From assembly GCA_025463215.1 (NCBI GenBank), contig JAOBWF010000234.1, positions 1,822-65,821 on the forward strand: a stretch of 64,000 nt of DNA. The letters run 5' to 3'. A model generated the notes under the pieces. That model was not told where the DNA came from, did no database searches, and saw nothing but the letters and a program-made list of their open reading frames with translations. Positions within the stretch are counted from its first letter, which is position 1; each line of letters begins with the position of its first letter. The DNA is from Acidobacteriota bacterium (GTDB lineage: Bacteria > Acidobacteriota > Vicinamibacteria > Vicinamibacterales > CAVVIG01). This document shows, piece by piece, positions 1 through 64,000 of the stretch. The position numbers were made by a program, and so were the translations under genes.

Positions 1-537
1 CGTCCAACGTCGCGCCGTAGACCAAATGCGCCAGCAGCGCGTAGGCATGCACCCGCGGATCGAGCCTCCGCGGGCCGCGCGACAGTCCGAGCGCCGGCAT
101 CACCCCCTCATCGGCGACGCTCCAGACCAGCGCGCCGTACAGCAAGCCCCGACCGCGGCGCAGCACGGGAACACGGCTCGCGGCGACCGCGTAGGCCATA
201 CCGACTCCGGCGCTGAAGGCGTAGTGCATGGCACTGCCGATCCACGGTTGCACATCACGATCGGGGTTGCGCCCGGCCATCGCGCGGTACACGGCTGAAC
301 CGGCGAGAATCGTGGCGTCGCAGTCGGCCGTTCGCAGCGCCTGAGGCGGCTGCGCTCCACGCCCGAATCGATCCCGACCGGGTGCGGCACCAGGCGCCTC
401 GCGTCCGTCACCGGCGATCGCGGCGACACGGCTGAACATGTTCATCGTCCAGCCGGCGATCAGACCGCCGACCAGCCCGGCCAGCAGCGGCGGCTCAACG
501 GTTCGGCCATTGTCTGCCTGCCGATCATGGGTCCTCA
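1..537 (-). CDS. Integral membrane protein, DUF1440-like; C-terminal end runs off the window
   Basis: Not in the ORF track because there is no stop inside the window. Manual reverse translation from ATG at 535-537 gives MRTHDRQADNGRTVEPPLLAGLVGGLIAGWTMNMFSRVAAIAGDG...GSAVYRAMAGRNPDRDVQPWIGSAMHYAFSAGVGMAYAVA. Hydrophobic segments and G/C-rich third codon positions. Confidence 0.5.
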
Positions 538-624
538 TGATCGCGATCGAGTTCACGAACCGTACCGTCACACGCGCTATCATCGGGCCAACGCGTCGCG
601 TCGTGCACAGGCAAGAGGTGACCC

Positions 625-1650
625 ATGACTGACCGGAACCGTTCGGCGTTCGGCGTCTTCCCGATCCTCTGCGCGCTCACCCTGGGTGCCGTCGTCGCAA
701 CGGCGCAAACGGCCCGGCCGTGGGTCCCGCCGCGTACCGCCGACGGCCACCCCGACTTTCAGGGCGTCTGGGCGAACAACACCGTCACGCCGCTCCAGCG
801 GCCGAAGCAGTGGGAAGGCAAGGACCGTCTCACCGACGCCGAGATCGCCGAGCTCCAGCGCTTCGCCGCGCAGATCGTCGAGAACGACGGCGACGCACAG
901 TTCGGCGACGGCTTCATCCTCGCGGTGCTGAACCGCATCGCCAATCCGAAGTCGTACGATCCCGGCACCGGCAACTACAACCAGTTCTGGCTGGTGGCGC
1001 GCGACTGGCACGACCGGCGGACCGCGCTCGTGACCGATCCGCCGAACGGCCGGATCCCGCCGATGACGCCGGAGGCGCAGAAACGCCGCGCCGCGGAGAT
1101 CGCGCATCGCGCGGCGCACGCATTCGAGGATCCCGAGGTCTTCCCGCCGGGCGAGCGCTGCGTCAACTTCGGCATCCCGCACGTCCAGGCGGGCTACAAC
1201 AGCTACATGCAGATCGTGCAATCCCCCGGCTACATCACGATCATGAACGAGATGGCGCACGACGCCCGGGTGATCCCGCTCGACGGCCGGCCGCACCTCG
1301 ATGCCCGCCTGACGACCTGGAACGGCGACTCCCGCGGCCGCTGGCAGGGGGACACGCTGGTGATCGACACCACCAACTTTTCAACCAAGAGCGACTTCAT
1401 GGGCGCGCACGAGCGCCTCCACCTCACCGAACGGCTGACGCGCGTCGGTCCCGCGATCCTGAACTACGAATTTACCGTCGACGATCCGACGACATGGACG
1501 GCGCCGTGGACCGCGATGATCCCGCTGAAGCTGAAAGACGAGTTGATCTACGAGTACGCCTGTCATGAGGGGAACGACGCGATCCCGGACATGTTGCGCG
1601 GCCACCGCTTCGAGGAGCGCGGCGCGGCGGGCAAGGGCCGCGAGCGGTAG
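625..1650 (+). CDS. Secreted conserved hypothetical protein
   Basis: 341-aa ORF with an N-terminal signal-like segment (FGVFPILCALTLGAVVATAQTA). Non-repetitive composition, unlike the overlapping Arg/Pro-rich off-frame ORFs. Confidence 0.75.
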   Translation: MTDRNRSAFGVFPILCALTLGAVVATAQTARPWVPPRTADGHPDFQGVWANNTVTPLQRPKQWEGKDRLTDAEIAELQRFAAQIVENDGDAQFGDGFILAVLNRIANPKSYDPGTGNYNQFWLVARDWHDRRTALVTDPPNGRIPPMTPEAQKRRAAEIAHRAAHAFEDPEVFPPGERCVNFGIPHVQAGYNSYMQIVQSPGYITIMNEMAHDARVIPLDGRPHLDARLTTWNGDSRGRWQGDTLVIDTTNFSTKSDFMGAHERLHLTERLTRVGPAILNYEFTVDDPTTWTAPWTAMIPLKLKDELIYEYACHEGNDAIPDMLRGHRFEERGAAGKGRER

Positions 1651-1656
1651 CAGCGG

Positions 1657-2529
1657 CTAGCGGCGCGCGAGGATGTCGGCGAGCGACGTTGCGGGAAGCT
1701 CCGGGAACCGGCGGTACAGCGCCGCCGGGGCGAAGGTCATGTCGATGGCGTCCATCACCATTGCCGCGCGCAGCTGACGCGCCCGATGCGGCAGGAGCGG
1801 GCCGAGCGCCGACGCGAGCAGCCGCAGCAGCGGCCGCGGCACGTGCCGCGGCGGCGCCGTTCGACCAGCCGCCTGCTGCAGCGCGGCCGCGAGGGCGTCG
1901 AACGAGAGGTTCTGCGGACCGCCCAGGTCGTACGTCTCGCCCCGCGTTGAGGGATCGACGACGACGCGCTCCACGAGTGCCGCGACATCGGACACCGACA
2001 CGAAGTTGATCGAGTTGCGGCCGCCGCCGAAGATTACCGGCCGGCCGGATGAACCGGCGGTCTTCTCGAGAAGATCGAGCCAGAACTCCGCGAACGCGGT
2101 CGCGCGCACGATCGTCCACGCCACACCGCTCGCGCGCAGCTGGCTCTCCGCCGCGTGCTTCATGCGAAACAGTTCGATCGGGTGCGCCGCGGAGGCGCCG
2201 ACGATCGACAGCATCACGACCGCCGCACCTGCCTGCGCCGCGGCCTCGACCAGATGACGGTTGCCGTCGCGGTCGACGGTGGCCGGCGACACCGCGCCGA
2301 CGTCGCCGAACCCGTGCACGGCAGACACGATGAGGTCGACACCCGGCATCGCCGCGGCGACGCTGGCGGCGTCCCGGACGTCGCCTTCGGTCACCTCGAG
2401 GCCGGCGCCGGCCAGGTGCGCGGCGCGGCGCCGATCGCGCGTCAGGACCCGGACACGCCGATCACGCGCCGCCAGGCGACGCACGATCAGGGTCCCGAGA
2501 CGGCCGCTGCCGCCGGCGACGAGGATCAC
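1657..2529 (-). CDS. NAD(P)H-binding NmrA/SDR-like oxidoreductase
   Basis: Rossmann motif VILVAGGSGRLGTLIVRRLAARDRRVRVLTRD. I place the start at GTG 2527-2529, which overlaps the TGA of the upstream gene (GTGA coupling). The 386-aa track ORF is an upstream extension. Confidence 0.75.
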   Translation of the reverse strand: MILVAGGSGRLGTLIVRRLAARDRRVRVLTRDRRRAAHLAGAGLEVTEGDVRDAASVAAAMPGVDLIVSAVHGFGDVGAVSPATVDRDGNRHLVEAAAQAGAAVVMLSIVGASAAHPIELFRMKHAAESQLRASGVAWTIVRATAFAEFWLDLLEKTAGSSGRPVIFGGGRNSINFVSVSDVAALVERVVVDPSTRGETYDLGGPQNLSFDALAAALQQAAGRTAPPRHVPRPLLRLLASALGPLLPHRARQLRAAMVMDAIDMTFAPAALYRRFPELPATSLADILARR

Positions 2530-2996
2530 GGCCGCTCCCCCGTTGCGGGCGCCGGCGGCGCGCCGCCGGAGGCGACCTGCCGGCGCACCGCGGCGTCGAC
2601 GTTCTCCCCGCCCTCCTGCACCGGCTCGAGATAGAAGCGCGCCCACGCCAGCAGCCCGGCATCGACCCCGAAAATAATGACGCCGCGCATCACGTGCGCC
2701 GAGCCGTCGCGGCGGCTGCCGCGATGCTCCCACTCGCTCCAGATCTCGCCGCCATTGACCGCGCTGCGCACCACGGTGGCGGTGATGTCGGGGATCGCGG
2801 CGAGGATCTGCCCCCAATTGCGCCGGACCTGGTCCCGACCCGTGAACCCGCGCTCAGGATGCGCCGGCGTGTCGTTGCGGTAGCCGGCGGCGAAGCAGGC
2901 GGTGATCGCGTCGAGATCGTGGGCGTTGACCGCGCGCTCGAGCCTCGCGAGCACGTCTGCGGTCTGATCGGTGGTCGCGGCGTCAGTCATGCGCAT
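2526..2996 (-). CDS. SnoaL-like / NTF2-fold protein
   Basis: 156-aa ORF (ERAVNAHDLDAITACFAAGYRNDTPAHPERGFTGRDQVRRNWGQI...) typical of SnoaL-like domains. Translationally coupled to the downstream oxidoreductase. Confidence 0.7.
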   Translation of the reverse strand: MRMTDAATTDQTADVLARLERAVNAHDLDAITACFAAGYRNDTPAHPERGFTGRDQVRRNWGQILAAIPDITATVVRSAVNGGEIWSEWEHRGSRRDGSAHVMRGVIIFGVDAGLLAWARFYLEPVQEGGENVDAAVRRQVASGGAPPAPATGERP

Positions 2997-3010
2997 CTCC
3001 CAATAATGGA

Positions 3011-3025
3011 TACAGTGTTACTGTA
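3011..3025. promoter_or_regulatory. Candidate TetR operator (inverted repeat TACAGT-GTT-ACTGTA)
   Basis: Perfect 6-bp arms in the AT-rich 50-bp divergent intergenic region between the SnoaL/NmrA operon and the TetR gene. Confidence 0.4.
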
Positions 3026-3046
3026 ATTGAATGTATACTCTGCGCC

Positions 3047-3706
3047 ATGGCGGCTGAAGTCAAGCGCCGGCAATACGACTCGGCGCGCCGCCGCCAGGCC
3101 GCGGAACGGCGCCGCGACGCCATCGTCGACACCGCGCGGCGCCTGTTCCTGCGCGACGGGTTCGCGCGGACGACGATCGCGACGATCGCCGGCGACGCCG
3201 GCGTGTCCGAGGAGACGGTCTACAAGACGTTCGGCAGCAAGACCGCGCTCGTGCGGACGATCCGCGATCGCGCGCTCGCCGGCGCCGGACCGGTCCACGC
3301 CGAACGCCGATCGGATCGGATGCAGGCCGGGGCGCACGATGCGCGCACGATCATTCGGGGCTGGGGCGTCCTCACGGTGGAGGTGGCGCCGCGGGTCGCG
3401 CCGATACTGCTGCTGGTGCGCGACGCCGCCGCGAGCGATCCCGAGCTGGCAACCTTGCGCGACGAGATGGACGCCGCCAGGCGCACGCGCATGACGCGCA
3501 ACGCGCGCACGCTCTTCAAGGCGGGACACCTGCGGCGCGGCATCACGCTCGCTGCCGCGGCCGACGTGTTGTGGACCTACAGTTCACCGGAACTCTACGA
3601 GCTGCTGGTGATCAGACGCGGCTGGGCGATCGCACGCTACGGCCGGTTCGTCGCCGACGCCATGATCGCCGCGCTGCTGCCGTCGTCGCCGCTGGCCGGG
3701 CTGTAG
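3047..3706 (+). CDS. TetR family transcriptional regulator
   Basis: N-terminal HTH signature RRRDAIVDTARRLFLRDGFARTTIATIAGDAGVSEETVYKTFGSKTALV. Divergent from the SnoaL/NmrA pair. Confidence 0.85.
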   Translation: MAAEVKRRQYDSARRRQAAERRRDAIVDTARRLFLRDGFARTTIATIAGDAGVSEETVYKTFGSKTALVRTIRDRALAGAGPVHAERRSDRMQAGAHDARTIIRGWGVLTVEVAPRVAPILLLVRDAAASDPELATLRDEMDAARRTRMTRNARTLFKAGHLRRGITLAAAADVLWTYSSPELYELLVIRRGWAIARYGRFVADAMIAALLPSSPLAGL

Positions 3707-3748
3707 CGCATCGCACGCCGGCCGCGTCGCGGTCCGACGCGATCAGCG

Positions 3749-5464
3749 TCAGCCGCGCAGTGTCTCGGGCAGCGAGCGCATGAACGCGTGGATCACGGCG
3801 ATCTCGCTGTTCTCCGAAATGAACGTGAAGGCCGTAGCGCTGATCTGGCGGGCGCGCGAACCCGGCGCGACGCCGATGCCCGCGTGCATCACCGGGCATT
3901 CGTCAATCAATCCGAGCAGCGCGGCCCAGGCCGGCAGGTCCAGAATCGCCATCACATCGAGTGCATCGCGGGCTCGCCACGGCGCCCCGGCCCGCCAGTG
4001 CTTCGTCAACGCCATTCGCAGGGCGTTGAGACCGGCCCGCGTTTCGCGGTCGCCGCCCCGCAGCGCCTTGAGGACGGCGATCAGCTGCTCCGCCGCGTAC
4101 AGACACACCTGCTGGTGAAGGACCGCCCAGCCGCGTTCGAACGCGCTGACGAGATCGTGGCCGATGAGAAAGTCGCCGGGCAGCGTCGCCGCACCGGCGT
4201 CCCAGTTCTCCAGACCAAGGTTGCAGGTCGCCACGGCCGCGCTCGAGGCCTCCTCCGCGGTGAACGGGCGGGCCTGGAGGGAACATCCCGCCGCAATTGT
4301 GTTCGCGAGAAAGGCGAGCTCCTGTCCGCGCCTCGCGAAGGCGACGGGATCGCGGTCAGCGGCGAATTGCATGAGCGCGTCGATCCGCGCCAGACGCGGC
4401 GCCGCGCCCTGCGGTCCGTCGAGGCGCGCCCGCGGCGGCTCGGGAAGGACGCCGGCGTCCCGCAGGATTTCGACGAACGTGGCCATTGCCGCGGCGGAGT
4501 CCTCGGCGAGCGGACGCTCACCGGATCCCGTCGTCAGACGAAGCGACGCGTCATCCGGCTCCTCCGTCCATTCGAGCGCCTGGAAATAGGCGCGGGCGAT
4601 CGGATTGGCGGCCGGCGTGGTGTCGCGTCCGGGTGACGACCGGCGCGCCATCTGGAGAAACGCGCGCGCCTGCGCCGGGGTCATGTAGCCCTGCTGCTCG
4701 CGGCGCCGTTCGCGGGTCACGCCGGCGTCGAACAGCACCTGTTCACGGTCGGAGAGCAGGTCATCCAAACCATCGAGCTCGCGCCCCGAGTTCGACTGGA
4801 TCCGGCAGCCGCGCATCAGCCGATGAAAGTAGTCGTGATGCCGCGAATCGAGGGCGCGCAGTACGGCGACGACCGCGTCCCACGAGTCCGTGCGTTTACC
4901 GACGACGAGGTAGCCGCCGACGCTGCTCGCCGGGCCGTCGTGCGGTGGGTCGACGACCGGCATTTCGTCTCCGTCCGCGGATTCCGAGGGCGGGGCCACC
5001 GCCGGGTCGAACACGAGCATGTGCTGTGCGAAGGCCGCCATCGCCAGATTGACGTCGATGCCGGCGACGGTGTGCGCGGCGACGGCGGCGCCGGATTCCA
5101 TCATCACTTCGAGCCAGAGGCCGAAGCGATCGGCGTCGAGCTGCTCATCGTGCCCGGGTCGCGCCGCTTTCCAGAGGTCGAGATCGAAAACGCGCGCCAG
5201 CTGCCCCGGTGTCGCCAGCGCCACCAGCTCGCCGCAGGCTTCGAGACCGCAGTACTCGATGACGCGGTGCAGCATCTCGGGCGGCAGGCGAGGGACCACG
5301 TGCGCGAGGTGCGGCGCGTCGAGAATGCGATCGAGCAGCCCGCGGCCGTCCGCCTTCGCCGCTGGCGCGAGTGTGCCGCCGCTGCTGGCGGTACGCGGCC
5401 GGCGGGAACGCTGAACCGGTTTGCGCATCGGTCCGGTCACCTTAGCAACAAACCACCGGTACAA
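3749..5464 (-). CDS. Conserved hypothetical protein (large, soluble)
   Basis: 571-aa ORF with balanced composition. The start may be an internal Met (MRKPVQRS). No family recognised with confidence. Confidence 0.65.
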   Translation of the reverse strand: MYRWFVAKVTGPMRKPVQRSRRPRTASSGGTLAPAAKADGRGLLDRILDAPHLAHVVPRLPPEMLHRVIEYCGLEACGELVALATPGQLARVFDLDLWKAARPGHDEQLDADRFGLWLEVMMESGAAVAAHTVAGIDVNLAMAAFAQHMLVFDPAVAPPSESADGDEMPVVDPPHDGPASSVGGYLVVGKRTDSWDAVVAVLRALDSRHHDYFHRLMRGCRIQSNSGRELDGLDDLLSDREQVLFDAGVTRERRREQQGYMTPAQARAFLQMARRSSPGRDTTPAANPIARAYFQALEWTEEPDDASLRLTTGSGERPLAEDSAAAMATFVEILRDAGVLPEPPRARLDGPQGAAPRLARIDALMQFAADRDPVAFARRGQELAFLANTIAAGCSLQARPFTAEEASSAAVATCNLGLENWDAGAATLPGDFLIGHDLVSAFERGWAVLHQQVCLYAAEQLIAVLKALRGGDRETRAGLNALRMALTKHWRAGAPWRARDALDVMAILDLPAWAALLGLIDECPVMHAGIGVAPGSRARQISATAFTFISENSEIAVIHAFMRSLPETLRG

Positions 5465-5616
5465 ACAGTCTTGTTGCGCACACCGGACTCAGGTACATCC
5501 GCTGTGGCAACGCGGCGGCGTCGATTCGCTGCCGGTTTGGCCCCTCAGGAAACATCCCCCTGGTCGAGATCACGCGACACCTCTCTGGCTGCGGACGCTG
5601 TTATCGACAGCGCGGC

Positions 5617-5958
5617 TCATACGTCGATGACCGGACCGCCGCCCGGGGGCGGCGGCCCGAGCTGCTGCCGTCGGCGCTGCCCGATGACCAGGGCGACGCA
5701 GCCGGTCCATGTCGGCAGCATGTCGGTGATCGGCAGCAGCTCGACGAGGAAGGTCGGCAGCAACAGCGGATGGAATCCGAGGACGCGCCAGATCAGAGCG
5801 GTCGCCGCGACATCGAGGATTTCGTCGGCACCGACCCACCCGATCGGACCGAGGACGAATTGCAGCGCGTCGGTGGCGACGGCGACCGCATACGCGAGCC
5901 GCACGCGGCTCGGCGTCAGCAGCGGCGGCGCGGCTGTGATGAACGTTGGCAGCTTCAT
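5617..5958 (-). CDS. Small membrane protein
   Basis: 113 aa with hydrophobic helices (LAYAVAVATDALQFVLGPIGWVGADEILDVAATALIWRVLGFHPLLLPTFLVELLPI). Confidence 0.5.
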   Translation of the reverse strand: MKLPTFITAAPPLLTPSRVRLAYAVAVATDALQFVLGPIGWVGADEILDVAATALIWRVLGFHPLLLPTFLVELLPITDMLPTWTGCVALVIGQRRRQQLGPPPPGGGPVIDV

Positions 5959-6176
5959 GCTCGGCGCCCTGGTTCGAGCGTAGCCGACGCGCGGCGCGCG
6001 AACAAGATGCGTGCCGCGTCACCTCGAGCGCGGGTCCCTTCCCGAATGTATTCGCCGCACGGCAGGCCGCGGTACAGATGACTCCGATCAGATGCATTCT
6101 GTATGTGAAGGGTCACGATAGAGGTGACCCCTGGACGGTCGTCAACGCAGGAGTATCTATCAACCGGAGGTGTGCC

Positions 6177-6599
6177 ATGAAGATGTCTGAGATCGCGATC
6201 ACCGAAATCGAGTTGGAGCTGCGGGCTGCGTGCCGTCACGAAATCGACGAACCTGCGCTCGACACCATGTTCAGCTGGGTTCGGCCGGAGTTCGAGCGCA
6301 TCCTGGACCGCGTCGACGGCAAGAAGCGATGGGCGGAGGTCGGCCCGCGCGTGCGCGAGGCCGGCCGTCACCTGGGCGCCTTCGCCGACTTCTTCGCCAG
6401 CCATGCCGGTGCGCCGGATGTCGGCATGGAGCAGCTGACGCAGGCGATGGCGATGATGCGCGCCGACTGCACCGTCCGGGCCGAACGCACGCCGGTCGCG
6501 TGGGAGTTCTGCCCGCGCGTGCCGGTCGATGTGCGCGCGGCGCAAGAGTACCTGCGCACCATCGCGCCGGTCCCCGAGCTCGTGAGCCGCGCCGGCTAG
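6177..6599 (+). CDS. Hypothetical protein, paralog 1 of a tandem pair
   Basis: ATG at 6177 (MKMSEIAITEIELELRAACRHEIDEPALDTMFSWVRPEFERILDRVDGKKRWAEVGPRVREAGRHLGAFADFF...). Alignable with the next gene. The upstream part of the track ORF (from 5946) looks non-coding. Confidence 0.6.
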   Translation: MKMSEIAITEIELELRAACRHEIDEPALDTMFSWVRPEFERILDRVDGKKRWAEVGPRVREAGRHLGAFADFFASHAGAPDVGMEQLTQAMAMMRADCTVRAERTPVAWEFCPRVPVDVRAAQEYLRTIAPVPELVSRAG

Positions 6600-6623
6600 G
6601 CCTCGGTCCGGGAGAGGTGCACC

Positions 6624-6992
6624 GTGAATAGCATGTCAGACGTCGCGCTCAACGAATGCGTGGCCGAACTGCGGGCCGCGTGTCGCCGGCCGATCGACGA
6701 GCCGGCCCTCGAACGGCTGCTCGACGCGCTCCGACCGAACTTCAGGCAGATCCTGGATCGTCCTGAAGGCAAAGCTCATTGGACCGACTATGGGCAGCAC
6801 ATGCGCGACAACGGCCGTCATCTCGGCGCGCTCGCCGATTTCTTCAGCTACCAAACCGACGCCGACGTCGTCGGCGACAGCCAGTTGATCCAGGCATTCG
6901 CCATGGTGGAAGCCGCGTGTCGCGTCGGCGCCCCCGCCGCGTCGGAACCACAGAACGCCGTCGGTGCGGCGGCTGAGAGACGGTCGACTTAG
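6624..6992 (+). CDS. Hypothetical protein, paralog 2 of a tandem pair
   Basis: MNSMSDVALNECVAELRAACRRPIDEPALERLLDALRPNFRQILDRPEGKAHWTDYGQHMRDNGRHLGALADFF... It shares the ELRAACR..IDEPAL...RP.F..ILDR..GK..W...G...R..GRHLGA.ADFF pattern with 6177-6599. Confidence 0.6.
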   Translation: MNSMSDVALNECVAELRAACRRPIDEPALERLLDALRPNFRQILDRPEGKAHWTDYGQHMRDNGRHLGALADFFSYQTDADVVGDSQLIQAFAMVEAACRVGAPAASEPQNAVGAAAERRST

Positions 6993-7000
6993 GACACAGC

Positions 7001-7030
7001 GGGCGTCCGCACTCCCCCCTGCGGACGCCC
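7001..7030 (+). terminator. Stem-loop after the paralog pair (GGGCGTCCGCA-N8-TGCGGACGCCC)
   Basis: 11-bp perfect stem starting 9 nt after the stop at 6992. No T-tract, so it is a candidate intrinsic terminator only. Confidence 0.4.
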
Positions 7031-7072
7031 CACTCCCCGCCGCACGCTGTTCACAGCAATCAGGTTGTCATC

Positions 7073-9964
7073 TTGAAGGAGTGGTCGCACATGTGCCGAC
7101 TTGCAAGCGTCCTTTGTGTGTGTCTTCTGGCCGCGCCGTCTCTTCGCGCGCAAACGACGGCGAGCGGCAGCGTTCGCGGGATCGCGACCGACCCGCAAGG
7201 TGCGGTCCTGCCAGGCGTCTCGATCTCGGTCGACAGCGCGACGGTTCCCGGCATTCGCACCGCCACGACCGATCAACGCGGTGAGTTTCGTGTGCCCGAG
7301 CTGCCGCCCGGTGAGTACACGTTGACCGCGGAGCTCCAGGGTTTTTCCCGGTTCGTGCGGTCGCCGATTGCCATCAGTGCCGGATTGAATGTGACCGTCG
7401 ACGTCCCGATGAGTGTCGGCGCGATCACCGAAACGGTCGAAGTCCGGCAGGAGACGCCGCTACTCGAATCCTCGAGGGCGTCACAGGCGGTGAACATCAG
7501 CGGCGAGATGCTCCGGGCGATCCCCCTCTCGGAGCGCCGGGAGTGGTTCGGCGCGCTGATGCTCGCACCTGGCGTGACCACCGCTCAATGGGTCAACAAC
7601 GAAGTGCTGATGTACGTCCACGGCGCCGACTCGTCGGCCAACGTCGTGCAGATCGACGGCGCGGACATGACCCCGTCGCTGATGGGAGGAGTTCGCTATG
7701 TCAGCCTGAACATCGATGCGATTGACGATATCCAGATCAAGACCGCGGGCATCGACGCGTCCGCGCCGCTTGGCGTCGGCGGCATCATCAACATCGCCAC
7801 GGCAAGCGGCACGAACCGGTTGAAGGGAACGGCAACCGTCTTCGTCCAGCCGCGCGCCTGGAACGCTTCGAATAACCCTGGAGGCACGAGCAGCACGGTC
7901 GATCAGGCACAGGCCGATCTGTCGGCGGGCGGGCCGCTCGTCAAGAACGCATTGTGGGTGTTCGGTTCGTACCGTCGCGTCGACGCCAACACCGGCGTCA
8001 GCCGAACGGCGGCGCAGTTGGCCACCCTTCAGGCGCTCGCGCCGCAGTACACGCCGCTCGACAGCACGAATGCGGCCAATCTCGCCTTCATCAAGTTGAA
8101 CACGCAGTGGTCTGCCGCACACCGGCTCGAGGGCTTCTATCAGCGCGACGTCAACCCCGTCACGTTTTCGGATGCCACGACGCAGTACTCCCGACGGGAA
8201 GCCACGGGGGGACGCGGCGTCTCCGTCCGGTTGTCGTCGGTGTGGTCCGATCACCTGACGACCCGCGCCGGGGCGAGCTTCAACGACAAGCGGCGCGACG
8301 GCCAGGACCCGGGGATCGGCGGGCCGCTGCAGATCGTCTACTCGAGCACGATCGCGTCGGCGGGCCGACTGGCCGGCAACGGCCGCCTCGCGAATCTCGG
8401 GTCGCCGGTCACGGCATGGAACGGTCAGCCCAACTCGAAGCTCACTCTCTCGTTCGACTCGACCTTCCTCGCGACCACCCGCACCGGCTCGCACGAACTG
8501 CAGACCGGCCTCTACGCGCAGCCGCGCACCCGCATCGGCTTGACGACGTCGTACGTGAACGGCGGCTACGTGCTCGAAGAAACGACGCTGCGGCGTCCAG
8601 GCGCGGTCGACAGCGGAATCGTACCGTTTCATCGCATCACGTTCGACGGCACGGGGCTCACCAACGCGCAGCGGGTCGGACAGGACTACGCGATCTACAT
8701 TCAGGATGCGTGGCGGCCGACGACGCAGCTCACGATCAACGCCGGCGTCCGCCTGGATCGGATCGACTGGACCGACCAGTTGTTCGACATCACCTCGCAG
8801 ACGAGCACCGAAGTCGGACCGCGGTTCGGACTCAACTACGCCATTACCTCTGACGCCCATCACATCCTCAGGGCGCATTGGGTGAAGGTCCACGATCAGC
8901 CGTCGCTGACCGCGGTGTCGGTGGGGACCGTCAGCCTCACCCAGCGTGACGCCTACGACCTGAACCTCGACGGGGTGTTCGAGACCACGTTTGTCACTCC
9001 CGCGACCCTTGCCGTCACGCCCGCGCGATCGATCGACCCCGACCTACATCAACCGTTCGTGGAGGACTGGGGTGCCGGCTACACCCAGCAATTCCGGGGC
9101 CGGACGACCGCCGGGATCGACGTCGTGCGACGCGACTATCGCGACCGCCCCACCCTGCTCGAAACCAACGGTCGCTACAACGGCAAGGTGTTCACCGGGT
9201 ACATCAACGAGGCGTTCAACCAGATCTACCTGCTGACGAACAATCGCTGGAATACGCCGGTCTACACGTCGGTCGAACTCTCCGCCACGAAGCGCACCAA
9301 CCGGATCCAGGCGGTCGGCAGCTACGTCAGGCAATGGCGCCACATCGACGGCACGTGGCAGCCCAACGATCCCGCGTCGTTCATTCAGCCGGCGGCCTTC
9401 GCCAACGATCGAGGCATCGGCAGCCCCATCGGCGCCACCGCCTCGCCGGACGACGCCAACAGCCTCTCGGGGACCAACATGTCGCAGGCCGCCACTGCCA
9501 GTGCGCAATGGCAGGACCATGTCGCACGCGCCGGTGCGACCTACCGCGCCGCGTGGGGTCTGCAGCTGTCGAGCAGCTACACGTTTCAATCCGGAGCGTG
9601 GTCCGGCCCCGTCGTCTCGCAGGGTGCGGCGGATCCAGCGTTCGGTCCGCCGACGCTGACATTGTCGAACGGCCGGGTCGTGAGCAACCCGCTCGCGACG
9701 ACCATTCGGTTCGCGTATCCCACCCGCGCCGATGGCCAGGTGCGAACCGCGCGGTTGCACGTCTGGAACGTTCGCGTCGGCCGGCAGTTCATCGTCAATC
9801 ACGTCAAGCTCGACGCGGCGCTCGACATGTTCAACCTCACGAACAATGGCGCCGATCAGAGTTTCATGTCGGGGGCCAACCAGACCTATAACCCGCTCTA
9901 CGGGCTCACCAACAACCGTCAACTGCCGCGATCCGCACAGGTTCTCCTGCGCGTCGGGTTCTGA
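7073..9964 (+). CDS. TonB-dependent-receptor-like outer membrane protein with CarboxypepD_reg-like N-terminal domain
   Basis: Signal peptide (CRLASVLCVCLLAAPSLRAQ). CarboxypepD_reg-like segment GSVRGIATDPQGAVLPGVSISV...GEFRVPELPPGEYTLTAELQGF. Plug-like VEVRQETPLLESSRASQAVNISGEML. Aromatic C-terminus ...LLRVGF. Confidence 0.8.
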   Translation: MKEWSHMCRLASVLCVCLLAAPSLRAQTTASGSVRGIATDPQGAVLPGVSISVDSATVPGIRTATTDQRGEFRVPELPPGEYTLTAELQGFSRFVRSPIAISAGLNVTVDVPMSVGAITETVEVRQETPLLESSRASQAVNISGEMLRAIPLSERREWFGALMLAPGVTTAQWVNNEVLMYVHGADSSANVVQIDGADMTPSLMGGVRYVSLNIDAIDDIQIKTAGIDASAPLGVGGIINIATASGTNRLKGTATVFVQPRAWNASNNPGGTSSTVDQAQADLSAGGPLVKNALWVFGSYRRVDANTGVSRTAAQLATLQALAPQYTPLDSTNAANLAFIKLNTQWSAAHRLEGFYQRDVNPVTFSDATTQYSRREATGGRGVSVRLSSVWSDHLTTRAGASFNDKRRDGQDPGIGGPLQIVYSSTIASAGRLAGNGRLANLGSPVTAWNGQPNSKLTLSFDSTFLATTRTGSHELQTGLYAQPRTRIGLTTSYVNGGYVLEETTLRRPGAVDSGIVPFHRITFDGTGLTNAQRVGQDYAIYIQDAWRPTTQLTINAGVRLDRIDWTDQLFDITSQTSTEVGPRFGLNYAITSDAHHILRAHWVKVHDQPSLTAVSVGTVSLTQRDAYDLNLDGVFETTFVTPATLAVTPARSIDPDLHQPFVEDWGAGYTQQFRGRTTAGIDVVRRDYRDRPTLLETNGRYNGKVFTGYINEAFNQIYLLTNNRWNTPVYTSVELSATKRTNRIQAVGSYVRQWRHIDGTWQPNDPASFIQPAAFANDRGIGSPIGATASPDDANSLSGTNMSQAATASAQWQDHVARAGATYRAAWGLQLSSSYTFQSGAWSGPVVSQGAADPAFGPPTLTLSNGRVVSNPLATTIRFAYPTRADGQVRTARLHVWNVRVGRQFIVNHVKLDAALDMFNLTNNGADQSFMSGANQTYNPLYGLTNNRQLPRSAQVLLRVGF

Positions 9965-9972
9965 GGAGGACT

Positions 9973-12900
9973 TTGATGCGACGCGTTGCCGCGGCGCTGA
10001 GCCTCACGCTGTCTGCGGCCATCATCGCGCAGCCGGCGGCGGAGTCGGGGTTGAAGCCGATGTCCTTCTCCAATCGGCTGCTGCTGAACCGTGCCGCGGT
10101 CAGCGGCGTGACCACGTTGGAGGTGATGCTGGCGCTCGCGGCAGGTGGCGTCGCGGAGACGTCCCGCCGGATTGAACGGAACGGCGGACGGATCCTCCAC
10201 AGCGATGCGGCCGTCGGCTACCTGCGCGTCGCCGTCGCCACCGACAAGCTGATCGAAGCGGTCGGTGATCCTGGCGTCGAGGCATACCAGATCGCGTCGC
10301 TGTCTCGCGGCAGCTGGTACCGCGACGGGCCGCCGCAAAGCAATGCCGACATGTACCGCGGATTCGAGCGCGTGATCGCGGATGTCCGCCCGCGGCTCGA
10401 TCAGAACCCGCAGCGCCCCTCGCTTTCGCCGGAGGACGCGAGCGGACGCGGCTACACCGGAGAGGAGGACGCCGGCGTACGGGAATGGATCGAGAAGCAT
10501 CCAACCTACGACGGCCGCGGTGTCACGATCGCGATGCTCGAGACCGGGCAGCCGGAGTTTCTGTCGTCGATTCTCGGTCAGGCAACGTCGCTCGACGGCC
10601 GCAGCGTGCCCAAGCTCGCCGGCATCATCAACGCCGTCGGTGCCGACGAACCAGACGACACGCGCGTGGTGCTGGACGTCGAGGTCTCGGCACAAACCGC
10701 GTGGAACCGTATCGGCGATCGCACCTACGCCTTTCCCCGGTCGGGCCGCTTCCGGTTCGGGATGTTTACTCTGCCGGTCGCCGTCAATCTCATCGCGCAG
10801 TTCGGGGTGCTTCAGGACGAAGCGACACACGAGGTGTGGGTCGACGCGAACGGGAACGCGGACTTCCGTGACGAAGCCGCGGTTGCCGATGTCAACCAGC
10901 GATTCGATCCCCGCACGCTGAAGGTGCCGTACCGTGGACAGACCGACCTCGGGTTCGTGATCGGCGCGGGACGCGCGCCTCATACCCTCCATGTCTATGC
11001 GAGCCGCGGCGGCCATCAGACGATGACGCTGAGCGTCGCTGCCGGAAGCCGGACCAAAGACAGTATCGCGTTCGGCGTCGCGCCAGGCGCTCGCGTTCTG
11101 CTGGTGAGAAATCAGACGCCCGACGGCCGTCTTCGCGACTTCATCGAGGGCTACCTCGAAGCCGCCAAGCGGCCGGACGTCGATCTGCTGTCCGATTCCT
11201 TCGGCGCCGTCATGGTACCCGACACCGCCGCCGACTTCGCCGGGTTGCTGTTTCACCGGATAGTCGTCGCGTACGGCAAACCCATTTTCCATAGTGCCGG
11301 CAACATGTCGCTGTTCCTCGGCAGCGTCTCTGCGCTCGGCGATGCGTTCTCGGTTGGAGGATCGATCGGTCCGGAGACGTTCGCCGCGCTCTTCGGCGGC
11401 GCCTCATTGCCGCGTCTCATGATTCATCCGATCGGGGCCGCCGGTCCGGCGATCGATGGTGCGTTGAAGCCCGACTTCGTCGCGCCGATGCACCGCGTCG
11501 CCGCCGACCTGGCCTCGGCAGTGGCGAAGACGCCGCTGCCCAAGAACGCCGCGACTGGGTATCTCCCCGCCGGGTATCAGATTAGCTGCTGTACCTCGTC
11601 GAGCGGCCCCTATGCCGCGGGTATCGGCGCCCTGCTCCTCAGCGCCGCCAAGCAGGAACAGCAGCCTTATGCGTACGCGGCCTTCGCCCGCGCGTTGCGC
11701 GTCGCCGCCCGCTTCCTGCCCGAATCACCGGCGCACGAACAGGGCAGTGGTGTGCTCGATGTGAATGCCGCGTGGGACGAGCTGAAGCGCAACGTGGACA
11801 TTCCGCGGATCGTGAGCACCGCGAACGTCGTGCATCCGCTTGCGGGGTACGCGGCACGCGGCGGCGAGGGCCACGGTATCTTCGAGTCGGAGGGCTGGAC
11901 CGCCGGCATGGCCGGCACGCGCGTCATTCGCTTCAGGCGCGAATCAGGCTCGGTGCACCCGGTGCGTTACCGCGTGTCGTGGACCGGGAATCGCGGTGTG
12001 TTTGCGACCGGCGCCTCGATCAGATTGCCGCTCGGGGAGACCGTGTCGTTGCCGGTGGTGATCAACGTGCCGTCGGCCGGCGCGCACAGCGCGATCCTGA
12101 ACCTGCACGACCCAGCCACCGACGCCGTGATCTTTCGCACCCAGGCGACCGTCGTTGCCGCCGAACAGTTCGACCACGGCGACCGCACCGTTCGCCTCGC
12201 GGGAACATTGCCGCTTCTCGGCACGCGCGCGCACTACCTGTCGGTGCCCAGCGATATCGCCGCGATCGCCGTCGAGTTGAAGGTGCTCCGCGGTTCGGTG
12301 CGAGCAACCGTGCTCCCGAGCCATGGGCTGTTTCCGAATTATTACTATCAGGTCTTTCCGCAGAGCGGACGGACCTTCAGGCCCGGGACCTACCACGTGA
12401 CGCTGCCCAATCCTGTCTCGGGCACCTGGGGGATCATGGTGGACAACACGTCGGCGTTGCGCGAACCGGACCAAAGCCTCGTCTCGACAGAGGAGGCGGA
12501 GTACACGCTCACGGTCCGCCTGCTGGACGCGTCGCTCGGGACGCGGTTGTCGAGTGCCGGTGTCCTCGGCGTCGAGCTCGAGAATCGCGGGGCGCCGCTC
12601 GCACAGGCGGCGCTTCAGATCTCGCGCGGCGTCCTGATGTCCCATCACGGAACCACGCTCGCGACCGGACTGCCGAATCAATTCGCCATCGACGTACCGG
12701 CGGGCGCCGCGTCGCTCACGCTCCGACTGCGCGGCACGTCCGCGGCGGCGCAGCTATTCGAGCTTTATCTCTACGATTGCACAACCGGGGAATGCTTCTC
12801 GTACAACTTCACCCTCCCCGCGGCCGCGGCACCCACGTTGGTGGTTCGGCGGCCTGCGGCAGGTCGCTGGATCGCGGCTGTCAACGCGGCGCCGACACCG

Positions 12901-13185
12901 CTGGCGGCACTCCCCTTCGAGCTGGATGAAGTGATCGCGACCACGCCGCTGCCACCGACAGGCTTGCCCCATTCGCAGCTGCCCGCGGCGCATTGGGCCG
13001 ACACGATGCCGCTGCCGCCGTCGACCGCGGCGCCCCCCGGCGGCACGCCGGTGCTGCTGCTGGAGCTCTTCGACCGCGCGGTGGACCGTGATGACACGGA
13101 CTACCCGTGGGAGACCCGTCCAGTCCTGCCGACACTGCGGGATCGTCCGGTCGCGATCGGCATGTCGATTCACCGGCTCCGGTGA
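9973..13185 (+). CDS. Secreted subtilase (S8, tripeptidyl-peptidase-II-like layout) with large C-terminal extension
   Basis: YDGRGVTIAMLETGQ (Asp-box region), GGHQTMTLSVAAGS...GVAPGARVLLV (His region), FHSAGN (Asn) and ISCCTSSSGPYAAGIGALLLSA (Ser region). Begins 8 nt after the receptor gene. Confidence 0.7.
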   Translation: MMRRVAAALSLTLSAAIIAQPAAESGLKPMSFSNRLLLNRAAVSGVTTLEVMLALAAGGVAETSRRIERNGGRILHSDAAVGYLRVAVATDKLIEAVGDPGVEAYQIASLSRGSWYRDGPPQSNADMYRGFERVIADVRPRLDQNPQRPSLSPEDASGRGYTGEEDAGVREWIEKHPTYDGRGVTIAMLETGQPEFLSSILGQATSLDGRSVPKLAGIINAVGADEPDDTRVVLDVEVSAQTAWNRIGDRTYAFPRSGRFRFGMFTLPVAVNLIAQFGVLQDEATHEVWVDANGNADFRDEAAVADVNQRFDPRTLKVPYRGQTDLGFVIGAGRAPHTLHVYASRGGHQTMTLSVAAGSRTKDSIAFGVAPGARVLLVRNQTPDGRLRDFIEGYLEAAKRPDVDLLSDSFGAVMVPDTAADFAGLLFHRIVVAYGKPIFHSAGNMSLFLGSVSALGDAFSVGGSIGPETFAALFGGASLPRLMIHPIGAAGPAIDGALKPDFVAPMHRVAADLASAVAKTPLPKNAATGYLPAGYQISCCTSSSGPYAAGIGALLLSAAKQEQQPYAYAAFARALRVAARFLPESPAHEQGSGVLDVNAAWDELKRNVDIPRIVSTANVVHPLAGYAARGGEGHGIFESEGWTAGMAGTRVIRFRRESGSVHPVRYRVSWTGNRGVFATGASIRLPLGETVSLPVVINVPSAGAHSAILNLHDPATDAVIFRTQATVVAAEQFDHGDRTVRLAGTLPLLGTRAHYLSVPSDIAAIAVELKVLRGSVRATVLPSHGLFPNYYYQVFPQSGRTFRPGTYHVTLPNPVSGTWGIMVDNTSALREPDQSLVSTEEAEYTLTVRLLDASLGTRLSSAGVLGVELENRGAPLAQAALQISRGVLMSHHGTTLATGLPNQFAIDVPAGAASLTLRLRGTSAAAQLFELYLYDCTTGECFSYNFTLPAAAAPTLVVRRPAAGRWIAAVNAAPTPLAALPFELDEVIATTPLPPTGLPHSQLPAAHWADTMPLPPSTAAPPGGTPVLLLELFDRAVDRDDTDYPWETRPVLPTLRDRPVAIGMSIHRLR

Positions 13186-14477
13186 GCGGAATCGAGTGCG
13201 TGCGCCAGCCGCTGCGCGCTGCGCATCCCGGCGAGCTCGCGCGCGCCGTGCACCTCGCCGCGCTCGATTTTCTGCAGCAGCCGCTGCCACCCGAGATGAC
13301 AGTCGATCAGGATCGACGCGGTTTCGATGTCGGACCAGCACGTGTCCAGCGCGAGCTGCGGAGTCCACGATGCCTCGTATGCATGACGAAGAGCGTCAAC
13401 CCACGACGGCCAGTCGGCACCCGCCCGGAGCCGGCGCGCTCGTCGCAGGAACGTTGCCAGGGGCAGCGGCGCGGCGCCGATGTGCGAGTCGTCCAGATCG
13501 ATGAACCGCACCGATTCGTCGTCGATCAGCACATTGCCGGCGTCGAGGTCGAGCGGCGCCCAGCTGCAGGGGAAATCAGCGGCGGCGACGCTGCGCTGTG
13601 CTCGGGCGATCGCCGCGTCACAACGATCGACGGTTGCTGACGACATGTGGGCACGAAGGAGTGCCCGCGCCCACTTCGAAACCATCGCCAGATCGACCGC
13701 GGGGATCGGAAACGCCGCGGCGTGATCGCTGACACGCTGCTGAATGCATCCGAGTGCCGCGACGACGAGCCGCATCCGTTCGACCGTGAGGTCCGCCGCG
13801 ACCGTCGTGCCGGAACAGTGCGCGGTCAACCACCATGCCGATCCGTCGGCACGACTTTCGAGCGCCAGCGTAGGAGCGAATGACTCAGGCAACTCGGATG
13901 ACAGGATCGACGTGACCGCCGCCTCGCGGAGGCGGTCGCCCGTCAGCCCTTTGAGATACGACTGCCCATGCGCCGTGGCAACGCGCAGCACGACTTCGTG
14001 CGGCGTGATCTTGTAGAACACCGGTGAGCCGGACAGCGGGCCGGCGACCATCTGCAGCCAGTCGCAAGCTTCGTCGAACCACGTCATCGACCCGAACGGA
14101 CCGGCGATCGATGGCACCTCTCCTGGAATCGCCTGCTCCAGCGCCCACCGCTGATAGTCGGCGATCGATGGCGAGGACTTCAGGTGTTCGAGTGGCACCC
14201 ACTGCAGGTCACGAGGCATCCCGCCCCGGCGCGCCGCGCGCGCGTCGACGATCACCAGCCAGTCGATCGCATCGTTCGTCGGCGTAAGGCGCCCGAGCCA
14301 CTGCCCCACGACGGGGCCGTCGACGCCGCGCTCAGCGGCCCAGCCGGCGACGACCGGACCCGCCCGCATGCGCTCGGTGCAGCACACGATCGGTAGGAGC
14401 CACCGTGATCCGCGGACCGTCGCCAGCCCCTCGCGGCGGTCACGATCGACGATCAGGACGTGAAGGATCTGTTCCAT
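13170..14477 (-). CDS. Aminoglycoside-phosphotransferase-fold (APH/choline-kinase-like) kinase, last gene of the lasso operon
   Basis: Brenner-like and DFG-like motifs WAPLDLDAGNVLIDDESVRFIDLDDSHIG, plus an extra domain of about 120 aa at the N-terminus. Same strand as the precursor genes and immediately downstream of them. Confidence 0.65.
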   Translation of the reverse strand: MEQILHVLIVDRDRREGLATVRGSRWLLPIVCCTERMRAGPVVAGWAAERGVDGPVVGQWLGRLTPTNDAIDWLVIVDARAARRGGMPRDLQWVPLEHLKSSPSIADYQRWALEQAIPGEVPSIAGPFGSMTWFDEACDWLQMVAGPLSGSPVFYKITPHEVVLRVATAHGQSYLKGLTGDRLREAAVTSILSSELPESFAPTLALESRADGSAWWLTAHCSGTTVAADLTVERMRLVVAALGCIQQRVSDHAAAFPIPAVDLAMVSKWARALLRAHMSSATVDRCDAAIARAQRSVAAADFPCSWAPLDLDAGNVLIDDESVRFIDLDDSHIGAAPLPLATFLRRARRLRAGADWPSWVDALRHAYEASWTPQLALDTCWSDIETASILIDCHLGWQRLLQKIERGEVHGARELAGMRSAQRLAHALDSAHRSR

Positions 14478-14483
14478 GGCAAG

Positions 14484-14516
14484 TCTCGCCTTCGGCTGCG
14501 CACACCGAAGGCGAGA
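14484..14516 (-). terminator. Stem-loop between precursor gene and kinase gene (12-bp stem, 9-nt loop)
   Basis: TCTCGCCTTCGG-N9-CCGAAGGCGAGA, located between the precursor stop (14528) and the kinase start (14477). Possible partial terminator or attenuator that sets the precursor:enzyme ratio. Confidence 0.45.
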
Positions 14517-14527
14517 GTCGAGCGTGA

Positions 14528-14668
14528 TCAGTCGTCGAGGCCGAGGGTCAAGCCGACGGGCGACTGCGACTGCTCGGAAACGCAGTTGTCACCCTGCCCG
14601 GGGAGTCCGCCCAGCACAAGCACGTGGGCTGGACCGAGGACGACGAGTTCAGGCGTTGAGTAGGTCAT
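14528..14668 (-). CDS. Lasso peptide precursor (copy 1, downstream copy), 46 aa
   Basis: Manual translation: MTYSTPELVVLGPAHVLVLGGLPGQGDNCVSEQSQSPVGLTLGLDD, stop TGA. RBS GGGAGGTG lies 6 nt upstream. Below the ORF-track size cutoff. Confidence 0.8.
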   Translation of the reverse strand: MTYSTPELVVLGPAHVLVLGGLPGQGDNCVSEQSQSPVGLTLGLDD

Positions 14669-14702
14669 GGCATTCACCTCCCTTCACGGTGGATTGCGGC
14701 GT

Positions 14703-14718
14703 CGGCGGACGTCCGCCG
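14703..14718 (-). other. 16-bp perfect palindrome CGGCGGACGTCCGCCG between the two precursor genes
   Basis: Lies 12 nt after the stop of precursor copy 2. Possible small stem-loop. Confidence 0.3.
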
Positions 14719-14729
14719 ATCGGGTCGTG

Positions 14730-14870
14730 TCAGTCGTCGAGGCCGAGGGTCATTCCGACAATCGGATTCGAGAACTGCGAGACGAGATTGTCCCCCGCTC
14801 CCGGCGTGCCGCCGAGCACGAGCACGTGTGCCGGGCCGAGGACAACGAGTTCAGGCGTTGAGTACGTCAT
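14730..14870 (-). CDS. Lasso peptide precursor (copy 2, upstream copy), 46 aa
   Basis: Manual translation: MTYSTPELVVLGPAHVLVLGGTPGAGDNLVSQFSNPIVGMTLGLDD, stop TGA. RBS AAAGGAGGTG. The start overlaps the last 20 nt of the cyclase gene. Confidence 0.8.
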   Translation of the reverse strand: MTYSTPELVVLGPAHVLVLGGTPGAGDNLVSQFSNPIVGMTLGLDD

Positions 14871-16752
14871 GGTGTTCACCTCCTTTCTGTTTTGGCGTTA
14901 CGGCGGGGCCCCGCCGATCTCGTGATGTCAACCACTGCTCGAGGCGCAAGGCGCGGCGAACCTCCGCACCCGCGGCGGCGCCGCCGTCGATCACGTCGCG
15001 AATCGCCGCGTCGAGCCGCTCGGGATCCAGCCAGCCGCGCCGCACGACCTCGAGACGATCGACCGGACGGGCGGCTTGCGCGCGCGGACGAAGCGTCCGC
15101 ATCGCGGTCGGCGGATAGTAGCCCTTCGAGGTGCGCTGCACGACGCGCGGCGGAAGCAGCTCCGCGAAGGATCGGCGCATCAGCGATCGCATCCGCCCCG
15201 GTGCGCTGAGCTCCTCACCGGGAATCGCGAGGACGAATTCGACCAGCGGACGATGAATGAACGGGTAGGCGTAAGTGATGTCGAGCGGCGGCGCTGGAAT
15301 GCTCAGTCGCGCCTCGCCGGAGTAGCCGAGCAGTTGCCGTGCGAGCGCACGTTTCGACGGCGGAAACGCGGATGCCACCGCGGCTGTCGTGTCATCCGGC
15401 AACGCCTCTGCCAGCGACCGCAGGCGGCTGGACAGAAGATAGGCGCCGCGCTGCTGTGTCTCGCTCAGGGCGGCGGGACGGACGGCCGGAAATGCCGCGG
15501 ACAGGCGCTCGCGGGCGAGCTGCCATCCGATCTCGATGAACGGCTTGCGCGTCGCCCGGCTCCATTGACGCATACCGGCCGCTGCCTTCAGCCATCGTCT
15601 ATCGGCCACATCGTCGAATACGGCGACGCTGTTGTCGAACAGGCAGCCCATCACGGCGTCGCCGACACGGCCCGACAGCACGAGTCGACCTCCGTGTTCG
15701 CGGACGTACTGAACCAGCGCGAGACCGACACCGTGCGCCGCGAGCGGCGTCGCCCAATCGGCGGCCGCATCGTCGACCTCGCGATGATCGTCGAGGATCA
15801 GGAGGCGGCTTTTCGTGCCGATGCGATCCTCGACTGCGGCGATGAATCGCCGTTCGTCGCCCTCCGGCGAGCCGGCCGGGACGTGCGAGATCGGCTGTAT
15901 CGCCGCGGCATCGACGCGCTTGTCGTTGATCAGCACGTCCGCCATGCACACGACCGACGAAGAGTCGAGTCCGCCGCTCAACTCGGCCCACGCCGTGCCC
16001 TCGGCGCGGAGCCGCGTACCGACCGCCTCGGTCCACAGCGCCCGCAGCCGTTCTTCATAGAGGCGCGGATCGCGATATCGCACGACGGCCGGCTCGAGAT
16101 TCCAGACGCGGCGTGTCTCGATGCGATCGACCGACACGGACACACAGTGCGCCGTCGGCACGGCGTGGACGCCCTCGTACGGCATCACGTCGGTCGAGTG
16201 GCGAAGCGCCATGAATCGTGCGATGAAGCGTTCGTCGATCGCATCAACGCAGCCGACCCGAGACGCCAGCTCGCCGAGACTGCTCGACCAGGCGACGAAT
16301 CGGCCGCGGCAGCCGTAGTAGTAGAGCGGCCGCACGCCCATGTAGTCGCGAGCGAAGTACAGGGTCCTCCGGCGGCCGTCCCAGATCACGAGGCTCCAGT
16401 CGCCAATCAGCCGACCCAGGCCTTCGATGCCCCACCGCTCGAAAACCGCCAGGGCGATCGCGGCATCGCTGGCGTCACGCGACGAGGTGTGCCCGAGCGT
16501 CAGGCAGAGATCGTCGCGGTTGTCCAGTCGACCATCCCAGGTCATCACGAGCCCCGAAGACGACTGTCGCGGCTGCCGCGACGTTCGCTCCCCCGCCCAC
16601 ACATGACAGGCGCCATGCGCCAGGACCGCGCCGGCGTGCGCGAACGCCGACACGCCGTCCGGCGCGATCGGCGCCAACCCGGCGGCCACTTCGCGGCACG
16701 CTTCGTCGGTTGGACGGCGGTCGAAGTACACGACTCCGGCTTGTGCTGCCAT
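14851..16752 (-). CDS. Lasso peptide cyclase (asparagine-synthetase-like, C protein)
   Basis: 633 aa. AsnB-like N-terminal domain without the catalytic Cys1, and PP-loop ELSGGLDSSSV. Sits directly after the B2 gene. Confidence 0.85.
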   Translation of the reverse strand: MAAQAGVVYFDRRPTDEACREVAAGLAPIAPDGVSAFAHAGAVLAHGACHVWAGERTSRQPRQSSSGLVMTWDGRLDNRDDLCLTLGHTSSRDASDAAIALAVFERWGIEGLGRLIGDWSLVIWDGRRRTLYFARDYMGVRPLYYYGCRGRFVAWSSSLGELASRVGCVDAIDERFIARFMALRHSTDVMPYEGVHAVPTAHCVSVSVDRIETRRVWNLEPAVVRYRDPRLYEERLRALWTEAVGTRLRAEGTAWAELSGGLDSSSVVCMADVLINDKRVDAAAIQPISHVPAGSPEGDERRFIAAVEDRIGTKSRLLILDDHREVDDAAADWATPLAAHGVGLALVQYVREHGGRLVLSGRVGDAVMGCLFDNSVAVFDDVADRRWLKAAAGMRQWSRATRKPFIEIGWQLARERLSAAFPAVRPAALSETQQRGAYLLSSRLRSLAEALPDDTTAAVASAFPPSKRALARQLLGYSGEARLSIPAPPLDITYAYPFIHRPLVEFVLAIPGEELSAPGRMRSLMRRSFAELLPPRVVQRTSKGYYPPTAMRTLRPRAQAARPVDRLEVVRRGWLDPERLDAAIRDVIDGGAAAGAEVRRALRLEQWLTSRDRRGPAVTPKQKGGEHHDVLNA

Positions 16753-16771
16753 CTCGCGCTGCCCTCCTGGA

Positions 16772-17176
16772 TCACAGACGGTCGAGGACGGTAAAGCATG
16801 TCTGGTACTGCGGCCGGTCGTTGACGATGCGGCCGTCGACTTCGACCCAGGCGTGCGATTCGAACGGAATCCCGCGGTATCCGATCACCAGTTCGGCGCG
16901 AACGCCGTATCGCCTGAGCAGGCATGTCGTTACCGCGGAGCGCTGCAGGCACGGCGCACGCTTCACATACCAGACGCACGCCTCGTCCACCGCCCAGACG
17001 ATCTGCTCCGGATCGGTTTCGCGGCCCGGCGCCTCGACACGGCAGCTGCGCACCCGCTCGTGCGCGCGCCCGAAGCCGGCGAGCAGGGCGACGTCGAATG
17101 CCGCCAAACCGAACCAGGCGCGGGCGGTGAGCCACGGCCGGCGACGCGTGGCGAAGGCGGCGCGCAGCGTCAGCAT
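16772..17176 (-). CDS. Lasso peptide leader peptidase B2 (transglutaminase-like cysteine protease)
   Basis: MLTLRAAFATRRRPWLTARAWFGL...EACVWYVKRAPCLQRSAVTTCLLRRYGVRAELVIGYRGIPFESHAWVEVDGRIVND (Cys...His...Asp pattern). I place the start at ATG 17174-17176, overlapping the B1 stop (ATGCTGA). The track ORF is extended upstream. Confidence 0.8.
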   Translation of the reverse strand: MLTLRAAFATRRRPWLTARAWFGLAAFDVALLAGFGRAHERVRSCRVEAPGRETDPEQIVWAVDEACVWYVKRAPCLQRSAVTTCLLRRYGVRAELVIGYRGIPFESHAWVEVDGRIVNDRPQYQTCFTVLDRL

Positions 17177-17472
17177 GCCGACTCCGCGGTGACGAGGCCA
17201 CGCGCCTCGAGGGCCGTGACGAACGCCCCGACGTCGCGCTGCGTGCGTTCGATCGACACGCCGTAGTCGCACGCCAGCCGGCGCGCAATCTCGAGGCAAT
17301 CGAGGCGCGACTCGAGCAGCTGCCAGATCCGCGCACCGATCGGGTTCGACGCGAGCACGATGCCGCCGTGCACGTCGAGCAGGACGAGACCATCGCCGGA
17401 GATCGACGCGCGCACCGCCGGCGAGATCTGAAAATGCGTTCGTGCTGTCCTGCGGTCGTCGATCATCGGCAC
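17170..17472 (-). CDS. Lasso peptide B1 protein (PqqD-like RiPP recognition element)
   Basis: 100 aa: FQISPAVRASISGDGLVLLDVHGGIVLASNPIGARIWQLLESRLDCLEIARRLACDYGVSIERTQRDVGAFVTALEARGLV. RBS GGGAGGG upstream. Confidence 0.8.
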   Translation of the reverse strand: MPMIDDRRTARTHFQISPAVRASISGDGLVLLDVHGGIVLASNPIGARIWQLLESRLDCLEIARRLACDYGVSIERTQRDVGAFVTALEARGLVTAESAC

Positions 17473-17500
17473 CCTCCCGGGAATCGCTGCACCGTCATGC

Positions 17501-17514
17501 GCAACGTGCGTACC
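17501..17514 (-). promoter_or_regulatory. Candidate sigma-54 (-24/-12) promoter for the lasso operon
   Basis: The minus strand reads GGTACG-CACG-TTGC, against the consensus TGGCACG-N4-TTGC (GG and GC separated by 10 nt). The -12 GC is 28 nt upstream of the B1 ATG, leaving a short leader that contains the RBS. Confidence 0.45.
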
Positions 17515-17879
17515 GCGCGCGGCAGCGGCAAATCACGTGTGAAACCGCGCGTTCACGTGCTGCGCGGCGAGCCGCGCCGTGCGCGCGCATGCGCGCCCAG
17601 CAACTCACGTTGTCACTCGGACTTTCTCCTTGTCTTCGCCCCAAGACGACGTTACGATTTTCTTGTTCGCTCGCTGAACCGGTTCGCCGGCAGCGCCCCA
17701 CCTGTCACCACGCCTGGCGCCGCCCATTCGCACCGCGCACGCTCGACGGCGAAGACCCGACGCGCGGCAACGCCAACGGTCGGCCTCACCGTCACGCACT
17801 CCGTCAGCGGCCGACCACACTGCAGTGACGCACTGCGGCCGCCGCCGTGTCGTTGCGCTGTTCTCCGAAGGAGGGTCCC

Positions 17880-18287
17880 ATGCGTCGTCGTCAACCGAAG
17901 TCCGATCCGCTTGCTGATTGGCCCTGGACACTGCGTTGGCTCATTCAGGCCGCGAAGCAGGAGTGCCCGCGTGGTCACGCCAGCGCTCTCCGCGAGCTGA
18001 CGGCGCTCGCCCTGCACAAGGTGCCCTCGCGCGGCATCTTCGATCCGGCGGTACGTGGCGAGGAGGATCTGTTCGCCGCCATCGAGGCGGTCGCGAAAGC
18101 TCATCTCGAGCTCGGCGCGGCGCGCGTCGCCTGGCGGACCGCGTTGGACGGCGGTGACCTGAACCTGGAACAACGCGACGCCTTGGAGCAGGCGGCGCTG
18201 CAGGTGCAGAGCGTATCGGACACGGCGTATTTCTACGCGGGCCTCGCGTTTGGGCTCGCATTTGTCTATGTCCACCGGTCGACGTAG
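17880..18287 (+). CDS. Hypothetical protein, upstream of the sigma-54 activator gene
   Basis: ATG 17880 preceded by GAAGGAGGG (MRRRQPKSDPLADWPWTLRWLIQAAKQECPRGHASALRELTALAL...), with a hydrophobic C-terminus YFYAGLAFGLAFVYV. Divergent from the lasso operon. Confidence 0.5.
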   Translation: MRRRQPKSDPLADWPWTLRWLIQAAKQECPRGHASALRELTALALHKVPSRGIFDPAVRGEEDLFAAIEAVAKAHLELGAARVAWRTALDGGDLNLEQRDALEQAALQVQSVSDTAYFYAGLAFGLAFVYVHRST

Positions 18288-18369
18288 ACGGAAGACCGGG
18301 AAGGCGCAAGCCAAACGAGCGATGGCGCACGTGTGCGTTTCGACGGCGCGCAGCGTTCTAGACGTCAGC

Positions 18370-19581
18370 ATGGCCATCAAGGACACGCCGCGCGGATGGC
18401 CGCGCTCCGCGACCGTGGCGCCGACGCAACGTCTGTCCGACGCGCTGTCGCTCGTCCGCCGGCGCCGTTCGACTGACGGTGCGGACGTGCTGCTCGAGGA
18501 GTGCCTTGCGTTGCTCGACCAGGTCGCCGAACAGTCGCCGTTCACGCGTGTGACATCGTCTGTCGCGGAGGCCCGCTCACGCGCCGCGCCGGCCGCCGAC
18601 GACCCGCTTCCCGAGCTGGACGGCCATTCGGCGTTGATCGAGCAGCTGAAGGACGACATCGTGTGCGTGGCGCGCGATCCGTACGTGTCTGTGCTGGTTC
18701 GAGGGGAATCCGGAACCGGCAAGGAGCGGGTCGCACGAGCCATCCACCGGTTGTCTTCGCGCGCCGCCCATTCGTTCGTCGTCGTGAACTGAGCCGGTCT
18801 GACACAGACGCTGGCAGAAGACGAGCTGTTCGGGCACGAGCGCGGCGCGTTCACCGGCGCGGTGGCCGATCGGCCGGGGCCGTTCGAGCGCGCGAACGGC
18901 GGAACGGTGTTTCTCGACGAGATCGGCGAGCTGGCGTCCGATTCGCAAATGAAGTTGTTGCGCGCGCTTCAGCAGCGCACCGTTCAGCGGCTGGGCAGCG
19001 GGCAGGAGACGCCGTTCGATGTGCGGGTGATTGCGGCCACGAACGCGGACCTTGAATTGGCGCAGCGGCGCGGGCGGTTTCGCCAGGATTTATACTACCG
19101 CCTCAAAGTCTACGAGCTGCGTGTGCCGCCGCTGCGGCGTCGCGGCGAGAGTGATCTTCGTCAACTTGCCGGGGCGATTCTGGAGCATCTCGCGGCCCGG
19201 CGGCACCGTCCGCCGGCGATCCTCGCGCCGGCCGTATGGGATGCGTTCGCACGGTACACGTGGCCGGGCAATGTCCGCGAGCTCGAGAACACACTCGAAC
19301 GGATGATCGTCGCCGCGGCAGACGACACGCTGTTGACGCGGGCGCATATGCCCGGCGAGCTCCGCGCGATGGCCGAGCGGATGCAGGGTTCGATCGACGG
19401 AGGGGCGAATGACGCGACGAGTCCGCTGCCCTCACCCGCCGAGGCGCGCGCGATCCTTCAACGGCACGATCTCAACCACGGACGAGCCGCCGCCGAGCTC
19501 GGTATATCGAGGCACCAGCTGTATCGGCTTCTCAAGCGCCGCGAGGTCGTCGACTCGGCTGCCGGCCGAGTGCCGGCTTGA
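18370..19581 (+). CDS. Sigma-54-dependent transcriptional activator (bEBP, no receiver domain) interrupted by one in-frame TGA at 18790-18792
   Basis: Walker A VLVRGESGTGKE, then ...[32 protein letters not shown] (GAFTGA), FLDEIGEL (Walker B), RVIAATN and a Fis-type HTH (AAAELGISRHQLYRLLKRR). Track ORFs 18250-18792 and 18862-19581 are in the same frame. The start is uncertain (18322 or 18370). Confidence 0.7.
18793..18815 (+). other. Stem-loop immediately 3' of the in-frame TGA of the activator gene
   Basis: GCC-G-GUCUG-ACA-CAGAC-GCU-GGC. The apical loop is ACA with no GU, so it is the weakest of the four SECIS-like candidates. Confidence 0.25.
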
Positions 19582-20290
19582 CGCGGGAATGATCGGCGGC
19601 CCTCGGCTCCTGACTGCGGCGGCGAACCGCGCGTACGACCGGCGTTCGCCGGGGCTCCCCGGCGCCGGTGATCGTCGTCGCGCCGCCCTCTTCCCGGTCG
19701 CCGCCCGCCGCTCCGTCCTGCGCCCACGCCCGCAGCCGCGCCAGCCCGCGGTAGTAATAGTGTCGCGCGCACCCCACAGAAACGGAGAGCCGCTTCGCGA
19801 CGTCCTGCATGCTGACTTCTTCGAAGCAGGCCAGTTCCAGGGTCGCTCGCTGCGGCGCGGTCAACTGTGCCAGGCCGCGTCGGATGAACCAGCGGCACTC
19901 CTGGTCCGTCAATGCCCGCGGCCGTCCACCAGCGGCCGGGTCGACGCTCTCAAGCGGCTCGCCGCGGTAGGCTGCGCGCCGGCGAAGCACGTTCTTGCGC
20001 TGCACGCTGCGCCGATAGGCGTATTGCAGCAGCCATACCCGAACCGCGCCACGCGCCGGATCGTAGAGGTGGGCCTTTCGATAGATTTCGAGGAAGACCT
20101 CCTGAGTCACGTCTTCGGCCTCCGCGTCGTCACGGAGAATGTCGGCGGCCACGCGATGGACCAGCCGGATGTACCGGCGGAACAGTGCCGCCAGCGCATC
20201 GCTTTCTGGCAGGTGCATTTCGGCGATCAGCACGGCGTCCGCTTTTTCGCCGGCGGCTCCGCGCCAGATCGTGTCGACAAAGCGTCTCAT
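19532..20290 (-). CDS. ECF-type RNA polymerase sigma factor
   Basis: Region 2 (DAEDVTQEVFLEIYRKAHLYDPARGAVRVWLLQYAYRRS) and region 4 (APQRATLELACFEEVSMQDVAKRLSVSVGCARHYYYRGLARLR). The 3' end overlaps the convergent activator gene by 50 nt. Confidence 0.8.
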   Translation of the reverse strand: MRRFVDTIWRGAAGEKADAVLIAEMHLPESDALAALFRRYIRLVHRVAADILRDDAEAEDVTQEVFLEIYRKAHLYDPARGAVRVWLLQYAYRRSVQRKNVLRRRAAYRGEPLESVDPAAGGRPRALTDQECRWFIRRGLAQLTAPQRATLELACFEEVSMQDVAKRLSVSVGCARHYYYRGLARLRAWAQDGAAGGDREEGGATTITGAGEPRRTPVVRAVRRRSQEPRAADHSRVKPALGRQPSRRPRGA

Positions 20291-20373
20291 CGTAGCGACC
20301 CTTAGGTGTTACCGTTTATCGACGTCCCTTATCGAAGCAGTGATGTCGATAGACGGTTCCAGCTTCGACGACT

Positions 20374-20790
20374 GTGAGATACACACGGCATGTGTCACGC
20401 CGCAAAGTAGCGAATGAAAAGCCCCCTCCGCGACCGGCCATCCTGCGCCCGCTCGGCAACCAGCTGCGTCGGTTGCGCCTCGAGCGAAAGCTGTCGCAGG
20501 AGCGCCTCGCCGAATTGGCGGGCTTGAACTATAAATACATCGGGCGGATCGAGCTGGCCAAGGCCGACCCCGGAGCAGACGTACTCGTCCGTCTTGCGCG
20601 TGCGCTGACGATCCCCGTCGGCGAGCTGTTCGCGACAATTACTCCCGGCGACCGCGGCCACCAGCTGTCGCCAGCCGACGTCGAAGCGCTGTCGTCAGCG
20701 CTGGGCGCTCTCACCGCCGTCGCGAATCGCATCGTCGCGCAGCAACCCCAGGCGCTGCCCTCGCGCGCGCCGCGCCGAACCCGGCGCTGA
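20374..20790 (+). CDS. XRE family HTH transcriptional regulator
   Basis: LGNQLRRLRLERKLSQERLAELAGLNYKYIGRIELAKADPGADVLVRLARALTIPVGELF. Exact start uncertain. Confidence 0.75.
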   Translation: MRYTRHVSRRKVANEKPPPRPAILRPLGNQLRRLRLERKLSQERLAELAGLNYKYIGRIELAKADPGADVLVRLARALTIPVGELFATITPGDRGHQLSPADVEALSSALGALTAVANRIVAQQPQALPSRAPRRTRR

Positions 20791-20920
20791 CCCGCAGGGC
20801 TCGCTATCGCCCTGAACGGCGACGACGATAACATCCGTCGATATCATTGTCAACGTTTGTAATACCTATAGGTGGTATCCGACGATGAAGAACGCGCGCG
20901 TCGGCCGGGCGCGTGCGCGC

Positions 20921-21286
20921 CTAGCCCGCGCGACGCCGCTTCGCACGAGCGATGATCTGCAGCGCTTCCTCGATGCACCGGAGCTCGTCATGCGTGATCA
21001 GGCACAGAGAGGTGCCGGCGGGTTCCCGGCGATTGGGAAACAGATCGACGACATCGACGGCGAGCCCGCTCGCGATCGAGGCGAGAACGTCGAGGCCGAC
21101 GTTCGTTTTGCCGCGCTCGACCTGTGAGATGTGCTTTTCCGTATTGCCCGCGCGCTCCGCCAGCTGTTCCTGACTCCAGCCGCGCTGAAGTCGCAGCTCC
21201 TTGACTCTTTTGGCCACGCGCAGCCGCACCGGCAGGTTCGCTCCCATCCGGCGGCAACTATCGGCCAACCGCGACGGGCTTACCAC
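20921..21286 (-). CDS. XRE family HTH transcriptional regulator
   Basis: VAKRVKELRLQRGWSQEQLAERAGNTEKHISQVERGKTNVGLDVLASIASGLAVDVVDLF. Same architecture as 20374-20790. Confidence 0.75.
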   Translation of the reverse strand: MVSPSRLADSCRRMGANLPVRLRVAKRVKELRLQRGWSQEQLAERAGNTEKHISQVERGKTNVGLDVLASIASGLAVDVVDLFPNRREPAGTSLCLITHDELRCIEEALQIIARAKRRRAG

Positions 21287-21288
21287 AA

Positions 21289-21329
21289 CGTATGAGTTCA
21301 GTTGTGGAGCCTAACTGAATCTATACGTC
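21289..21329. promoter_or_regulatory. Imperfect 15-bp-arm inverted repeat in the XRE/ECF divergent promoter region
   Basis: ACGTATGAGTTCAGT-N11-ACTGAATCTATACGT (12 of 15 positions complementary). A nested CCACAAC/GTTGTGG repeat lies at 21283-21307. Confidence 0.35.
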
Positions 21330-21332
21330 CTT

Positions 21333-21959
21333 GTGCCGCAGCGTAGGATGGCCGTCAAGGACGGTGTCGTGATGACGACGGCGTGTCGGGCCGACAGCAA
21401 CTCGACGACGACCTCGTCGTGGCGGCTGATCGACCGAGCGAGGATCGGCGATCGGACCGCGCTCGGCCGGCTGATCGCCCGGTGTCTTCCTGCGGTGACG
21501 CGCTGGGCGCGGCGCCGCCTGCCGCGGTGGGCGCGGACCGCGGCCGATACGACCGACTTCGTCCACGACGCCGTGCTCCGCACGCTGCGCCAGAGCGGCA
21601 CCCTCGATCTTCGCAGCCGCCGCGCGCTGGCGGGCTACCTGCGGCAGGCCGTTCAGAACCGCATCTACGACGAGCATCGGCGCATCGCCAGGCGCGGTGT
21701 TCATGACGCGCTGTCGGACGGCCTCGTCGGCCGGGATCCTTCACCGTTCGATCAGGTCATGGCGCTGGAACACGATGCCCGCTACCGCTCCGCGCTCATG
21801 CGACTCAATCCGCGCGACCGGGAATTGATCGTCGCGCACGTGGAGCTCGACTACACGCACGCGCAGCTCGGCTGCATGACGGGACGGTCGCCGAATGCGG
21901 CGCGGATGGCGCTGGAGCGCGCGGTCCGGCGGCTCGCGGCGCTGATGCGCGATGCCTGA
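21333..21959 (+). CDS. ECF-type sigma factor (kinase-associated type)
   Basis: Region 2 (DTTDFVHDAVLRTLR...YLRQAVQNRIYDEHRR) and region 4 (LNPRDRELIVAHVELDYTHAQLGCMTGRSPNAARMALERAVRRL). Overlaps the start of the downstream Ser/Thr kinase gene by 8 nt. An internal start is possible. Confidence 0.75.
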   Translation: MPQRRMAVKDGVVMTTACRADSNSTTTSSWRLIDRARIGDRTALGRLIARCLPAVTRWARRRLPRWARTAADTTDFVHDAVLRTLRQSGTLDLRSRRALAGYLRQAVQNRIYDEHRRIARRGVHDALSDGLVGRDPSPFDQVMALEHDARYRSALMRLNPRDRELIVAHVELDYTHAQLGCMTGRSPNAARMALERAVRRLAALMRDA

Positions 21960-24465
21960 CCCGCCGCGTCTTCTTGCGGAGGCGACCGCCGCATTCGTCG
22001 ATCGGACGCCGATTGATTGGTCCGCGCTGCTGTCTCGCGTGCGCACATCACCTGACCGGGCGCTGTTCGAAAACCTGTACGCGCTGTCGGCCGTACGCCG
22101 GCAGTCGCACGCCGCGCCTGGCGAGGGACGCGCCTCAGCGGCCGCATGGGCCGTCGTCGGGCTCAGTTCAGCCGAAACAGCGATCCTGCTCGTGCTCGTC
22201 GCCGGCGCACTGGTCGGCGGCGAATCCGTTGCCGACCGGAGGCCGCAGCTGGTGCTGGCGTTGGCCTTCACGCTGTCGAGTGTGCCGCTGGGCATCGCGA
22301 CCTTCCGCGACCCCCGCAGCCTGTTCCTGCTGGCAACATTCACCGCGATCGCGAGCATCTTCGCACGCAGCACGGTCGCGGGGCTGTCCGCGGCATGGTC
22401 GGGGCCGGTCGACGAACTGCTGCGGGGCGTCTGGATCGACGCGCTGGTACCCGCGTGCCTGTGGCAGTTCGCCTTGGGGTTTCCGCGCGTGCCGCGGTTC
22501 GCGCGGTTCGATCGATTCGCGAGGCCGGCAGTCGCGGCGTCCTGGATCGGCGGCGGGGTGCTGTTCTCGCTCAACATCGCGGCCAGCCGCCTCGGGATCG
22601 AAGCGGGCCCGCTCGCCTACGTCTCACCCCGTCATTCGAGCGAGCTCTTTTGGCGGCTGTTCTCCCTGTCGTTGGCTGGCGCGGCGACGGCCATCCTGAT
22701 GCGCGCGCGCCGTGCGCCGCCGTGCGAGCGCCGTAAGGTCGCGCGGCTGGCGCTGGCGATCGGCGCTGGCCTCGGCCCGTTTCTCGTGCTGAGCATCGCG
22801 CGAAGCGCGGTGCCCGCGGTTGGGCACTGGTTCCGAACCCCCGGTGCCAGCGGCGCCCACTGGGTGTATGGGCTGGTCGTCACCGCCCTTGCGGCGACAC
22901 CCGTCATGAGCACCGCCGCGATCCTCGTCGATCGGCCGTTCGACCGCCAGGTGTTCTTGGGGCGGCACAGGCGGTGGCTCGGCAACGTCGCGTTCCGGCT
23001 CTCGTGCCGGGCCGCGCAGCGTCACCGTCCCCTCGTCCGCGCCCTGGAGCGACTGTCTCGTGCGCGCGGAACGCGCGAGATGATCGCGGTGCTGTCGCGC
23101 GAGCTTGGTGAACTGGTTGGCGCGGAGACCGTCCGCATCTTGCCGTCGCAGCGCAACGGCAGCTCTGTCCACTGGTCGAACGCCACCGCGTGCGTGCACC
23201 CGGACGGCGGCCTCGCTGCGCTACTGCGTCAGGCGGCGGAGCCGCTCGACGTGTCGCCGGCCAGCGAGCTCGCGGCGCTCCTGCCGCGAGACGATCGTGA
23301 CTGGATTGCGGCGCACGCGGTCCATTTGATCGCGCCGTTGAACGGGCGTGACGGCGGGATGGCGGCGATCGTCACGATTGGGCCGAAGACCAGCGGCGCG
23401 ACGTTCGATCGCCGCGACCGATGGTTGACGCTGGCGCTCCTCGCGGCGGCGGCAGCGACCTTCGAGGGAGACGGCGGTAGCGGCGACTCGTCGGCCGATC
23501 CGGCGCGAGGCGCGATCGGCGGCGTCGCGTTCAACGAAGCGGCCCTCGAATGCCCGGCCTGCGGCGTAGTCGCGGCGTTACCGCCGTTGCCCTGCGGCTG
23601 CGCGCGTGCAGCGACACTGGCGGCGCTTCCGTCCTGGGTCACGGACAAGTTTCGCGTCCAGCGGCGCATTGGTTCGGGCGGTATGGGCGTAGTCTATCTC
23701 GCGCACGACGTCGCGTTGGCGCGCGACGTCGCCCTGAAGACGCTGCCGAGCCTGCGGCCGCGCGCCGTCGAACGCTTGCGTGAAGAAGCGCGCGCGATGG
23801 CCGCGCTCAACCACGAGTCGCTCGCCACCCTCTACGGCCTGGAGATCTGGCGCGGCACGCCGGTCCTCGTCGTCGAGTACTTGCCGAATGGAACGCTCGC
23901 CACCCGGTTGTCGCGCGGTCCGCTCTCGTGTGCAGATGCGGTGGCCCTCGGCATTCGTCTGGCGCGCGCGCTGGTGTACATGCATGCCAGAGCGGTGCAG
24001 CATCGAGATCTGAAGCCGAGCAATATCGCGTTCACCGCCTCGGGCGGCGCGAAGCTCCTGGATTTCGGCCTGGCGACGCTGTCGTCACCGCCGGATACCG
24101 ACGAGGAGGCTGCCGACTGTCGCGGCGGACTGACCGGCGAGCCGCTCGTCGGGACGCGCGGTTATGCGCCGCCGGAGGCATTCCGCGGCGTGCCGCCCTC
24201 ACCGACCAGCGATCGATGGGCGCTGGCGGTCGTCATCCTGGAGGCCGCGTCCGGCGTCAATCCATTCGCATCGGCGCATCCGTGGGCGACGCGGCGGAGA
24301 GCAACGCGGCTCGATCTGACGGACGTGTGCCCGGCGGCCGTCCGCGCCGTTCCTGAACTGCACGAATTTCTGACGCGCGCGCTGGCGGCGTCGCCGGAAC
24401 ACAGGTTCCGCACGACCGATGACTTGCTCGCGGCGTTGGAGCACATCTCTGTTCCCGGGGCGTGA
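21952..24465 (+). CDS. Membrane-anchored Ser/Thr protein kinase with large N-terminal sensor region
   Basis: N-terminal multi-TM region, Cys-rich CPACGVVAALPPLPCGC, then a Hanks kinase: FRVQRRIGSGGMGVVYLAHD...VALKTL...HRDLKPSNIAF...DFGLA...GTRGYAPPE. Confidence 0.8.
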   Translation: MPDPPRLLAEATAAFVDRTPIDWSALLSRVRTSPDRALFENLYALSAVRRQSHAAPGEGRASAAAWAVVGLSSAETAILLVLVAGALVGGESVADRRPQLVLALAFTLSSVPLGIATFRDPRSLFLLATFTAIASIFARSTVAGLSAAWSGPVDELLRGVWIDALVPACLWQFALGFPRVPRFARFDRFARPAVAASWIGGGVLFSLNIAASRLGIEAGPLAYVSPRHSSELFWRLFSLSLAGAATAILMRARRAPPCERRKVARLALAIGAGLGPFLVLSIARSAVPAVGHWFRTPGASGAHWVYGLVVTALAATPVMSTAAILVDRPFDRQVFLGRHRRWLGNVAFRLSCRAAQRHRPLVRALERLSRARGTREMIAVLSRELGELVGAETVRILPSQRNGSSVHWSNATACVHPDGGLAALLRQAAEPLDVSPASELAALLPRDDRDWIAAHAVHLIAPLNGRDGGMAAIVTIGPKTSGATFDRRDRWLTLALLAAAAATFEGDGGSGDSSADPARGAIGGVAFNEAALECPACGVVAALPPLPCGCARAATLAALPSWVTDKFRVQRRIGSGGMGVVYLAHDVALARDVALKTLPSLRPRAVERLREEARAMAALNHESLATLYGLEIWRGTPVLVVEYLPNGTLATRLSRGPLSCADAVALGIRLARALVYMHARAVQHRDLKPSNIAFTASGGAKLLDFGLATLSSPPDTDEEAADCRGGLTGEPLVGTRGYAPPEAFRGVPPSPTSDRWALAVVILEAASGVNPFASAHPWATRRRATRLDLTDVCPAAVRAVPELHEFLTRALAASPEHRFRTTDDLLAALEHISVPGA

Positions 24466-24797
24466 CCGTAGGGGCCTCATCTGATGCCATTCTCAAACGA
24501 ACGGCGAAGAACGGCCGCTGATGCCGGCCGAACTGTGACTGGTACGTGCGTCGACATTCAGACACCAGGACGGCGCCATTCTGACCAATCCGCCGCCCGT
24601 TGGTCGTCGACGCGTCAAGCGGTTTTATGAAGGCGAAGATGCGCCTCTGCTACACGCCGATCGTGCCGCTCGAGACGGAAGGAGACGCTCGCGCCGTGCC
24701 GTTCGAAATCGGCCGCGCCTGCGTGACGTGACGCGAAGAGTCAGCCGAGCGGTTCGAACACGCGCCCCGCTCTGCTGAACCCTTCGCAACCCGCAGG

Positions 24798-25988
24798 TTA
24801 CGGCCGTAACTCGAACGCCCGACGATTGACCCAGAGCCGCACGAACCCGTTTCCCTGATTCGCGATGAGAATGTCCGGCCGGCCATCCTCATCGAAATCG
24901 CCTGTTGCTAACGAGCGCGGATTGGTGACGCTGACGCCGGTGAAGCGTCCCTGGCCAAAATCAATGCCTGTAAGCGCCTCGATTCCTGGAAGGGCCACGA
25001 CGCTGTTGTTTGCGTAGGAAGCCACGGCGAAATCGTCCAACCCGTCGCCGTTGAAATCGGCCGACGCCACGTCACGGGGTGAGCTGCCCACGATGATGTC
25101 GCGGCGATCGGTGAAGAGGGCCGCAGCCTCATCGTCCTCCGACGCCGGATTCCAGAAATAGCACGTCAGCGAATTGCTTTGCGTGTTGACCACAACCAGA
25201 TCCGGATGGCCGTCGTGATTCAGATCCTTGACGATCACGTTGCGGGGCGACGAGCCCACGGGGAACGACGAGCCCAGGTAGGTCGGATCGGACTTCGCGA
25301 AGGGCTCCAGCACCCAGACGCGGTTGGTCAGCGCGTTGGTCACGATCAGATCGAGTTGGCCCCTATTGTCGATGTGGGCCACGGCGAGTCCGTGAGCGCC
25401 TCGCCCGACGCTCTGGGCCTCGCGTGTGGATGCCCAGTGCAGGCCCGTGCCATCACCGGACATGATCGCGACGGTTCCGCGCTCGTACAGGGTCACGAGG
25501 ATGTCGTTGTTCCCATCCCGATTGGCGTCGGCGATGACAACCTGGCGCGGGCTCGCTGGCGCGTCGAACACGATGTCCGGCAGGCGCGCGAAGCCGGCCG
25601 CGTGCCACGTGAAGATCGCGATCCGATCGATATCGGCAAGCGCGACCGCCAGATCCGGATGTCCGTCGTGGTTCAAGTCCCCCGCCGCGATTGAAAATGG
25701 ACCGGCGCCAGGCTGATTGAGCGCGATGTTGATTGGCCGGCCGAAGGACCCATGGCCATCGCCGAACCAGATGACGACGTCGTGCGAAGGCTGGCCGATG
25801 CCGGCAACGGCGAAGTCGAGATGGCCGTCGAGATCGAAGTCCGCGGCCACGATTCCGCGCGGCTCGCTGTGGGTGCTGACCGAGGCCGTTTCGACGAAAT
25901 CGAACGGGACGACGGTTAACGGCTGAGCCGACGCAAACGCAGCTCCGACGAGGCATGCGACGATCGTCGCGACGGCGATTTTCTTCAT
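24798..25988 (-). CDS. Secreted FG-GAP/VCBS repeat protein
   Basis: Signal peptide MKKIAVATIVACLVGAAFASA and repeated DxDxDG motifs (DFDLDGHLDFAVAG, DLNHDGHPDLAVA, DANRDGNNDILVT, DFNGDGLDDFAVA, DFDEDGRPDILIA). Confidence 0.85.
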   Translation of the reverse strand: MKKIAVATIVACLVGAAFASAQPLTVVPFDFVETASVSTHSEPRGIVAADFDLDGHLDFAVAGIGQPSHDVVIWFGDGHGSFGRPINIALNQPGAGPFSIAAGDLNHDGHPDLAVALADIDRIAIFTWHAAGFARLPDIVFDAPASPRQVVIADANRDGNNDILVTLYERGTVAIMSGDGTGLHWASTREAQSVGRGAHGLAVAHIDNRGQLDLIVTNALTNRVWVLEPFAKSDPTYLGSSFPVGSSPRNVIVKDLNHDGHPDLVVVNTQSNSLTCYFWNPASEDDEAAALFTDRRDIIVGSSPRDVASADFNGDGLDDFAVASYANNSVVALPGIEALTGIDFGQGRFTGVSVTNPRSLATGDFDEDGRPDILIANQGNGFVRLWVNRRAFELRP

Positions 25989-26226
25989 TGTGGAATCCTC
26001 ACCGGCCGAAAGGTAAACGTGTGACCATCATGCACGAGATCGCCTCGCGCTGGAGGGCCGTGTTCAAGTCTCACGCCATCAGTGCGCTTCCGAAGCACGC
26101 CTCGATGCTCCTTCCCACGCGTCCTGTTACGCCGTGCCGGCGAACGAATCTCTCGCGGCAGCCTGAGCGAAGCGATCACCGCAGCGTGGAGAGGCGATGC
26201 ACACGAGTGCTAGCATGTGCCCTGTC

Positions 26227-27675
26227 ATGAGGCGCGCGAGCGTCGCCCTGCTCTTTCTCCCTCTCGCGGTTCAAATCGTCGTCGTGGGGCAGCTGCAGGT
26301 CGGCGCGAGGGCGCTTCCCCCGCAGCGTGAGATCATCGTGTCGACGGATCGGATCGATCGTCTTGAGCGCTGGCTGAAGGCGGTGGATCAGCACGAGCCC
26401 GGCGAGATCGACGGCGCGACGAGCGAGATCGGCCGGTTCTCTGAGACCGCCCTTCGCGATCTGTGGGTGGATGCGCAGTCGCTGGTCCGCTTGATGCGCG
26501 ACCGGAAGACCTCGGTATTCCAAGCCACGAGCGGCCCACCGCCCGTTCGGACACGGATCATCTACAAGCCCGCGGACCTGCGACGGATGACGGTGTTGGC
26601 CTGCGCCGCGGCCGGCCTGCTCGACGACCGGGATTGTGTCGCGATCGATGCGGAGGGCGCGTTAGACGAACCGGCCGCGCGCCTTGCGGCGCACGCCGCC
26701 ACCAGTCGGGAGGCGGGCGACGAAGACAACTACATCCTTCGGCGCGCCGCTCTGCTGCACGCCGATGTCGCGGTGCTGGCGCCCGCCGCCGCTGCAGAGC
26801 CTGCATCCGCGTACACAACGGTGCGGACGATTGGTCCCCAGTCCGTGCGCGTCACCACGTCGGACGGGATCGACCGTTCCGTACAGCTCGTCGGTGTCAA
26901 CTGGGACATCGGGCGCAAGTTACTGGACGCTGTGCGCACGCCACGCGAGCGAATGCCCCACCCGGAGCGCGATCGGATGGTCCGCGACTGGTATCGTGCC
27001 ACGTCCGCCTGGATGATCTGGAACGAAAATTACGACACGAAGCATCTCGATCGCGCACGTGAGATCTTCCCGAACGATCAGGACATCCTGTTCCTGAGTG
27101 GCTGCCAGCATGAAGCCTACGCGCGTCCGCTGATTCAGAGCGCCGTGAAGACGGCCGTCCTCCCGACGGGGTTTTCGATCGACGTCGACTCGGCGCGCCT
27201 GGAGCTTCATCGCGCGGAGTCGTTCTTTCGCGGCGCGCTCGCGCAGGACCCGGCCGACGGAGAAGCGAGGCTTCGTCTGGGGCGGGCACTCGGGCTGCTC
27301 GATCGGCATGCGGATGCCGCATCGGCGCTGCGCGCGGCGTCCGAATCGCTCGCGGAGGCCGAGCAGCGATACTACAGCGACCTGTTCCTCGGCGCGGAAG
27401 AGGAGGCGCTCGGCCACTTCGAAGCGGCCCGCGCCGCGTATGGGCGTGCGAGACAGGGGTATCCGCGGGCGCAGTCGCCATACCTCGCGCTGAGTGAGCT
27501 CGCCCGTCGCACGGGCGACCGCGCCGGCGCGCTGCGCGCGACGAAGGAGATGTTTGACCTGTCCAAGGATCCCGCGCGCGACGATCCGTGGTGGTCCTAC
27601 TTCGTGCTGGGCGCGAGACACGCCGAGGAGTGGCTGGACGAGTTGAGACGTCCGTTCAAGCGGGCACCGCACTGA
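26227..27675 (+). CDS. Secreted hypothetical protein with TPR-like C-terminal helices
   Basis: MRRASVALLFLPLAVQIVVVG signal-like start at ATG 26227. The C-terminal helical repeats are Ala/Leu/Arg-rich (EARLRLGRALGLLDRHADAASALRAA...). Confidence 0.55.
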   Translation: MRRASVALLFLPLAVQIVVVGQLQVGARALPPQREIIVSTDRIDRLERWLKAVDQHEPGEIDGATSEIGRFSETALRDLWVDAQSLVRLMRDRKTSVFQATSGPPPVRTRIIYKPADLRRMTVLACAAAGLLDDRDCVAIDAEGALDEPAARLAAHAATSREAGDEDNYILRRAALLHADVAVLAPAAAAEPASAYTTVRTIGPQSVRVTTSDGIDRSVQLVGVNWDIGRKLLDAVRTPRERMPHPERDRMVRDWYRATSAWMIWNENYDTKHLDRAREIFPNDQDILFLSGCQHEAYARPLIQSAVKTAVLPTGFSIDVDSARLELHRAESFFRGALAQDPADGEARLRLGRALGLLDRHADAASALRAASESLAEAEQRYYSDLFLGAEEEALGHFEAARAAYGRARQGYPRAQSPYLALSELARRTGDRAGALRATKEMFDLSKDPARDDPWWSYFVLGARHAEEWLDELRRPFKRAPH

Positions 27676-27767
27676 CGAGAGCGTGCGCTACTGCGGTGGC
27701 GTTTGTGATCGCTGCCACCGTTCTGGGGGCCGCCGAGCGCAGCCAGCGGCCACACCAGAGCGACAAT

Positions 27768-27878
27768 TCACTGGGTGCGAAGCGCGATGACCGGATCCAC
27801 GCGACTGGCGAGCCCCGCAGGGATCCATACACCGAGCGGCGCCACGGCGGTCAATAGCAGTGGAATCGCCGGAGGTAA
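27768..27878 (-). pseudogene. C-terminal remnant of an FtsX/MacB-type (ADOP-like) ABC permease
   Basis: Manual translation gives PPAIPLLLTAVAPLGVWIPAGLASRVDPVIALRTQ*, the characteristic FtsX C-terminus. An in-frame TAG lies immediately upstream, so only about 36 codons survive. Confidence 0.35.
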
Positions 27879-27979
27879 CTAGGCCGGTTCCGGTTCAAGA
27901 GTGCACCCGTGAAGCAGCCTCGGTCACGCTGCGAGGCGCGTCGTACAGCGGAGTCACTCACGGCGGGCAGGCGGAACTT

Positions 27980-28624
27980 TTACTGCGGCGGTCGCTTCGC
28001 CGCCGCCAGATCCTCGCGCAGCGCCTCTGCCGTACGCCGTGGACCGTAGCCCGGCGTGTCGCGCTGAATCCGCCAGCTCTCGCTGAGCGGCCCGACGTCG
28101 ACGGTGTCGAACCCAAACTGATCGAGCAGCGCAGCGACTTCCATCTTCGCACGCGCGTCGTTGCCCGCAATCGCCAGGGCGCGGCGGTCCGGCGAGCCGT
28201 GCGGCTGGCCATGCGTCGTCAGCTCCGCCGCGTAGATGTGATTGAAGGCCTTCACCACCTTCGATGCCGGCAGATGCGCCTGCACCAGCTCCGAGGTCGT
28301 CGTCTTCTCGTTGTCGAGATCGGCCATGTGACCGTCGCGCTGCGGATAGTAGTTGAGTGTGTCGATCACGATCTTTCCGGAGAGCGGTTGGACAGGCACG
28401 TCGCGTAGATTCTTCAGCGGGATCGTGACGACGACGATGTCGCCGGCCTTGGCGGCTTCGTCGGGCGTCGCCGCGCGCGCGTGCGGACCGAGCTCGTGGA
28501 CAAGGTCGGCGAGCGTCTGCGGCCCTCGCGAGTTGCTGATGACGACGTCGTAGCCGTGCTTCACCGCCAGCCGCGCAAGTTGACTGCCGATGTGGCCGGC
28601 CCCGATCAGTCCGAGAGTCTCCAT
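27980..28624 (-). CDS. NADP oxidoreductase, coenzyme F420-dependent family (NpdG-like)
   Basis: METLGLIGAGHIGSQLARLAVKHGYDVVISNSRGPQTL... Start at ATG 28622-28624 with RBS GGAGGAGG. The track ORF extends upstream. Confidence 0.75.
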   Translation of the reverse strand: METLGLIGAGHIGSQLARLAVKHGYDVVISNSRGPQTLADLVHELGPHARAATPDEAAKAGDIVVVTIPLKNLRDVPVQPLSGKIVIDTLNYYPQRDGHMADLDNEKTTTSELVQAHLPASKVVKAFNHIYAAELTTHGQPHGSPDRRALAIAGNDARAKMEVAALLDQFGFDTVDVGPLSESWRIQRDTPGYGPRRTAEALREDLAAAKRPPQ

Positions 28625-29017
28625 GTCGCCTCCTCCGATCGATCCTATGTCAACCCGGCCTTGCACGCCGCGATCTCGCTGACGGCCTCGACAAACGTCG
28701 CGTTGAGCCAACCGCAGCAGGCGCACGAACGTCGTCTTGGGCTACCACCTGATGACGACCACGCCATTGCCGGTCCGGTTGCCCTGCGTGTGCGTCACGT
28801 TCGTGGCCGCCGGGATTGCGAACGACAGGCCGCCGCGCCGGCGACGACGACGCGATTGCCCAGCGCCGTGCCGCCCTGCCGTACGTCGGATGCGCCGCCG
28901 CCGCCGCCGGATCGCCCATCATCGTCGGCAGACTCCGGCGATTCCGAGCTTCGCTTTGTGCCGCTGCTTGCTGCCGTCTGCTGCCTCCAATGGCAAGAAA
29001 AAGGGTCTCGGCCGGCC

Positions 29018-29611
29018 CTAGACGGCGCGAACCAGCGGCGTATCGACCGCGTGTTCCGCCACGAACCAGACTTGCAGCTCGTTCTGGCGGATGACGCTGC
29101 TGACGACGAGATCGTTGGTGCCCTCGTCGCCGCGCTCCGCCGCGACCCGCGCCATCGCGCGCGATTCCTCGAGTACGATCTCGTGCGCATGCAGCAGTCG
29201 TGAGATCTGGACCGGGGCCTGCTCGCGCCCCCTGGGCGGCCGCGGGATCAGTGTCGTCTCGGCGATGTCGTGCGCCATCGCCAGGCTCACGCCGCCGAGC
29301 AACTGGATGCGCTCCGCGATCGCGTCGACCAGCTCGTTCTGCTCTTCGTAGTGCTTGTCGAACAGGAGATGAAGCTGATAGAAGGTCGGGCCCGACGCCT
29401 GCCAGTGGTGCTTCTTGTAGAGGTCTCGAAGCGTGATCACGTCGGCCAGCAACTGGTTCAGATTCTCAACGCTTTCCCGGCAGACGTTCTCGGACAACGC
29501 GATCGGCAGCTTGATCAACTGCCCGTACGGCTGCGTTTCGTGGGCCTGCTGATGCAGCATCGGCTCGGCGCGGCGCAGCGCATTCTCGTCTTCATTCGGT
29601 CGTTTGGCCAT
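29018..29611 (-). CDS. dps: Dps family DNA-protection/ferritin-like protein
   Basis: LNQLLADVITLRDLYKKHHWQASGPTFYQLHLLFDKHYEEQNELVDAIAERIQLLGG. Start at MAKRPNEDEN (ATG 29609-29611). The 546-aa track ORF is an artefactual extension. Confidence 0.85.
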   Translation of the reverse strand: MAKRPNEDENALRRAEPMLHQQAHETQPYGQLIKLPIALSENVCRESVENLNQLLADVITLRDLYKKHHWQASGPTFYQLHLLFDKHYEEQNELVDAIAERIQLLGGVSLAMAHDIAETTLIPRPPRGREQAPVQISRLLHAHEIVLEESRAMARVAAERGDEGTNDLVVSSVIRQNELQVWFVAEHAVDTPLVRAV

Positions 29612-29794
29612 GCTGAATCCGAAGGCAAAGGCGGGGCCACGTGGAAGCGTGCTGATGCCGGCGAAAACGCCGCCACGATGCGCCCTGTGCGCAAGAACGC
29701 TCACGAGTGTCTGCGTCCGGCGCGCACTCTTCACACCGTTCCCGCAACCGTTCCCACGGCGCGTGATGGCACTGATGTTGCCCCGTCGGTCCTG

Positions 29795-31267
29795 ATGATA
29801 CGCCCCGGCAGCCGCGGGTTCGCGCTGATCGCGGCGACGCTGACCTGCGCCGCGTGCGGCAGCGGGGCGGCGCCTCTCCCGGATCCGCCGGTCGTGCGCT
29901 CGCGCGACGGATTGGCGGAAATGACATTGACCGCGACGCGGGCCACCGATGGCCGTCACGCGTTCGCCTTCGACGGACAAGACGTGGCGCCGACAATCCG
30001 GATCGCGCCGGGGGACACGTTGAGAATCCACTACGTGAACGCGCTTCCACCCGCTGCCCCGCGCGCGATCCTCGCGGCGCCGATGAACATGAGCAACCTG
30101 CACTTCCACGGCCTGTCCGTCTCTCCGGACCGGCCGGCCGACGACGTGCTCGAGATGATGGCGATGCCGGGAGAGGCGCTCGACTATCGCGTGGCGATCC
30201 CGCGTCACCACCTGCCAGGCCTGCACTGGTATCACACGCACCCGCATGGCGAGAGCCATCAGCAGGTGCTCGACGGCATGTCGGCCGCGCTGATCGTCGA
30301 GGGGATCGAGGCGTACGCACCGCAGGTGCGCGGGCTGCGCGAGCGCGTGCTGGTGATTCGCGCCAGCGACATCGAACACGATCCGCATGCGGCGGCGGCG
30401 CGAGCGCGCGTCGAGGTCGATCGGGCGTCCTGCGGCGAAAGCCATGACCCGGTCGAACGGGTGTTCACGATCAACGGCGTCCTTCGTCCCGAAATAGCGA
30501 TGGCCCCCGGCGAGCGGCAGTTCTGGCGCATCGTCAACGCCGCGGCGGATCGCTACGTCGACATCGCCATTCCCGATCAGCGCTTCGAGGTGGTGGCGTA
30601 CGACGGTCAGCCGATCGCGGACCACGATCCCGCGCACCCCACGCGCCTGGTCGACCACGTGCTCGTCCCGCCCGCGGGCCGGGTCGAAGCGATTGTCACC
30701 GCCCCGGCGCGCGGGGGGCGTTCGGTGTTCCGCACGCGCTGCGTGGACACCGGGCCCGACGGTGATCCGAATCCGGCGATGGTGCTGGCCGACATCGCCA
30801 CGGCGAAGGGCGCCGCGACCCCGGCGACGTCCGCGACCGTCGTGTCGCGCCCCGCGCCGCCCTCCAGGCTGATAGACGCGCAGCCGCTCGAGCGCGAGCC
30901 GCCCGCCTTCACGCTGGTGTTTTCAGAGGACCGGCGAGGGTTCTACATCAACGGGCTCAAGTTTACGGCCGACGCCGCGCCGATGGTGCGCGCCAAGGTC
31001 GGCACCTACCAGCACTGGCTGGTCGTCAACGACTCGCGTGAGCTTCATCCGATGCACATTCACCAGGTGCATTTTCTGGCGTTCCGTGAGAACGGCCAGG
31101 CGATTGCGGACCCACGGTGGCTCGACACCGTCAACGTGAGCGCCGGTGGGTCGGTCGACGTCCTCATGGACTTCACCGACCCGGTGATCAGAGGCATGTC
31201 GGTGTTTCACTGCCATCTTCTGAATCACGAGGACAAGGGGATGATGGCCAAGATCCTGTTCGAGTAG
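29795..31267 (+). CDS. Multicopper oxidase (laccase/CueO-like), probably a lipoprotein
   Basis: Copper motifs LHFHG, HWYHTHPHG, HPMHIHQVHF and FHCHLLNHEDKGMM. Start at MIRPGSRGFALIAATLTCAACGS (ATG 29795). Divergent from dps. Confidence 0.85.
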   Translation: MIRPGSRGFALIAATLTCAACGSGAAPLPDPPVVRSRDGLAEMTLTATRATDGRHAFAFDGQDVAPTIRIAPGDTLRIHYVNALPPAAPRAILAAPMNMSNLHFHGLSVSPDRPADDVLEMMAMPGEALDYRVAIPRHHLPGLHWYHTHPHGESHQQVLDGMSAALIVEGIEAYAPQVRGLRERVLVIRASDIEHDPHAAAARARVEVDRASCGESHDPVERVFTINGVLRPEIAMAPGERQFWRIVNAAADRYVDIAIPDQRFEVVAYDGQPIADHDPAHPTRLVDHVLVPPAGRVEAIVTAPARGGRSVFRTRCVDTGPDGDPNPAMVLADIATAKGAATPATSATVVSRPAPPSRLIDAQPLEREPPAFTLVFSEDRRGFYINGLKFTADAAPMVRAKVGTYQHWLVVNDSRELHPMHIHQVHFLAFRENGQAIADPRWLDTVNVSAGGSVDVLMDFTDPVIRGMSVFHCHLLNHEDKGMMAKILFE

Positions 31268-31439
31268 GACCTGATTCACATCGTGGTGGAGGGCTCCGCC
31301 TGATTCCGTCCGGCGCCGGTCGATCGGCAAATCGTCCGTCCTGATCCCCAACCTGCTGCAACGTCGCCGAGTCCTTGTTCAGCCTGAAGAGAGGGAATCA
31401 AGACTCACCGCGCGTTGCGGCAACACGGCGGCGGTGACA

Positions 31440-33176
31440 TTAATGATCGGTGGCGTCATTCGAGACGGACCCTCTGGGAACGCCGGCTGTCCTCGCCTGT
31501 GGGTCGACGTTGGTCGGGAGGATGAAGCAAAAGCGTGCGCCGCGAGGAACGTTGTCGGTCGCCCACAAACGGCCGTCATGCGATTCCACGATGGAGCGGC
31601 TGATCGACAATCCCATGCCGATCCCCTGACGCTTCGTGGTAAAGAACGCCTTGAAGATCTCATCGGCCTCGTGCGGGGGCAGCCCTACTCCCGTATCGCT
31701 GACGGACACCAGCAGTTGCGCGCTTTCCGCGCGCTGCGACGTGATGGTGAGCTCGCGCGTCCCCTCCACCGTCTTCATCGCATCGATGCTGTTCATGATC
31801 AGATTCATCATCACCTGCTGCAACTGCACGCGATCACCCATGACCGGGGGAAGATCGGCCACGAGCTTCGTGCGGACCGAGATGGCGTAGCGCGAGACCT
31901 CGGTGCGCAGGAGGACGATCAGGTCTCGAATGACGTCGTTGACGTCGATTACCCCCCGTTCCGGACTACTCTTCGTGAAGAGCAAGCGGATCCGGCTGAT
32001 GATGTCCGCCGCCCGCGTTGCGTCCTTCACGGCTCTCGAAGCCGCTTCGCGCGCCTCTTCCATATTGGCCTGATCGCGTGTGAGCCAACGCAGGCAGGTA
32101 TTGGCATCCGTGAGGACGGCAGCGATCGGTTGCCTCACTTCGTGCGCCAGGGAGGCGGTCAGCTCCCCCATGGTGGTCACGCGGCTGGCGTGTGCGAGAT
32201 CCGCGTGCGCCTGACGCAATGTTTCTTCGGCCCGCTTGCGGTCCTCGATGTCGGTCCGCGTCCCGTACCACCGAAGGACTTGTCCCTGCTCATCCCGCAG
32301 GGGGTTGTTTCGGATCAAAAACCAGCGGTACTGCCCGTCCCGTCCCCGTATGCGTGCCTCCATCTCAAAAGGGGCACTGTGTGAACGCCCGCGCTCCCGA
32401 ATGATGGCTAACTTCTTGAAATCTTCCGGATGAAAAGTCTTGGCCAACGCGTCGGTTGACTGCACGGCGTCCAACGTCAGGCCGCTGAATTCCAGTTCTC
32501 GCCGGTTCGCAAAAAGAGGGCTCCAATTCGAATCGAACACCACGACTTGCTGCGGAATCACGTCGATCAGCTGACGAAGCTCCGTCTCGCTGTGCCGCAG
32601 CTCTTCGTTGGCGGCCTTGAGTTGTGTGGTTCGCTCGGCGACCTGTTGTTCGAGCGCCGCTGCGACACGCTTCTGCTCGCCGGAGCGCCGAGCCTCTTGT
32701 AATCCGATTCCGGCCTGATTGGTCGCGACGCGCAGGAGGAGCCGTTCGATATCCGTCGGGAAATCACTGCGCTGAGAGCCCGCCACCAACATACCGACTT
32801 CGTCGTCGAGGCCGAGGGAGAACGACGCAATTGAGACCTCACCAGCTCCGGCGGGGGCGGGCACCATGAAACGCGAAGCGGATTGGCCGCCCGTCAACCA
32901 GCGGCCGAGCGCTTGACCGACCTGCTGCGGCCCAACAGAGGAATACTCGGAGTGAGGCGACCGGACCTCTTCGATTGGCGGACCGCCACTCGAGTCGTTC
33001 ACGCGGGCGTACACGAAATCGAGACGCAGCATGGCGAGGAGCACGTCGAGCAGAGTGCCGACCATGTGCGATGGCTCACTGCCACCCCACAGAGCGGGAA
33101 GGGCCAGAACACTGATCAGATCGTTGACGCAGCGCCGCAGGCGCTTGATCTCATCCTCTGCAGGTTCTATTTCCAC
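31440..33176 (-). CDS. Sensor histidine kinase (GAF-like, PAS, HisKA, HATPase_c)
   Basis: PAS (VVVFDSNWSPLFANRRELEFSGLTLD...FHPEDF...YRWFLIRNNPLRDEQGQVLRWYGTRTDIEDRKRAEE), H-box LAHEVRQPIAAV, and G-boxes SDTGVGL and GIGMGLSISRSIV. GTG start 33174-33176. Confidence 0.85.
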   Translation of the reverse strand: MEIEPAEDEIKRLRRCVNDLISVLALPALWGGSEPSHMVGTLLDVLLAMLRLDFVYARVNDSSGGPPIEEVRSPHSEYSSVGPQQVGQALGRWLTGGQSASRFMVPAPAGAGEVSIASFSLGLDDEVGMLVAGSQRSDFPTDIERLLLRVATNQAGIGLQEARRSGEQKRVAAALEQQVAERTTQLKAANEELRHSETELRQLIDVIPQQVVVFDSNWSPLFANRRELEFSGLTLDAVQSTDALAKTFHPEDFKKLAIIRERGRSHSAPFEMEARIRGRDGQYRWFLIRNNPLRDEQGQVLRWYGTRTDIEDRKRAEETLRQAHADLAHASRVTTMGELTASLAHEVRQPIAAVLTDANTCLRWLTRDQANMEEAREAASRAVKDATRAADIISRIRLLFTKSSPERGVIDVNDVIRDLIVLLRTEVSRYAISVRTKLVADLPPVMGDRVQLQQVMMNLIMNSIDAMKTVEGTRELTITSQRAESAQLLVSVSDTGVGLPPHEADEIFKAFFTTKRQGIGMGLSISRSIVESHDGRLWATDNVPRGARFCFILPTNVDPQARTAGVPRGSVSNDATDH

Positions 33177-33182
33177 TTCACA

Positions 33183-33950
33183 TCAGACCGGTGATCGGCC
33201 GGACGCGCTGCGCGTCGTGTGTCTTTGACGCAGCTCCCGCAAGAATTCGTCCGGCGGAACGAAGAACGCGTTCTCCTGGAGGACCCCCCCGATGATGATC
33301 ATCGGATGCGTCCGCATGATATCGACGACGATCGCCCCGCCAAACTTGGCGAGATCGTAGATTCATATGACCGGGTCCTGATATCGAGGCAAGATGTAAT
33401 TGAGCCTCGTCTCGTACTCCACCAGGTCGTCAACGCCCGGTCGATCTTCCAGGGCCCAGTCCATGTGGGCGACCAACCGCGTGAGCGCGAACCCTTCTTG
33501 CATGCCGCCGTCGAGGACTTCCTCGATCAGCGCGAGCATCCTGTCCTGATCGAAATGGCCATCGCGCAGGTACGCGTCAGCCCAGTTGCATAGCTCGAAT
33601 TGGCCGCTCTTTTCCGCCGCCTCCACATCGATGCCGGCCGACGCGAGTCGCAGGCTGTGCTCCGCGCGCAGCGTGGGATCGACGATGTGGAAGGCCTTCT
33701 CGCCCCGATCGAAACCCTCTTTGATGAACGGAAGGAGCACTCGATATTCTTCGTCGGGATGGTGAAAGAACGCGCAAACGTGGCGTTGAGCGGCAAGCAC
33801 CGACCCCGCGAACCGAATCGGTTCAGGGCTGTTGATTGACGCTCGCCCGGATTTCGTACGGTCAGTGGCGGGATCCACGGGAGTCCTCCTTCGACAGGCG
33901 CGGCCACGGCTGTCGGCTGGCAGACACGGAGAATCGCTGGCAACTGTCAC
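33183..33950 (-). CDS. MEDS-domain sensory protein interrupted by one in-frame TGA at 33363-33365
   Basis: HVCAFFHHPDEEYRVLLPFIKEGFDRGEKAFHIVDP...LNYILPRYQDPVI-TGA-IYDLAKFGGAIVVDIMRTHPMIIIGGVLQENAFFVPPDEFLRELRQRH. Same frame on both sides. Ends 6 nt before the histidine kinase start. Confidence 0.65.
33330..33356 (-). other. SECIS-like stem-loop 3' of the MEDS TGA
   Basis: The minus strand reads GAUC-U-CGCCA-AGUU-UGGCG-GGGC-GAUC. The apical GU lies 18-19 nt after the UGA. Confidence 0.35.
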
Positions 33951-34089
33951 GAAGCGGAACGAAGAACGCCCGGCCGAATGCCATACGACTCCAATCTGTT
34001 GTCGTTGTCAAGTCGGTGGTCCGCCAGTCGGCGCGAGCAGACGGATCGATCGCGGCTTGAACGCGCCCATGAAATCTTCGAGCGTGGCG

Positions 34090-35583
34090 CTATGGCTTCC
34101 GGACGATCGTCGCGCTGAAGACTTCTTCCATCGCGACGCCGATCGAACAACCACCAAACGGATTGAGCTGGTTACGGCTGTCGGTCCAGATCGGATGCGA
34201 GATTCCGCCGAACGAGACGAGCCCGGCGTAGTCCCCCTGCTGATTGCCGTAGTTGATCGCGACGCACGGGAACTGCCCCCCGCAGTCGTGCTCGTTCGAG
34301 CTGACGTCGGTGACGCGGAGATTCGGCGACAGCCACGAGCCATTACCGGCGCGCAACTGCGTGAAATAAATGTCGGTCATGAAGCGATTGCCGGTCGTGT
34401 CGTTGCGCGTGTCGTAGAACGAGATGTTCGCATCGCCGGTCACCGGATCAACCGATATCCAGTGATTGAACCGGTCGACCGGTTTCGGCAGGCGATCGGC
34501 CGCCGTCGCCGCCGGCGACCACGTGTTGCCGCCATCGTCGGACGACGACCAGAAGATGTCGCTGCCGCTCGACGTCATATCCATCCACGAGCAGTAGAGC
34601 CGCCCACGATGCGCGCCGGCAGAGCGGTCGGTGTCGCACGCGGGGTAGACGAGGGCGCCGCGGCTGGCCTCGGCGGGGATCGCGATGTCGAACGCCAGGC
34701 TCTTGGCGGCGATGACGCGCGGCGTGCCCCACGTGACACCGCCATCCAGCGAACGGTTGAAGGCGATCGTGTTCGCGGCGTAGTCGTTCCAGGCCACGTA
34801 GACCTCGCCGTTCGGCCCGACGAACGGGATGGCTCCGATCGCGTGGCCGGGGCCGCGTGGATCGTCGACCCGCACGGTCGTGAACGTCGCGCCATGATCG
34901 GTCGACCGCGCCAGCCGTACACCGCCGCCGGTCGATCCGCCGGTCGCCGCGTCCCACGCGATGTACACGGAGTCGCGGAAACGGCTCGCCGGATTCGCAT
35001 CGGCGGTGATCATCGGCTTATCGTTGAAGTGCCCCGATCCACCCTCGAGCGAGAACAGCGTGAACTGCGGATAGCTTCGGCCGCCGTCGGTCGATCGCGC
35101 GACCGCCATCGCGGTGGCGTTGATGCCATTGCCGTTGCCGAAGTAGACGACGATGTAGCCGTAGAAGAGATTGCCGCTGGAATCGAAGGCCAGTGTGGGA
35201 TCGGAGCCGAAGTTCACCCCGTTGCCCTTCGGCGCCGGCAGCGGCAGGTCGACGCCACCCCACGTCGAGCCGCCGTCGGACGAGAAATAGCCGCGCATCG
35301 GCAGGCGAAAGATCTCGTTCGAGCCGCCGGCGAGCATTTTCGGCTGTGCAGAGTTCAGCGTGACGTACGTCTCGCTTTGCGGACCACACTCGTTGGACAC
35401 GTCTACGTTCGGGCCGACCTTGAAGCCGGCGTCCCCTGTGCACGTCTCGGCACCATGCGCAGCCAGATACTGATACTTATCCCACCAGGTCGGCTTCGTC
35501 GGGTTGTTGGTCTGAGCGAGCGCTGTCGTGGCGAGCGCGAGGCAGAGCACTGGGGCCGCGAGAACGGCGGTGGTTCGGAACAT
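34090..35583 (-). CDS. Secreted BNR/Asp-box repeat (sialidase-fold) protein
   Basis: Signal peptide MFRTTAVLAAPVLCLALATTALA and Asp-boxes SSDGGSTW, STDGGRSY, STDHGATF, SLDGGVTW and SDDGGNTW. Confidence 0.8.
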   Translation of the reverse strand: MFRTTAVLAAPVLCLALATTALAQTNNPTKPTWWDKYQYLAAHGAETCTGDAGFKVGPNVDVSNECGPQSETYVTLNSAQPKMLAGGSNEIFRLPMRGYFSSDGGSTWGGVDLPLPAPKGNGVNFGSDPTLAFDSSGNLFYGYIVVYFGNGNGINATAMAVARSTDGGRSYPQFTLFSLEGGSGHFNDKPMITADANPASRFRDSVYIAWDAATGGSTGGGVRLARSTDHGATFTTVRVDDPRGPGHAIGAIPFVGPNGEVYVAWNDYAANTIAFNRSLDGGVTWGTPRVIAAKSLAFDIAIPAEASRGALVYPACDTDRSAGAHRGRLYCSWMDMTSSGSDIFWSSSDDGGNTWSPAATAADRLPKPVDRFNHWISVDPVTGDANISFYDTRNDTTGNRFMTDIYFTQLRAGNGSWLSPNLRVTDVSSNEHDCGGQFPCVAINYGNQQGDYAGLVSFGGISHPIWTDSRNQLNPFGGCSIGVAMEEVFSATIVRKP

Positions 35584-35891
35584 GGCAAGCCCTCCTGGAT
35601 GGTGACGGTCGATTATATCCAGAGGTTGGGCTCTGCTGTGACAAAGCGCGGGACGCGCAACCGGTTCTGGCGCTTGGCGATCGCCGCGCCGACGTTACCG
35701 AAGATCATGCTGGTCGTGACAAATGACCCGACGATTCGACCGAGGGGTGACGTGGAGGAACTGTGAGATCGCGGCTTTATGGACTTTGACGCGCCAGTGC
35801 TCCATTGAGAAATGGCTTCGGGACCTGATAGCGCAGTACTTCCTCGATACGAGCACGCCGACGACGTGCACGAACAACACCGGTGACCGAA

Positions 35892-36518
35892 TCATGTCCC
35901 GCCGGTGAGCCCGACGACGTGATGCGTGTGTGAACCGTGCTCGAGCTCGCCGAGCAGAAAATGAGCGACGTCCGCGCGACTGATCGAAGCCAATGCGCTC
36001 CGACCTGGCAGATGTCCGTTCTCGGCGCGGTATCGGCTGGTGAGGGAGCCGTTCGTCAACCGCGGCGGGCGCACGATCGTCCAGTCCAGTCTGCTCGCCA
36101 TGACGATGTGCTCCATTTCGGCGGAGTCCTCCGCCACGTTCTTCAGGAGCGTGTGCCGCAACACCCCGCCCAGAAACCCAAGATCGCGAAACAGGACGGC
36201 CGCTGAGACCACGATCAAGCGGCGCGGGCCGGCGATCTCCATGGCGTCCACCGTGCTGCGCGCCGCCGCGCGAAGGATCGTCGTCGGTCCGGGGCCCGGC
36301 GGCCCGAGCACCGACAGCACGGCGGCGTGCCCCGGAAGTACTTTTTGGAGGTCGGCGACGCTGCGCGGATCGCCCTGACGTACCGTAACGCGATCGATCA
36401 GTGAACCGAGTTTCTGCGGCGAGCGTACAAACGCGGTGATCTCGTGGCCCCGTTCGCCGGCCTGCCGAATGATCGCCCTTCCGGTGCCGCCTGTCGCGCC
36501 AAGAACCAGTAGCCTCAT
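35892..36518 (-). CDS. NAD(P)H-binding (atypical SDR / flavin-reductase-like) protein
   Basis: MRLLVLGATGGTGRAIIRQAGERGHEITAFVRSPQKL. Confidence 0.75.
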   Translation of the reverse strand: MRLLVLGATGGTGRAIIRQAGERGHEITAFVRSPQKLGSLIDRVTVRQGDPRSVADLQKVLPGHAAVLSVLGPPGPGPTTILRAAARSTVDAMEIAGPRRLIVVSAAVLFRDLGFLGGVLRHTLLKNVAEDSAEMEHIVMASRLDWTIVRPPRLTNGSLTSRYRAENGHLPGRSALASISRADVAHFLLGELEHGSHTHHVVGLTGGT

Positions 36519-36585
36519 GGATGCTCCTCTGAACGTTCGTTATTAGAGGAGACCATCGCCGCCCCCGTTTCGTGACAGGGCACGC

Positions 36586-37482
36586 TTAGCACGGCGGCGG
36601 AGGCAGGTGGGACAGCTTCTCGGGATTGGTCACGATGTAGATGGCGCGGATGCGCCCATCGTGCACCTCGATCGTGAACACCGATTGAGGCCGGCCCGCG
36701 ACGTAGCTCACGATACCCGGCTCGCCGTTGATCTCGACGATGCGCTGAAGCGGATTCAGCGTCTTGAGCTTCGAGAGCCCAAACACGCTCGCGCGGGCGA
36801 CCTTGTCCGGGCCGTAGAGCGGCAGCGGCAGGGCGTTCGCTTTACCACCGCCGTCGGTGTGCATCACCACGTCGCTCGAGAGCAACGCGAGCAGACCGTC
36901 CATGTCGCCGCTTCCCGCTGCTCGAGAGAAGCGTTCAAGCAGCTCCGTGTGTTGGCGGCCGGACGCGCTGAAGCGAGGGCGGTGCGTGCGGACGTGTTGC
37001 CGGGCCCGCTTCAGCAGTTGCCGGCAGTTCGCTTCACTGATGCCGAGCATCCCGGCGATCTCCGCGTGCGTATAGTCGAAAATCTCGCCCAGGAGAAACA
37101 CGGCGCGCTGGACAGCAGTCAGCCGTTCCAGCAGGAGGAGCATCGCCATCGACACCGATTCGTCGACCTCGGCGATGCGCGACACGTCGCCTCCTGGATC
37201 AGTGACGAGTGGTTCGGGCAGCCACTCGCCGACGTACGTCTCGCGCTGCACGCGGGCCGACTGCAGATGGTTGACGCAGAGGCGGCTGACAATGGTCACG
37301 AGGAATGCCTTGGGCGATCGTACGTCTGTCTCGGACGCCCGCTGCCAGCGGATGAACGCGTCTTGCAGCGCGTCTTCGGCGTCGGCGACGCTTCCCAGCA
37401 TTCTGTACGCGATCGAGAAAAGCAGACGGCGATGATCCTCGAAAACGGACGTCCTGGCCGCGTCGTTGGATTCGTCGTTCAT
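36586..37482 (-). CDS. ECF sigma factor with SnoaL-like C-terminal extension (ECF41/SigJ-like)
   Basis: MNDESND...HRRLLFSIAYRMLGSVADAEDALQDAFIRWQ...LTAVQRAVFLLGEIFDYTHAEIAGMLGISEANCRQLLKRAR, plus a C-terminal domain of about 110 aa. The start overlaps the DoxX stop (TGATG). The track ORF is over-extended. Confidence 0.8.
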   Translation of the reverse strand: MNDESNDAARTSVFEDHRRLLFSIAYRMLGSVADAEDALQDAFIRWQRASETDVRSPKAFLVTIVSRLCVNHLQSARVQRETYVGEWLPEPLVTDPGGDVSRIAEVDESVSMAMLLLLERLTAVQRAVFLLGEIFDYTHAEIAGMLGISEANCRQLLKRARQHVRTHRPRFSASGRQHTELLERFSRAAGSGDMDGLLALLSSDVVMHTDGGGKANALPLPLYGPDKVARASVFGLSKLKTLNPLQRIVEINGEPGIVSYVAGRPQSVFTIEVHDGRIRAIYIVTNPEKLSHLPPPPC

Positions 37483-37904
37483 CAGGCTGTCTTTCGTAAG
37501 ACGTGGCCGGTCGCCATCGGGTCCCCGCGGCGGTTGAGGAACAGGGCGTACGAAGCGATCAGCGCGCTCAGGAACAGCAACGGATCGATCACGAACAGCG
37601 CAGGGTCGCCAACGGACAAATGGGCGATGCTGGCGGACACAAGCGTGACGCCGAAGCCGAAGTAGGCAAATTCCTTCGCCTTGCGCGGAACACCCGGCAC
37701 CAGCAGGGCAAGGACACCCAGCGCCTTCGCCACGGTCAGTTCGATCCGGAAATAGCTGGGATATCCCAGATGGGTGAACGCGCCTTTCATCGGGCCGAGG
37801 GGTTCCTTCAGATTGAAGTTCACGGCGCTGAACGCCATGACCGTGCAGACGGCACCGGTGGTCAGCCAATAGATGATCGTGTCTCTCCTGCGCGTCCGGT
37901 TCAT
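37482..37904 (-). CDS. DoxX family membrane protein
   Basis: MNRTRRRDTIIYWLTTGAVCTVMAFSAVNF...YFRIELTVAKALGVLALLVPGVPRKAKEFAYFGFGVTLVSASIAHL. ATG 37902-37904 is preceded by GGAGG. Confidence 0.75.
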   Translation of the reverse strand: MNRTRRRDTIIYWLTTGAVCTVMAFSAVNFNLKEPLGPMKGAFTHLGYPSYFRIELTVAKALGVLALLVPGVPRKAKEFAYFGFGVTLVSASIAHLSVGDPALFVIDPLLFLSALIASYALFLNRRGDPMATGHVLRKTA

Positions 37905-37923
37905 TGCGGCCTCCACTACTCAA

Positions 37924-37950
37924 GACCGGACAGCCTCGCCGAACGTGACA
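37924..37950 (-). promoter_or_regulatory. Candidate ECF41-type promoter (TGTCACG-N16-GGTC) upstream of doxX-sigma operon
   Basis: The minus strand reads TGTCACG TTCGGCGAGGCTGTCC GGTC, ending about 10 nt before the RBS. It resembles the TGTCACA-N16-CGTC motif that I recall being described for ECF41 sigma factors. Confidence 0.4.
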
Positions 37951-38212
37951 GCCCACCCGCCGGCGGCGACCAAAGGCGCCGCCGGCGGCGTACAAATGCT
38001 GAGCTGCGCCGACTCGCAACGCATACAGCCCGGCTGTAATACCTTGTTCAGAATCCCGAGGCAGCGCGGAATGTTCCGCGGTCCGGCGGAGCTTTCACGT
38101 ATAGTGGCGCACTGATCACCCCAGCGGCGCGATCACGACGCGCGCGCGACACCCGACTGGGCCGTCTGTGCATTAGAGCCGAGCGGGCTCACGCGAATAC
38201 CGGAGGCAGCGA

Positions 38213-40972
38213 ATGGACATGCGCACAATGCTCGCACTACACGGTCGGCGATCGTTCACACGGTGGGTTGGGATCGGCGTGCTCGTCGCAGCCGCCGCGA
38301 TCGCCGCGTCGCCCCTGGTCGCGAAGCGCTCGACGCGGCCGGCGCCGACCGCCGCCGCCGGATTCGTGGTCAAGAAGAGCGGCGCCGATCGCGTCGAACC
38401 AGGCGCCCACAAACGAGCGCTCGTCGGGCTCGACGAAGCGCGCGGGGTCGACTACACGCCCGCGGTCGAGTCCTACCTGCTGCGCGCCTATCCCGAAGCG
38501 GAAGTACCGGGAGAGGCGACGCTCGCTGCGCGTGATGGCTGGAACGCGCTGAATGCCGGCGCCCATTCGACCGGCACCTGGCAACTGATCGGACCGAGCA
38601 AGGCGACGTATCCTTCGGTGCTCAATCCCTTCCTCTTCGACGGCGCACAGTACGTCGCGAGCGGCCGCGTCACCGCGATGGCCATCGCGCCAACTTGCAC
38701 GCAGGCCAGCTGCACCCTGTATGTCGCCGCCGCCGGCGGCGGCGTGTGGCGGACGGACAAGGCATTGACCGGATCGAACTGGCAGTTCGTGTCGGCCAGC
38801 CTTGGCACCAACGCGATCGGCTCGCTGCTGATGGACGCCGCCGATCCGTCGGGCAACACGCTATATGCGGGCACCGGCGAACCGAACGCGTCCAACGATT
38901 CGGAGGCCGGCGTCGGCATCTACAAGACGATCGACGGCGGCCAGAGCTGGAACCTGGTGCCGGGCAGCGACATCTTCTTCCAGCGCGCCATCGGCCAGAT
39001 GGCCTTCGACAAGGACGGCAACCTGCTGGTGCCAATCGCCAGCGCCGTCCGCGGCGTCAGCGCGGTGACCAGCGGCGCCTCGTCGAGCGGTGCCACCGGG
39101 CATCCGCTCGTCACCCGCGGGCTCTACCGCCAGAGCGGCGCCACGTTCGCGCTGATTCGGCCGATCGTCGCGGTCGCGACGGCGCGCGGTTCGAGCACGG
39201 TCAAGACCGACCCGACGCACCCTGGCGTTCTCTACGTCAACGAATTCTCGCGCGGTGTCTGGCGCTCGCTCGACAACGGCGCGACCTGGGCGCAGATCAA
39301 GACGCCGCTCAACGCCGCGTCGGCCAGCGATCGTGCCGAGTTCGCCGTCACGACACTGCCGAACGGGAACACGCGCATGTACGTCGGCGTCGGCAACAGC
39401 GTTGACAGCGGCGCCAACCGGGCGCGCGTCTACCGCAGTGACGACGCCTCGGGCACGGCCGCGTTCGCCGACCTGACCACCGCGCAGAACATCGGCTACT
39501 GCACCGCGCAGTGCTGGTACGACAACGTCGTCTACACGCCGGCCGGCGCGCCGGACGTCGTCTATCTCGGCGGATCGTTCTCCTACGGACAGCTGCATGG
39601 CGAGTCGAATGGCCGCGCCTGGCTGCTCGCCACCGACGGCGGCGCGACGTGGAGCGACCTGACGCAGGACGGCGACCCGAATCACGCCGAAGTGATCCAC
39701 CCCGACCAGCACGCCATCGTCACGGTGCCGGGGAAGCCGCTGCAGTTCATCACCGGCTCGGACGGCGGCGTCGTGCGCTCCGACGGTAACTTCGCCGACG
39801 TCTCGGCCAAATGCGATGCGCGCGGCATGTCGGCGGCGGGCACCGCCTACTGCAAGAGCCTGCTGAACCGCGTGGCCAACCAGTTGGTGAACATGAACAA
39901 CGGCCTGTCGACGCTGCAGTTCCAGAGCCTGTCGGCGAGCGCGCAGCGGCCGCAGAACCTGCTGCAGGGCGGCACCCAGGACAACGGGACGTTCCAGTAC
40001 AACGGCTCGCGTAACGTATGGCCGCAGGAAATCTACGGCGACGGCGGCCTGTCCGGCTTCAACGCCGGCAACGACGCGCTCCGTTTCAACAGCTTCAGCG
40101 GCCAGGCCCATGATGCGAACTTCCGCAATGGTGATCCGACCAAGTGGGTGATCATCTCGGCGCCGATCCTGTCGAGCCCGGAGGGCTCGTTCTTCTACGC
40201 GCCGATCGTCGCCGACCCGCACCCGGCGATGGCCGGCTCGATCTTCGAGGGCTCGTTCTCGGTGTGGCGCACGCAGGACTGGGGCGGCAATCAGGCGTAC
40301 CTCGAAGCCAATTGTCCGGAGTTCACGGCATCGGCGGTTCAACCCGGGTGCGGCGACTTCGTCCGCATCGGCACCGCCGCCCCCTCCACCAACCTGACCT
40401 CGCCCGCCTGGGGCAGCCGCAATGGCGGCGCGGTCGCCTGGATTCAGCGGACCGAACAGAACACCGGCAGCATGTGGGCGGCGACCAGCGCCGGCCGCGT
40501 CTTCATCACCGACAACGCCAACGCAGTGGCGGCTACGGTGGTCTGGAACCGGATCGACCCGACGCCGGCGCTCAACACACCCGGCCGCGCGATCAGTGCC
40601 ATCCAGGTCGACCCGGCCAACCCGCATCACGCGTGGGTGTCGTACAACGGCTACAACGTGAATACGCCGGCGCAGCCGGGCCACGTGTTCGAGGTGACGT
40701 GGAGCGGCGCCGGCCCGGCGACCTGGGTCGATCGCAGCTTCGACCTGCCCGACTTCCCGATCACCGCTGTCGTGCGCGACGACGTCACCGGGAATCTGTA
40801 TGCGGCGTCGGACTTCGGCGTGATGACTCTCGCGAACGGCGCGACGTCGTGGACCGTCGCCGGCAGCGGGCTGCCGATGGTGGAAGTCGCCGGCCTGACG
40901 ATCGTGCCGAATGCGCGGATTCTCTATGCGGCGACCCACGGGCGCAGCGCGTGGTCGCTGACGCTGCCGTAA
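38213..40972 (+). CDS. Large secreted BNR/Asp-box beta-propeller repeat protein
   Basis: N-terminal signal/anchor (WVGIGVLVAAAAIAASPLVA) and Asp-box-like motifs TIDGGQSW, SLDNGATW and ATDGGATW. 919 aa. Confidence 0.75.
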   Translation: MDMRTMLALHGRRSFTRWVGIGVLVAAAAIAASPLVAKRSTRPAPTAAAGFVVKKSGADRVEPGAHKRALVGLDEARGVDYTPAVESYLLRAYPEAEVPGEATLAARDGWNALNAGAHSTGTWQLIGPSKATYPSVLNPFLFDGAQYVASGRVTAMAIAPTCTQASCTLYVAAAGGGVWRTDKALTGSNWQFVSASLGTNAIGSLLMDAADPSGNTLYAGTGEPNASNDSEAGVGIYKTIDGGQSWNLVPGSDIFFQRAIGQMAFDKDGNLLVPIASAVRGVSAVTSGASSSGATGHPLVTRGLYRQSGATFALIRPIVAVATARGSSTVKTDPTHPGVLYVNEFSRGVWRSLDNGATWAQIKTPLNAASASDRAEFAVTTLPNGNTRMYVGVGNSVDSGANRARVYRSDDASGTAAFADLTTAQNIGYCTAQCWYDNVVYTPAGAPDVVYLGGSFSYGQLHGESNGRAWLLATDGGATWSDLTQDGDPNHAEVIHPDQHAIVTVPGKPLQFITGSDGGVVRSDGNFADVSAKCDARGMSAAGTAYCKSLLNRVANQLVNMNNGLSTLQFQSLSASAQRPQNLLQGGTQDNGTFQYNGSRNVWPQEIYGDGGLSGFNAGNDALRFNSFSGQAHDANFRNGDPTKWVIISAPILSSPEGSFFYAPIVADPHPAMAGSIFEGSFSVWRTQDWGGNQAYLEANCPEFTASAVQPGCGDFVRIGTAAPSTNLTSPAWGSRNGGAVAWIQRTEQNTGSMWAATSAGRVFITDNANAVAATVVWNRIDPTPALNTPGRAISAIQVDPANPHHAWVSYNGYNVNTPAQPGHVFEVTWSGAGPATWVDRSFDLPDFPITAVVRDDVTGNLYAASDFGVMTLANGATSWTVAGSGLPMVEVAGLTIVPNARILYAATHGRSAWSLTLP

Positions 40973-40984
40973 CACATCGCCGCT

Positions 40985-41016
40985 CGGTGCGGGGTAGAGC
41001 GCTCTACCCCGCACCG
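40985..41016. terminator. Perfect 30-32 bp palindrome between convergent genes (bidirectional terminator candidate)
   Basis: GGTGCGGGGTAGAGC|GCTCTACCCCGCACC, located 13 nt after the stop at 40972. Confidence 0.5.
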
Positions 41017-41226
41017 GCCTCCACCGATCCCGCCCGCCAAAGCGCACTGCGATGGCGCCACGCAGACGACGCGAAGGCGCGACCGACCGTTCAACCCGAC
41101 TTCAGCTCGTTTGCCGTGCAGCAGGTGCTCGAGCAGCGTCGTCCAGCCAGCCAGCGAGCGCGATGTCGCCGGCGGCGGGCGATCTTCCTCAGGATCGCCG
41201 GCCGATATGAATGTAATCGATGTGGT

Positions 41227-44112
41227 CTATGGGCGGGCGTCTGGCATCAGAATGACCCGCACGTAGCGCGCCGGATCCAGGTAGCGGACGGCGGCTCGTG
41301 ACACCGCATCCGCGGTAAGGGCCTTGATCTCCGCTGCTCGTTCGCTCACGACATCCCGACCGAGCGGCTCGCCGCCTTCGTAACGACGCAGAATCTGGCT
41401 CAGAAAGTAGCCGTTCTCCTGACTGCTGCGATCGAGCTCGCGCTGAAGGTAGCTGCGGATCCGGTCCATCTGGTCCTCGGTCAACCGCGTCTCCCGCACG
41501 GCGGCTACCTCCTGGAACACACGCTGCACCAGGCTCTCGACTTGCGCGGGATCGCAGGTCCAATCGATGCTGACGCGATACTGGGGCTGCGGATACCGAC
41601 TGGTTTCCGAATCGGCGGAGATGGCGTACGTCGCACCGAGTTGCTCGCGAATCGTCTCGCTCAACCGCGATTGCAGCAGGCTCGTGACCGTCTGCAGCGC
41701 GAGCTGGGTTGACGGGGTGAACTCGAACGGTCCCGTGAACGCAATCGCCACCTCGCTTTTCGGTGCGATCCCCTTCCGCAGTGTCGTCTCGACGACGTTG
41801 CTGGGTGGTTTGACGCCCAGATCGCGCCAGGTCTCACGGCTGTGAGTCGCCGGTAGGCTCGCAATGTACGTTTCGATCATCGGACGCATCGTCTCGAGCG
41901 TAAAACTGCCGACGAAGACGAATGTGAAGTTGCTGGCGTCGGCGAAGCGCGCCTTGTAAAAGGCCAGCGACGTGTCGAGATTCCACTTCGCCACGGTGGC
42001 CGGCGTCTCGGGCTGGCGGCGTGGATGGTTCCCACTCAGCGCCGAGGCGAGCGTCTGGTTGAAGAGGACGCGAGGGCCCGCCGATTGATCCGCCAGCATC
42101 GCGAGCGCGCGCCCCTTCATCGCGGCGAACACTGTTGGATCGGCACGCGGCGCCGTAAAGCGCAAATACATCAACTGGAACATCGCCTCGAGGTCGCGCG
42201 GCGAGCTGCCGCCGCTCATGCCTTCGCGGATCTCCGTGATGAACGGCTGGACCGCGAGCGATTTTCCGGCCAGCAGCTTGTCGACGACGACTTCGGACAA
42301 TGCGCCGACTCCACCTGCGGGGATCACCTCGTCGGCGACCCGAGCCGCAAAGAAATCGGCGTCGTTGGCGAGCGATGTCCCGCCAGGCGCCGTGGCCCTG
42401 AACAGGATCTGATCGGCCTTCAACGTCGTTGGCAGCAGGGCCACCGTCGCGCCGTTCGACAGCGTCCACTCGGTCACATTGCCATTGAGCGCGGTCTTGA
42501 CGATTCGGCCTGGTGCCGGGGGACGTTCCATCAACGTGTGTCCGGCGCCGGCATCGACGAAGGCGGTCACGGGTCTGGCTGACGCCGCTTCGACCGCCGC
42601 GGCCAGCTCCGACTCAGAGGGCGGTACCCGTCCCGCCACCTCCGGCGTCAACGCGACCACCAGGCGATTCGCCTCTGGAAACCAGTCAGTCGCGAGCGCG
42701 TTCATGTCGTTCACTGCGATCTCCGGCAGGAACCGACGATGAAACGCCAGCTCGTGCCAGATGGTCGGCAGTGCTTCACGCTGGAGAAAGTTTCGGGTGT
42801 ATTCATCGGCGCGGCTCGGCGACTCGCGGTCGGGGCTTTCCTCCGCCGCACGCTCGGAGGCAGCGAGGTTCGCCCGCTTCGCGCGATCCAGTTCGGTGGC
42901 CGTGAAACCGAACGTCGTGACGCGCTTCAGCTCGCTGACCAGCGCGTCGAGGCCCCGTGCGATGCCGTCGTTCGGCACCAGGGCCTGCAACGTCGCTTCG
43001 TCACGCGTCGTCGGCGCGGGGAACAGGTTGCGGCCGGCGGCGGCGCGCAGGAACGGGGGGCGCTCGCCCTGCGCGATCTCGTCGAGACGATCGCCGAGCA
43101 TCTGTGCAAACAGCTGATCCTTCACGATGTCGCGATAGCCGCCGACCGATCCCTGATCGCGCGCCGGTCGGAGATCGCTGAGGCTCACCGCGGTGTTCGT
43201 GGTTTCCTTGTCCGCGAGGATGGCGTAGCGGGTGCCGCGATGCTCGGGAACATCGAAAATCGGCCGCGGCCGCTCGGGCACCGGATCGACGATCGACGAG
43301 AAGTGCCGCGCGATCATCGCCGCGACGGCATTCTTGTCGACGTCGCCGACGACGATCACCGCCATCAGATTGGGCCGGTACCAGTCGCGATAGAAGCGCA
43401 CCAGCTGTTCACGCTGCGCGGTCTGGATGACGGTCGGATCTCCGATCGGCGAGCGGTTCTCATAACGCGAGCCCTCGAGCTGGACGTGCCGCAGTTTGTC
43501 GGCCGTACGTTCGTCGGCACCAAGATTTTGGCGCCACTCGGCGAGCACGATGGCGCGCTGACGCTCGATCGCCGCAGTGTCGAAAGCGGCGCCGCCCGCC
43601 CAGTCTTCGAGCACGGTCAACGCGGTATCGAGAACGCCCGGACGATCGGTCGGCACGCGCAGCGTGTACTGCGTGTCGTCGAAGCTGGTCACGGCGTTGG
43701 CGTCAGAGCCGATGCTCAGGCCGATGGAGGCCAGGAAATTGTCGATGCTCTGTCCCGGGAAGTGGCGTGACCCCTGGAACTGCATGTGCTCGACGAAATG
43801 TGCGAGGCCGCGCTGATCGTCGTCCTCGAGTACGGATCCGGCCTTCACGACCAGCCGCAGTTCGGCCTGGCGCGCGGGCCTGGGATTCGGCCGGATGTAG
43901 AAGCGCAGGCCATTCGGCAATCCGCCGATCAGCACTTCCGGATCGACCGGCATGTCCGCCGAGAGCGGGTAAGCCTCCACCGATGCGGCGGTTGTTTCGC
44001 GACCGCTCGACGTCTGCGCGGACGGCGATCCGGCGACCGTGGCGACGAACAGACAGACCAGCCGACAGGTGGTCACGCGCAGAGGTGTGCGAACAGACTT
44101 GAACATGGTCAT
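41227..44112 (-). CDS. M16 family (pitrilysin/insulinase-like) zinc peptidase, two-module
   Basis: Inverted zinc motif GLAHFVEHMQFQGS (HxxEH), signal-like N-terminus, 961 aa. Confidence 0.85.
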   Translation of the reverse strand: MTMFKSVRTPLRVTTCRLVCLFVATVAGSPSAQTSSGRETTAASVEAYPLSADMPVDPEVLIGGLPNGLRFYIRPNPRPARQAELRLVVKAGSVLEDDDQRGLAHFVEHMQFQGSRHFPGQSIDNFLASIGLSIGSDANAVTSFDDTQYTLRVPTDRPGVLDTALTVLEDWAGGAAFDTAAIERQRAIVLAEWRQNLGADERTADKLRHVQLEGSRYENRSPIGDPTVIQTAQREQLVRFYRDWYRPNLMAVIVVGDVDKNAVAAMIARHFSSIVDPVPERPRPIFDVPEHRGTRYAILADKETTNTAVSLSDLRPARDQGSVGGYRDIVKDQLFAQMLGDRLDEIAQGERPPFLRAAAGRNLFPAPTTRDEATLQALVPNDGIARGLDALVSELKRVTTFGFTATELDRAKRANLAASERAAEESPDRESPSRADEYTRNFLQREALPTIWHELAFHRRFLPEIAVNDMNALATDWFPEANRLVVALTPEVAGRVPPSESELAAAVEAASARPVTAFVDAGAGHTLMERPPAPGRIVKTALNGNVTEWTLSNGATVALLPTTLKADQILFRATAPGGTSLANDADFFAARVADEVIPAGGVGALSEVVVDKLLAGKSLAVQPFITEIREGMSGGSSPRDLEAMFQLMYLRFTAPRADPTVFAAMKGRALAMLADQSAGPRVLFNQTLASALSGNHPRRQPETPATVAKWNLDTSLAFYKARFADASNFTFVFVGSFTLETMRPMIETYIASLPATHSRETWRDLGVKPPSNVVETTLRKGIAPKSEVAIAFTGPFEFTPSTQLALQTVTSLLQSRLSETIREQLGATYAISADSETSRYPQPQYRVSIDWTCDPAQVESLVQRVFQEVAAVRETRLTEDQMDRIRSYLQRELDRSSQENGYFLSQILRRYEGGEPLGRDVVSERAAEIKALTADAVSRAAVRYLDPARYVRVILMPDARP

Positions 44113-44346
44113 GGCGCTGATCGCTGGCAGCTCGAGTGGACCCCCGCGACGCGTTTATCCACATCGCCGAGTTCTCACCCATTATCATCGCGAAAGGAAC
44201 CTCAAGAGGCTTTTCGTCGACGACGTGTCGCTCACGTGTGAACTCCCCGGGTTTCCTGTGGTTGTGAGCAGGACAACAGACGAACGGCGGCGGCGAGATC
44301 CGTTGCCGTGCTTTCAGCCAAGTGAATGGCTGCAGCGGGCAATCGC

Positions 44347-45498
44347 CTATCTGGACGCCTTCTGGCGGAGCTCCCGCTCGACGTGCCGTGCCAGGCGGCG
44401 CGATGCCAAGTTCGCCTCGAACAGGTGCCCGCGCAGGCTGTGGGTGAAACCGACGAAGTACAGACCGGCATACGGGGTCGGTTCGCCGGACAGGCCGCGC
44501 GGTTCGCCGTGCGCATTGAGCGCGCCGGGGGCGTCCAGGATCGATTCGAGGCCCGTGACAAAGCCGGTTGCCGCGACGATCGCGTCAAACGGTTCGCGGC
44601 TCCGGTCGATAAAGACCGCGCCTTCGGACGTGAGCCGCTCGACCGCGGGCCTGACGGTCACGCGCCGCCGTTTCAGCGCATCGACGAAACCGACGTCGAT
44701 GAGCGGCACGCGACGGGTCGAGTACGGCGCGAACGTGCCGTGCGGCATCCCGTAGCGGGTCAGGTCGCCAATCACCAGGCGCGCGGTCACCTGGCCGAGC
44801 CGATTCGCGATCGCCGGCGGCAGCGCGCTCAGCAGGATGCTGGTGCGCTGCACCGGCATGCCGAACGGATCGCGCGGCACGATCGGCGGCGGCGTCCGCA
44901 CGCTGATCGCGACCGACGCCGCGCCATGCTCCGCGAGATCGGTCGCGATCTCCGCGCCGCTGTTGCCGGCGCCGACCACGAGCACGCGCTGACCGGCGTA
45001 CGGTGCCGCGTTCGAGTAGGCGGCGGAATGCACCAACCGGCCTCCGTAGGATTCACGTCCCGGCCACACCGGAATCATCGGCCGCCGATACTGTCCCGTG
45101 GCGATCACGACGACGCGGCCTTCCCAGCCCTCACCCTCGCCGGTCTCGATGCGCCATGCCTGATGCGCTTGTCCAGACCGTGCCACGCGCCGCGCGCCGG
45201 TCCCGGTGACGACCCGCAGCCCGAAATGGCGGGCGTACTCCTTCAAGTACTCGACCACTTCGTCACGGGAGAGATATTTTGGATAGCGTCTCGGAATCGG
45301 AAAGTGCGCGAGGCCTGAGAACTGGCGAGTCGTATGGAGATGCAGACGGTCGTAGCGACGCGCCCAGGTGCCGCCAAGCTCGGCGTCGGCCTCGAGCACC
45401 ACTGACTCGATGCCCCGGCGCGCCAGCGCGCCTGCCGTCGACAATCCCGCCGCACCGCCGCCGACGACGATCACTTGTGCGCTGTGTAATGTCGCCAT
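44347..45498 (-). CDS. Flavin-containing monooxygenase-like NAD(P)/FAD-dependent oxidoreductase
   Basis: FAD motif VIVVGGGAAGLSTAGALARRG and a second dinucleotide motif VLVVGAGNSGAEIATDLA. Confidence 0.8.
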   Translation of the reverse strand: MATLHSAQVIVVGGGAAGLSTAGALARRGIESVVLEADAELGGTWARRYDRLHLHTTRQFSGLAHFPIPRRYPKYLSRDEVVEYLKEYARHFGLRVVTGTGARRVARSGQAHQAWRIETGEGEGWEGRVVVIATGQYRRPMIPVWPGRESYGGRLVHSAAYSNAAPYAGQRVLVVGAGNSGAEIATDLAEHGAASVAISVRTPPPIVPRDPFGMPVQRTSILLSALPPAIANRLGQVTARLVIGDLTRYGMPHGTFAPYSTRRVPLIDVGFVDALKRRRVTVRPAVERLTSEGAVFIDRSREPFDAIVAATGFVTGLESILDAPGALNAHGEPRGLSGEPTPYAGLYFVGFTHSLRGHLFEANLASRRLARHVERELRQKASR

Positions 45499-45763
45499 AG
45501 TTGGTGCAACGCTTCACGACTCGCGCATCGAGCACCTGGACGGCTGTTTGCGCAAGGCGTCAAGATCTCCGCTTTGTTCGTTCTGCTGCATATCCCCGCG
45601 ATTCGCGGAACACAGCGTGAACATTGAGAGCATCGTTCCTTCCGATCTCGAGGCACTCCCGTGAGCGGGTCGAGCAGCACCGCCAACCGCACAATTCGGA
45701 CGGACATCTGCGGGCCGCGTCATTGATGCGCGACACCTCGAGTGAGAATGGACAGGTCGGAGC

Positions 45764-46408
45764 CTACCGTCCCACTACTAAGTGCATCGCCGCCTCGGTG
45801 CAGACGTGCTCCTTCACTCTGTAGCCGAGCGCGGGAAGGTCGATGCCTTCGAGCAGGGGCTCGCCTTGGCCGAGCAGGATCGGCGAGATAGCGAGGTGAA
45901 TCTCGTCGAGTAGTCCGGCCTGCAGATACTGACGGATGGTGGCTGCTCCGCCGCCGATTCGCACATCCTTACCGCGAGCGGCCGCCCGCGCCTGGTCCAG
46001 CGCCGCCTCGATCCCCTCGGTGACGAAATGGAAGACGGTGCCGCCTTCCATCTCCAGCGGCGGGCGCGCATGGTGGGTCAGGACGAAGACCGGCACATGG
46101 TACGGTGGATTGGCTCCCCACCAGCCTTTCCACTCATCGTCCGGCCAGGGTCCGCGCACCGGTCCGAACATGTTGCGGCCCATAATCCAGGCGCCGAGAT
46201 TCTCGAACGAGCGTGCCGCGAAGTCGTTGTCGATGCCGGTCGTCCCGCCGTCTCGCATCAGGACGTTCCGCTGGAAGGTGCGGGTTGGAAGGAACCACTG
46301 GTGCAGCTGTTCGCCGCCGCGGCCGAGCGGTTGGTCACGGCCCTGGTCGGGGCCGGCGCCGAAGCCGTCGGCGGACACGGTAAAAGCGTTCACGCGAAGC
46401 TTGGACAC
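45764..46408 (-). CDS. Dihydrofolate-reductase-like (RibD C-terminal domain) protein
   Basis: MSKLRVNAFTVSADGFGAGPDQ...GRNMFGP...WWGANPPYHVPVFVLTHHARPPLEMEGGTVFHFV...IRQYLQAGLLDEIHLAISPILLG. Confidence 0.8.
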   Translation of the reverse strand: MSKLRVNAFTVSADGFGAGPDQGRDQPLGRGGEQLHQWFLPTRTFQRNVLMRDGGTTGIDNDFAARSFENLGAWIMGRNMFGPVRGPWPDDEWKGWWGANPPYHVPVFVLTHHARPPLEMEGGTVFHFVTEGIEAALDQARAAARGKDVRIGGGAATIRQYLQAGLLDEIHLAISPILLGQGEPLLEGIDLPALGYRVKEHVCTEAAMHLVVGR

Positions 46409-46736
46409 CGGCGTCTCCTTGACTGTCGCTGCATGTGAATTCTTGAATCGTGATTCTCACACCGGTGGGGGGGCAGTGTCACGTGGCCATAGGGTTGCCG
46501 CCTGCGGTGAGACCTTCGGCCGCCACGCCGTGAGGCGGGCCTGGTCACCCTTCGTCATCGTGCCTCCGCCCAGGCTGACAAGCCTAAAGAAGAGAGCTGG
46601 ATCTCACCTTCGTCTAGGGATTCCACTGTCACCCATGTGACCGGAATAGACCTTAAGGAGTTGGCTCGGTGCACTGGACAATTTCCGCAACTGGCGCATC
46701 CACGAGGCTGCGTGAAGCTTGACATGCGAACAGCAT

Positions 46737-46750
46737 GCGAGCATGCTCGC
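46737..46750. promoter_or_regulatory. Candidate vapBC operator: 14-bp perfect palindrome GCGAGCATGCTCGC flanked by GACATG/CATGTC
   Basis: Ends 3 nt before the antitoxin ATG. The outer arms lie at 46721-46726 and 46753-46758. Confidence 0.4.
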
Positions 46751-46753
46751 TAC

Positions 46754-46984
46754 ATGTCAAAGATGGTGCAAATCCGCAACGTGCCAGACGGGCTGCACCG
46801 AAAGCTCAAGAGCCGGGCGGCAGAGTCAGGACAAACGCTCTCCGATTTCCTCTTGGCCGAGCTCGAGCGTCTGGCCGCACGACCGACGCGCGACGAGATG
46901 CTGACCCGAGTCCACAGTCGAAAGCGCGTGACGTTGAAGACGCCAGCAGCGGTCGTCATTCGAGAGGAGCGCGAGTCGGCGTGA
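46754..46984 (+). CDS. vapB: Type II antitoxin (ribbon-helix-helix, VapB/FitA-like)
   Basis: MSKMVQIRNVPDGLHRKLKSRAAESGQTLSDFLLAELERLAARPTRDEML. The stop overlaps the GTG start of the PIN gene (GTGA). Confidence 0.75.
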   Translation: MSKMVQIRNVPDGLHRKLKSRAAESGQTLSDFLLAELERLAARPTRDEMLTRVHSRKRVTLKTPAAVVIREERESA

Positions 46985-47376
46985 TCGTCCTCGACGCCTC
47001 GGCGCTCCTCGAATTCCTGTTGCAGACTCCGCTTGGCACCCGGGTCGAGGCGCGCCTGTTTCGGGATGGCGACGAGTTCCATTCGCCCCATCTTGTAGAC
47101 GTTGAAGTATCTCAAGGTCTCCGACGCCTCGTCCGGACCGGCGAGGTGTCACGTGACCGAGCGGCCGACGCGATTGCCGATCTCGCCGACTTCGATCTCC
47201 ACCGTCACCCCCATCTCGACTTCCTGAATCGCGCGTGGAAGTTGCGGGAGAACGTCACCGCGTACGACGCCATGTACATCGCCCTCGGCGAAGCGCTCGA
47301 TGCGCCGATCGTCACCTGCGACGCGCCACTCGGCAGAGCGCCGGGTCACCGGACGCACATCGAAGTGATTGCGTGA
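46981..47376 (+). CDS. vapC: PIN-domain toxin (VapC-like ribonuclease)
   Basis: VIVLDASALLEFLL...HLVDVEV...TAYDAMYIALGEALDAPIVTCDAPL, giving the conserved acidic PIN residues. Confidence 0.8.
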   Translation: MIVLDASALLEFLLQTPLGTRVEARLFRDGDEFHSPHLVDVEVSQGLRRLVRTGEVSRDRAADAIADLADFDLHRHPHLDFLNRAWKLRENVTAYDAMYIALGEALDAPIVTCDAPLGRAPGHRTHIEVIA

Positions 47377-47568
47377 CGCTTTTTCACGCGTGAGGTCGTC
47401 GGTCCCGTTCAGACGGCATCGCGCAGGTCGCCGATCTCTCGACTGCTCGTGAACGGACGAATTCCCCGAGTGGAAGACGGCAATGAGGCAAGGCGATCCG
47501 CGAGACAGGCACGACGTCAGCGGGCGGTCGACGGTCAATGATCAATGGTCAGTGGTGGACACTAAACG

Positions 47569-48123
47569 ATGACTCGTTGTAGCTGGTGCGGTGACGACCC
47601 GCTCTACGTCGCGTATCACGACGAAGAGTGGGGCGTGCCGGTCCATGATGATCGGCATTTGTTCGAGATGTTGATTCTCGAAGGCGCGCAGGCAGGGTTG
47701 TCGTGGATCACGATTTTGCGCAAGCGCGAGGCGTATCGAAAAGCATTCGACGAGTTCGACGCCAGGAAGATTGCCGACTACAAGTCACCAAAGTTGCGCG
47801 CGCTCATGAACGACGCCGGCATCGTGCGCAATCGGTTGAAGATCGAAGGCACGGTCAAGAACGCGAAAGCGTTCCTCGCCGTGCAGAAGGAATGTGGCAC
47901 TTTCGACCGGTTCATCTGGCAGTTTGTGGGCGGCGCGCCGATCGTCAACCGGCTGAAGCCAGGCGACAGCATCGCCGCGACCACTCCCGAGTCGAACGCG
48001 ATGAGCAAGGCGCTCAAGAAGCGCGGATTCACCTTCGTCGGTTCCACGATTTGTTACGCGTTCATGCAAGCCACCGGCATGGTGAATGACCATGTCGTTG
48101 GGTGTGTGGCCAGACGTCGGTAA
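47569..48123 (+). CDS. tag: DNA-3-methyladenine glycosylase I
   Basis: MTRCSWCGDDPLYVAYHDEEWGVPVHDDRHLFEMLILEGAQAGLSWITILRKREAYRKAF. Confidence 0.9.
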   Translation: MTRCSWCGDDPLYVAYHDEEWGVPVHDDRHLFEMLILEGAQAGLSWITILRKREAYRKAFDEFDARKIADYKSPKLRALMNDAGIVRNRLKIEGTVKNAKAFLAVQKECGTFDRFIWQFVGGAPIVNRLKPGDSIAATTPESNAMSKALKKRGFTFVGSTICYAFMQATGMVNDHVVGCVARRR

Positions 48124-48462
48124 AATGTATTGAAGCGCTTTATAGATGAGGTGACTCCTCAGGTAGGATCGGCGCGCGTCCTGTGCGTATTGGTCGAGCA
48201 CTGACTGCCGCTCGCGGTCATCGTCCTGTCATCAACGGCGCCTCTCCCAACGCCATCAATTGTCGGCAATTTGTCACGCGCTGCGCTCGACCAAATGGTA
48301 AGGTCGAAGCAGTCTCTCGCGAATGCCGTCGAACGCCGGTTCCGCATCGATGCTGCTGAGTATCGGTGACGCCGGCATGCTTCTGTGCTTCGAACGGGCC
48401 GTCCACCGCGTTGTGCCGACGCGTGTGATGCATATCCCGTGAGCCGCGGGGTGTTCACCTGC

Positions 48463-49932
48463 ATGGATACTCTCCTTAGTCTTCGCGCGATCGTTGTCGC
48501 GGGTCTCGTCCTCGTCGCTGCTGCACCAGGACACGCGAGCGTGTTATTCAGCGACGACTTCGAGTCAGGGAAGGCGGCAAATTGGACGACCGTTTCGGGC
48601 ACGTGGGCAGTGTGCGCCGCGCCGACCGGCAATCGGTATTGCCAGTCCGATCCGGCCTTCCTCCCACCGCTCGCGTTCGCCGGCGATGTCGGCTGGGCAG
48701 ATTACTCAGTTCAGACGTCAGTGCGGCTAGATGACGACGCGAAGGGGCGCGTAAGCGTGCTCGGTCGTGTTCAGGACAAATACCACTTCTACGAACTGCG
48801 CCTCGAGAAAGACACCGCAGGCGTGAAGCGGTGGTGGATCGCGAAGAACGTCAGCAATCTGTACACGATTCTCGCGTCGGGTCCGCTCGATTACGCACGC
48901 GATACCGACTACGTCCTGAAGTTGACGCTCACGAGCGCGGTCCTGCGCGCTTCGGTATCGACGGATGGCGGCACGACGTACCAGGCACTCGGCAGTGCAA
49001 CTGATAGGCAATACCGCGTGGGCCGGATCGGTCTGAAGACGAAATCCACGGGCGCCGCGTTCGATAACGTGACGGTCCTCAGCGCCGGCGGGACGCCGCC
49101 GAACACGCGGCGGTTCGGCCACATCGTTCTTGTGACTCTGGAGAATCACAGTGCCAGTGAAGTGGTCGGCAGCCCGTATTTGCCCTACTTCAACGAACTC
49201 GCGTCCCAATATGCCATTGCGACGAATTTTTACGCGAATGCCCATCCATCGGCCCCAAACTATTTCGCGTTCACCACAGGCCGGCTGTTCAATCAGACGA
49301 CGCCGTTGCCCACCGGCACGAACAACGTCGTCCGGGCGCTGAACGCGGCCGGACGTTCGTGGCGGGCGTACTTCGACGAGCCGCTGAGCTCGGCAAATGT
49401 CTTTCCATTCCTACCCGAGGTAGCGGCCGACGCTAAACAGGCCGCCAACATCGTTTCAATCACGCCCTCGTTCATCGACGCGGTCAACAACAACGTGTTA
49501 CCGCGTTACGCGTTGGTCCATCCGCGATACGCGGACAATGGGCATGCGTGTCGAGGGGCGCAGCCGTGTCTTGGGACGACGGATATCTGGCTGCAGAAGT
49601 TCATCGCTCCGTACATCGCGAATCCGTCGTTCGCGGCAAATCACGATCTGCTCATCATCACGTGGGACGAAGGCAACCTCCTCGACCACACGTGCAGCAC
49701 CGGTCCAACCACCATTCTGCTCACGTCCGACGCCCAGAAGGCGGGCGCTTGGACCTGCGGCGGGCACACGGTGTTCCTGCTGATCGGCGCGGACGTCAAG
49801 CCGCGGTACGCGTCGACGACGATTTATCATGACGAGGCGCTGCTTCGCCTGATGCTCGAAGGTCTCGGGGTCACGAAGAACCTGCCGGGCGCCGCCTCGT
49901 TCGCGCCGAACATGAACGAATTCTTCAGGTGA
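48463..49932 (+). CDS. Secreted phosphoesterase-family (AcpA/PLC-like) protein with N-terminal lectin-like domain
   Basis: ATG 48463 (MDTLLSLRAIVVAGLVLVAAAPGHA). N-terminal LFSDDFESGKAANWTTVSGTW jelly-roll-like module, then HIVLVTLENHS...PNYFAFTTG, typical of phosphoesterases. Confidence 0.65.
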   Translation: MDTLLSLRAIVVAGLVLVAAAPGHASVLFSDDFESGKAANWTTVSGTWAVCAAPTGNRYCQSDPAFLPPLAFAGDVGWADYSVQTSVRLDDDAKGRVSVLGRVQDKYHFYELRLEKDTAGVKRWWIAKNVSNLYTILASGPLDYARDTDYVLKLTLTSAVLRASVSTDGGTTYQALGSATDRQYRVGRIGLKTKSTGAAFDNVTVLSAGGTPPNTRRFGHIVLVTLENHSASEVVGSPYLPYFNELASQYAIATNFYANAHPSAPNYFAFTTGRLFNQTTPLPTGTNNVVRALNAAGRSWRAYFDEPLSSANVFPFLPEVAADAKQAANIVSITPSFIDAVNNNVLPRYALVHPRYADNGHACRGAQPCLGTTDIWLQKFIAPYIANPSFAANHDLLIITWDEGNLLDHTCSTGPTTILLTSDAQKAGAWTCGGHTVFLLIGADVKPRYASTTIYHDEALLRLMLEGLGVTKNLPGAASFAPNMNEFFR

Positions 49933-50145
49933 TGGGTCGCATCATCACGGCGTATGCGTATTCGCGTTCATACTCCTGTGCGTAGGCGGAGCGGGCTGGC
50001 GCACTCGCAGCATGACGAGGGTGCCCGGGCGCGAGACGCCGGGGACCAGGGCTTCATTTCAAAGCCATGTCCGGCGCACTTCCTCGACGCACTGGCCTGG
50101 CGCCGCCGCTCCTAGTCACGGCCGCTCGTACGCGTCGTTCCTCGC

Positions 50146-51090
50146 TCAGAAGTTCACCCGGACGCCGCCGTTGATCACGCGCCCATCCGGCGGCGCCCAT
50201 GCGTCCACCGTAAAGCGCCCGTCGGGCGCCCGCGCGGTTCGCAGGAGCGGACTCCAGTCGGTTTGCCGGACGTTGCCCAGGCTCTCCACGTTCACGAACA
50301 GGCGCAGGCGTCCAATCCGCGCTCGACCAATCCACTGAACAGCACGTACGCGTCGCTCTCGCGCCGGTACGGATTGTCCTCGAGCCGCTGCCGGCCGGCG
50401 CCCGCGCCGTCAACACGTACCGGCCGGCGGGAAACAAAGATTGACGACGCCGGCAAGTGCGCCCGCTCCGTAGAGCGCGGACGCGACGCCTTTGATGACT
50501 TCGACCCGCCCGAGATCTGTCGGTGGAATCTGGAGCAGACCGAGACCGCCAACCGCTTCGCCGAACAGCGGCAGGCCGTCCGAGAGCACGCGCGTGTAGC
50601 GGCCGCGCATATCCTGGACGCGCACACTCGCCGCGCCGAGCGACGGCGACGTCGCCTGCACGCGCACGCCGCCCATCTCGTTCAGCATCACGACGATGTC
50701 GCCGGGGGTGATCAGCTGCTTTTCTCGATCTCGTCGCGATCGAGCACTTCGACGCGCATCGTCTGATCTTCGAGCCGCTTGTCCGACCGGGTCGCGGACA
50801 CCGTCACGGTCTCCTCAACCGTCGGCATGGCTTCCAGCTCGATCGTCACGTTCTGCGGCGGCCCGGACGACGATCGTCGTCGTCACCGGTGCGAATCCGA
50901 CTTTGGTCGCGGTGACCTCCAGCCGGCCTGGCGCGATGTCGATCCGGCTCTGACCGTGGCCATCCGTCACGTCGGTCCTTCCTGCAACGACAACCTCCGC
51001 ACCGGCCAGCGGCGCGCCGCCGGCCGTCACCGTGCAGACGAAACCTGACGGAGCCGCTTGTAACGACAACAGCAATGCCAGCATTGCCAT
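50146..51090 (-). pseudogene. Decayed TonB-dependent receptor (CarboxypepD_reg + plug + last beta-strands only; frameshifts and large internal deletion)
   Basis: Three frames carry consecutive pieces. First: MAMLALLLSLQAAPSGFVCTVTAGGAPLAGAEVVVAGRTDVTDGHG. Second: ...TVSATRSDKRLEDQTMRVEVLDRDEIEK / QLITPGDIVVMLNEMGGVRVQATSPSLGAASVRVQDMRG...VEVIKGVASALYGAGA. Third: ...RLRLFVNVESLGNVRQTDWSPLL...DGRVINGGVRVNF*. About 0.95 kb in total, far too short for a barrel. Confidence 0.65.
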
Positions 51091-51457
51091 ACACGCCTCC
51101 CCTGCATCCACGAGGGTCGAGACGATTCGCGGCGTTAGATGGTGCGAGGAGAGTGGTCGAGGTCGGTGTGAACATCCGCGATCGGTGCCGGTGCACCCGG
51201 CTCACAGACCCGGCTCACGATCTCGAGACGGACGAGGTCACTGACTCGGCGGGAGGCCGCGGCGGAGAGCAGGTCGGACAGTCTGCGCTCATCGCTGTTG
51301 ACTGCGTGGTTGTGAGGCCGCGTTGATCGCATCCGTCCGAGCAGAACCGCGGATCGAGGCACGCGATCGTGCCGAGGAGCACGAACAAGGCTGAGGCGAC
51401 GAGGCGCTCCGCCAGAGTATAGGGCTTGCGCGGTCGCTCGCCCACGCGCAGAATTGA

Positions 51458-51820
51458 GTGATGCAGCGCCGCTCACGACTCCGCGTCATCACCCGGACGC
51501 TGGTCGTCGTCGCGTCGATCGCGGTCAGTTCGTTCGCGGATCTCAGAGCCGCCGCGACGGCGATGGACTGCTGCCTCAAGACCAACTACGCATGTGCCGG
51601 GTTGAGCGCGCCGGACGATTGCTGCCAGCACATGGGTCACACGCGCGAGACGACCGCGGCCGGGACGCTGGTGACGGCGCCCGCTGTGGGCCCCGCTCGT
51701 CAACCCGTCGCTCCAGAACTCGGCCCCGATCCTGGTGTTCCGACCAGAGATCCGGTGGCCGCCGCGTTCACACGTCCGCACGATCCGCCCCACCTGCATA
51801 CGTTCAGCCTGCTGATCTGA
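51458..51820 (+). CDS. Secreted Cys/His-rich small protein (putative metal-binding)
   Basis: Signal-like RLRVITRTLVVVASIAVSSFA followed by MDCCLKTNYACAGLSAPDDCCQHMGH. First gene of the mer-like operon. Confidence 0.55.
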   Translation: MMQRRSRLRVITRTLVVVASIAVSSFADLRAAATAMDCCLKTNYACAGLSAPDDCCQHMGHTRETTAAGTLVTAPAVGPARQPVAPELGPDPGVPTRDPVAAAFTRPHDPPHLHTFSLLI

Positions 51821-51877
51821 TTCCCGCCGACGCGTCACATCTCGGGGTGTGCCTCCACGTCTGAAAGGTAGGGAATC

Positions 51878-52255
51878 ATGCGCGAACGCTTCGTCAGTCT
51901 GCTCGGCCTGACATCATCGCTGACCACGCTCGTCTGTTGAACGCTGCCGATTGTATTCGTGAGCCTAGGTCTAGGCTCCGTCATCGGCTCGGCATTCGAA
52001 GCGGCTCCATGGCTGATGCAGGTTGGCCGTCATAAGACGGCGATCTTCGTCATCGTCGGTGCGCTGCTCTGTGTCAATTACTGGCTCGCCGTCGTCCGGC
52101 CGAGGCAGATGAACTGCGCGCCTGGCGAGATGTGTCACATCGACAGCCCCGCGATGCGCGCCAACCGCGTGCTGTTCTGGATCAGCGTCGCCATTTACGC
52201 CGGGGCCGTGTCGTTCACCTATGCGGCGCTCTGGTGGGTACGGATGCAGTCATGA
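51878..52255 (+). CDS. MerT-like metal transporter with in-frame TGA at 51938-51940 (second position of the TM1 Cys-Cys motif)
   Basis: MRERFVSLLGLTSSLTTLVC-TGA-TLPIVFVSLGLGSVIGSAFEAAPWLMQVGRHKTAIFVIVGALLCVNYWLAVVRPRQMNCAPGEMCHIDSPAMRANRVLFWISVAIYAGAV. Compare MerT ...ACCLGPLVL... and ...CKPGEVC... The track ORF (GTG 51959) is the same frame. Confidence 0.6.
51961..51978 (+). other. SECIS-like stem-loop 3' of the MerT-like TGA
   Basis: GAGCCUA-GGUC-UAGGCUC: perfect 7-8 bp stem with apical loop GGUC (the same tetraloop as the E. coli fdhF SECIS apex). The GGUC lies 28-31 nt after the UGA. Confidence 0.4.
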
Positions 52256-53103
52256 ACATGAAACTGAGAACCGTGTTGGCCGCGGGCGCCCTACTGGTCA
52301 GCGCGCGCATCGCCGCGGCGTCCGGCCACGGGCCGGTGTTCGGCGCGGCCACGCCCACGCTCGGTCGCGGCGGCTGGAGCGTGGACCAGGCGTGGACGCT
52401 CCGCGGCGGCGATGACGACCAGCGTCAGCAGATGCTGAAGACGATGCTGTCCTTCGGGATCACGGAGAACCTGCAGGTGTCGGGTTCCGTCCCGCTGGCG
52501 ATGAGCGACGGCCGGCTGGCGCCGGCCCGAATGATGAGCGCGATGTCGAGCGATCGCGAGTTCGAAGGACTCGTCTCGTACCGCTTTCAGCGCCGCGCCG
52601 TCGGCATCGGCGGACGTCAGGAGAGCACCGCTTTCATCGGCGGTACCGCGCCGCTGGAATCGCGCCGCGACGGTGTCGGCGCCGGCCCGTCCATCGAAGC
52701 GGGCGCGTCGACCGGCTACGCCTCACGCGCGCACTACGTCTGGGTCGGCGGCAGCGTGCAGCACTTCACCGATCGCGAGGGCGATCGCCTCGGCGAATCC
52801 CGTCTCGTGACGTTCGTCTACGGGTACCGCCCTCCCGCTTTGCGGACAGAAGCCGGCAAGCCGGACCTGCGCTTCTTCGTCGAGGCCACCGCTGAAGATC
52901 GAGGCGCCGCGCGCCTCTCGGGCATCGAATCAGGAGGCTCCGCCCGCACGGTGTTCGTGGGGCCCAGCAGCCTGCTGTTGCACAAGGCCGTCGCGCTCGA
53001 AGCCGGCGTGCTGTTCCCGGCGTATCAGATCGTACCCGCCGGATCGGTGAAGGAGCGCGTCCGCATCACGGTCAACGTCGCATATTTCTTCTGGCTAAAA
53101 TAG
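52252..53103 (+). CDS. Putative outer-membrane beta-barrel protein
   Basis: MNMKLRTVLAAGALLVSARIAAASGHG signal peptide, alternating-pattern strands and aromatic C-terminal strand VNVAYFFWLK. ATG overlaps the MerT-like stop (ATGA). Confidence 0.55.
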   Translation: MNMKLRTVLAAGALLVSARIAAASGHGPVFGAATPTLGRGGWSVDQAWTLRGGDDDQRQQMLKTMLSFGITENLQVSGSVPLAMSDGRLAPARMMSAMSSDREFEGLVSYRFQRRAVGIGGRQESTAFIGGTAPLESRRDGVGAGPSIEAGASTGYASRAHYVWVGGSVQHFTDREGDRLGESRLVTFVYGYRPPALRTEAGKPDLRFFVEATAEDRGAARLSGIESGGSARTVFVGPSSLLLHKAVALEAGVLFPAYQIVPAGSVKERVRITVNVAYFFWLK

Positions 53104-53111
53104 GAGCAGCC

Positions 53112-53534
53112 ATGACCTTCACGCACATCGTGTCGACGACACTCGCGCTCGTCCTCCTGGCCGCCGTTCCGGCGCGCGCCGAGCTTCACCACACCGAGAT
53201 CAAGACGCTCGGAATGGATTGAGAGATCTGCGCCCACGCCGTGCGCGTGGCCATGCAGAAAGTGGACGGCGTCGAGACGGTTCGTGTCAGCCTGAAAGAT
53301 GGTCTGACGATTCTCGATCTCAAACCAGGGAACAGTGTCACCTTGGCGAACCTTCGCCAGATCATCAAGAACAACGGGTTCGTCTCCAAAGAGGCGACCG
53401 TCGACGCATCCGGGCGGCCGGATAGCTCCGACACGTTCGTCGTCAGCGGAACGAACGAGCGCATTGCGATCGCACGGCCACCGCAATCAGTCGGAGCCGA
53501 CTGGCGGCTATCCGTGACGGCGCCGAAGCGGTGA
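53112..53534 (+). CDS. MerP-like periplasmic heavy-metal-associated (HMA) protein with in-frame TGA at 53220-53222 (first position of CxxC)
   Basis: MTFTHIVSTTLALVLLAAVPARAELHHTEIKTLGMD-TGA-EICAHAVRVAMQKVDGVETVRVSLKDGLTILDLKPGNSVTLANLRQIIKNNGF. Compare the HMA signature GM(T/D)CxxC. The track ORF 53241-53534 is the same frame. Confidence 0.6.
53234..53250 (+). other. SECIS-like stem-loop 3' of the MerP-like TGA
   Basis: CCACGC-CGUGC-GCGUGG. The stem starts 12 nt after the UGA and the loop GU lies 19-20 nt after it. Confidence 0.35.
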
Positions 53535-53580
53535 GGAGGCCTGATGACTCGCAAGAGTCACTGGGGAACAGGTGTCACAT

Positions 53581-53769
53581 CTATCCCATCAAACCAAGCT
53601 GCTGCGCGACAGTCAGCCGATCGACAACCTGTCGATGTCCGATGATCCGGCCGTCCGCGAACGCGGCGAGAGAGGTCAGGATCCGAACTTCGAAGAACGG
53701 ACAAGGACGAGTTCTGCCGGTAGACCTCTTGCGCGAGATCGACCAGGAGGCCCGTCGACTCGTCGCCAT
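53581..53769 (-). pseudogene. C-terminal remnant of a SnoaL-like (ester cyclase) gene
   Basis: The tail ...FFEVRILTSLAAFADGRIIGHRQVVDRLTVAQQLGLMG* resembles the FADGKI.EHW.V.D...L.QQLG ending of ester cyclases. No credible N-terminal half. Confidence 0.3.
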
Positions 53770-53789
53770 TACGGAAGGAGGTTCGTGCG

Positions 53790-54500
53790 CTACTGCGTCG
53801 CCAAGGCCACGCTGGTCGCGGCCTTCGCGATGACCGTTGCCACGGCCTTGGGCTGTGACACGTACACAGCGTGACTGCCCTTGACTTCGGTCACCGTCGC
53901 ACCGGCGCGCCTTGCCATCGCGCGTTGCGCGTCCGGCGGAATCATCCGGTCGTCCGTCGAGACGAGATACCAGCTTGGCTTCGTCTTCCACGCCGGAGTG
54001 CTCACCGCGCCGTCGAGCGCGTCGAGTCCCCATGGCACCTGAGAATCCGCCATGAACGCCGCTGCGTCAGCGTTGACGTCCGCGGCGAACGACGCGCGGA
54101 ACTGCGTGCGATCGAGATACAAGTAGCCGTCCTGAGGCGGCAGGATCGGAGGGACTGGCGCACCCGGCGGCGGGTTCTTGATCAGCGCGGACACCGACTC
54201 GCCCGTGTCGGGAGCAAACGCGGCGATGTACACGAGCCCCGCGACCTTGGGATCGTTCCCGGCCTCCGTAATGACGACGCCGCCATACGAATGGCCCACC
54301 AGAATCGCCGGGGCGTTCTGCGCGGCCAGCGTGCGCTTCGTCGCCGCAACATCGTCGGCCAACGAGACGGTCGGATTCTGGACGACCGATACGTTGTAAC
54401 CGTCCTGCGTGAGAACGTCATAGACGCCCTGCCAACCGGACCCGTCTACGAACGCGCCGTGCACCAGAACGACGTTCTTGATACCCTGAATTGTCGACAT
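53790..54500 (-). CDS. Alpha/beta hydrolase
   Basis: MSTIQGIKNVVLVHGAFVDGSGWQGVYDVL...ILVGHSYGGVVITEAG (nucleophile elbow GHSYG). RBS GAGAGGAGAA. Confidence 0.85.
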   Translation of the reverse strand: MSTIQGIKNVVLVHGAFVDGSGWQGVYDVLTQDGYNVSVVQNPTVSLADDVAATKRTLAAQNAPAILVGHSYGGVVITEAGNDPKVAGLVYIAAFAPDTGESVSALIKNPPPGAPVPPILPPQDGYLYLDRTQFRASFAADVNADAAAFMADSQVPWGLDALDGAVSTPAWKTKPSWYLVSTDDRMIPPDAQRAMARRAGATVTEVKGSHAVYVSQPKAVATVIAKAATSVALATQ

Positions 54501-54817
54501 CTGATTCTCCTCTCTTTTTCTGTGTCGTGTTGGACCCGGCGCCCGCAGCGCACATAATCACGAAAGTTCTCGCGAATCATCCACTCGTGGACGTACGCGG
54601 GACAGCGTGCCAGCCGCATGCCCTGCGTTTCGCACTGCAGTAAGAACCGGACGACCTCCACGTCTACGAGGCTCACCTCGCTCAGGTCGAGGACGACGTC
54701 GCTCGCGTGCTCGCTTTCGACCAATCGGCGGAGGTCGCGCAACTGCCCCGCGTCAATTCGCCCACTCACGATCAGCGTGGTCGTCCCGGCGTTCTTTAGG
54801 CGTGTGATCTTCAGCAT
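54446..54817 (-). CDS. STAS-domain protein (anti-sigma-factor-antagonist-like)
   Basis: MLKITRLKNAGTTTLIVSGRIDAGQLRDLRRLVESEHASDVVLDLSEVSLVDVEVVRFLLQCETQGMRLARCPAYV. The 3' tail overlaps the hydrolase start. Confidence 0.6.
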   Translation of the reverse strand: MLKITRLKNAGTTTLIVSGRIDAGQLRDLRRLVESEHASDVVLDLSEVSLVDVEVVRFLLQCETQGMRLARCPAYVHEWMIRENFRDYVRCGRRVQHDTEKERRIRCRQFRVSRTSFWCTARS

Positions 54818-54968
54818 CGGGATCGATTACTGCGGTCGCCATGAATGGAGCAAGGGGGATGCCGGCCGTAAATCGTTGCGTCCTATACGTGTCCGGCGGC
54901 TTTGGCGCGAAGCGTCGTGAGCATCACTCGCGGCGATTCGCGAGCCAGGCAGACCGCGACGTCCTGGA

Positions 54969-55301
54969 ATGGCTTCTCGGCCGAGGGCCGATTTTCACGT
55001 GACCGAGCCACGCGATCCAGCCCAGGCCGATCTCGAACGGCTGATTCTCGGCGCAACCGGAGAGAGCTTCCGGCTGATCGTCGACAAAATACCCGGTCTC
55101 ATCGCGGTCATGACGCCCGAAGGCGGAGTCGAGCACGTCAACCGCCAGGTGGTCGAGTCTTTCGGGCGAACGCTCGAAGAATTGAAGCAATGGCGGACGA
55201 CAGACGCGGTTACGGTACGCGCCTGCATGGCACGTCGCAGGATCACACGGGCTCGCAAGTGCGTCCCGCGAACGTGCAAGCCGAGCTCTGCGGTTTTATG
55301 A
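54969..55301 (+). pseudogene. Truncated PAS-sensor fragment
   Basis: FRLIVDKIPGLIAVMTPEGGVEHVNRQVVESFGRTLEELKQWRTTDAV is the first half of a PAS fold. It then degenerates into an Arg-rich tail, and no kinase core follows. Confidence 0.4.
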
Positions 55302-55344
55302 TCAGGCACTCTGTTTGCACTTGTTCGCGTCGCAGAGGTGAACA

Positions 55345-55896
55345 ATGAAACGAACAGCATCCATGGCGGCGGCGATCTTTCTTGCGACTACGTTGGGGGC
55401 AATGGCGCAGAGCCCGAGTACGACGACCGCGAGCAGCAGCACGACCGCCAGTGACAAAATTACAGTGAGTGGATGCCTGCAAGACGGATCTGGCGGTTCG
55501 AGCACGACCGCGAGCGCCTCGACCACGGCGTCGCAGTCGGGCAGCTACGTCCTGATGGCGAGCGCGCCGCCGAACGCGGACACCGCCGCCGGAACGAGCG
55601 GCAGCACCACGAGCAGCACGACGGCAACTGGGACGACCGGCACCACGAGCAGCGCGGGCTCGTCGATGCACAACGCCTCGTACGTGCTCGAGGGCAGCAG
55701 CAATGAGCTGAAGAATCATGTCGGCCATCGCGTTGAAGTAACGGGAACGCTCGAGAACAACACGGACCATGGCGCCGCGTCGACGGCGACATCGACGACT
55801 ACCAGCGGCTCGGCATCGTCCCGCATGAGCGACGGTGCGAAGACGCTCAAGGTCTCTTCGGTCCGGATGATCGCTGCGGACTGCTCGTCGAAGTAG
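55345..55896 (+). CDS. Secreted Ser/Thr-rich low-complexity protein
   Basis: Signal peptide MKRTASMAAAIFLATTLGAMAQS. Two similar modules (KITVSGCLQDGSGGSS...SYVLMAS and SYVLEGSSNELKNHVGHRVEVTGTL) are separated by T/S/G/A runs. Confidence 0.6.
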   Translation: MKRTASMAAAIFLATTLGAMAQSPSTTTASSSTTASDKITVSGCLQDGSGGSSTTASASTTASQSGSYVLMASAPPNADTAAGTSGSTTSSTTATGTTGTTSSAGSSMHNASYVLEGSSNELKNHVGHRVEVTGTLENNTDHGAASTATSTTTSGSASSRMSDGAKTLKVSSVRMIAADCSSK

Positions 55897-55941
55897 ATCG
55901 ATCGTCCATGGCGCCTCGTTCAGGCGCCGTGGACATCCGCC

Positions 55942-57294
55942 ATGCTCCCCTCGCTGCTCATCACGGTCGCGCTATCCATCCGGCCCCTGTTCTCCGGCGT
56001 CGAGCCGATCCAGTTGACCATCGAGGCGCCGCTCGCCGATCTCATGTCCCACGATCGGGACGACGACTACGGCGTCAACGGGACCCTGACCGTCGTCGAC
56101 AACGGCCGCTCTGTGCGCGTCGGCGATGTGCGGATCTCGCTGCGCGGCCACACCAGCAGGCGCGAGAGCGAGTGCGATTTCCCGAAGCTCAAGGTCGAGC
56201 TCCCGGCCGGCTCACTCGACGCGACGCCTCTGCTTGCGGGCCTTCACTCGATTAAGATCGGGACGCACTGCGGCGAGGCACCTGACGGGGAGCTCACAAC
56301 GCGATTCGGCCGCCTGGCCAACCAGCACTCGCCGCATCGTGAAGCGTTCATCTATCGATTGCTCGCGGCACTCGACGTCCCGGCGCTGTCGGCGCGGCGC
56401 GCGAAGATTGCGTATCTCGAGACCGGTGCCACCGACGGGGCACGGCAGCGGCCGCTGGTCCGTGATGCGCTCCTGATCGAAGACACCGACGATGCGGTGC
56501 GACGGGTCGGCGCAACGCGTGCGATCGGGGAGGACGAGTTTTCCGACGCCCAATCGCAGCTCACCGCCGCGGACACCGTTCGTTTGGCGTTCGCCGAGGC
56601 GCTGATCGGCAACTTCGATTGGTGCCTGAAGATGGCACCGAATGACACCTACCGTTGCGACGCGCGTCATCCGGTCTGGAATATCGTCGCGGCGCAACGC
56701 GCGGACGGCGGCGTCGTGCCTCTGATCTACGACTTCGACGTCGCCGGCATGGTCACCGGGCGCCACCCGTGGTTCGGGAGTGTCTTCAGTCGCGCCTTCG
56801 CGCCGTCGCGTTCCGAGGCGGAGATCGAGGTCATCGCGCAGCTGCAACGCGCGCGGACGCTGTTCACGCGCCGCGACCTGGACGGGGCGCGCCAGGCGTT
56901 CATCGCCCGCAAGCCGCAGGCGATGCAGTCGCTGGCCGCGGCGGATCTGGATCCCGAAGGCGAGACGATCGCGAAACGATATCTCGACGGTTTCTACACG
57001 CAGATCGAGTCCGACGACGAGTTCTATGGCCCCGTCGTGCGGACGGCGCAGACCAAGGTGTACGCCGCGGCGGATGGTGCGGTGGTCTGCGGTAACCGCT
57101 CGGTCGTTCCGGTCGGCACGCCGGTCAGCAGCACGTTGCAGCGCATTGGCGATCGAGTTCAGGTGATGGTGCTCGACGTGCTCTGGTATTGGACGTCGCC
57201 AGACCCGTGTGAGGCGATCCGGCGCGGCCCCGTCTGGATCGATGCTGGCGCGATCGGCACCGACTTTCCCCCGTCGCCAGAGATGCAGAAATAA
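55942..57294 (+). CDS. Conserved hypothetical protein
   Basis: 450-aa ORF with balanced composition (…RISLRGHTSRRESECDFPKLKVELP…IGNFDWCLKMAPNDTYRCDARHPVWN…). Confidence 0.6.
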   Translation: MLPSLLITVALSIRPLFSGVEPIQLTIEAPLADLMSHDRDDDYGVNGTLTVVDNGRSVRVGDVRISLRGHTSRRESECDFPKLKVELPAGSLDATPLLAGLHSIKIGTHCGEAPDGELTTRFGRLANQHSPHREAFIYRLLAALDVPALSARRAKIAYLETGATDGARQRPLVRDALLIEDTDDAVRRVGATRAIGEDEFSDAQSQLTAADTVRLAFAEALIGNFDWCLKMAPNDTYRCDARHPVWNIVAAQRADGGVVPLIYDFDVAGMVTGRHPWFGSVFSRAFAPSRSEAEIEVIAQLQRARTLFTRRDLDGARQAFIARKPQAMQSLAAADLDPEGETIAKRYLDGFYTQIESDDEFYGPVVRTAQTKVYAAADGAVVCGNRSVVPVGTPVSSTLQRIGDRVQVMVLDVLWYWTSPDPCEAIRRGPVWIDAGAIGTDFPPSPEMQK

Positions 57295-57592
57295 GCGGAT
57301 TCGTTCGATCTGCCTGCTGTTCGCCGACAAACACGCGTCATCGCCGACCATCGCAAGCTGCCCGGCTGATCCACCCTCACCGCGTCTACGATGACTGTGA
57401 ACGGTGCGTTCGCATCGGCCGGCGCTCCGACTATCAGTGCCGGTGACGATGTCCAGGTGATCCGTCTGATGAGGCGTGCGACCGCGTGGTTGCTGCACGC
57501 GCTACCCTGAGCGCACGCTGACCGTCAATGCTCGGTGACGGGCTAGTGCTCGGTCACGCCGGTGCGCGTCGGTCGTCGCAGATCCCCGCCTC

Positions 57593-60500
57593 TCAGAACA
57601 ACACCTTCACTGCGACCTGTCCCACGCGCGGATCGAGCGCGGTCGTAATCGTACCGAACGCCGCCGAACCCGCGACGCCGTTGGGGGCGCCGAGGTTGGG
57701 CGTGTTGAAGAGATCGAACACTTCCGCGCGAAGTTCGATGGCCGTGCCGGATCGGAGCGATATACGGCGGATCAACGCCAGATCGACGTCGCGGTACGAC
57801 GGTCCACGCACCGGGTCGCGCGACGCATTGCCAATCGTGAAGACGGGCGCGATGGCGAACGCCGCGGTATTGAACCACTGGCTCGGCGTGCGTTGCTCAG
57901 CCGGCAGCGTCGGATCGGCAATCAGGTTCGGACGCTGCACACCAAAGCCCGCGAACGCGTTGAAGTTCGTCGTCTGTGTCACCGCGATCGGAACTCCCGA
58001 CTGCATGGTGACGAGAGCCGTCACCGTCCAATCGTTGGCAATCGCGCCCATCACCCCGTGCAAGTGATGCGAGCGCCCTGCACCCATCGGCAGCTCCCAG
58101 ACCACGGACGAAACGAAATTGTGCGGGATGTCGCCGGTCGAGTAGTCGCGTTCGAGCGCGCGGTTAAAGCTGTCGGCCACCGGCGACGTCGCGACCGCGC
58201 CGGCGGCAAACGGATCGAAGACCGCCGACGCATCGTCAACCAGCTTGGAACGCGTGTATGCGGCGGTATACAGCAGGCCGTGCGCCAGCCGCTGGCGAAG
58301 GCTCAGCCCAAGGCCGGCGTAACGCGTGGTGCCGACGTTGTTGCGGTAGAGGCTGACCGTGGTGTAGGCCGGGAACGGCTTGAGCAGTTGCGCCACCGGG
58401 ATGGTCGGATTGCCGAGCGTGGACGACCGCGGCACGATGCCGAAGTACGGGTTGGGAACCGACGCGTTCAGCGACGCGCCTTGCGCGAGCTGACTGCCGC
58501 TGAGCTGATTGATGTTGGTATCGGGAATGCCCACGTGGGTGATGAACGAGCCGACGTACGAGGCCTCGATGGTCGTGTTGGTCGTCAACTCACGCTGCAC
58601 CGACACGTTCCACTGCTGGACGTAGCCCGACCCGAGCGTATTGTCCACCGCGAGGACCCCCTGGCCCAGGCCCGCCGTCGGCGTCTGGCCGATCGGCGCC
58701 ACCGTCGGCCCCTTGGCGAGCACGAACGCCGGGTTGATCGTGTCGAGCGCTCGCTGCGACACCGTCTGCAGGAACGGGAACGTCGGCGTGGTGAACGGCG
58801 TGGTGATGCCCGCCATCTCGATCCAGATCAGACCGTAGCCGGCACTCACGATCGTCTTGTCGGTGAGGCGGTACACACCGCCCATACGCGGCCCGAAGTT
58901 GTTCTTCTTGAGTGGCCGCACCGGGTTCGCGCCCGGATACTCGAGCAGCTGCGTTTGCAGATTGAAAACCGCAGTCTGCCCGTTAATCTCCGTCGACGGG
59001 AAATTCAGCGTGTAGCGTAGTCCCGGATTCAAGGTGAACCGATCAGACACTTTCCAGTCGTCCTGGATGAAGTACTCCTGGAAGTGGGCGCGGTCCTGAA
59101 ACTGGGACTGCTGCAGGTCGATCGAGAAGTTCTGTACCTGACCGAGCAGAAAGCTGGCCAGCGGCGTGCCGGTGTTCGCGGTGCCGGGCAGATCGCTGCC
59201 AACGGCGCTGAAGGTGAACGAGCCGGTCGGCGACGGCGGCTGGATCACGTTCAGGCGTTCCCACCGCCAGTCGAGCCCCATTTTGAAAGTGTGCCTCCCC
59301 CTCACCCAGGTCAGCGAGTCGGCCACCTCCGTTACGCTGGTGTTGAAGTCCGACGCCGTGTTGACCGGCGAGCCGAGCTGCTGGTAGCCGCCGATGAGAA
59401 ATGTCGGCAGCGAATTCGGGAACTGCGCGTTCGACGGAATGCCGGGAATGCTCAGCGCGCCGCCCGCCGCCGATGCCAGCTGCGCCGCGGTACGGACAAC
59501 GGTACGGCGCGTGTCGCCGACGCGCACCTCGTTCAGCAGGTTGCTTGAAAAGGTGTGCTGGTAATTCGAGGCAAAGGCCCAGGCCGCAGTGTCCTGCGGG
59601 CCGCCGATCACGCCGCTGGCCAGGCCGCTGCCGTCGGGCAGCGGCGTCACCGGCACGAAGCCGTCGCGAAAAAACGACAGGCGGCCGAAGATCTGATCGC
59701 GATTCGTCGCGAACTTGTGATCGATACGGGCGTCCCATTGGTCCTGGTTATCGACTTCGTCGTTCGTCCGGCTGAAGTTGTTCGCGACCGCGGAGGACGT
59801 CGGCAGCGGATACCGCTGCAGCAGCGCGAGCGCCACGGGGTCCATCCTCGCCGTCGGGATGACGCCGCCAGCAAACACCGTCCGCGTCGAGCCAAGGGTC
59901 GTCGACGGGTCGTAGATCACTGGCACGCGCCCACCGATCGCTTCCGTGAAGATTCCCTGCCGCTGCAGCAATGTCGGGACCGTCGAGGTCACCGTGCGGC
60001 CGATCGACTGACGTTGTCCCTGGTAGTCGACGAAGAAGAACGTCTGATCTTTGACGAAAGGGCCGCCCAGCGTGCCGCCGAACTGGTTCCGGCGGTACTC
60101 AGGCTTCACCGGGTTCGTGGACTGGAAGAAGTTGCGCGCGTTGAGCCCTTCATTCCGCAGGAACTCGAAGCCAGCGCCGTGGAACGCGTTCGACCCTGCC
60201 TTGGTCGTCAGGTTGATGACGCCGCCGTTGAAGCGGCCGAACTCGGCCGGCGGACTGTTGCTCTCGATCTTGAATTCCTGAATTGCGTCGACGACCGGGA
60301 AGAAAGCGACCGTGCCCGGCTCCGGCTGCAGCACGGAGATCCCATCGAACAGGTACTCGTTCGTGCGTGGCCGCCCACCGTTGATGCGCGGCAGTTGGGA
60401 ATTGGGCGGCAGGGCGACGCCCGGCGCCAGACCGGCGAGCAGGATGAAGGCGCGACCGTTCAGCGGCAGCTGCACGACCTGGTCGTGCGCCACCACCGCT

Positions 60501-60919
60501 CCCAGGCTCGCGGTCTCGGCCCGCACCATCGGCGCGTCCGCCACGACGGTGACCTGCTCGTTCACCGTCCCCACCGCGAGGTCGAAATCGACGCGAGCTT
60601 TCTCGCCGGTCGACAAGTGAATACCGGCGCGGCGGACTGGCTTGAAACCGGTCAACTCGACATCGACCCGGTACTCGCCTGGCGCCAGGCTCGCCGCCGT
60701 GTAGACACCTTCTCCGGTCGAGATGATGACGCGCTGCCGGTTCGTGGCGATGTCGGTCACGATGACGGTCGCGCCAGAAACGGCGGCAGCCGCTTGATCC
60801 CTCACGACACCGGTAATTTCACCAGCGGCGACTTGGGCCCGGGCGGGGCGCGCATCGAGGGCAACGCACGCCACGAGGAGCAGAGACAGCGGTACGGAAC
60901 AACGACGGACGACGGGCAT
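57593..60919 (-). CDS. TonB-dependent-receptor-like outer membrane protein with CarboxypepD_reg-like domain
   Basis: Start MPVVRRCSVPLSLLLVACVALDARPARAQ (ATG 60917-60919, RBS GGAGG). AGEITGVVRDQAAAAVSGATVIVTD...GEGVYTAASLAPGEYRVDVELTGF. C-terminus ...VAVKVLF. Confidence 0.8.
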   Translation of the reverse strand: MPVVRRCSVPLSLLLVACVALDARPARAQVAAGEITGVVRDQAAAAVSGATVIVTDIATNRQRVIISTGEGVYTAASLAPGEYRVDVELTGFKPVRRAGIHLSTGEKARVDFDLAVGTVNEQVTVVADAPMVRAETASLGAVVAHDQVVQLPLNGRAFILLAGLAPGVALPPNSQLPRINGGRPRTNEYLFDGISVLQPEPGTVAFFPVVDAIQEFKIESNSPPAEFGRFNGGVINLTTKAGSNAFHGAGFEFLRNEGLNARNFFQSTNPVKPEYRRNQFGGTLGGPFVKDQTFFFVDYQGQRQSIGRTVTSTVPTLLQRQGIFTEAIGGRVPVIYDPSTTLGSTRTVFAGGVIPTARMDPVALALLQRYPLPTSSAVANNFSRTNDEVDNQDQWDARIDHKFATNRDQIFGRLSFFRDGFVPVTPLPDGSGLASGVIGGPQDTAAWAFASNYQHTFSSNLLNEVRVGDTRRTVVRTAAQLASAAGGALSIPGIPSNAQFPNSLPTFLIGGYQQLGSPVNTASDFNTSVTEVADSLTWVRGRHTFKMGLDWRWERLNVIQPPSPTGSFTFSAVGSDLPGTANTGTPLASFLLGQVQNFSIDLQQSQFQDRAHFQEYFIQDDWKVSDRFTLNPGLRYTLNFPSTEINGQTAVFNLQTQLLEYPGANPVRPLKKNNFGPRMGGVYRLTDKTIVSAGYGLIWIEMAGITTPFTTPTFPFLQTVSQRALDTINPAFVLAKGPTVAPIGQTPTAGLGQGVLAVDNTLGSGYVQQWNVSVQRELTTNTTIEASYVGSFITHVGIPDTNINQLSGSQLAQGASLNASVPNPYFGIVPRSSTLGNPTIPVAQLLKPFPAYTTVSLYRNNVGTTRYAGLGLSLRQRLAHGLLYTAAYTRSKLVDDASAVFDPFAAGAVATSPVADSFNRALERDYSTGDIPHNFVSSVVWELPMGAGRSHHLHGVMGAIANDWTVTALVTMQSGVPIAVTQTTNFNAFAGFGVQRPNLIADPTLPAEQRTPSQWFNTAAFAIAPVFTIGNASRDPVRGPSYRDVDLALIRRISLRSGTAIELRAEVFDLFNTPNLGAPNGVAGSAAFGTITTALDPRVGQVAVKVLF

Positions 60920-61219
60920 TAGGCCTCCGTGAGAGCCGTGAATCGCACGACTGTATCTCGGATAAAAGCAATACTCAAATCGGACTGAATCGACTCGAAT
61001 AGTCACGAACATGCGCCTCCACGACGCGTCTGCCTCAACCGTCCGCGTACGGAACCGTCGGCCGGCTGTTCAAGCTCAGTTCACTGAACGCGCGAACCCT
61101 TCGGCCAACATCGCGGAGTGGTCGGCTGCCGAGCTCTCGAGCGCCAGAGCATGGCGCCAGGCTGCACGTCGCGGAATGGCGTTTGCTCTCGTCGCCGCAC
61201 ATATAAAGGAGGTGTGCGA

Positions 61220-61798
61220 GTGTTGAAACGTAGCGTCCAAAATGTGGGAATCGGTTTCTGTTTCGCGGCAGTGTTTGCTGCAGGGGCTGCTGCCAGCGAC
61301 GCCACGCAATACTGGTCGGTTACGGGCTCGACCGGCATCGTCGATGAAGGGAGCGCTTCACTCGTCAGTTTCTCGGATACCGGATCGGCGACGATACGGA
61401 ACGGCGTTTCGTCCGGCACCGTTCAACTGCGCTTCCCGGTTCTTCCTGTCGGCGAGCTGGCGCGCAACGTCGACTATAAGACGGCGCACTGGTGCCTGGG
61501 CATGCTGTACAGGGACGATGGGGCGCACGCGCGAGTCGTGGTCACGTTGAAGTCAGTGAATGTGACGACCGGAGTGACGACTGTTCACGGCAGCGTCGAT
61601 TCGGATGCGTCGAGCACGACGGGAGCCGCGTATACGAATCTCACGCTGTGCAGGCTGACCAACGGCGATGGCACCACGATGACCTCGTTCTTTAGCGGCG
61701 AATCCGCATATTACGTTGACGCGAAACTGATCCGGACCGCCGCCGACGGCAACCCGGGGTTGCGCGCGGTACAGATTATTTCCAACGACACGCAGTAA
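61220..61798 (+). CDS. Secreted hypothetical protein
   Basis: GTG 61220 preceded by AAGGAGG. Signal-like LKRSVQNVGIGFCFAAVFAAGAAASDA. Confidence 0.55.
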   Translation: MLKRSVQNVGIGFCFAAVFAAGAAASDATQYWSVTGSTGIVDEGSASLVSFSDTGSATIRNGVSSGTVQLRFPVLPVGELARNVDYKTAHWCLGMLYRDDGAHARVVVTLKSVNVTTGVTTVHGSVDSDASSTTGAAYTNLTLCRLTNGDGTTMTSFFSGESAYYVDAKLIRTAADGNPGLRAVQIISNDTQ

Positions 61799-62129
61799 CG
61801 TCGCGCGAGCACTGCCGGGGCGTTCGTCGGGCCCGACGAACGCGTCCGTGGCGCGACCCGGCGTGAATACGACTTCGGCACGCCGACGGCAGTCCTCCGC
61901 TCACCCTGCGCCGGCTTCCTGATCATCGACCGCCCTCCGCCGAACGAAGGCCGTCACGCGCGCACCGTCAATCACTCGTGGCCGAACTCGGCGCCGCGTT
62001 CCTCTGTGCCGATCTTGATCTGACGCTTGAACCGCGTGAGGACCACGCTTGTCGTTCGCCAGAATTTGATCATCGCCTGCGCTAGTGTTGGTTTCAGCAG
62101 CCACTCCCGCGACGATCAGGCGTGTCTGA

Positions 62130-62560
62130 ATTGACCTTGTTGCTCCTGCGGGCGATCATCATGATCTGCCGGGCCACCACGATTTCGTCCTCGAGAATCT
62201 GGCGCTCCGCCACCAGCTGCGAACCTTGCAACGACGGGTGAAGCGCCCTGACCTGCGCACCCGTGACCGCATGTTTTGGGTCCTGTTGGCGACCGCTTGG
62301 CGCCGGTGGCGGTCGGCATTGGTTCTCGTCCAACCCGAGACCGTTGTCCGATGGCATCGCAACTGGCTGCGTCGCCGGTGGGCTCGGCGCTCAGGACGCA
62401 ACCGCGCCGGTCGACCGCCGCTCGATCCTGCCGTGGCCAGACTCCTCACCGACATGGCCGGCGCCAATCCGCTGTGGGCGCCCCGCGCATTCACGGCGAG
62501 CTGCGGAAGCTGGGGATTATCTCCGAGCGTCGGCGTGAGCGGCGTCTGCCCACATGTTCC
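62130..62560 (+). mobile_element. Transposase/integrase N-terminal remnant (frameshifted, catalytic domain missing)
   Basis: ...DFVLENLALRHQLRTLQRRVKRPDLRTRDRMFWVLLATAWRRWRSALVLVQPETVVRWHRNWLRRRW...RPPLDPAVARLLTDMAGANPLW. It then shifts frame to GAPRIHGELRKLGIISER. No rve core follows and I found no inverted repeats. Confidence 0.55.
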
Positions 62561-63084
62561 GCGTTTCAATTCCGATGGGGTGCGCGGCGAGAATGCGCTT
62601 TGCCGATCGATCGGAGCTACCGCTCATAGCGCCGACGACGTGCGGACAGCCTTTTGGCGAACCACAGGCACAAACATGGGCACAAGGAATGTGCCGGTCG
62701 CGTCAGGATAGCTGTAAGTGCTGAAACGATTGGCTCGCCGCACTGGGCGATTTGCGCAACTGGCTCATCCGCGAGGCGGCGTGATGTTGTGACTGGCGAA
62801 CGGAATTGTGGGCTTTGTCGCTCTCTTCCTCTCGGGCCGGACCAAACTCGAGAACGCGCAGTTGAACGGCTCCGCCCATGAAGGGACAATCGAGAAAACC
62901 CCTTCTCGGGTCGTCGGACGCACGTACTCTGCTGGGCTGAAACGCGGTTTTGAACAACCACGAATTCGTGTAAACAATTGCAAGGCCGCGGGTGGATGAT
63001 GGCGTGAGCGTCGGCCACTGAGGACGAACGGGCTGATCCCAGAAATGACACCGTCGCCATCGCTGCGCTTGGAAAGGATCGCTC

Positions 63085-64000
63085 ATGCCCGCTCGACGCC
63101 GCGAGCCGCTGGCCAGAGAGGAGCCGGCGGAACTGCAAGTTGCCGCGACGAACGGCAACATCGTCACCGACTCGCGCGGCAGGAAGTACATCGACTTCGT
63201 GATGGGCTGGTGCGTCGGGAATTTCGGGTGGCGCCCCGCGGCAATCGCGAAAGCCATCGAACGCTTCAAGGGCCCCGATTACGTTTATCCCGGATATGCG
63301 TATGCGCCGTGGACGGAGCTCGCGCGGCTGCTCGCGTCGCTGGCTCCCCGTCCATTGACCACATGCTTCCGCGCGACCGGTGGATCCGAGGCGGTCGACC
63401 TCGCGCTGCAGGCCGCGATGATTCATACGGGCCGCCGAGCATTTCTGTCGCTCGAAGGCAGCTACCACGGCAACTCGCTTGCCGGGTTGAGCGTCGGCGC
63501 GTCCGACAACCGCGAGCGCATCAAGAACCTGCTGCCGCACTGCGGCAAGATTGCACCGCCCCTCGACGCGAAGGCGCTGCGCCGCGTCGAGCAGCGGCTG
63601 AAACGGCGCGACGTCGCCGCATTCGTCATGGAGCCGATCAGCATCAATCTCGGCGTCCTGATTCCAGAGAAGGACGCTATCCGGCGTGTGCGCGACCTGT
63701 GCCGCCGTTACGGCACGCTGTTCGTCGCCGATGAAGTCGCGTGCGGATTCGGCCGGACCGGTCGGCTGTTCGCGTTCGAGCACTTCGACCTCGATCCCGA
63801 CATGCTGTGCGTGGCGAAAGCGATGAGCGGCGGACTCGCGCCGATTGGCGCAGTGATCGCAACCGCACCGATCGCGACGTCGATGGAGGAGAACGGCGGG
63901 GCCTTTTACTCGACCTACGGCTGGCATCCGCGCAGTGTCGCCGCGGCGATCGCGACCCTGCGCGATCTCAAGGCAAACCGGCCCCGGCTGCTCGCCAGCG
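63085..64000 (+). CDS. Class III (PLP-dependent) aminotransferase; 3' end runs off the window
   Basis: Not in the ORF track (no stop). Manual translation from ATG 63085: MPARRREPLAREEPAELQVAATNGNIVTDSRGRKYIDFVMGWCVGNFGW...FRATGGSEAVDLALQAAM...VMEPI...FVADEVACGFGRTGRLFAFEHFDLDPDMLCVAKAMSGGLAPIGAV. Confidence 0.75.
   Translation, partial: MPARRREPLAREEPAELQVAATNGNIVTDSRGRKYIDFVMGWCVGNFGWRPAAIAKAIERFKGPDYVYPGYAYAPWTELARLLASLAPRPLTTCFRATGGSEAVDLALQAAMIHTGRRAFLSLEGSYHGNSLAGLSVGASDNRERIKNLLPHCGKIAPPLDAKALRRVEQRLKRRDVAAFVMEPISINLGVLIPEKDAIRRVRDLCRRYGTLFVADEVACGFGRTGRLFAFEHFDLDPDMLCVAKAMSGGLAPIGAVIATAPIATSMEENGGAFYSTYGWHPRSVAAAIATLRDLKANRPRLLAS

What the first reader, a model, noticed from the sequence alone, without database searches (positions are those of the whole stretch)
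14528..14870. Two tandem, unannotated 46-aa precursor genes: identical leaders kept by synonymous-only change, diverged cores
Seen by manual translation. A1 (14528-14668) is MTYSTPELVVLGPAHVLVLGGLPGQGDNCVSEQSQSPVGLTLGLDD. A2 (14730-14870) is MTYSTPELVVLGPAHVLVLGGTPGAGDNLVSQFSNPIVGMTLGLDD. Each has a GGAGG RBS, and the repeat period is 202 bp. Over the first 21 codons the copies differ at 8 nucleotides, all synonymous (ACC/ACG, GTC/GTT, GGT/GGC, CCA/CCG, GCC/GCA, CTT/CTC, CTG/CTC, GGA/GGC). This is strong evidence of purifying selection on the leader peptide. The middle of the core differs at 10 of 27 positions, while the C-terminal TLGLDD is conserved. The leader fits the known lasso motif Y-x-x-P-x-L-x3-G. 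Inference: cleavage occurs before G20 (or G21) with a Gly1-Asp8 (or Gly1-Asp7) macrolactam, i.e. GGLPGQGD / GGTPGAGD rings with 19-residue tails. The usually conserved Thr at leader position -2 is replaced by Val or Leu, which is atypical.
Basis: partly seen in the sequence, partly recalled or inferred. Interest (0 to 1): 0.8.

Follow-up and report, generated by a model that had tools for sequence, protein, structure and literature searches.

The report
Twin lasso-peptide precursor genes, soil Acidobacteriota
Two small neighbouring genes encode the starting peptides for a knotted "lasso" peptide made by the three enzymes next door in an uncultured soil bacterium. It is a real, uncharacterised member of a known natural-product class, not a new kind of system.

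Summary
Two 46-codon ORFs lie on the minus strand: A2 at 14730-14870 is transcribed first, then A1 at 14528-14668. Each has a GGAGG ribosome-binding site and the period is 202 bp. Codons 1-21 differ by 8 synonymous and 0 non-synonymous changes (P about 7e-5 under neutrality). The cores differ at 9 residues, not 10.

They sit directly after lasso genes B1 (PqqD), B2 (transglutaminase-like protease) and C (Asn-synthetase-like cyclase).

I collected 115 unique homologues from about 50 Vicinamibacterales and soil-metagenome loci. All show the same arrangement where enough of the contig was recovered.
- Invariant: Y(-17), P(-14), L(-12), G(+1).
- Val(-2): 104/105.
- Asp/Glu(+8): 104/105.
- Position +2 is variable.

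This favours cleavage at L19|G20 and a Gly1-Asp8 ring with a 19-residue tail.

Val/Ile(-2) lasso leaders are already reported in Acidobacteriaceae and elsewhere. So is an acidobacterial B1-kinase-B2-C-A1-A2 cluster with two 141-bp A genes.

New here:
- The downstream 435-aa protein is a Nudix-fold plus APH-fold kinase.
- Its presence tracks Ser/Thr at core positions 12 and 15.
- An S8-like peptidase and an outer-membrane barrel are always adjacent.

No product is shown.

Verdict: new member of a known kind, moderate interest.

The parts
14730..14870 (-). Precursor gene A2, first in transcription; 46 aa. Predicted leader is residues 1-19; predicted core is GGTPGAGDNLVSQFSNPIVGMTLGLDD.
   Evidence: Translation. 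Its first 20 nt overlap the 3' end of gene C. 115 unique homologues.
14528..14668 (-). Precursor gene A1, second copy; 46 aa. Predicted core is GGLPGQGDNCVSEQSQSPVGLTLGLDD.
   Evidence: Translation. Leader pS=0.43, pN=0 against A2.
14879..14883 (-). Shine-Dalgarno GGAGG of A2, within AAAGGAGGTGA. It lies inside the last codons of gene C.
   Evidence: The same GAAAGGAGGTGA is conserved upstream of the first precursor in other loci.
14677..14681 (-). Shine-Dalgarno GGAGG of A1.
14484..14516 (-). 13-bp G+C-rich hairpin directly after the A1 stop codon and before the kinase gene. Candidate attenuator or mRNA 3' stabiliser.
   Evidence: -25.8 kcal/mol, z=-3.3. A hairpin with a 10-18 bp stem follows the last precursor gene in all nine loci examined, with different stem sequences and a recurring GCGC(A) in or around the loop.
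14851..16752 (-). Lasso cyclase C, 633 aa, Asn-synthetase-like.
   Evidence: PF00733, PF13537, PF13522. NF033535 lasso cyclase E=1.4e-72, below its curated cutoff. SGGLDSS motif read in the translation.
16772..17176 (-). Leader peptidase B2, about 134 aa. The open frame extends to 17299.
   Evidence: PF13471 E=4.7e-24; NF033537 at 76.6 bits against a cutoff of 33. 47% identical to the Acidobacterium capsulatum B2 listed with the Ile/Val(-2) clusters. Start taken from the gene call on the identical contig.
17170..17466 (-). B1, a PqqD-type RiPP recognition element, about 98 aa.
   Evidence: PF05402 E=2.5e-14. Lasso PqqD NCBIfam models match at E=4.6e-08 and 4e-07, below their cutoffs.
13170..14477 (-). 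X435: N-terminal degenerate Nudix-fold domain plus an APH-fold kinase. Candidate tailoring kinase for Ser/Thr at core positions 12 and 15.
   Evidence: AF2 model pLDDT 93. Foldseek best hits are APH-family, corramycin and amicoumacin kinases, E as low as 6.6e-10. The N-domain matches Nudix folds at TM 0.6-0.69. K176, E185, D310, N315 and D327 are invariant. Its presence co-varies with S/T31 and S/T34.
9973..13185 (+). Convergent 1070-aa S8-like peptidase, always adjacent to the lasso genes; role unknown.
   Evidence: PF00082. Syntenic in nearly every locus long enough to show it, including L052, where C is only 32% identical; L004 had no S8 match in the expected position. E190, H348, N444 and S542 are invariant.
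7073..9964 (+). CarboxypepD_reg / TonB-dependent-receptor-like outer-membrane barrel (963 aa), co-directional with the S8 gene and immediately upstream of it.
   Evidence: PF25183, PF13620, and weak PF00593 and PF07715. Synteny.

Best explanation
A1 and A2 are two functional paralogous precursor (A) genes of a lasso-peptide gene cluster in an uncultured Vicinamibacterales (Acidobacteriota) bacterium. The gene order is B1-B2-C-A2-A1-kinase.

**Proposed steps**
1. The operon is transcribed on the minus strand. A2 starts 20 nt before the C stop codon, and its Shine-Dalgarno sequence lies inside C. This suggests translational coupling (overlap shown; coupling inferred).
2. The 19-residue leader, with Y(-17), P(-14), L(-12) and G(-8), is bound by the PqqD-type B1 protein (inferred from characterised lasso systems).
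3. The Nudix/APH-fold kinase X435 phosphorylates Ser31 and/or Ser34, which are core residues 12 and 15, probably on the linear precursor (inferred from co-variation and fold).
4. B2 cuts between L19 and G20, using Val(-2) in place of the usual Thr (inferred).
5. The cyclase C activates the Asp27 side chain with ATP and joins it to the Gly20 amine. This gives an 8-residue macrolactam (GGLPGQGD or GGTPGAGD) around a 19-residue tail ending in the conserved GLDD (inferred).

Strict selection on the leader with free divergence of the core is the normal signature of one enzyme set serving two products.

Export and the role of the adjacent S8-like peptidase and outer-membrane barrel are unknown.
For: - **ORFs, ribosome-binding sites, dN/dS:**. 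Leader pN=0 against pS=0.43; tail pN/pS about 0.65.
- **B1, B2 and C identified:**
- **Homologues:** 49 clusters of 45-46 aa, plus 7 genome loci, all Vicinamibacterales or Acidobacteriota MAGs, plus 43 metagenome loci.
- **Conserved order** B1-B2-C-A(1-2), with the first A overlapping C. Among loci with flanks on both sides, 24 have two copies and 16 have one.
- **Position profile:** M1, Y3, P6, L8, A14, G20, L44 and D45 invariant. V18 is 104/105. D/E27 is 104/105, with three Glu. Position 21 has entropy 2.35 bits.
- **Only two motif matches** in the window.
- **Kinase:** fold and catalytic residues. S/T at both positions 31 and 34 occurs in 52/53 precursors of kinase-containing loci and 1/12 of kinase-less loci (Fisher 1.6e-10). 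Kinase-less loci fall in several branches of a C-protein tree. By direct reading, most of them carry Glu at position 34.
- **Literature:** YxxPxL at -17 to -12 with Ile/Val(-2) and a Gly1-Asp8 ring was proposed for related clusters (PMC10368454). An acidobacterial B1-APH kinase-B2-C-A1-A2 cluster with two 141-bp A genes is described in PMC9064862.
Against: - No peptide product has been observed here.
- The two papers on the related Val/Ile(-2) and acidobacterial clusters did not detect a mature lasso peptide after heterologous expression (PMC10368454 section 22; PMC9064862 section 17).
- Thr(-2), the best-known recognition residue, is absent.
- The NCBIfam lasso leader model scores 11.2 bits against a cutoff of 19 for A1 and gives no hit for A2. 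The cyclase and B1 score below the curated cutoffs of the lasso-specific models.
- No ABC exporter (D) is in the conserved module.
- The A1 tail has no aromatic or basic residue that could serve as an obvious steric plug (direct reading).
- The neighbouring sigma-54 activator has an in-frame TGA in this genome, so the cluster may be poorly expressed.
- The kinase-Ser/Thr co-variation comes from related sequences and a short-alignment NJ tree, so the events are not fully independent.
Confidence: 0.8

Rival explanations
1. Same precursors, different processing: cleavage after G20, so the core starts at G21 and forms a 7-residue Gly1-Asp7 ring.
For: In the window both copies have G21, and 7-membered lasso rings are known. 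Gly is the commonest residue at position 21 (50/105).
Against: Position 21 is D, V, A, I, F, K or S in about half of the family, while G20 is invariant. The Y(-17)/P(-14)/L(-12) register places +1 at residue 20 (direct reading; register as in PMC10368454).
Confidence: 0.1
2. The identical leaders are kept alike by recent duplication or gene conversion, not by purifying selection. The ORFs need not both be functional.
For: The first 8 codons (apart from one synonymous change) and the last 6 codons plus the stop are identical at the nucleotide level.
Against: Eight synonymous differences lie within the leader (pS=0.43), with none non-synonymous. The same pattern (7 synonymous, 0 non-synonymous) is seen in the paralogue pair of locus L001 and in window-versus-L001 comparisons. 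Both copies are retained intact in 24 loci. Zero differences in six C-terminal codons is not unexpected (about 2 expected; own estimate).
Confidence: 0.05
3. The peptides are made and cut but do not become threaded lassos. They could be branched-cyclic or linear phosphopeptides, or peptides whose conserved C-terminal GLDD is the functional end, for example a signal processed by the adjacent S8-like peptidase and taken up through the outer-membrane barrel.
For: The C-terminal G43-L44-D45-(D/E)46 is as conserved as the leader. The S8 peptidase and OMP are syntenic even in the most distant locus. The A1 tail lacks bulky residues. Mature lassos were not obtained from related clusters (PMC10368454, PMC9064862).
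Against: A complete B1/B2/C set is conserved with an invariant Gly(+1) and Asp/Glu(+8), exactly the pair a lasso cyclase joins. Failure of heterologous expression is common and not informative.
Confidence: 0.12
4. The ORFs are chance open frames or a non-coding repeat in G+C-rich intergenic DNA.
For: The window is 66% G+C and full of spurious ORFs.
Against: The dN/dS pattern. 115 unique homologues of constant length with invariant residues. Strong conserved Shine-Dalgarno sequences. Called as genes in other assemblies.
Confidence: 0.01

Closest known systems
Ile/Val(-2) lasso precursors of Bradymonadales, Acidobacteriaceae and Sphingomonadales (BsfA and relatives; Duan et al. 2023, PMC10368454)
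   Same: - YxxPxL at -17 to -12.
- A hydrophobic Ile/Val at -2 instead of Thr.
- Gly1 and an Asp/Glu ring acceptor at position 8-9.
- Length of 42-51 aa.
- Split B1/B2.
- A kinase or phosphotransferase in the cluster.
- A conserved acidic C-terminus: Y-x-A-D-E in Acidobacteriaceae, G-L-D-D here.
- B2 is 47% identical to the Acidobacterium capsulatum B2.
   Different: - Different class of Acidobacteriota (Vicinamibacterales).
- The kinase here is a Nudix/APH-fold protein, not the HPr-kinase-like BsfK.
- The predicted acceptor sites are internal tail residues 12 and 15, not Ser3.
- No ABC transporter or nucleotidyltransferase.
- An S8-like peptidase and an outer-membrane barrel are always adjacent.
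Soil-metagenome lasso cluster BGC 482.1 (Negri et al. 2022, PMC9064862)
   Same: - Acidobacterial origin.
- B1, an 'aminoglycoside phosphotransferase family' kinase, B2 and C, followed by two tandem, manually annotated 141-bp A genes.
- A non-Thr residue proposed at -2.
- No product detected.
   Different: - There the kinase gene lies between B1 and B2 and is 1404 bp. Here it follows the A genes and is 1308 bp.
- Blast hits in that paper point to Acidobacteriia.
Paeninodin-type phosphorylated lasso peptides (PadeK, ThcoK, SyanK, PsmK; reviewed in PMC9266682)
   Same: - A class II lasso with a cluster-encoded kinase.
- In those systems the kinase acts on the linear precursor before B2/C.
- Acidic, Ser-rich tails.
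   Different: Those kinases are HPr-kinase-like and modify the C-terminal Ser. Here the C-terminus is Asp-Asp and the kinase has a different fold.
Isopeptidase-containing proteobacterial lasso clusters (astexin type; PMC9266682 section 10)
   Same: - A peptidase gene and a TonB-dependent-type outer-membrane protein next to the lasso genes.
- Sigma factors nearby.
   Different: - The peptidase is S8-like, with Glu190 where the Asp of the usual DTG motif is expected. It is not the type of isopeptidase found in those clusters.
- No GntR regulator was found.
- No evidence that it opens the isopeptide bond.

Membership tests
Lasso peptide precursor (RiPP class) | Small ORF co-directional with, and adjacent to, B (or B1+B2) and C genes | tested here: met
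   B1, B2 and C are directly upstream on the same strand. The same order appears in about 50 loci.
Lasso peptide precursor (RiPP class) | Leader recognition motif YxxPxLx3G at -17 to -8 | tested here: met
   Y3, P6 and L8 are invariant and G12 is 104/105. These are the only two matches in the window.
Lasso peptide precursor (RiPP class) | Thr at leader position -2 | tested here: not met
   Val in 104/105 family members. A documented rare variant (PMC10368454).
Lasso peptide precursor (RiPP class) | Gly (or Ala/Ser/Cys) at core position 1 and Asp/Glu at core position 7-9 | tested here: met
   G20 is invariant. Position 27 is D in 101 and E in 3 of 105, giving ring size 8.
Lasso peptide precursor (RiPP class) | Match to a curated lasso leader model above its cutoff (NF033521) | tested here: not met
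   A1 scores 11.2 bits against a cutoff of 19 (E=0.31). A2 gives no hit.
Lasso peptide precursor (RiPP class) | Mature product is a threaded N-terminal macrolactam | not testable with these tools
   Needs MS/NMR. Predicted monoisotopic masses are 2624.2024 Da (A1) and 2613.2381 Da (A2), plus 79.966 Da per phosphate.
Ile/Val(-2) kinase-associated lasso group (PMC10368454) | Ile or Val at -2 with the YxxPxL register | tested here: met
   V18; Y3 at -17.
Ile/Val(-2) kinase-associated lasso group (PMC10368454) | B2 related to the B2 proteins of that group | tested here: met
   47% identity over 118 residues to A. capsulatum WP_015898265.1. No full phylogeny was made.
Ile/Val(-2) kinase-associated lasso group (PMC10368454) | HPr-kinase-like tailoring kinase | tested here: not met
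   X435 is APH-fold with a Nudix-fold N-domain. It does satisfy the paper's looser wording, 'kinase or phosphotransferase'. It is absent from 10 of 42 classifiable loci.
Isopeptidase-type lasso clusters | Isopeptidase of the characterised lasso-isopeptidase family next to a TonB-dependent transporter and a sigma/anti-sigma pair | tested here: not met
   The peptidase is PF00082 S8-like. The outer-membrane barrel and sigma factors are present. No anti-sigma or GntR gene was identified.

The most novel reading that the evidence does not exclude
The conserved ~11-kb module in Vicinamibacterales would make a new type of tailored lasso peptide. The module is B1-B2-C-A(-A)-kinase plus a convergent S8-like peptidase and a TonB-type outer-membrane barrel.

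In this reading, a Nudix/APH-fold kinase, a fold not yet shown to act on lasso peptides, installs phosphate on internal tail residues 12 and/or 15. Lineages that lost the kinase hard-code the charge as Glu15. The secreted peptidase and barrel would process or re-import the peptide, in the way isopeptidase/TonB clusters do in Proteobacteria. That would point to a signalling or nutrient-scavenging role rather than an antibiotic one.
Probability: 0.3. Interest if true: 0.6.

Novelty: new member of a known kind. Interest (0 to 1): 0.38.

Why it matters
It adds a well-supported, internally consistent family to the lasso peptides: 115 distinct precursors from abundant but uncultured soil Vicinamibacterales.

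It confirms by comparative data that Val at -2 can fully replace the 'conserved' Thr, because it is invariant across the family. It also fixes the likely cleavage site and ring.

No mature product has been reported in the two papers I read on the related Val/Ile(-2) and acidobacterial clusters. The family therefore offers many natural substrate variants for testing how B1/B2 read a hydrophobic -2 residue.

The kinase/Ser-Thr/Glu co-variation gives a concrete, cheap hypothesis about a new tailoring enzyme.

As a genome feature it is otherwise ordinary: a RiPP cluster with duplicated precursors.

Tried and rejected
- **Sequence search of X435 against PDB:** only noise, E about 2. Fold search was needed.
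- **Pfam and NCBIfam on X435 and on A1/A2:** no Pfam hits; in NCBIfam only weak, sub-threshold matches.
- **Promoter/terminator consensus scan of 13000-18300:** no promoter-like site. The single terminator-like site (18237-18259, + strand) lies outside the cluster genes and is fewer than the shuffles give.
- **Short palindromes upstream of each A gene** (CGGCGG..CCGCCG): no more stable than shuffles, z=-0.5 to -0.8. Dropped as a feature.
- **N-domain of X435 as a leader-binding RRE:** rejected, because it is Nudix-fold.
- **Orthology of first versus second copies** between the window and L001: unresolved, since all four comparisons are about equally diverged.
- **Literature searches** for lasso peptides in Vicinamibacter* and Acidobacteriota: no description of this family.
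- **Supplement of PMC9064862:** an xlsx of 6,286 characters, listed but not opened; I judged it unlikely to hold the BGC 482.1 precursor sequences. Direct comparison was therefore not made.
- **RODEO** is not available here.
- **Other precursors in the window:** none.

Full report
**1. The observation**

The two ORFs are on the minus strand. A2 (14870->14730) comes first in the direction of transcription and A1 (14668->14528) second. The period is 202 bp, and GGAGG sits 8 nt before each ATG.

Codon by codon, codons 1-21 carry the eight listed synonymous differences and no replacement. Nei-Gojobori counting gives 18.2 synonymous and 41.8 non-synonymous sites for codons 2-21. The chance that 8 of 8 neutral changes are synonymous is therefore about 7e-5. 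For codons 22-40 there are about 9.3 synonymous and 15.7 non-synonymous differences.

There are two corrections. The cores differ at 9 residues, not 10. And 'unannotated' cannot be checked: a Logan contig that is 100% identical to window 7180-18600 has both ORFs called as 46-aa genes.

**2. Context**

Immediately upstream on the same strand lie three genes (starts):
- A PqqD-type B1 (17170-17466).
- A transglutaminase-like B2 (16772-17176). It passes the curated NCBIfam cutoff for lasso B2.
- A 633-aa Asn-synthetase-like C (14851-16752). Its best NCBIfam match is the lasso cyclase model.

C ends 20 nt inside A2, so the A2 ribosome-binding site is encoded in the last codons of C.

Downstream of A1 there is a 13-bp hairpin (-25.8 kcal/mol, z=-3.3), then a 435-aa gene (13170-14477). 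Convergent with these are a 1070-aa S8-like peptidase and a 963-aa CarboxypepD_reg/TonB-receptor-like barrel.

**3. Relatives**

- A search with A1 found 49 clusters of 45-46-aa proteins, all metagenomic and unnamed.
- A genome scan found seven loci (six distinct contigs, L009 being the same contig as L002), all in Vicinamibacterales or Acidobacteriota MAGs.
- A metagenome scan added 43 loci.

Wherever the contig is long enough, the order is B1-B2-C-A(one or two copies)-[435-aa gene or not]-S8<-barrel<-, with the first A overlapping C. One exception is L004, where no S8 match was found in the expected position. This order holds even in L052, where C is only 32% and S8 29% identical to the window proteins.

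Among loci with flanks on both sides, 24 have two copies and 16 have one. The small ORFs are never disrupted where the enzymes are intact.

**4. Cleavage site and ring**

In 105 unique 46-aa members:
- M1, Y3, P6, L8, A14, G20, L44 and D45 are invariant.
- G12 and V18 are 104/105.
- Position 27 is D in 101 and E in 3.
- G24 is 96/105.
- Position 21 is highly variable.

With Y at -17, P at -14 and L at -12, the core starts at residue 20. This is the register used for characterised systems and for the Ile(-2) family in PMC10368454.

The Asp/Glu alternation at position 27 is what is expected of the macrolactam acceptor. I therefore favour L19|G20 cleavage, a Gly1-Asp8 ring and a 19-residue tail, and disfavour the G21 start. 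This remains inference from sequence.

**5. The 435-aa protein**

It has no Pfam hit itself, but some relatives hit PF01636. An AlphaFold model built on 39 homologues is confident (pLDDT 93). It matches APH-family, corramycin and amicoumacin kinases. The invariant K176, E185, D310, N315 and D327 correspond, by my reading, to the catalytic set of that fold.

Residues 1-125 form a Nudix fold whose Nudix-box glutamates are missing (and direct reading).

The gene is absent from 10 of 42 loci that could be classified. Precursors from kinase-containing loci have Ser/Thr at both positions 31 and 34 in 52 of 53 cases. Those from kinase-less loci do so in 1 of 12 (Fisher 1.6e-10). The kinase-less loci sit in several branches of a tree built from the C-terminal part of C, and most carry Glu at position 34.

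I read this as a tailoring kinase acting on core Ser/Thr12 and/or 15, with Glu as a hard-coded mimic where the kinase is lost. The caveat is that the sequences are related and the tree is short.

**6. Comparison with what is known**

- Val/Ile at -2 has been reported for Bradymonadales, Acidobacteriaceae and Sphingomonadales precursors, with YxxPxL at -17 to -12 and a kinase in the cluster (PMC10368454).
- The Acidobacteriaceae peptides listed there also end in a conserved acidic motif, Y-x-A-D-E. The window B2 is 47% identical to one of their B2 proteins.
- A soil-metagenome acidobacterial cluster with B1, an APH-family kinase, B2, C and two 141-bp A genes has been published (PMC9064862).
- Known lasso kinases are HPr-kinase-like and act on a C-terminal Ser, or on Ser3 in BsfA (PMC9266682, PMC10368454).
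- Clusters with a peptidase, a TonB-dependent transporter and sigma factors are known for the isopeptidase type (PMC9266682). Here the peptidase is S8-like.
- I found no paper on this Vicinamibacterales family.

**7. Verdict**

It is a new, uncharacterised member of the lasso-peptide class, within the already noted Val/Ile(-2) acidobacterial group.

No product is shown, and related clusters have so far resisted heterologous production.

Noticed in passing
window 18250-19581 (+), stop codon at 18790-18792: The sigma-54 enhancer-binding-protein gene beside the lasso cluster has an in-frame TGA exactly where the orthologue in L001 has the Cys of the conserved VVNCAGL motif. This could be a pseudogene, a sequencing error or recoding.
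   Followed up: partly
window 14484-14516 (-); L001-L008 directly after the last precursor gene: A G+C-rich hairpin with a 10-18 bp stem follows the last precursor in all nine loci examined. The stem sequences differ between loci, and GCGC(A) recurs in or around the loop. Most lack a U-tract.
   Followed up: partly
window 9973-13185 (+): The S8-like peptidase has Glu190 where the Asp of the usual DTG motif is expected (...AMLETG...). E190, H348, N444 and S542 are invariant in 12 orthologues. It has an N-terminal signal-like sequence and about 500 extra C-terminal residues.
   Followed up: partly
window 13170-14477 (-), residues 1-125: The N-terminal domain of the kinase-like protein is Nudix-fold but lacks the catalytic glutamates of the Nudix box. 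A Nudix/APH fusion in a RiPP cluster is unexplained.
   Followed up: partly
L036:1-330: On this short contig, a kinase-less-type precursor (DNTNPDYERP, no Ser/Thr at positions 31/34) lies just downstream of the 3' end of an X435-like gene. This suggests that some loci carry an extra precursor after the kinase gene.
   Followed up: no
window 17880-18287 (+): A 135-aa gene with no family match lies divergent from B1. It is conserved at the same place in L001, L002 and L053, between B1 and the sigma-54 activator.
   Followed up: no
window 19532-24465: Two sigma-70/ECF-type sigma factors, an XRE-type HTH regulator and an 837-aa Ser/Thr protein kinase with a large N-terminal membrane region flank the cluster. 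The same set flanks it in L001 and L002.
   Followed up: no
L051:866-1003; L052:3656-3995: A more distant precursor subfamily (MRYSTPELVEVG...TVLGG..., ending in EFELN or EFEIN) keeps the same neighbours: C, an X435-like protein (26-27% identical) and, on the longer contig L052, S8 and the barrel. Its acceptor appears to be at core position 9.
   Followed up: no

What the first reader, a model, noticed from the sequence alone, without database searches (positions are those of the whole stretch)
18790..53250. All four in-frame stop interruptions in this window are TGA at conserved-Cys positions with a downstream hairpin: candidate selenocysteine recoding
Seen: four otherwise intact genes each contain exactly one in-frame stop. 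The frame and the homology continue on both sides. Each stop is TGA, and each sits where family members carry Cys: bEBP VVN-U-AGL (18790), MEDS PVI-U-IYD (33363, minus strand), MerT-like LVC-U-TLP (51938) and MerP-like GMD-U-EIC (53220). Ordinary Cys codons (TGT/TGC) are used right next to them. TGA is also the normal terminator of many genes here (for example 9964, 13185, 2526 and 3749), so this is not a global reassignment. Each TGA is followed within about 30 nt by a stem-loop, and three of the four have GU or GGUC in the apical loop, like bacterial SECIS elements. Random nonsense decay would not be expected to hit Cys codons four times out of four, and the genuine decay in this window occurs by frameshift or deletion instead. 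Established: Sec is encoded by UGA plus a 3' SECIS, and selenoproteins typically have Cys-containing homologs with CU or UxxC motifs. Inference: the organism decodes Sec, and at least the two metal-binding proteins are selenoproteins. A Sec-containing bEBP or MEDS protein would be a new selenoprotein family if real.
Basis: partly seen in the sequence, partly recalled or inferred. Interest (0 to 1): 0.85.

Follow-up and report, generated by a model that had tools for sequence, protein, structure and literature searches.

The report
Three selenocysteine codons, one doubtful
Three of the four "broken" genes in this soil acidobacterial DNA are most likely intact selenoprotein genes: two metal-transport proteins of a known kind and one sensor-domain (MEDS) protein not previously listed as a selenoprotein. 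The fourth, a transcription activator, looks like an ordinary recent stop mutation.

Summary
All four in-frame TGAs are real and sit at Cys columns. I found no other interrupted genes.

- **MerT-like (51938) and periplasmic HMA/MerP-like (53220):** the TGA is present in 58/58 and 74/74 related loci from soil metagenomes and Acidobacteriota MAGs. Each TGA is followed by a hairpin that is invariant even at synonymous sites: GAGCCUA-GGUC-UAGGCUC at +27 and CCACGC-CGUGM-GCGUGG at +17. These are genuine SECIS-directed selenocysteine codons, in a conserved four-gene envelope metal operon. MerT-type and HMA-type selenoproteins are already known.
- **MEDS (33365):** about 118 of 120 homologs have Cys. 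The same codon is TGA in two other metagenomic genes, one of them in tandem with a Cys paralog. All three keep the downstream reading frame and a GU-loop hairpin at +16, with one compensatory pair. This is probably a new selenoprotein family.
- **bEBP (18790):** every ortholog with the column has Cys. No ortholog has TGA, there is no SECIS-like hairpin, and folding is no stronger than in the Cys orthologs. It is most likely a recent nonsense mutation.

The selA/B/C/D genes could not be checked. None lies in the window.

The parts
51938..51940 (+). UGA (Sec) codon of the MerT-like gene, forming a Cys-Sec pair (LVC-U-TLP) in the first predicted transmembrane helix
   Evidence: TGA at this column in 58/58 evaluable related loci. 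The preceding Cys is invariant. Also present in the independent assembly L001.
51961..51978 (+). SECIS hairpin of the MerT-like gene: GAGCCUA-GGUC-UAGGCUC. The loop starts 27 nt after the UGA.
   Evidence: Nearly invariant in 43 distinct sequences. The only stem changes are one-sided: U-A to U-G in five sequences, C-G to U-G in one, and one closing G-C broken to A-C. One sequence has a GGUU loop. Third-position entropy is 0.23 bits inside the hairpin and 1.14 outside.
51878..52255 (+). MerT-like inner-membrane protein gene (125 codons including Sec). Its true terminator is also TGA.
   Evidence: Pfam MerT 30.8 bits over residues 8-120. The second Cys pair, C-x-P-G-x-x-C, is conserved.
51458..51820 (+). 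Small Cys-rich secreted protein and first gene of the conserved operon. Motifs: AM-x-CC-x-KT, PDDCC-x-x-MGH and RPHDPPHLH.
   Evidence: Found upstream of the MerT-like gene in 40 related loci. No Pfam or NCBIfam hit.
52252..53103 (+). 283-aa protein with a signal peptide, predicted to be a 12-stranded outer-membrane beta-barrel. It was used as the anchor to collect related loci.
   Evidence: 973 homologs. AlphaFold2 gives 12 long strands, pLDDT 59 and pTM 0.61. The best PDB matches are FapF and NanC.
53112..53534 (+). Periplasmic MerP/CopZ-like HMA protein gene with a signal peptide and the motif GMD-U-EIC
   Evidence: Pfam HMA 24.9 bits. NCBIfam MerP, CopZ and UxxU_metal_bind all score below their cut-offs.
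53220..53222 (+). UGA (Sec) codon of the HMA protein, in a U-x-x-C metal-binding motif
   Evidence: TGA in 74/74 related loci at 46-88% protein identity. The true terminator varies: TGA 29, TAG 24, TAA 1.
53234..53250 (+). SECIS hairpin of the HMA gene: CCACGC-CGUG[C/A]-GCGUGG. The loop starts 17 nt after the UGA.
   Evidence: All six pairs are invariant in 57 distinct sequences, and the only variable base lies in the loop. Third-position entropy is 0.28 bits inside and 1.04 outside.
33183..33950 (-). Stand-alone MEDS-domain sensor protein gene. The start is uncertain; the terminator is TGA at 33185-33183. It is followed by a PAS-HisKA-HATPase kinase gene at 31440-33176.
   Evidence: Pfam MEDS 6e-43. 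Orthologs are stand-alone proteins of about 226 aa that end at the same place.
33363..33365 (-). UGA in MEDS at a Cys column that is more than 90% conserved (DPVI-U-IYD). Probable Sec codon.
   Evidence: The same codon is TGA in L090 and in L094 gene a, which lies in tandem with a Cys paralog. The downstream reading frame is intact in all three. dN/dS downstream between the window and L090 is 0.17.
33328..33358 (-). Candidate SECIS of MEDS: ACGAU-CUCGCCA-AGUU-UGGCGGG-(GCG)-AUCGU. The loop starts 16 nt after the UGA.
   Evidence: Passes the strict descriptor; fewer than 0.4% of codons have a stem of 7 bp or more. It is one of only three TGAs in the window with both a hairpin and coding potential on both sides. 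L094a carries a C-G to A-U compensatory pair; 91.7% of cells are paired. The Phe codon used in the hairpin is TTT, which is only 17% of Phe codons in the window.
18370..19581 (+). Sigma-54 activator (bEBP) gene next to a lasso-peptide cluster, interrupted at codon 141
   Evidence: Pfam Sigma54_activat 1e-61, plus AAA_lid_14 and HTH_8. Synteny with the lasso cluster is conserved in L096 and L100.
18790..18792 (+). TGA at the N-C-A-G column of the bEBP. Most likely a recent nonsense substitution of TGC or TGT.
   Evidence: All orthologs carry TGC or TGT. No SECIS-like hairpin is found even with relaxed rules. MFE is -25.2 against -22.6 to -29.3 kcal/mol in the Cys orthologs.

Best explanation
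The window is from a soil Acidobacteriota genome, Vicinamibacterales-like, that uses SelB/SECIS-type UGA recoding.

**The Mer-like operon (shown).** Two of the TGAs lie in a conserved four-gene envelope operon:
- a small Cys-rich secreted protein;
- a MerT-like inner-membrane protein with a vicinal Cys-Sec pair in TM1;
- a 12-stranded outer-membrane beta-barrel;
- a periplasmic HMA (MerP/CopZ-like) protein with a U-x-x-C motif.

In both recoded genes a short G+C-rich hairpin with a GU-containing apical loop lies 17-27 nt downstream of the UGA. It is kept invariant at synonymous sites, as expected of a bacterial SECIS that recruits SelB with Sec-tRNA(Sec) to the ribosome.

*Inference:* the two selenols act as soft-metal ligands, for Hg(II), Cu(I) or a similar thiophilic ion. 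The ion would be handed from the periplasmic chaperone to the membrane transporter.

**MEDS (probable).** The third TGA, in a stand-alone MEDS sensor protein paired with a PAS histidine kinase, is read the same way. A GU-loop hairpin lies 16 nt downstream, the same codon is TGA in two other MEDS genes, and Sec and Cys paralogs occur side by side. Sec here replaces one of two conserved Cys residues of the sensor domain.

*Inference:* the residue is redox- or ligand-sensing.

**bEBP (probable).** The fourth TGA, in the bEBP beside a lasso-peptide cluster, is most likely a recent nonsense mutation or strain variant that happens to hit a Cys codon.

**Probabilities per part:**
- MerT-like and MerP-like are recoded: about 0.95.
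- MEDS is recoded: about 0.75.
- The bEBP TGA is a plain stop: about 0.6.
For: **Mer genes**
- The internal TGA is present in 58/58 and 74/74 related loci, at 46-88% protein identity. These loci come from JGI soil metagenomes and five GTDB Acidobacteriota/Vicinamibacterales MAGs.
- The ORF stays open for about 101-109 codons after the TGA, while the real terminator varies among TGA, TAG and TAA.
- The hairpins are invariant. In the MerT hairpin the stem changes are one-sided, nearly all to wobble pairs.
- Third-position entropy is 0.23 and 0.28 bits inside the hairpins against 1.14 and 1.04 outside.
- Both TGAs are present in an independent assembly.

**MEDS**
- TGA at the same codon in L090 and L094a.
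- A Cys paralog lies in tandem with the TGA gene in L094.
- The hairpin is present in all three TGA genes, with a C-G to A-U compensatory change.
- The hairpin is absent from the more distant homolog L095, although it encodes the same peptide, so the amino-acid sequence does not force it.
- There is no excess of private substitutions, and dN/dS downstream is 0.17.

**Blind scan of the window**
- Of 1678 TGA triplets, only 51938, 53220 and 33365 combine a SECIS-like hairpin with coding potential on both sides.
- None of the 15 terminator TGAs has such a hairpin.

**bEBP**
- The column is Cys in every ortholog that covers it. Of 120 hits, the motif search read Cys in 96, Gly in 1 and found no motif in 23.
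- All orthologs whose DNA I read have TGC or TGT.
- No SECIS-like hairpin was found.
- The fold is no more stable than in the orthologs.

**Literature**
- MerT-type CU selenoproteins and HMA-type selenoproteins are known (10.1101/2022.07.06.499078; PMC13188914).
- Sec use is known in Acidobacteriota (PMC12013277, Table 2).
Against: - No selA, selB, selD or tRNA-Sec lies in the window. The rest of the genome could not be read.
- The Mer hairpins show conservation but no compensatory covariation.
- For MEDS, only 3 TGA genes are known against about 118 Cys forms. The hairpin is also present in close Cys orthologs, so it is not specific to the TGA forms. The pair statistics are weak with 8 sequences (29-39 of 500 shuffles reach the observed values).
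- For the bEBP, a random nonsense hit on Cys has only 2-4% probability.
- The bEBP also shows no sign of decay: dN/dS is 0.10 against 0.106 in the control pair, and it has only 4 private changes. Translation through the stop is therefore not excluded.
- Sequence alone cannot tell whether Sec or Cys is inserted.
Confidence: 0.62

Rival explanations
1. All four TGAs, including the one in the bEBP, are decoded as selenocysteine. The bEBP would use an atypical SECIS that my descriptor misses.
For: - The bEBP stop is at a Cys codon, where chance gives only 2-4%.
- The gene shows no decay: dN/dS downstream is 0.10, the same as the control pair, and private substitutions are not in excess.
- Window-specific substitutions (P to Q via CAG, V to E via GAG, TTT to TTC) add base pairs to local hairpins.
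- Bacterial SECIS elements are diverse, and atypical ones are missed by models (PMC12013277).
Against: - No ortholog has TGA: the column is Cys in every ortholog that covers it.
- No hairpin with a GU loop was found, even with a 4-bp stem and a distance of 8-45 nt.
- The best G-loop hairpin starts 40 nt downstream, outside the usual 16-37 nt.
- The overall fold is no more stable than in the Cys orthologs.
- The Cys is not essential in bEBPs: one homolog has Gly at this position. No functional gain from Sec is therefore expected.
Confidence: 0.15
2. The UGAs are recoded through the hairpins, but with cysteine rather than selenocysteine. This would use a tRNA-Sec-like tRNACys(UCA) and a SelB paralog, as described for selC*/selB* systems.
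For: - Such systems exist, and they read Sec-type UGA codons as Cys (PMC5389517).
- Sequence data here cannot distinguish which residue is inserted.
- An odd 98-nt tRNA-like gene lies near the operon in three related loci.
Against: - selC* genes were reported in Firmicutes, Thermodesulfobacteria, Nitrospirae and Proteobacteria, all anaerobes, and not in Acidobacteria.
- The tRNA-like element has a TTC anticodon, not UCA, and matches no Rfam tRNA model.
- Maintaining UGA plus a hairpin in about 1000 homologs merely to insert Cys would give no benefit over a TGC codon.
Confidence: 0.06
3. A general, SECIS-independent opal suppressor inserts Cys or Sec at UGA. It would be an acidobacterial allo-tRNA or a tRNACys(UCA) delivered by EF-Tu. 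TGC to TGA changes at Cys codons would then be nearly neutral and could accumulate anywhere.
For: - This would explain why lineage-specific TGAs (bEBP, MEDS) fall on Cys codons without invoking selection.
- Acidobacteria carry tRNAs proposed to be nonsense suppressors (PMC5389517).
- TGA ends only 15 of 34 genes here. From memory, that is lower than usual for 66% GC.
Against: - TGA is still the commonest terminator, and all four of these genes themselves end in TGA.
- Three of the four sites carry specific hairpins, which a SECIS-independent mechanism would not need.
- No suppressor tRNA lies in the window.
- 152 ordinary Cys codons against 4 TGAs does not suggest free interchange.
Confidence: 0.05
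4. All four are pseudogenes or sequencing or assembly errors, and TGA is simply a stop.
For: - The window does contain decayed genes, such as a TonB-dependent receptor remnant at about 50410-51111.
- The bEBP TGA is unique to this genome.
Against: - For the Mer genes this is impossible. The same 'error' appears in 58 and 74 independent contigs with open downstream frames and conserved hairpins.
- An independent assembly agrees on the two Mer TGAs.
- The probability that four random nonsense hits all fall on Cys is about 1e-6 to 1e-7.
Confidence: 0.02

Closest known systems
MerT-family selenoproteins with a CU motif (Haft & Gwadz 2022, bioRxiv 10.1101/2022.07.06.499078, e.g. WP_250634603.1); NCBIfam NF045683 MerT/CopZ fusion-like heavy metal transport selenoprotein; 'putative mercuric transport protein' PF02411 in the selenoprotein lists (PMC13188914)
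   Same: A small membrane protein of the MerT type in which one residue of the vicinal Cys pair in the first helix is Sec (C-U). A second cytoplasmic Cys pair is present. It is associated with an HMA metal-binding module.
   Different: - It scores far below the NF045683 cut-off (21 bits against 375) and just below Pfam's MerT cut-off.
- It is not fused to the HMA domain. Here the HMA protein is a separate, secreted selenoprotein.
- It is embedded in a four-gene operon with an outer-membrane barrel and a Cys-rich protein, with no merA or merR nearby.
- The host is soil Acidobacteriota.
HMA-domain selenoproteins: NF041115 UxxU metal-binding (seleno)protein and the Sec-containing cation-transporting P-type ATPase (UxxC) (PMC13188914)
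   Same: Sec replaces the first Cys of the GMxCxxC metal-binding loop of a ferredoxin-like HMA domain.
   Different: - The motif is U-x-x-C rather than U-x-x-U.
- The protein is a periplasmic MerP-like protein with a signal peptide and a C-terminal extension of about 50 aa.
- It scores 31.6 bits against a cut-off of 95.
E. coli fdhF-type bacterial SECIS (bSECISearch consensus, recalled from memory: loop 16-37 nt after the UGA, G or GU in the apical loop)
   Same: A short hairpin inside the coding sequence, with loops GGUC, CGUGC and AGUU that have GU at loop positions 2-3. The loop starts 27, 17 and 16 nt after the UGA.
   Different: The sequences are unrelated to fdhF. No bulged U is evident in the upper stem. 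SelB binding was not tested.
MEDS domain proteins (PF14417; DcmR, RsbA-type regulators)
   Same: A full-length MEDS domain (6e-43), stand-alone, encoded next to a signalling partner. The partner is a PAS histidine kinase here and a bEBP in L091 and L095.
   Different: - One of the two conserved Cys residues is encoded by UGA.
- MEDS (PF14417) is absent from the selenoprotein-family table of the 2026 review.
- No paper in the library links the MEDS domain with selenoproteins.
selC* tRNACys / SelB* recoding of Sec codons with Cys, and acidobacterial allo-tRNAs (Mukai et al., PMC5389517)
   Same: UGA at Cys/Sec positions is read through rather than terminating. An acidobacterial context for unusual tRNAs is documented.
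   Different: No such tRNA or selB* was seen here. The systems were described in other phyla. This is only a rival for which residue is inserted.

Membership tests
Bacterial selenoprotein gene (UGA-Sec + SECIS) | In-frame UGA with the reading frame and homology continuing on both sides | tested here: met
   Met at all four sites: with Pfam domains spanning the stop.
Bacterial selenoprotein gene (UGA-Sec + SECIS) | Cys-containing homologs at exactly the UGA column | tested here: met
   bEBP: Cys in 14/14 full-length orthologs. MEDS: about 118/120. For the MerT-like and HMA proteins, the column corresponds to the family's CC and CxxC motifs; this rests on established knowledge and the Pfam match, since no Cys ortholog was in the sampled loci.
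Bacterial selenoprotein gene (UGA-Sec + SECIS) | UGA conserved at the same column in orthologs from other organisms or samples: MerT-like and MerP-like | tested here: met
   58/58 and 74/74 loci. The true terminator varies.
Bacterial selenoprotein gene (UGA-Sec + SECIS) | UGA at the same column in other organisms or samples: MEDS | tested here: met
   L090 (JGI 3300061846) and L094 gene a (GCA_009772495.1), the latter in tandem with a Cys paralog. There are only two extra cases.
Bacterial selenoprotein gene (UGA-Sec + SECIS) | UGA at the same column in other organisms or samples: bEBP | tested here: not met
   No TGA ortholog among 120 hits. All DNA examined has TGC or TGT.
Bacterial selenoprotein gene (UGA-Sec + SECIS) | Hairpin with G/GU in the apical loop, about 16-37 nt after the UGA | tested here: met
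   MerT GGUC at +27, MerP CGUGC at +17, MEDS AGUU at +16. The null rate is 1.1% of codons. The blind scan picks out only these three sites. The bEBP does not meet this feature.
Bacterial selenoprotein gene (UGA-Sec + SECIS) | Hairpin conserved beyond what the protein sequence requires | tested here: met
   MerT and MerP: third-position entropy 0.23 and 0.28 bits inside the hairpin against 1.14 and 1.04 outside. MEDS gives partial support: one compensatory pair, use of the rare TTT codon, and loss of the hairpin in L095.
Bacterial selenoprotein gene (UGA-Sec + SECIS) | selA, selB, selC (tRNA-Sec) and selD present in the genome | not testable with these tools
   None lies in the 64-kb window. 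The other contigs of the source genome could not be retrieved.
Bacterial selenoprotein gene (UGA-Sec + SECIS) | Selenium actually incorporated at the site | not testable with these tools
   Needs 75Se labelling or Sec-aware mass spectrometry.
MerT mercuric transport protein (PF02411 / NF010314) | Score above the curated family threshold | tested here: not met
   Pfam 30.8 bits against 32.9. NCBIfam MerT 27.7 against 150. It is therefore 'MerT-like', not a MerT equivalog.
MerT mercuric transport protein (PF02411 / NF010314) | Vicinal Cys pair in TM1 and a second Cys pair in the cytoplasmic loop | tested here: met
   C-U in 58/58 loci, and C-x-P-G-x-x-C conserved.
NF045683 MerT/CopZ fusion selenoprotein; NF041115 UxxU metal-binding selenoprotein | Score above the NCBIfam cut-off | tested here: not met
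   21.1 and 19.9 bits against 375; 31.6 against 95.
HMA domain (PF00403) | Pfam gathering score and the GMxCxxC loop | tested here: met
   24.9 bits against 24.8. The loop reads GMD-U-E-I-C.
MEDS domain (PF14417) | Pfam gathering score over the whole domain | tested here: met
   146.9 bits against 29.8, covering profile positions 1-161 of 161.
Sigma-54 activator (bEBP, PF00158) | AAA+ sigma-54 interaction domain, lid and C-terminal HTH | tested here: met
   207.8 bits, plus AAA_lid_14 and HTH_8. The GAFTGA loop is present.
selC*/selB* Cys recoding (Mukai 2017) | tRNA-Sec-like tRNACys with a UCA anticodon and U73, plus a selB paralog | not testable with these tools
   Not in the window.

The most novel reading that the evidence does not exclude
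The bEBP UGA, which has no recognisable SECIS and no UGA orthologs, is nevertheless translated as Sec or Cys. This acidobacterial lineage would then tolerate fresh TGC-to-TGA changes at arbitrary Cys codons. The mechanism could be a very permissive SelB/SECIS requirement or a tRNA-Sec-like or allo-tRNA opal suppressor. The MEDS case would be the same process caught at a later, fixed stage. That would amount to an ongoing, partly SECIS-independent Cys/Sec codon exchange in a free-living bacterium.
Probability: 0.12. Interest if true: 0.8.

Novelty: new member of a known kind. Interest (0 to 1): 0.5.

Why it matters
1. **Annotation.** A four-gene operon with about 1000 homologs in soil metagenomes is systematically mis-annotated. 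The MerT-like gene is called as a 79-aa fragment, and the HMA gene is split into 36-aa and 93-aa pieces. One IMG call even switched to genetic code 4, reading the TGA as Trp. Recognising the two Sec codons restores complete proteins. It also shows that abundant soil Acidobacteriota (Vicinamibacterales) depend on selenium for a metal-handling pathway that spans the cell envelope.

2. **A selenoprotein in signalling.** A selenocysteine in a MEDS sensor domain would add signal transduction to the mostly redox-enzyme repertoire of bacterial selenoproteins. It would also point to the conserved Cys pair as the sensing site of this poorly understood domain.

3. **How Cys-to-Sec changes arise.** The Cys-form MEDS genes already carry the hairpin. 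This is a concrete case for studying how Cys-to-Sec conversions start from a pre-existing SECIS-like structure.

4. **Method.** In GC-rich genomes a downstream hairpin alone means nothing. Conservation of the UGA and of synonymous sites is what counts.

Tried and rejected
- **Generic hairpin energy** (bSECIS-like window, G in the loop) against 552 control codons. It does not discriminate, with null fractions of 0.15-0.5, so I replaced it with a stricter descriptor.
- **GC3-based screen for read-through stops.** It was too strict and missed the real sites, so I replaced it with a codon-usage gene map.
- **tRNA and Rfam scans of the window.** Nothing found.
- **Pfam and NCBIfam annotation of essentially all window genes, looking for selA/B/D.** None found.
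- **MEDS terminator.** The TGA at 33185 is followed in frame by TGT and the kinase ORF, and I considered it a possible fifth recoded site or a fusion. I rejected this because the orthologs are stand-alone proteins that end there.
- **Same-frame junctions at 6597, 47148, 55894 and 61796.** These are normal stops, tandem paralogs or non-genes.
- **P0107 and P0047, possible TGA-split bEBP orthologs.** Both are contig-end truncations, and L002 has TGT.
- **P0268 (Trp at the MEDS column).** It has a real TGG, not a TGA, in an otherwise odd sequence.
- **Retrieving the source contig through the window's own bEBP fragment.** It is not on record.
- **PDB sequence search with the MEDS profile.** No solved relative.
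- **Rfam on the tRNA-like element in L052.** No tRNA match.
- **dN/dS downstream of the bEBP stop.** The value, 0.10, is uninformative about a recent mutation.

Full report
**Observation**

The four stops are real. TGA lies at 18790-18792 (+), 33365-33363 (-), 51938-51940 (+) and 53220-53222 (+), and translation continues in frame across each one. With Cys substituted for the stop, Pfam domains run straight through the stop:

| Gene | Pfam domain | Score |
|---|---|---|
| bEBP | Sigma54_activat | 1e-61 |
| MEDS | MEDS | 6e-43, full profile |
| MerT-like | MerT | 30.8 bits, cut-off 32.9 |
| MerP-like | HMA | 24.9 bits, cut-off 24.8 |

The window is 66% GC. No tRNA or Rfam family was detected.

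TGA is also the terminator of 15 of 34 confident genes, including all four genes in question. This is therefore not a reassigned code. A codon-usage gene map and inspection of every same-frame ORF junction turned up no further interrupted genes. A Logan assembly of run SRR13312994 reproduces window 50780-53990 with one mismatch and has both Mer TGAs.

**Is the hairpin more than chance?**

With a bSECIS-like rule (single hairpin, loop 16-37 nt downstream, G in the first two loop bases), the four sites have energies of -13 to -19 kcal/mol. Between 15% and 50% of 552 control codons in this DNA reach those values.

A stricter descriptor suggested by the two verified elements is met by 1.1% of 15,357 codons, or 0.37% for stems of 7 bp or more. 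It requires an uninterrupted stem of at least 6 bp, a 4-6 nt loop with GU at loop positions 2-3, and a loop start 14-30 nt downstream. MerT (GAGCCUA-GGUC-UAGGCUC, +27), MerP (CCACGC-CGUGC-GCGUGG, +17) and MEDS (UCUCGCCA-AGUU-UGGCGGGG, +16) pass it. The bEBP fails even a much relaxed version.

I chose the descriptor after seeing the sites, so I also ran a blind scan. Of all 1678 TGA triplets on both strands, the only ones that combine such a hairpin with positive coding potential on both sides are 51938, 53220 and 33365. None of the 15 terminator TGAs has one.

**The two metal-protein genes**

The 283-aa gene between them (52252-53103, no Pfam family) has 973 homologs. I used it as an anchor to fetch 5 loci from GTDB genomes, all Acidobacteriota/Vicinamibacterales MAGs, and 80 loci from JGI soil metagenomes.

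- The MerT-like column is TGA in 58 of 58 evaluable loci.
- The HMA column is TGA in 74 of 74 loci, at 46-88% protein identity.
- After the internal TGA the frame stays open for about 101-109 codons. The genuine terminator of the HMA gene varies: TGA 29, TAG 24, TAA 1.
- Downstream, the hairpin nucleotides are almost invariant while neighbouring synonymous sites vary freely. At codons whose amino acid is conserved, third-position entropy is 0.23 and 0.28 bits inside the hairpins against 1.14 and 1.04 bits elsewhere.
- RNAalifold recovers both hairpins. In the MerT stem the changes are one-sided: U-A to U-G in five sequences, C-G to U-G in one, and one closing G-C broken to A-C. In MerP the single variable base is in the loop.

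This pattern is not compatible with pseudogenes or sequencing errors. It is the signature of SECIS-directed recoding.

The C-U dipeptide and a second C-x-P-G-x-x-C pair are invariant in the MerT-like protein. The HMA protein reads GMD-U-x-x-C behind a signal peptide.

The operon also contains a conserved Cys-rich 120-aa protein, present upstream in 40 loci. The anchor protein is predicted to be a 12-stranded beta-barrel. AlphaFold2 gives pLDDT 59 and pTM 0.61, and the best PDB matches are FapF and NanC, so this is only a moderate-confidence fold assignment.

*Inferred mechanism:* a soft-metal relay across the envelope. The route would be an outer-membrane channel, then a periplasmic Sec-containing chaperone, then a Cys-Sec site in the inner-membrane transporter.

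These kinds of protein are already known. NCBIfam holds a MerT/CopZ fusion selenoprotein and a UxxU metal-binding selenoprotein, although both models score far below their cut-offs here. Haft and Gwadz mention a small group of MerT-family CU selenoproteins. 'Putative mercuric transport protein' and a UxxC cation ATPase are in the current lists.

**MEDS**

The closest homologs are stand-alone proteins of about 226 aa. They end where the window gene ends, so the TGA at 33185 is the true stop and the kinase that follows in frame is a separate gene. About 118 of the 120 best hits read DPVI-C-(V/T)YD.

One hit (P0252) reads W at that column. Its DNA (L090, JGI 3300061846) has TGA there, and the gene had been called with code 4. 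A second hit with W (P0268, L093) has a real TGG.

While fetching a distant Cys homolog I found that L094 (GCA_009772495.1) carries two MEDS genes in tandem. The first has TGA at this codon and an intact 60-codon continuation. The second has TGC.

All three TGA genes share the same hairpin architecture. In L094a the outermost upper-stem pair is A-U instead of C-G, which is a compensatory change, and U-G becomes C-G. Counted over eight sequences, 91.7% of cells pair and one pair has changes on both sides. With so few sequences this is only weakly above the shuffles.

The hairpin is not dictated by the peptide. L095 encodes LAKFG with AAA-TTC-GGG and has no hairpin. All the hairpin-bearing genes use TTT for Phe, a codon that makes up only 17% of Phe codons in the window.

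Close Cys orthologs (L089, L091, L094b) carry the same hairpin. The structure therefore either predates the Cys-to-Sec change or is a relic of a Sec ancestor.

The window protein has no excess of private substitutions. Between the window and L090, dN/dS downstream of the TGA is 0.17.

By the three criteria used in the field (Cys homologs, TGA homologs elsewhere, a SECIS-like structure; PMC12013277), MEDS qualifies as a new selenoprotein candidate. PF14417 is absent from the 2026 review's table of families, and no paper in the library links the MEDS domain with selenoproteins. No solved structure is related by sequence, so the position of the residue in the fold is unknown.

**bEBP**

- All 14 full-length orthologs (57-79% identity) read VVN-C-AGL.
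- Of 120 hits, my motif search read Cys at the column in 96, Gly in 1, and found no motif in 23. None of those 23 is a TGA-split fragment.
- Two apparently truncated hits are contig-end artefacts, and one of them shows TGT.
- DNA of six ortholog loci (three distinct sequences) shows TGC or TGT.
- The 66 nt after the codon fold to -25.2 kcal/mol in the window and to -22.6 to -29.3 in the Cys orthologs, so there is no window-specific structure.
- The gene is the conserved neighbour of a lasso-peptide cluster.
- It shows no decay: dN/dS is 0.10 against 0.106 for a control pair, and it has four private changes.

The simplest reading is a very recent nonsense mutation or a strain variant.

What keeps this open is that a random nonsense substitution lands on a Cys codon only 2-4% of the time under several mutation models. 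I put about 0.6 on a plain stop, 0.15 on an unrecognised SECIS, and the rest on other read-through mechanisms or artefacts.

**Rival mechanisms**

Recoding with Cys through a tRNA-Sec-like tRNACys(UCA) and a SelB paralog, and acidobacterial allo-tRNAs as suppressors, are documented possibilities (PMC5389517). Neither can be excluded from sequence. The first was not reported in Acidobacteria. A SECIS-independent suppressor would not need the conserved hairpins, and TGA remains the main terminator.

**Limits**

The sel genes and tRNA-Sec could not be checked. None lies in the window, and the remainder of the genome was not retrievable. Sec use by this organism is inferred from two things: the perfectly conserved UGA-plus-SECIS cassettes, and the known Sec trait in Acidobacteriota (PMC12013277).

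**Verdict**

- The Mer-type proteins are new members of known selenoprotein kinds.
- MEDS is a probable new selenoprotein family.
- The mechanism is the standard bacterial one.

Noticed in passing
window 13170-17532 (-) and 18370-19581 (+); L096, L100: The bEBP sits beside a lasso-peptide cluster: Asn-synthase-like cyclase at 14851-16884, transglutaminase-like protease at 16775-17299, PqqD at 17170-17532, and a small precursor-like ORF at 14730-14897. A Peptidase_S8 gene and a large gene at 7073-9964 lie upstream; in L100 the equivalent gene carries CarboxypepD_reg and OMP beta-barrel domains. The whole arrangement is syntenic in two metagenome contigs, which carry two 46-aa precursor ORFs.
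   Followed up: partly
window ~50410-51111 (-): A remnant of a TonB-dependent receptor. Only the CarboxypepD_reg and Plug parts remain (about 230 aa of an expected 1100 or so), and they abut the Mer-like operon. In L027 and L035 a homologous Plug gene lies downstream of the operon instead. This is real gene decay or rearrangement next to the intact Sec genes.
   Followed up: partly
L052:3074-3171, L053:4172-4269, L055:4770-4867: ARAGORN calls a 98-nt tRNA-like gene (anticodon TTC, long variable arm, 6-bp anticodon stem, imperfect acceptor stem, 3' CCA) about 1.4 kb downstream of the Sec-HMA gene. No Rfam tRNA model matches it. It resembles the acidobacterial 'allo-tRNAs' of Mukai et al. It is not present in the window.
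   Followed up: partly
L094:780-1448 and 1501-2175: Tandem MEDS paralogs, the first with TGA and the second with TGC at the same codon, followed by a HisKA/HATPase kinase. This is a Sec/Cys paralog pair in one locus.
   Followed up: yes
L090:615-1295 (protein P0252): The public gene call reads through the MEDS TGA as Trp, so genetic code 4 was evidently applied to this contig. Selenoprotein genes can hide in databases as 'W' variants as well as truncated fragments.
   Followed up: yes
L093:107-826 (protein P0268): A MEDS homolog with TGG (Trp) at the Cys/Sec column. It also has changes at otherwise invariant residues (His to Pro, Asp to Ala) and a one-residue deletion. It may be a decaying copy or a low-quality assembly.
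   Followed up: partly
L089, L091, L094b (Cys-form MEDS genes): Cys-containing MEDS orthologs keep the same CUCGCCA-AGUU-UGGCGG hairpin as the TGA forms, including the rare TTT codon. dS downstream of the codon (0.5-0.8) is lower than upstream (0.7-1.4) in all pairs. This is either a fossil or a pre-adapted SECIS.
   Followed up: partly
window 51458-51820 (+): A conserved 120-aa secreted Cys-rich protein with motifs AM-x-CC-x-KT-x-Y-x-CAG, PDDCC-x-x-MGH and a C-terminal RPHDPPHLH-x-F-x-LLI. It has no family assignment. It is the first gene of the Sec operon in 40 loci.
   Followed up: partly
window 5943-6992 (+): Two tandem paralogous genes of about 130 aa with no known family, both carrying the motif LRAACR-x-x-IDEPAL. 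They are separated by a TAG and lie in the same frame. This is not an interrupted gene.
   Followed up: partly
whole window: Terminator usage among 34 confident genes is TGA 15, TAG 12, TAA 7. From memory, that TGA share is lower than I would expect for a 66% GC genome. I did not compare it with relatives.
   Followed up: no
protein P0028 (bEBP homolog): One bEBP homolog has Gly instead of Cys at the N-C-A-G column. The Cys is therefore not indispensable for this family, which argues against any functional reason for Sec there.
   Followed up: no

What the first reader, a model, noticed from the sequence alone, without database searches (positions are those of the whole stretch)
51938..51978. 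MerT-like transporter with C-U in place of the transmembrane Cys-Cys pair, and a fdhF-like GGUC hairpin
Seen: ATG 51878 ... LTTLVC-TGA-TLPIVFVSLGLG... continues in frame into the track ORF (GTG 51959). Further on comes a CAPGEMC pair that mirrors the MerT cytoplasmic CxxxxxC pair. The TGA occupies the second Cys of the TM1 CC motif that binds Hg(II) in MerT. A perfect stem GAGCCUA/UAGGCUC with a GGUC loop lies 21-38 nt after the UGA. The alternative model (start at GTG 51959) would delete TM1 and its metal-binding motif, and it would leave an RBS-preceded 20-codon ORF unexplained.
Basis: partly seen in the sequence, partly recalled or inferred. Interest (0 to 1): 0.7.

Follow-up and report, generated by a model that had tools for sequence, protein, structure and literature searches.

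The report
Selenocysteine MerT-like metal transporter gene
The in-frame TGA at 51938 is almost certainly a selenocysteine codon in a MerT-like membrane metal transporter, and a partner metal-binding protein two genes downstream has one too; MerT-family selenoproteins are already known, but this family is truncated by gene callers in every closely related database entry examined.

Summary
ORF 51878-52255 reads through TGA 51938-51940. The perfect hairpin GAGCCUA-GGUC-UAGGCUC lies at 51961-51978.

- **Conserved TGA:** 82 of 83 related sequences (Vicinamibacterales/Acidobacteria MAGs and metagenome contigs) have TGA at this codon.
- **Translated flanks:** the 20 codons before the TGA and the 6 after it evolve like coding sequence.
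- **RNA constraint:** the 7 codons forming the hairpin are almost invariant at synonymous sites, as expected for a SECIS element.
- **Sec/Cys pair:** distant full-length homologues have an invariant Cys (…LLCCALP…) where this protein has U (…LVCUTLP…).
- **Site-specific recoding:** TGA is otherwise the commonest stop codon in the window.

I also found a second selenoprotein gene in the same operon, 53112-53534. It is a signal-peptide HMA/MerP-like protein with GMD-U-EIC-AHAV and its own conserved hairpin.

Both genes sit in a conserved four-gene cassette: a small Cys-rich protein, the MerT-like protein (CU), a predicted 12-stranded outer-membrane barrel, and the HMA protein (UxxC). No merA or merR is adjacent.

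MerT-family CU selenoproteins are mentioned in a 2022 preprint and in NCBI's models, so this is a new member of a known kind. The metal is unknown, and sel genes could not be checked.

The parts
51458..51820 (+). Gene 1 of the cassette. It encodes a 120-aa protein with an N-terminal hydrophobic anchor or signal, the Cys-rich motif M(A/D)CCxKTxxxCAGLxxPDDCCxxMGH, and a conserved C-terminus RPHDPPHLHxFSLLI. Function is unknown.
   Evidence: A homologous ORF lies in this position in 56 loci, and the motif is conserved in the alignment. It has no Pfam or NCBIfam match. Hydrophobic segment at residues 8-33.
51878..52255 (+). MerT-like inner-membrane protein of 125 residues, read through UGA. It has three hydrophobic segments (5-43, 53-75, 98-118), Cys20-Sec21 in the first segment, and C80-x5-C86 in the loop between segments 2 and 3.
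   Evidence: The start codon is conserved (73 ATG, 4 GTG, 1 TTG, 1 ATC (not a start codon) among 79 loci) and is preceded by a purine-rich stretch.
51938..51940 (+). In-frame TGA read as selenocysteine (residue 21).
   Evidence: TGA in 82 of 83 sequences. It aligns with an invariant Cys in Cys homologues. TGA is otherwise a normal stop: 12 of 23 long ORFs in the window end with it, including this gene.
51958..51980 (+). SECIS-like hairpin of the MerT-like gene. The core stem is 51961-51967 / 51972-51978 and the loop GGUC is at 51968-51971. Two further pairs around a bulged U (51960) are possible.
   Evidence: Codons +7 to +13 are nearly invariant at all three positions in 64 distinct sequences. 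Of 44 distinct hairpin sequences, 43 keep every pair. The variants are a U-A to U-G change (5 sequences), one terminal A-C mismatch, and two loop changes, GGUU and GGCC. A more distant relative (L087) keeps a 6-bp version at the same distance.
52252..53103 (+). Gene 3: a 283-aa protein with a signal peptide, predicted to be an outer-membrane beta-barrel channel. Its ATG overlaps the stop of the MerT-like gene (ATGA).
   Evidence: 973 homologues were found; of the 120 listed, every named one is 'hypothetical' and none has a Pfam domain. It has no Pfam or NCBIfam match. The AlphaFold model has pLDDT 70.5 and is all-beta. The best Foldseek matches are the 12-stranded channels FapF (5o68) and COG4313 (4rl8), TM about 0.6.
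53112..53534 (+). Gene 4: a periplasmic HMA (MerP/CopZ-like) protein of 140 residues, read through UGA. It has a signal peptide ending ARA-EL, the metal-binding motif GMD-U-EIC, and a C-terminal extension of about 50 residues.
   Evidence: With U replaced by C, Pfam HMA scores 24.9 bits against a gathering score of 24.8. NCBIfam CopZ and MerP score about 37 bits, below their cut-offs. The U aligns with the first Cys of GMTCxSC in ATP7B metal-binding domains.
53220..53222 (+). Second in-frame TGA, read as selenocysteine (residue 37 of the HMA protein).
   Evidence: TGA is present in every locus with enough downstream DNA: 49 loci, 33 distinct sequences.
53234..53250 (+). SECIS-like hairpin of the HMA gene: CCACGC-CGUGC-GCGUGG, 17 nt, starting 11 nt after the UGA.
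   Evidence: Third positions of codons +4 to +9 are invariant in 33 distinct sequences. The one variable base (C/A) lies in the loop. The fold has z -2.8.

Best explanation
ORF 51878-52255 is one gene for a MerT-like, three-helix inner-membrane transporter of thiophilic metal ions. UGA 51938 is recoded as selenocysteine by the hairpin 20 nt downstream, which acts as a bacterial SECIS. The first transmembrane helix therefore carries Cys-Sec where relatives carry Cys-Cys.

**Shown here**
- The UGA and the hairpin are conserved.
- The codons on both sides of the UGA are translated.
- The Sec position corresponds to an invariant Cys in homologues.
- The gene sits in a conserved operon with a predicted outer-membrane barrel and a periplasmic HMA protein that carries its own Sec (UxxC) and its own hairpin.

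**Inferred by analogy with MerP/MerT**
- A soft metal ion crosses the outer membrane through the barrel.
- It is bound by the selenolate/thiolate pair of the HMA protein.
- It passes by ligand exchange to the Cys-Sec pair in TM1 of the MerT-like protein, then to the cytoplasmic CxxxxxC pair, and is released inside the cell.
- Selenolate in place of thiolate would bind soft metals more tightly and exchange ligands faster.

The metal (Hg, Cu, Ag, Cd or another) is not established, nor is the purpose (detoxification by an enzyme encoded elsewhere, or acquisition).
For: **Conserved TGA.** 82 of 83 sequences have TGA at this codon. All 120 best database homologues are 89-103 aa, that is, truncated just after this site.

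**Translation across the UGA.** Entropy at codon positions 1/2/3 is 0.88/0.33/1.24 for the 19 codons upstream, 0.33/0.00/0.83 for codons +1 to +6, and 0.66/0.42/1.19 downstream. The start codon is conserved.

**RNA constraint.** Hairpin codons score 0.02/0.02/0.10. The rare codon CTA is used for Leu in 64 of 64 sequences at codon +9 and 57 of 64 at codon +11. Pairing is kept in 43 of 44 distinct hairpins.

**Sec/Cys pair.** The column is invariant Cys in 18 full-length homologues of 27-37% identity.

**Site-specific recoding.** TGA ends 12 of 23 long ORFs in the window, including this one.

**Second selenoprotein gene in the operon.** It has the same kind of signals.

**MerT likeness.** Pfam MerT scores 30.8 bits over nearly the whole profile. 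There are three hydrophobic segments, with positive residues at the N-terminus and in the TM2-TM3 loop.

**Metal context of Cys-type relatives.**
- L085: MerR-family regulator, HMA, 324-aa protein, HMA, MerT-like CC.
- L086: P-type ATPase, MerR, HMA, MerT-like CC.

**Precedent.** MerT-family CU selenoproteins and HMA selenoproteins are already catalogued.
Against: - No selA, selB, selC or selD was found in the window or in 444 kb of related loci, so the organism's Sec machinery is unverified.
- No Rfam family matches the hairpins.
- The stems are nearly invariant, so there is no compensatory covariation. The support is conservation only.
- The Pfam MerT score is slightly under the gathering score.
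- No merA or merR lies next to the cassette, and the flanks vary. Mercury detoxification in the classical sense is therefore not supported, and the substrate is open.
- One locus (L060) has TAA at the site.
Confidence: 0.85

Rival explanations
1. Two separate reading frames: a 20-codon leader peptide that ends at TGA 51938, and a 98-residue two-helix protein starting at GTG 51959. The hairpin would serve translational coupling or attenuation.
For: Gene callers chose this model for all database relatives. GTG at codon +7 is present in 62 of 64 distinct sequences.
Against: - Codons +1 to +6, which this model leaves untranslated, are conserved as TLPIVF with synonymous variation.
- They align with ALPxLL, directly after the CC pair, in full-length homologues.
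- The GTG is part of the conserved hairpin, so its conservation is explained without a start role. It is GCG in L001.
- There is no purine-rich ribosome-binding stretch before it.
- This start would halve the first hydrophobic segment.
Confidence: 0.03
2. The UGA is read through, but as cysteine or another standard amino acid rather than selenocysteine. This could happen through an opal-suppressor or a tRNA-Sec-like tRNA-Cys, such as those described by Mukai et al. (PMC5389517).
For: That paper reports unusual suppressor-type tRNAs in Acidobacteria and SelB-dependent tRNA-Cys in other phyla. Sel genes were not seen here.
Against: - The selC*-type tRNA-Cys was reported in anaerobic Firmicutes, Thermodesulfobacteria, Nitrospirae and Proteobacteria, not in Acidobacteria.
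- A general opal suppressor does not fit with TGA being the main stop codon.
- A hairpin at SECIS distance with G/U in its loop, present in two genes, is the signature of SelB-dependent decoding.
- Some Acidobacteria are known to have selenoproteins.
Confidence: 0.06
3. The gene is a pseudogene inactivated by a nonsense mutation.
For: There is an in-frame stop. One relative has TAA (L060).
Against: The same TGA is present in 82 sequences that differ by up to about 40% in protein sequence, with purifying selection on both sides. A second gene in the operon shows the same pattern.
Confidence: 0.01

Closest known systems
MerT, mercuric ion transporter of mer operons (Pfam PF02411; NCBIfam NF010314)
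   Same: Similar length (125 aa against about 116). Three hydrophobic segments. A vicinal Cys-type pair in the first helix. A CxxxxxC pair in the loop between helices 2 and 3. A periplasmic HMA partner encoded in the same operon.
   Different: - The second Cys of the pair is Sec.
- Scores are below the curated cut-offs: 30.8 against 32.9 for Pfam, and 27.7 against 150 for NCBIfam.
- No merR, merA or merB is adjacent.
- An outer-membrane barrel gene and a small Cys-rich gene belong to the cassette.
MerT-family selenoproteins with a CU motif, mentioned by Haft & Gwadz (bioRxiv 10.1101/2022.07.06.499078; example WP_250634603.1)
   Same: A MerT-family protein with a Cys-Sec dipeptide.
   Different: The preprint gives only one sentence and one accession. 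I could not retrieve that sequence, so I cannot say whether it belongs to this subfamily. The paired HMA selenoprotein, the barrel and the acidobacterial distribution are not described there.
'Putative mercuric transport protein' selenoprotein (ABB16073.1; motif C/SxxU) and NCBIfam NF045683, MerT/CopZ fusion-like heavy metal transport selenoprotein
   Same: A MerT-related metal-transport selenoprotein, and a combination of MerT and HMA modules.
   Different: - That family is a 235-position fusion.
- Its listed Sec motif is C/SxxU, not CU in TM1.
- The window proteins score only 21 and 20 bits against a cut-off of 375.
- Here MerT-like and HMA are separate genes, each with its own Sec.
E. coli fdhF SECIS (from my own knowledge of the literature, not tested here)
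   Same: A hairpin shortly after the UGA with apical loop GGUC closed by an A-U pair, and a bulged U in the stem. The HMA-gene hairpin is 17 nt long and starts 11 nt after the UGA, the geometry of the E. coli minimal element.
   Different: The MerT-gene hairpin starts 20 nt after the UGA, which is farther than in fdhF. The stem sequences are unrelated. SelB binding was not tested.
MerP / CopZ HMA metallochaperones and HMA selenoproteins (NCBIfam NF041115, UxxU metal-binding (seleno)protein)
   Same: A signal peptide plus an HMA fold motif GMxCxxC, with Sec at a metal-ligand position.
   Different: The motif is UxxC rather than CxxC or UxxU. There is a C-terminal extension of about 50 residues. 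Scores are below the equivalog cut-offs.
FapF / COG4313 12-stranded outer-membrane channels (PDB 5o68, 4rl8)
   Same: Predicted fold of the 283-aa middle protein (TM about 0.6).
   Different: Only 10-13% sequence identity and no family-model match. The model has medium confidence (pLDDT 70.5).

Membership tests
Bacterial selenoprotein gene | In-frame UGA conserved among orthologues, with coding-type conservation on both sides | tested here: met
   82 of 83 sequences have TGA. Codon-position entropy profiles are coding-like on both sides.
Bacterial selenoprotein gene | Homologues with Cys at the position of Sec | tested here: met
   The column is invariant Cys in 18 full-length homologues. For the HMA gene, U aligns with the first Cys of GMTCxxC.
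Bacterial selenoprotein gene | Stem-loop (SECIS) directly downstream of the UGA, with its apical loop about 16-37 nt from the UGA and G/U in the loop (criteria recalled from the bSECISearch literature) | tested here: met
   The loops begin 27 nt (MerT-like gene) and 17 nt (HMA gene) after the UGA. Loop sequences are GGUC and CGUG(C/A). Both hairpins are conserved at synonymous sites.
Bacterial selenoprotein gene | Sec machinery (selA, selB, selC, selD) in the same genome | not testable with these tools
   None was found in the window or in 444 kb of loci. Whole genomes could not be read.
Bacterial selenoprotein gene | Selenium demonstrated in the protein | not testable with these tools
   This needs an experiment.
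MerT (PF02411) | Score at or above the Pfam gathering threshold | tested here: not met
   30.8 bits against 32.9 with U replaced by C, covering profile positions 12-115 of 116. Precomputed Pfam hits list PF02411 for many truncated relatives.
MerT (PF02411) | Three transmembrane helices, with a vicinal Cys pair in TM1 and a second Cys pair in the TM2-TM3 loop | tested here: met
   Hydrophobic segments at 5-43, 53-75 and 98-118. C20-U21 and C80-x5-C86 are present. The topology is inferred, not measured.
MerT (PF02411) | Part of a mer operon (merR, merP, merA) | tested here: not met
   Only a MerP-like HMA gene is present. No merA or merR is found in the cassette or recurrently in the flanks.
MerT (PF02411) | Transports Hg(II) | not testable with these tools
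   This needs an uptake or sensitivity assay.
NCBIfam NF045683, MerT/CopZ fusion-like selenoprotein | Score at or above the cut-off of 375, and a fused architecture | tested here: not met
   21.1 bits (MerT-like) and 19.9 bits (HMA). They are separate genes.
HMA domain (PF00403) | Score at or above the gathering threshold, and the GMxCxxC motif | tested here: met
   24.9 bits against 24.8 with U replaced by C. The motif is GMD-U-EIC.
MerP (TIGR02052) | Equivalog score at or above 92.55 | tested here: not met
   37.1 bits. The alignment does cover the signal peptide plus domain, profile positions 4-88 of 92.

The most novel reading that the evidence does not exclude
The cassette is an undescribed, selenium-dependent route for a soft metal across the whole cell envelope. 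The route runs from an outer-membrane channel to a periplasmic carrier with a Sec-Cys site, then to an inner-membrane permease with a Cys-Sec site, then to a cytoplasmic Cys pair. Two successive ligand-exchange stations would use selenolate.

It is widespread in soil Acidobacteria (Vicinamibacterales), independent of merA/merR, and invisible in current annotation because both genes are split by gene callers. A more distant two-gene version (L087) has CU in the MerT-like protein and CxxU in the HMA protein. That suggests Sec was recruited repeatedly in this partnership.
Probability: 0.35. Interest if true: 0.7.

Novelty: new member of a known kind. Interest (0 to 1): 0.5.

Why it matters
**Annotation.** Of the 347 MerT-like database homologues, all 120 best are truncated at the UGA. 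In the one related locus whose gene calls I inspected (L084), the HMA partner is likewise split into 36- and 95-residue calls. The metal-binding residues are therefore lost from both products.

**Biology.** Selenoproteins are mostly redox enzymes. Sec used as a metal ligand in a transport relay is rare and has only been predicted, never tested. This family offers two Sec sites in one small operon, with natural Cys-type relatives as controls. It is a convenient system for asking what selenium adds to soft-metal trafficking (affinity, exchange rate, or selectivity for Hg, Cu or Ag). It also suggests a link between selenium supply and metal handling in abundant soil Acidobacteria.

Tried and rejected
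- **Rfam:** scans at gathering threshold over the whole window, and at E up to 10 over 51800-53600, gave no SECIS or other credible family.
- **tRNA-Sec:** ARAGORN found no tRNA in the window. In the loci it found only a 98-nt 'tRNA-Glu' in L070-L073, which Rfam does not support.
- **Sel genes:** ten window ORFs of selA/selB/selD-like size were scanned against NCBIfam, and none is a sel gene. Motif searches for SelA, SelB and SelD in six frames of the window and 84 loci found nothing.
- **Folding energy:** as stand-alone evidence it is weak for the MerT hairpin (z -0.9 to -1.6), so I relied on synonymous-site conservation.
- **Covariation:** it could not be used because the stems hardly vary.
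- **Solved structures:** a profile of the family against PDB sequences gave no hit, so there is no solved relative.
- I therefore could not see whether any database already holds the full-length selenoprotein.
- **Preprint supplements:** those of the Haft preprint do not contain WP_250634603.
- **Operon signals:** the promoter and terminator consensus scan of 51100-53900 found nothing.
- **Barrel homology:** BLASTP between the window's barrel protein and the 324-aa protein of the Cys-type cassette L085 shows no detectable similarity. The two cassettes share their architecture, but homology of that gene is not shown.

Full report
**1. What is in the sequence**

ATG 51878 opens a frame that reads MRERFVSLLGLTSSLTTLVC, then TGA (51938-51940), then TLPIVFVSLGLGS... 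It runs on to TGA 52253-52255, 125 codons in all. GTG 51959, the start of the 98-residue ORF listed mechanically, lies inside this frame.

The perfect hairpin GAGCCUA-GGUC-UAGGCUC is at 51961-51978, that is +21 to +38 after the UGA. Two more pairs around a bulged U can extend it.

The window contains 17 perfect 7-bp/4-nt-loop hairpins, and only this one has a GGTC loop. Its folding energy is not remarkable on its own (z -0.9 to -1.6).

**2. Comparative evidence for read-through**

A search of 5.8 billion proteins with the U-to-C substituted sequence gave 347 homologues. The best 120 are all 89-103 residues long and cover only about 70-80% of the query. They start at assorted V, M or L codons just after the TGA position. 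This is the typical picture of a gene that callers truncate.

I fetched 3 genome loci and 80 metagenome loci. The genome loci come from MAGs labelled Vicinamibacterales or Acidobacteria.

- **The codon.** Of the 83 sequences that cover the site, the window included, 82 have TGA. One (L060, 44 nt from a contig end) has TAA.
- **The flanks.** In 64 distinct sequences, mean entropy at codon positions 1/2/3 is 0.88/0.33/1.24 for the 19 upstream codons, 0.33/0.00/0.83 for the six codons between the TGA and the GTG, and 0.66/0.42/1.19 for codons +14 to +59. All of these are translated in this frame.
- **The start.** The start codon at -20 is ATG, GTG or TTG in 78 of 79 loci.
- **The code.** TGA is the commonest ordinary stop in the window (12 of 23 long ORFs, including this gene and the HMA gene). 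The recoding is therefore local, not a change of genetic code.

**3. The hairpin is a constrained RNA element**

Codons +7 to +13 (GTG AGC CTA GGT CTA GGC TCC) have entropies of 0.02/0.02/0.10. The rare Leu codon CTA is used in 64 of 64 sequences at +9 and 57 of 64 at +11. Conserved Arg, Gly, Ala and Pro codons elsewhere show 1.3-1.9 bits at the third position.

Among 44 distinct hairpin sequences, 43 keep all seven pairs. The variants are:
- U-A changed to U-G in 5 sequences;
- one terminal A-C mismatch;
- two loop changes, GGUU and GGCC.

There is no compensatory covariation because the stem barely varies, so the support is conservation rather than covariation. A more distant relative (L087, 43% identity) also has C-TGA and keeps a 6-bp version of the same stem at the same distance, with loop CGGGUU. 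No Rfam family matches.

**4. Sec stands where relatives have Cys**

A HMMER search of 1.84 billion cluster representatives, using the part after the UGA, found truncated close relatives and full-length distant ones of 121-147 aa and 27-37% identity. Aligned with the window protein, these read ...TLLCCALP... against ...TLVCUTLP... The Sec column is invariant Cys and the preceding column is at least 90% Cys. Within the close subfamily I found no Cys form.

**5. What kind of protein it is**

With U replaced by C, Pfam MerT scores 30.8 bits over profile positions 12-115 of 116. The GTG-start model scores 24.7 bits. Both are just below the gathering score of 32.9. NCBIfam MerT scores 27.7 bits against a cut-off of 150.

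There are three hydrophobic segments: 5-43 (containing C20-U21), 53-75 and 98-118. Arg-rich stretches lie at the N-terminus and in the loop RPRQMNCAPGEMCHIDSPAMRANR, which holds the invariant C80-x5-C86 pair. It is a MerT-like protein on the edge of the curated family. Starting at 51959 would cut the first helix in half.

**6. The operon holds a second selenoprotein**

ORF 53112-53534 reads MTFTHIVSTTLALVLLAAVPARA/ELHHTEIKTLGMD-TGA-EICAHAVRVAMQKVDG.... That is a signal peptide followed by an HMA domain whose GMxCxxC motif has TGA at the first Cys.

- With U replaced by C it passes Pfam HMA (24.9 against 24.8).
- It resembles CopZ and MerP (about 37 bits, below cut-offs).
- It aligns GMD[C]EIC with GMTCQSC and GMTCASC of ATP7B domains.
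- The TGA is present in all 49 loci with enough downstream DNA.
- Codons +4 to +9 (GCC CAC GCC GTG [C/A]GC GTG) are invariant at third positions. They form CCACGC-CGUG(C/A)-GCGUGG, 17 nt starting 11 nt after the UGA, and the only variable base is in the loop.

**7. The cassette**

Clustering ORFs around the site in all loci shows four conserved co-oriented genes and variable flanks.

- **(i)** A 120-aa anchored or secreted Cys-rich protein with the motif MACCAKTxxxCAGLxxPDDCCxxMGH...RPHDPPHLHxFSLLI. It has no family match.
- **(ii)** The MerT-like protein with CU.
- **(iii)** A 283-aa signal-peptide protein whose ATG overlaps the MerT-like stop. It has 973 homologues; none of the 120 listed carries a functional name. 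Its model (pLDDT 70.5) is an all-beta barrel closest to the 12-stranded channels FapF and COG4313, TM about 0.6.
- **(iv)** The HMA protein with UxxC.

No merA, merR or merB is adjacent in the window or in L001. In one 2.57-Mb contig the cassette lies beside an IS481-type transposase and an arsenic-resistance-like cluster.

Cys-type relatives sit in MerR-regulated metal operons:
- L085: MerR-family regulator, HMA, 324-aa protein, HMA, MerT-like CC.
- L086: P-type ATPase, MerR, HMA (CPFC), MerT-like CC.

**8. Mechanism**

Shown: two site-specific UGA codons, each followed by a conserved hairpin, in genes whose homologues have metal-ligand Cys at those positions.

Inferred by analogy with MerP and MerT: a soft metal ion enters through the barrel and is bound by the Sec-Cys site of the periplasmic HMA protein. 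It is handed to Cys-Sec in TM1 of the permease, then to the cytoplasmic CxxxxxC pair. The metal and the physiological purpose remain open. The lack of merA argues against a classical mercury-resistance operon.

**9. Rivals**

- **Leader peptide plus GTG start.** This is contradicted by the translated codons +1 to +6 and by homology across the site.
- **Pseudogene.** This is contradicted by conservation in 82 sequences.
- **Read-through as Cys or another residue by a suppressor or a tRNA-Sec-like tRNA-Cys.** Such tRNAs exist (PMC5389517). This cannot be excluded without the genome, but it fits poorly with TGA being the main stop codon and with SECIS-like hairpins.
- **Sel genes.** They were not found in the window or in 444 kb of loci, which is uninformative at this scale. 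Some Acidobacteria are known to use Sec (PMC1794560).

**10. Novelty**

MerT-related selenoproteins are already on record:
- A 'putative mercuric transport protein' (ABB16073.1; motif C/SxxU) appears in reviews.
- NCBIfam has NF045683, a MerT/CopZ fusion-like selenoprotein.
- HMA selenoproteins are also modelled (NF041115).

The finding is therefore a new member of a known kind. In the literature I could search, three things are not described: the pairing of a CU MerT-like protein with a UxxC HMA protein and an outer-membrane barrel in one cassette, its abundance in Vicinamibacterales-type Acidobacteria, and its systematic mis-annotation.

Noticed in passing
window 53112-53534 (TGA at 53220-53222; hairpin 53234-53250): A second selenoprotein gene sits in the same operon. 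It encodes a signal-peptide HMA/MerP-like protein with GMD-U-EIC. The TGA and a 17-nt hairpin are conserved in all 49 loci that reach this far.
   Followed up: yes
L060:44-46: One relative has TAA GCG where all others have TGA ACG at the Sec site. It lies 44 nt from the contig end, and its HMA gene keeps TGA. It could be an assembly or sequencing error or a decayed copy. I have no explanation.
   Followed up: partly
L087:1025-1027 and L087:1469-1471: A more distant version (43% identity) consists of two adjacent genes. The MerT-like gene has C-TGA-ALPVV and a 6-bp version of the same hairpin. It is followed directly by a signal-peptide protein reading IDGYLCGF-TGA-VFNIQ, which is a CxxU motif with Sec at the second Cys. 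There is no barrel gene between them.
   Followed up: partly
L085:2559-5402 and L086:1-3306: Cys-Cys relatives of the MerT-like protein lie in operons with a MerR-family regulator and HMA proteins. L086 also has a P-type ATPase. In L086 the gene caller started the MerT-like gene too late, although there is no stop codon.
   Followed up: partly
L084:7298-8849 and 12218-20417: On a 2.57-Mb metagenome contig the cassette lies next to an IS481-type transposase and a cluster that looks like arsenic resistance. The cluster includes ArsR-type HTH, GAPDH plus MFS, an acetyltransferase, a methyltransferase and LMW phosphatases.
   Followed up: no
window 50410-51111 (- strand): There are fragments of a TonB-dependent receptor: a CarboxypepD_reg domain at 50815-51111 and a Plug domain at 50410-50691, with an intervening piece in another frame. 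No barrel domain follows. It looks like a degraded gene, divergent from the cassette.
   Followed up: partly
L070:3074-3171 (also L071-L073): ARAGORN calls a 98-nt 'tRNA-Glu (ttc)' about 2.7 kb downstream of the cassette. Rfam gives no tRNA match there, so it is probably a false call.
   Followed up: partly
window 51458-51820: The first gene of the cassette encodes a conserved small Cys-rich protein (CC...C...CC..M.H and a C-terminal RPHDPPHLHxFSLLI). It has no match in Pfam or NCBIfam and its role is unknown.
   Followed up: partly
window 29270-31267, 14851-16752, 44347-45498: Elsewhere in the window there is a multicopper-oxidase-like ORF, an asparagine-synthase/lasso-peptide-cyclase-like ORF, and an ArsO-like flavin monooxygenase ORF. 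All score below the equivalog cut-offs.
   Followed up: no
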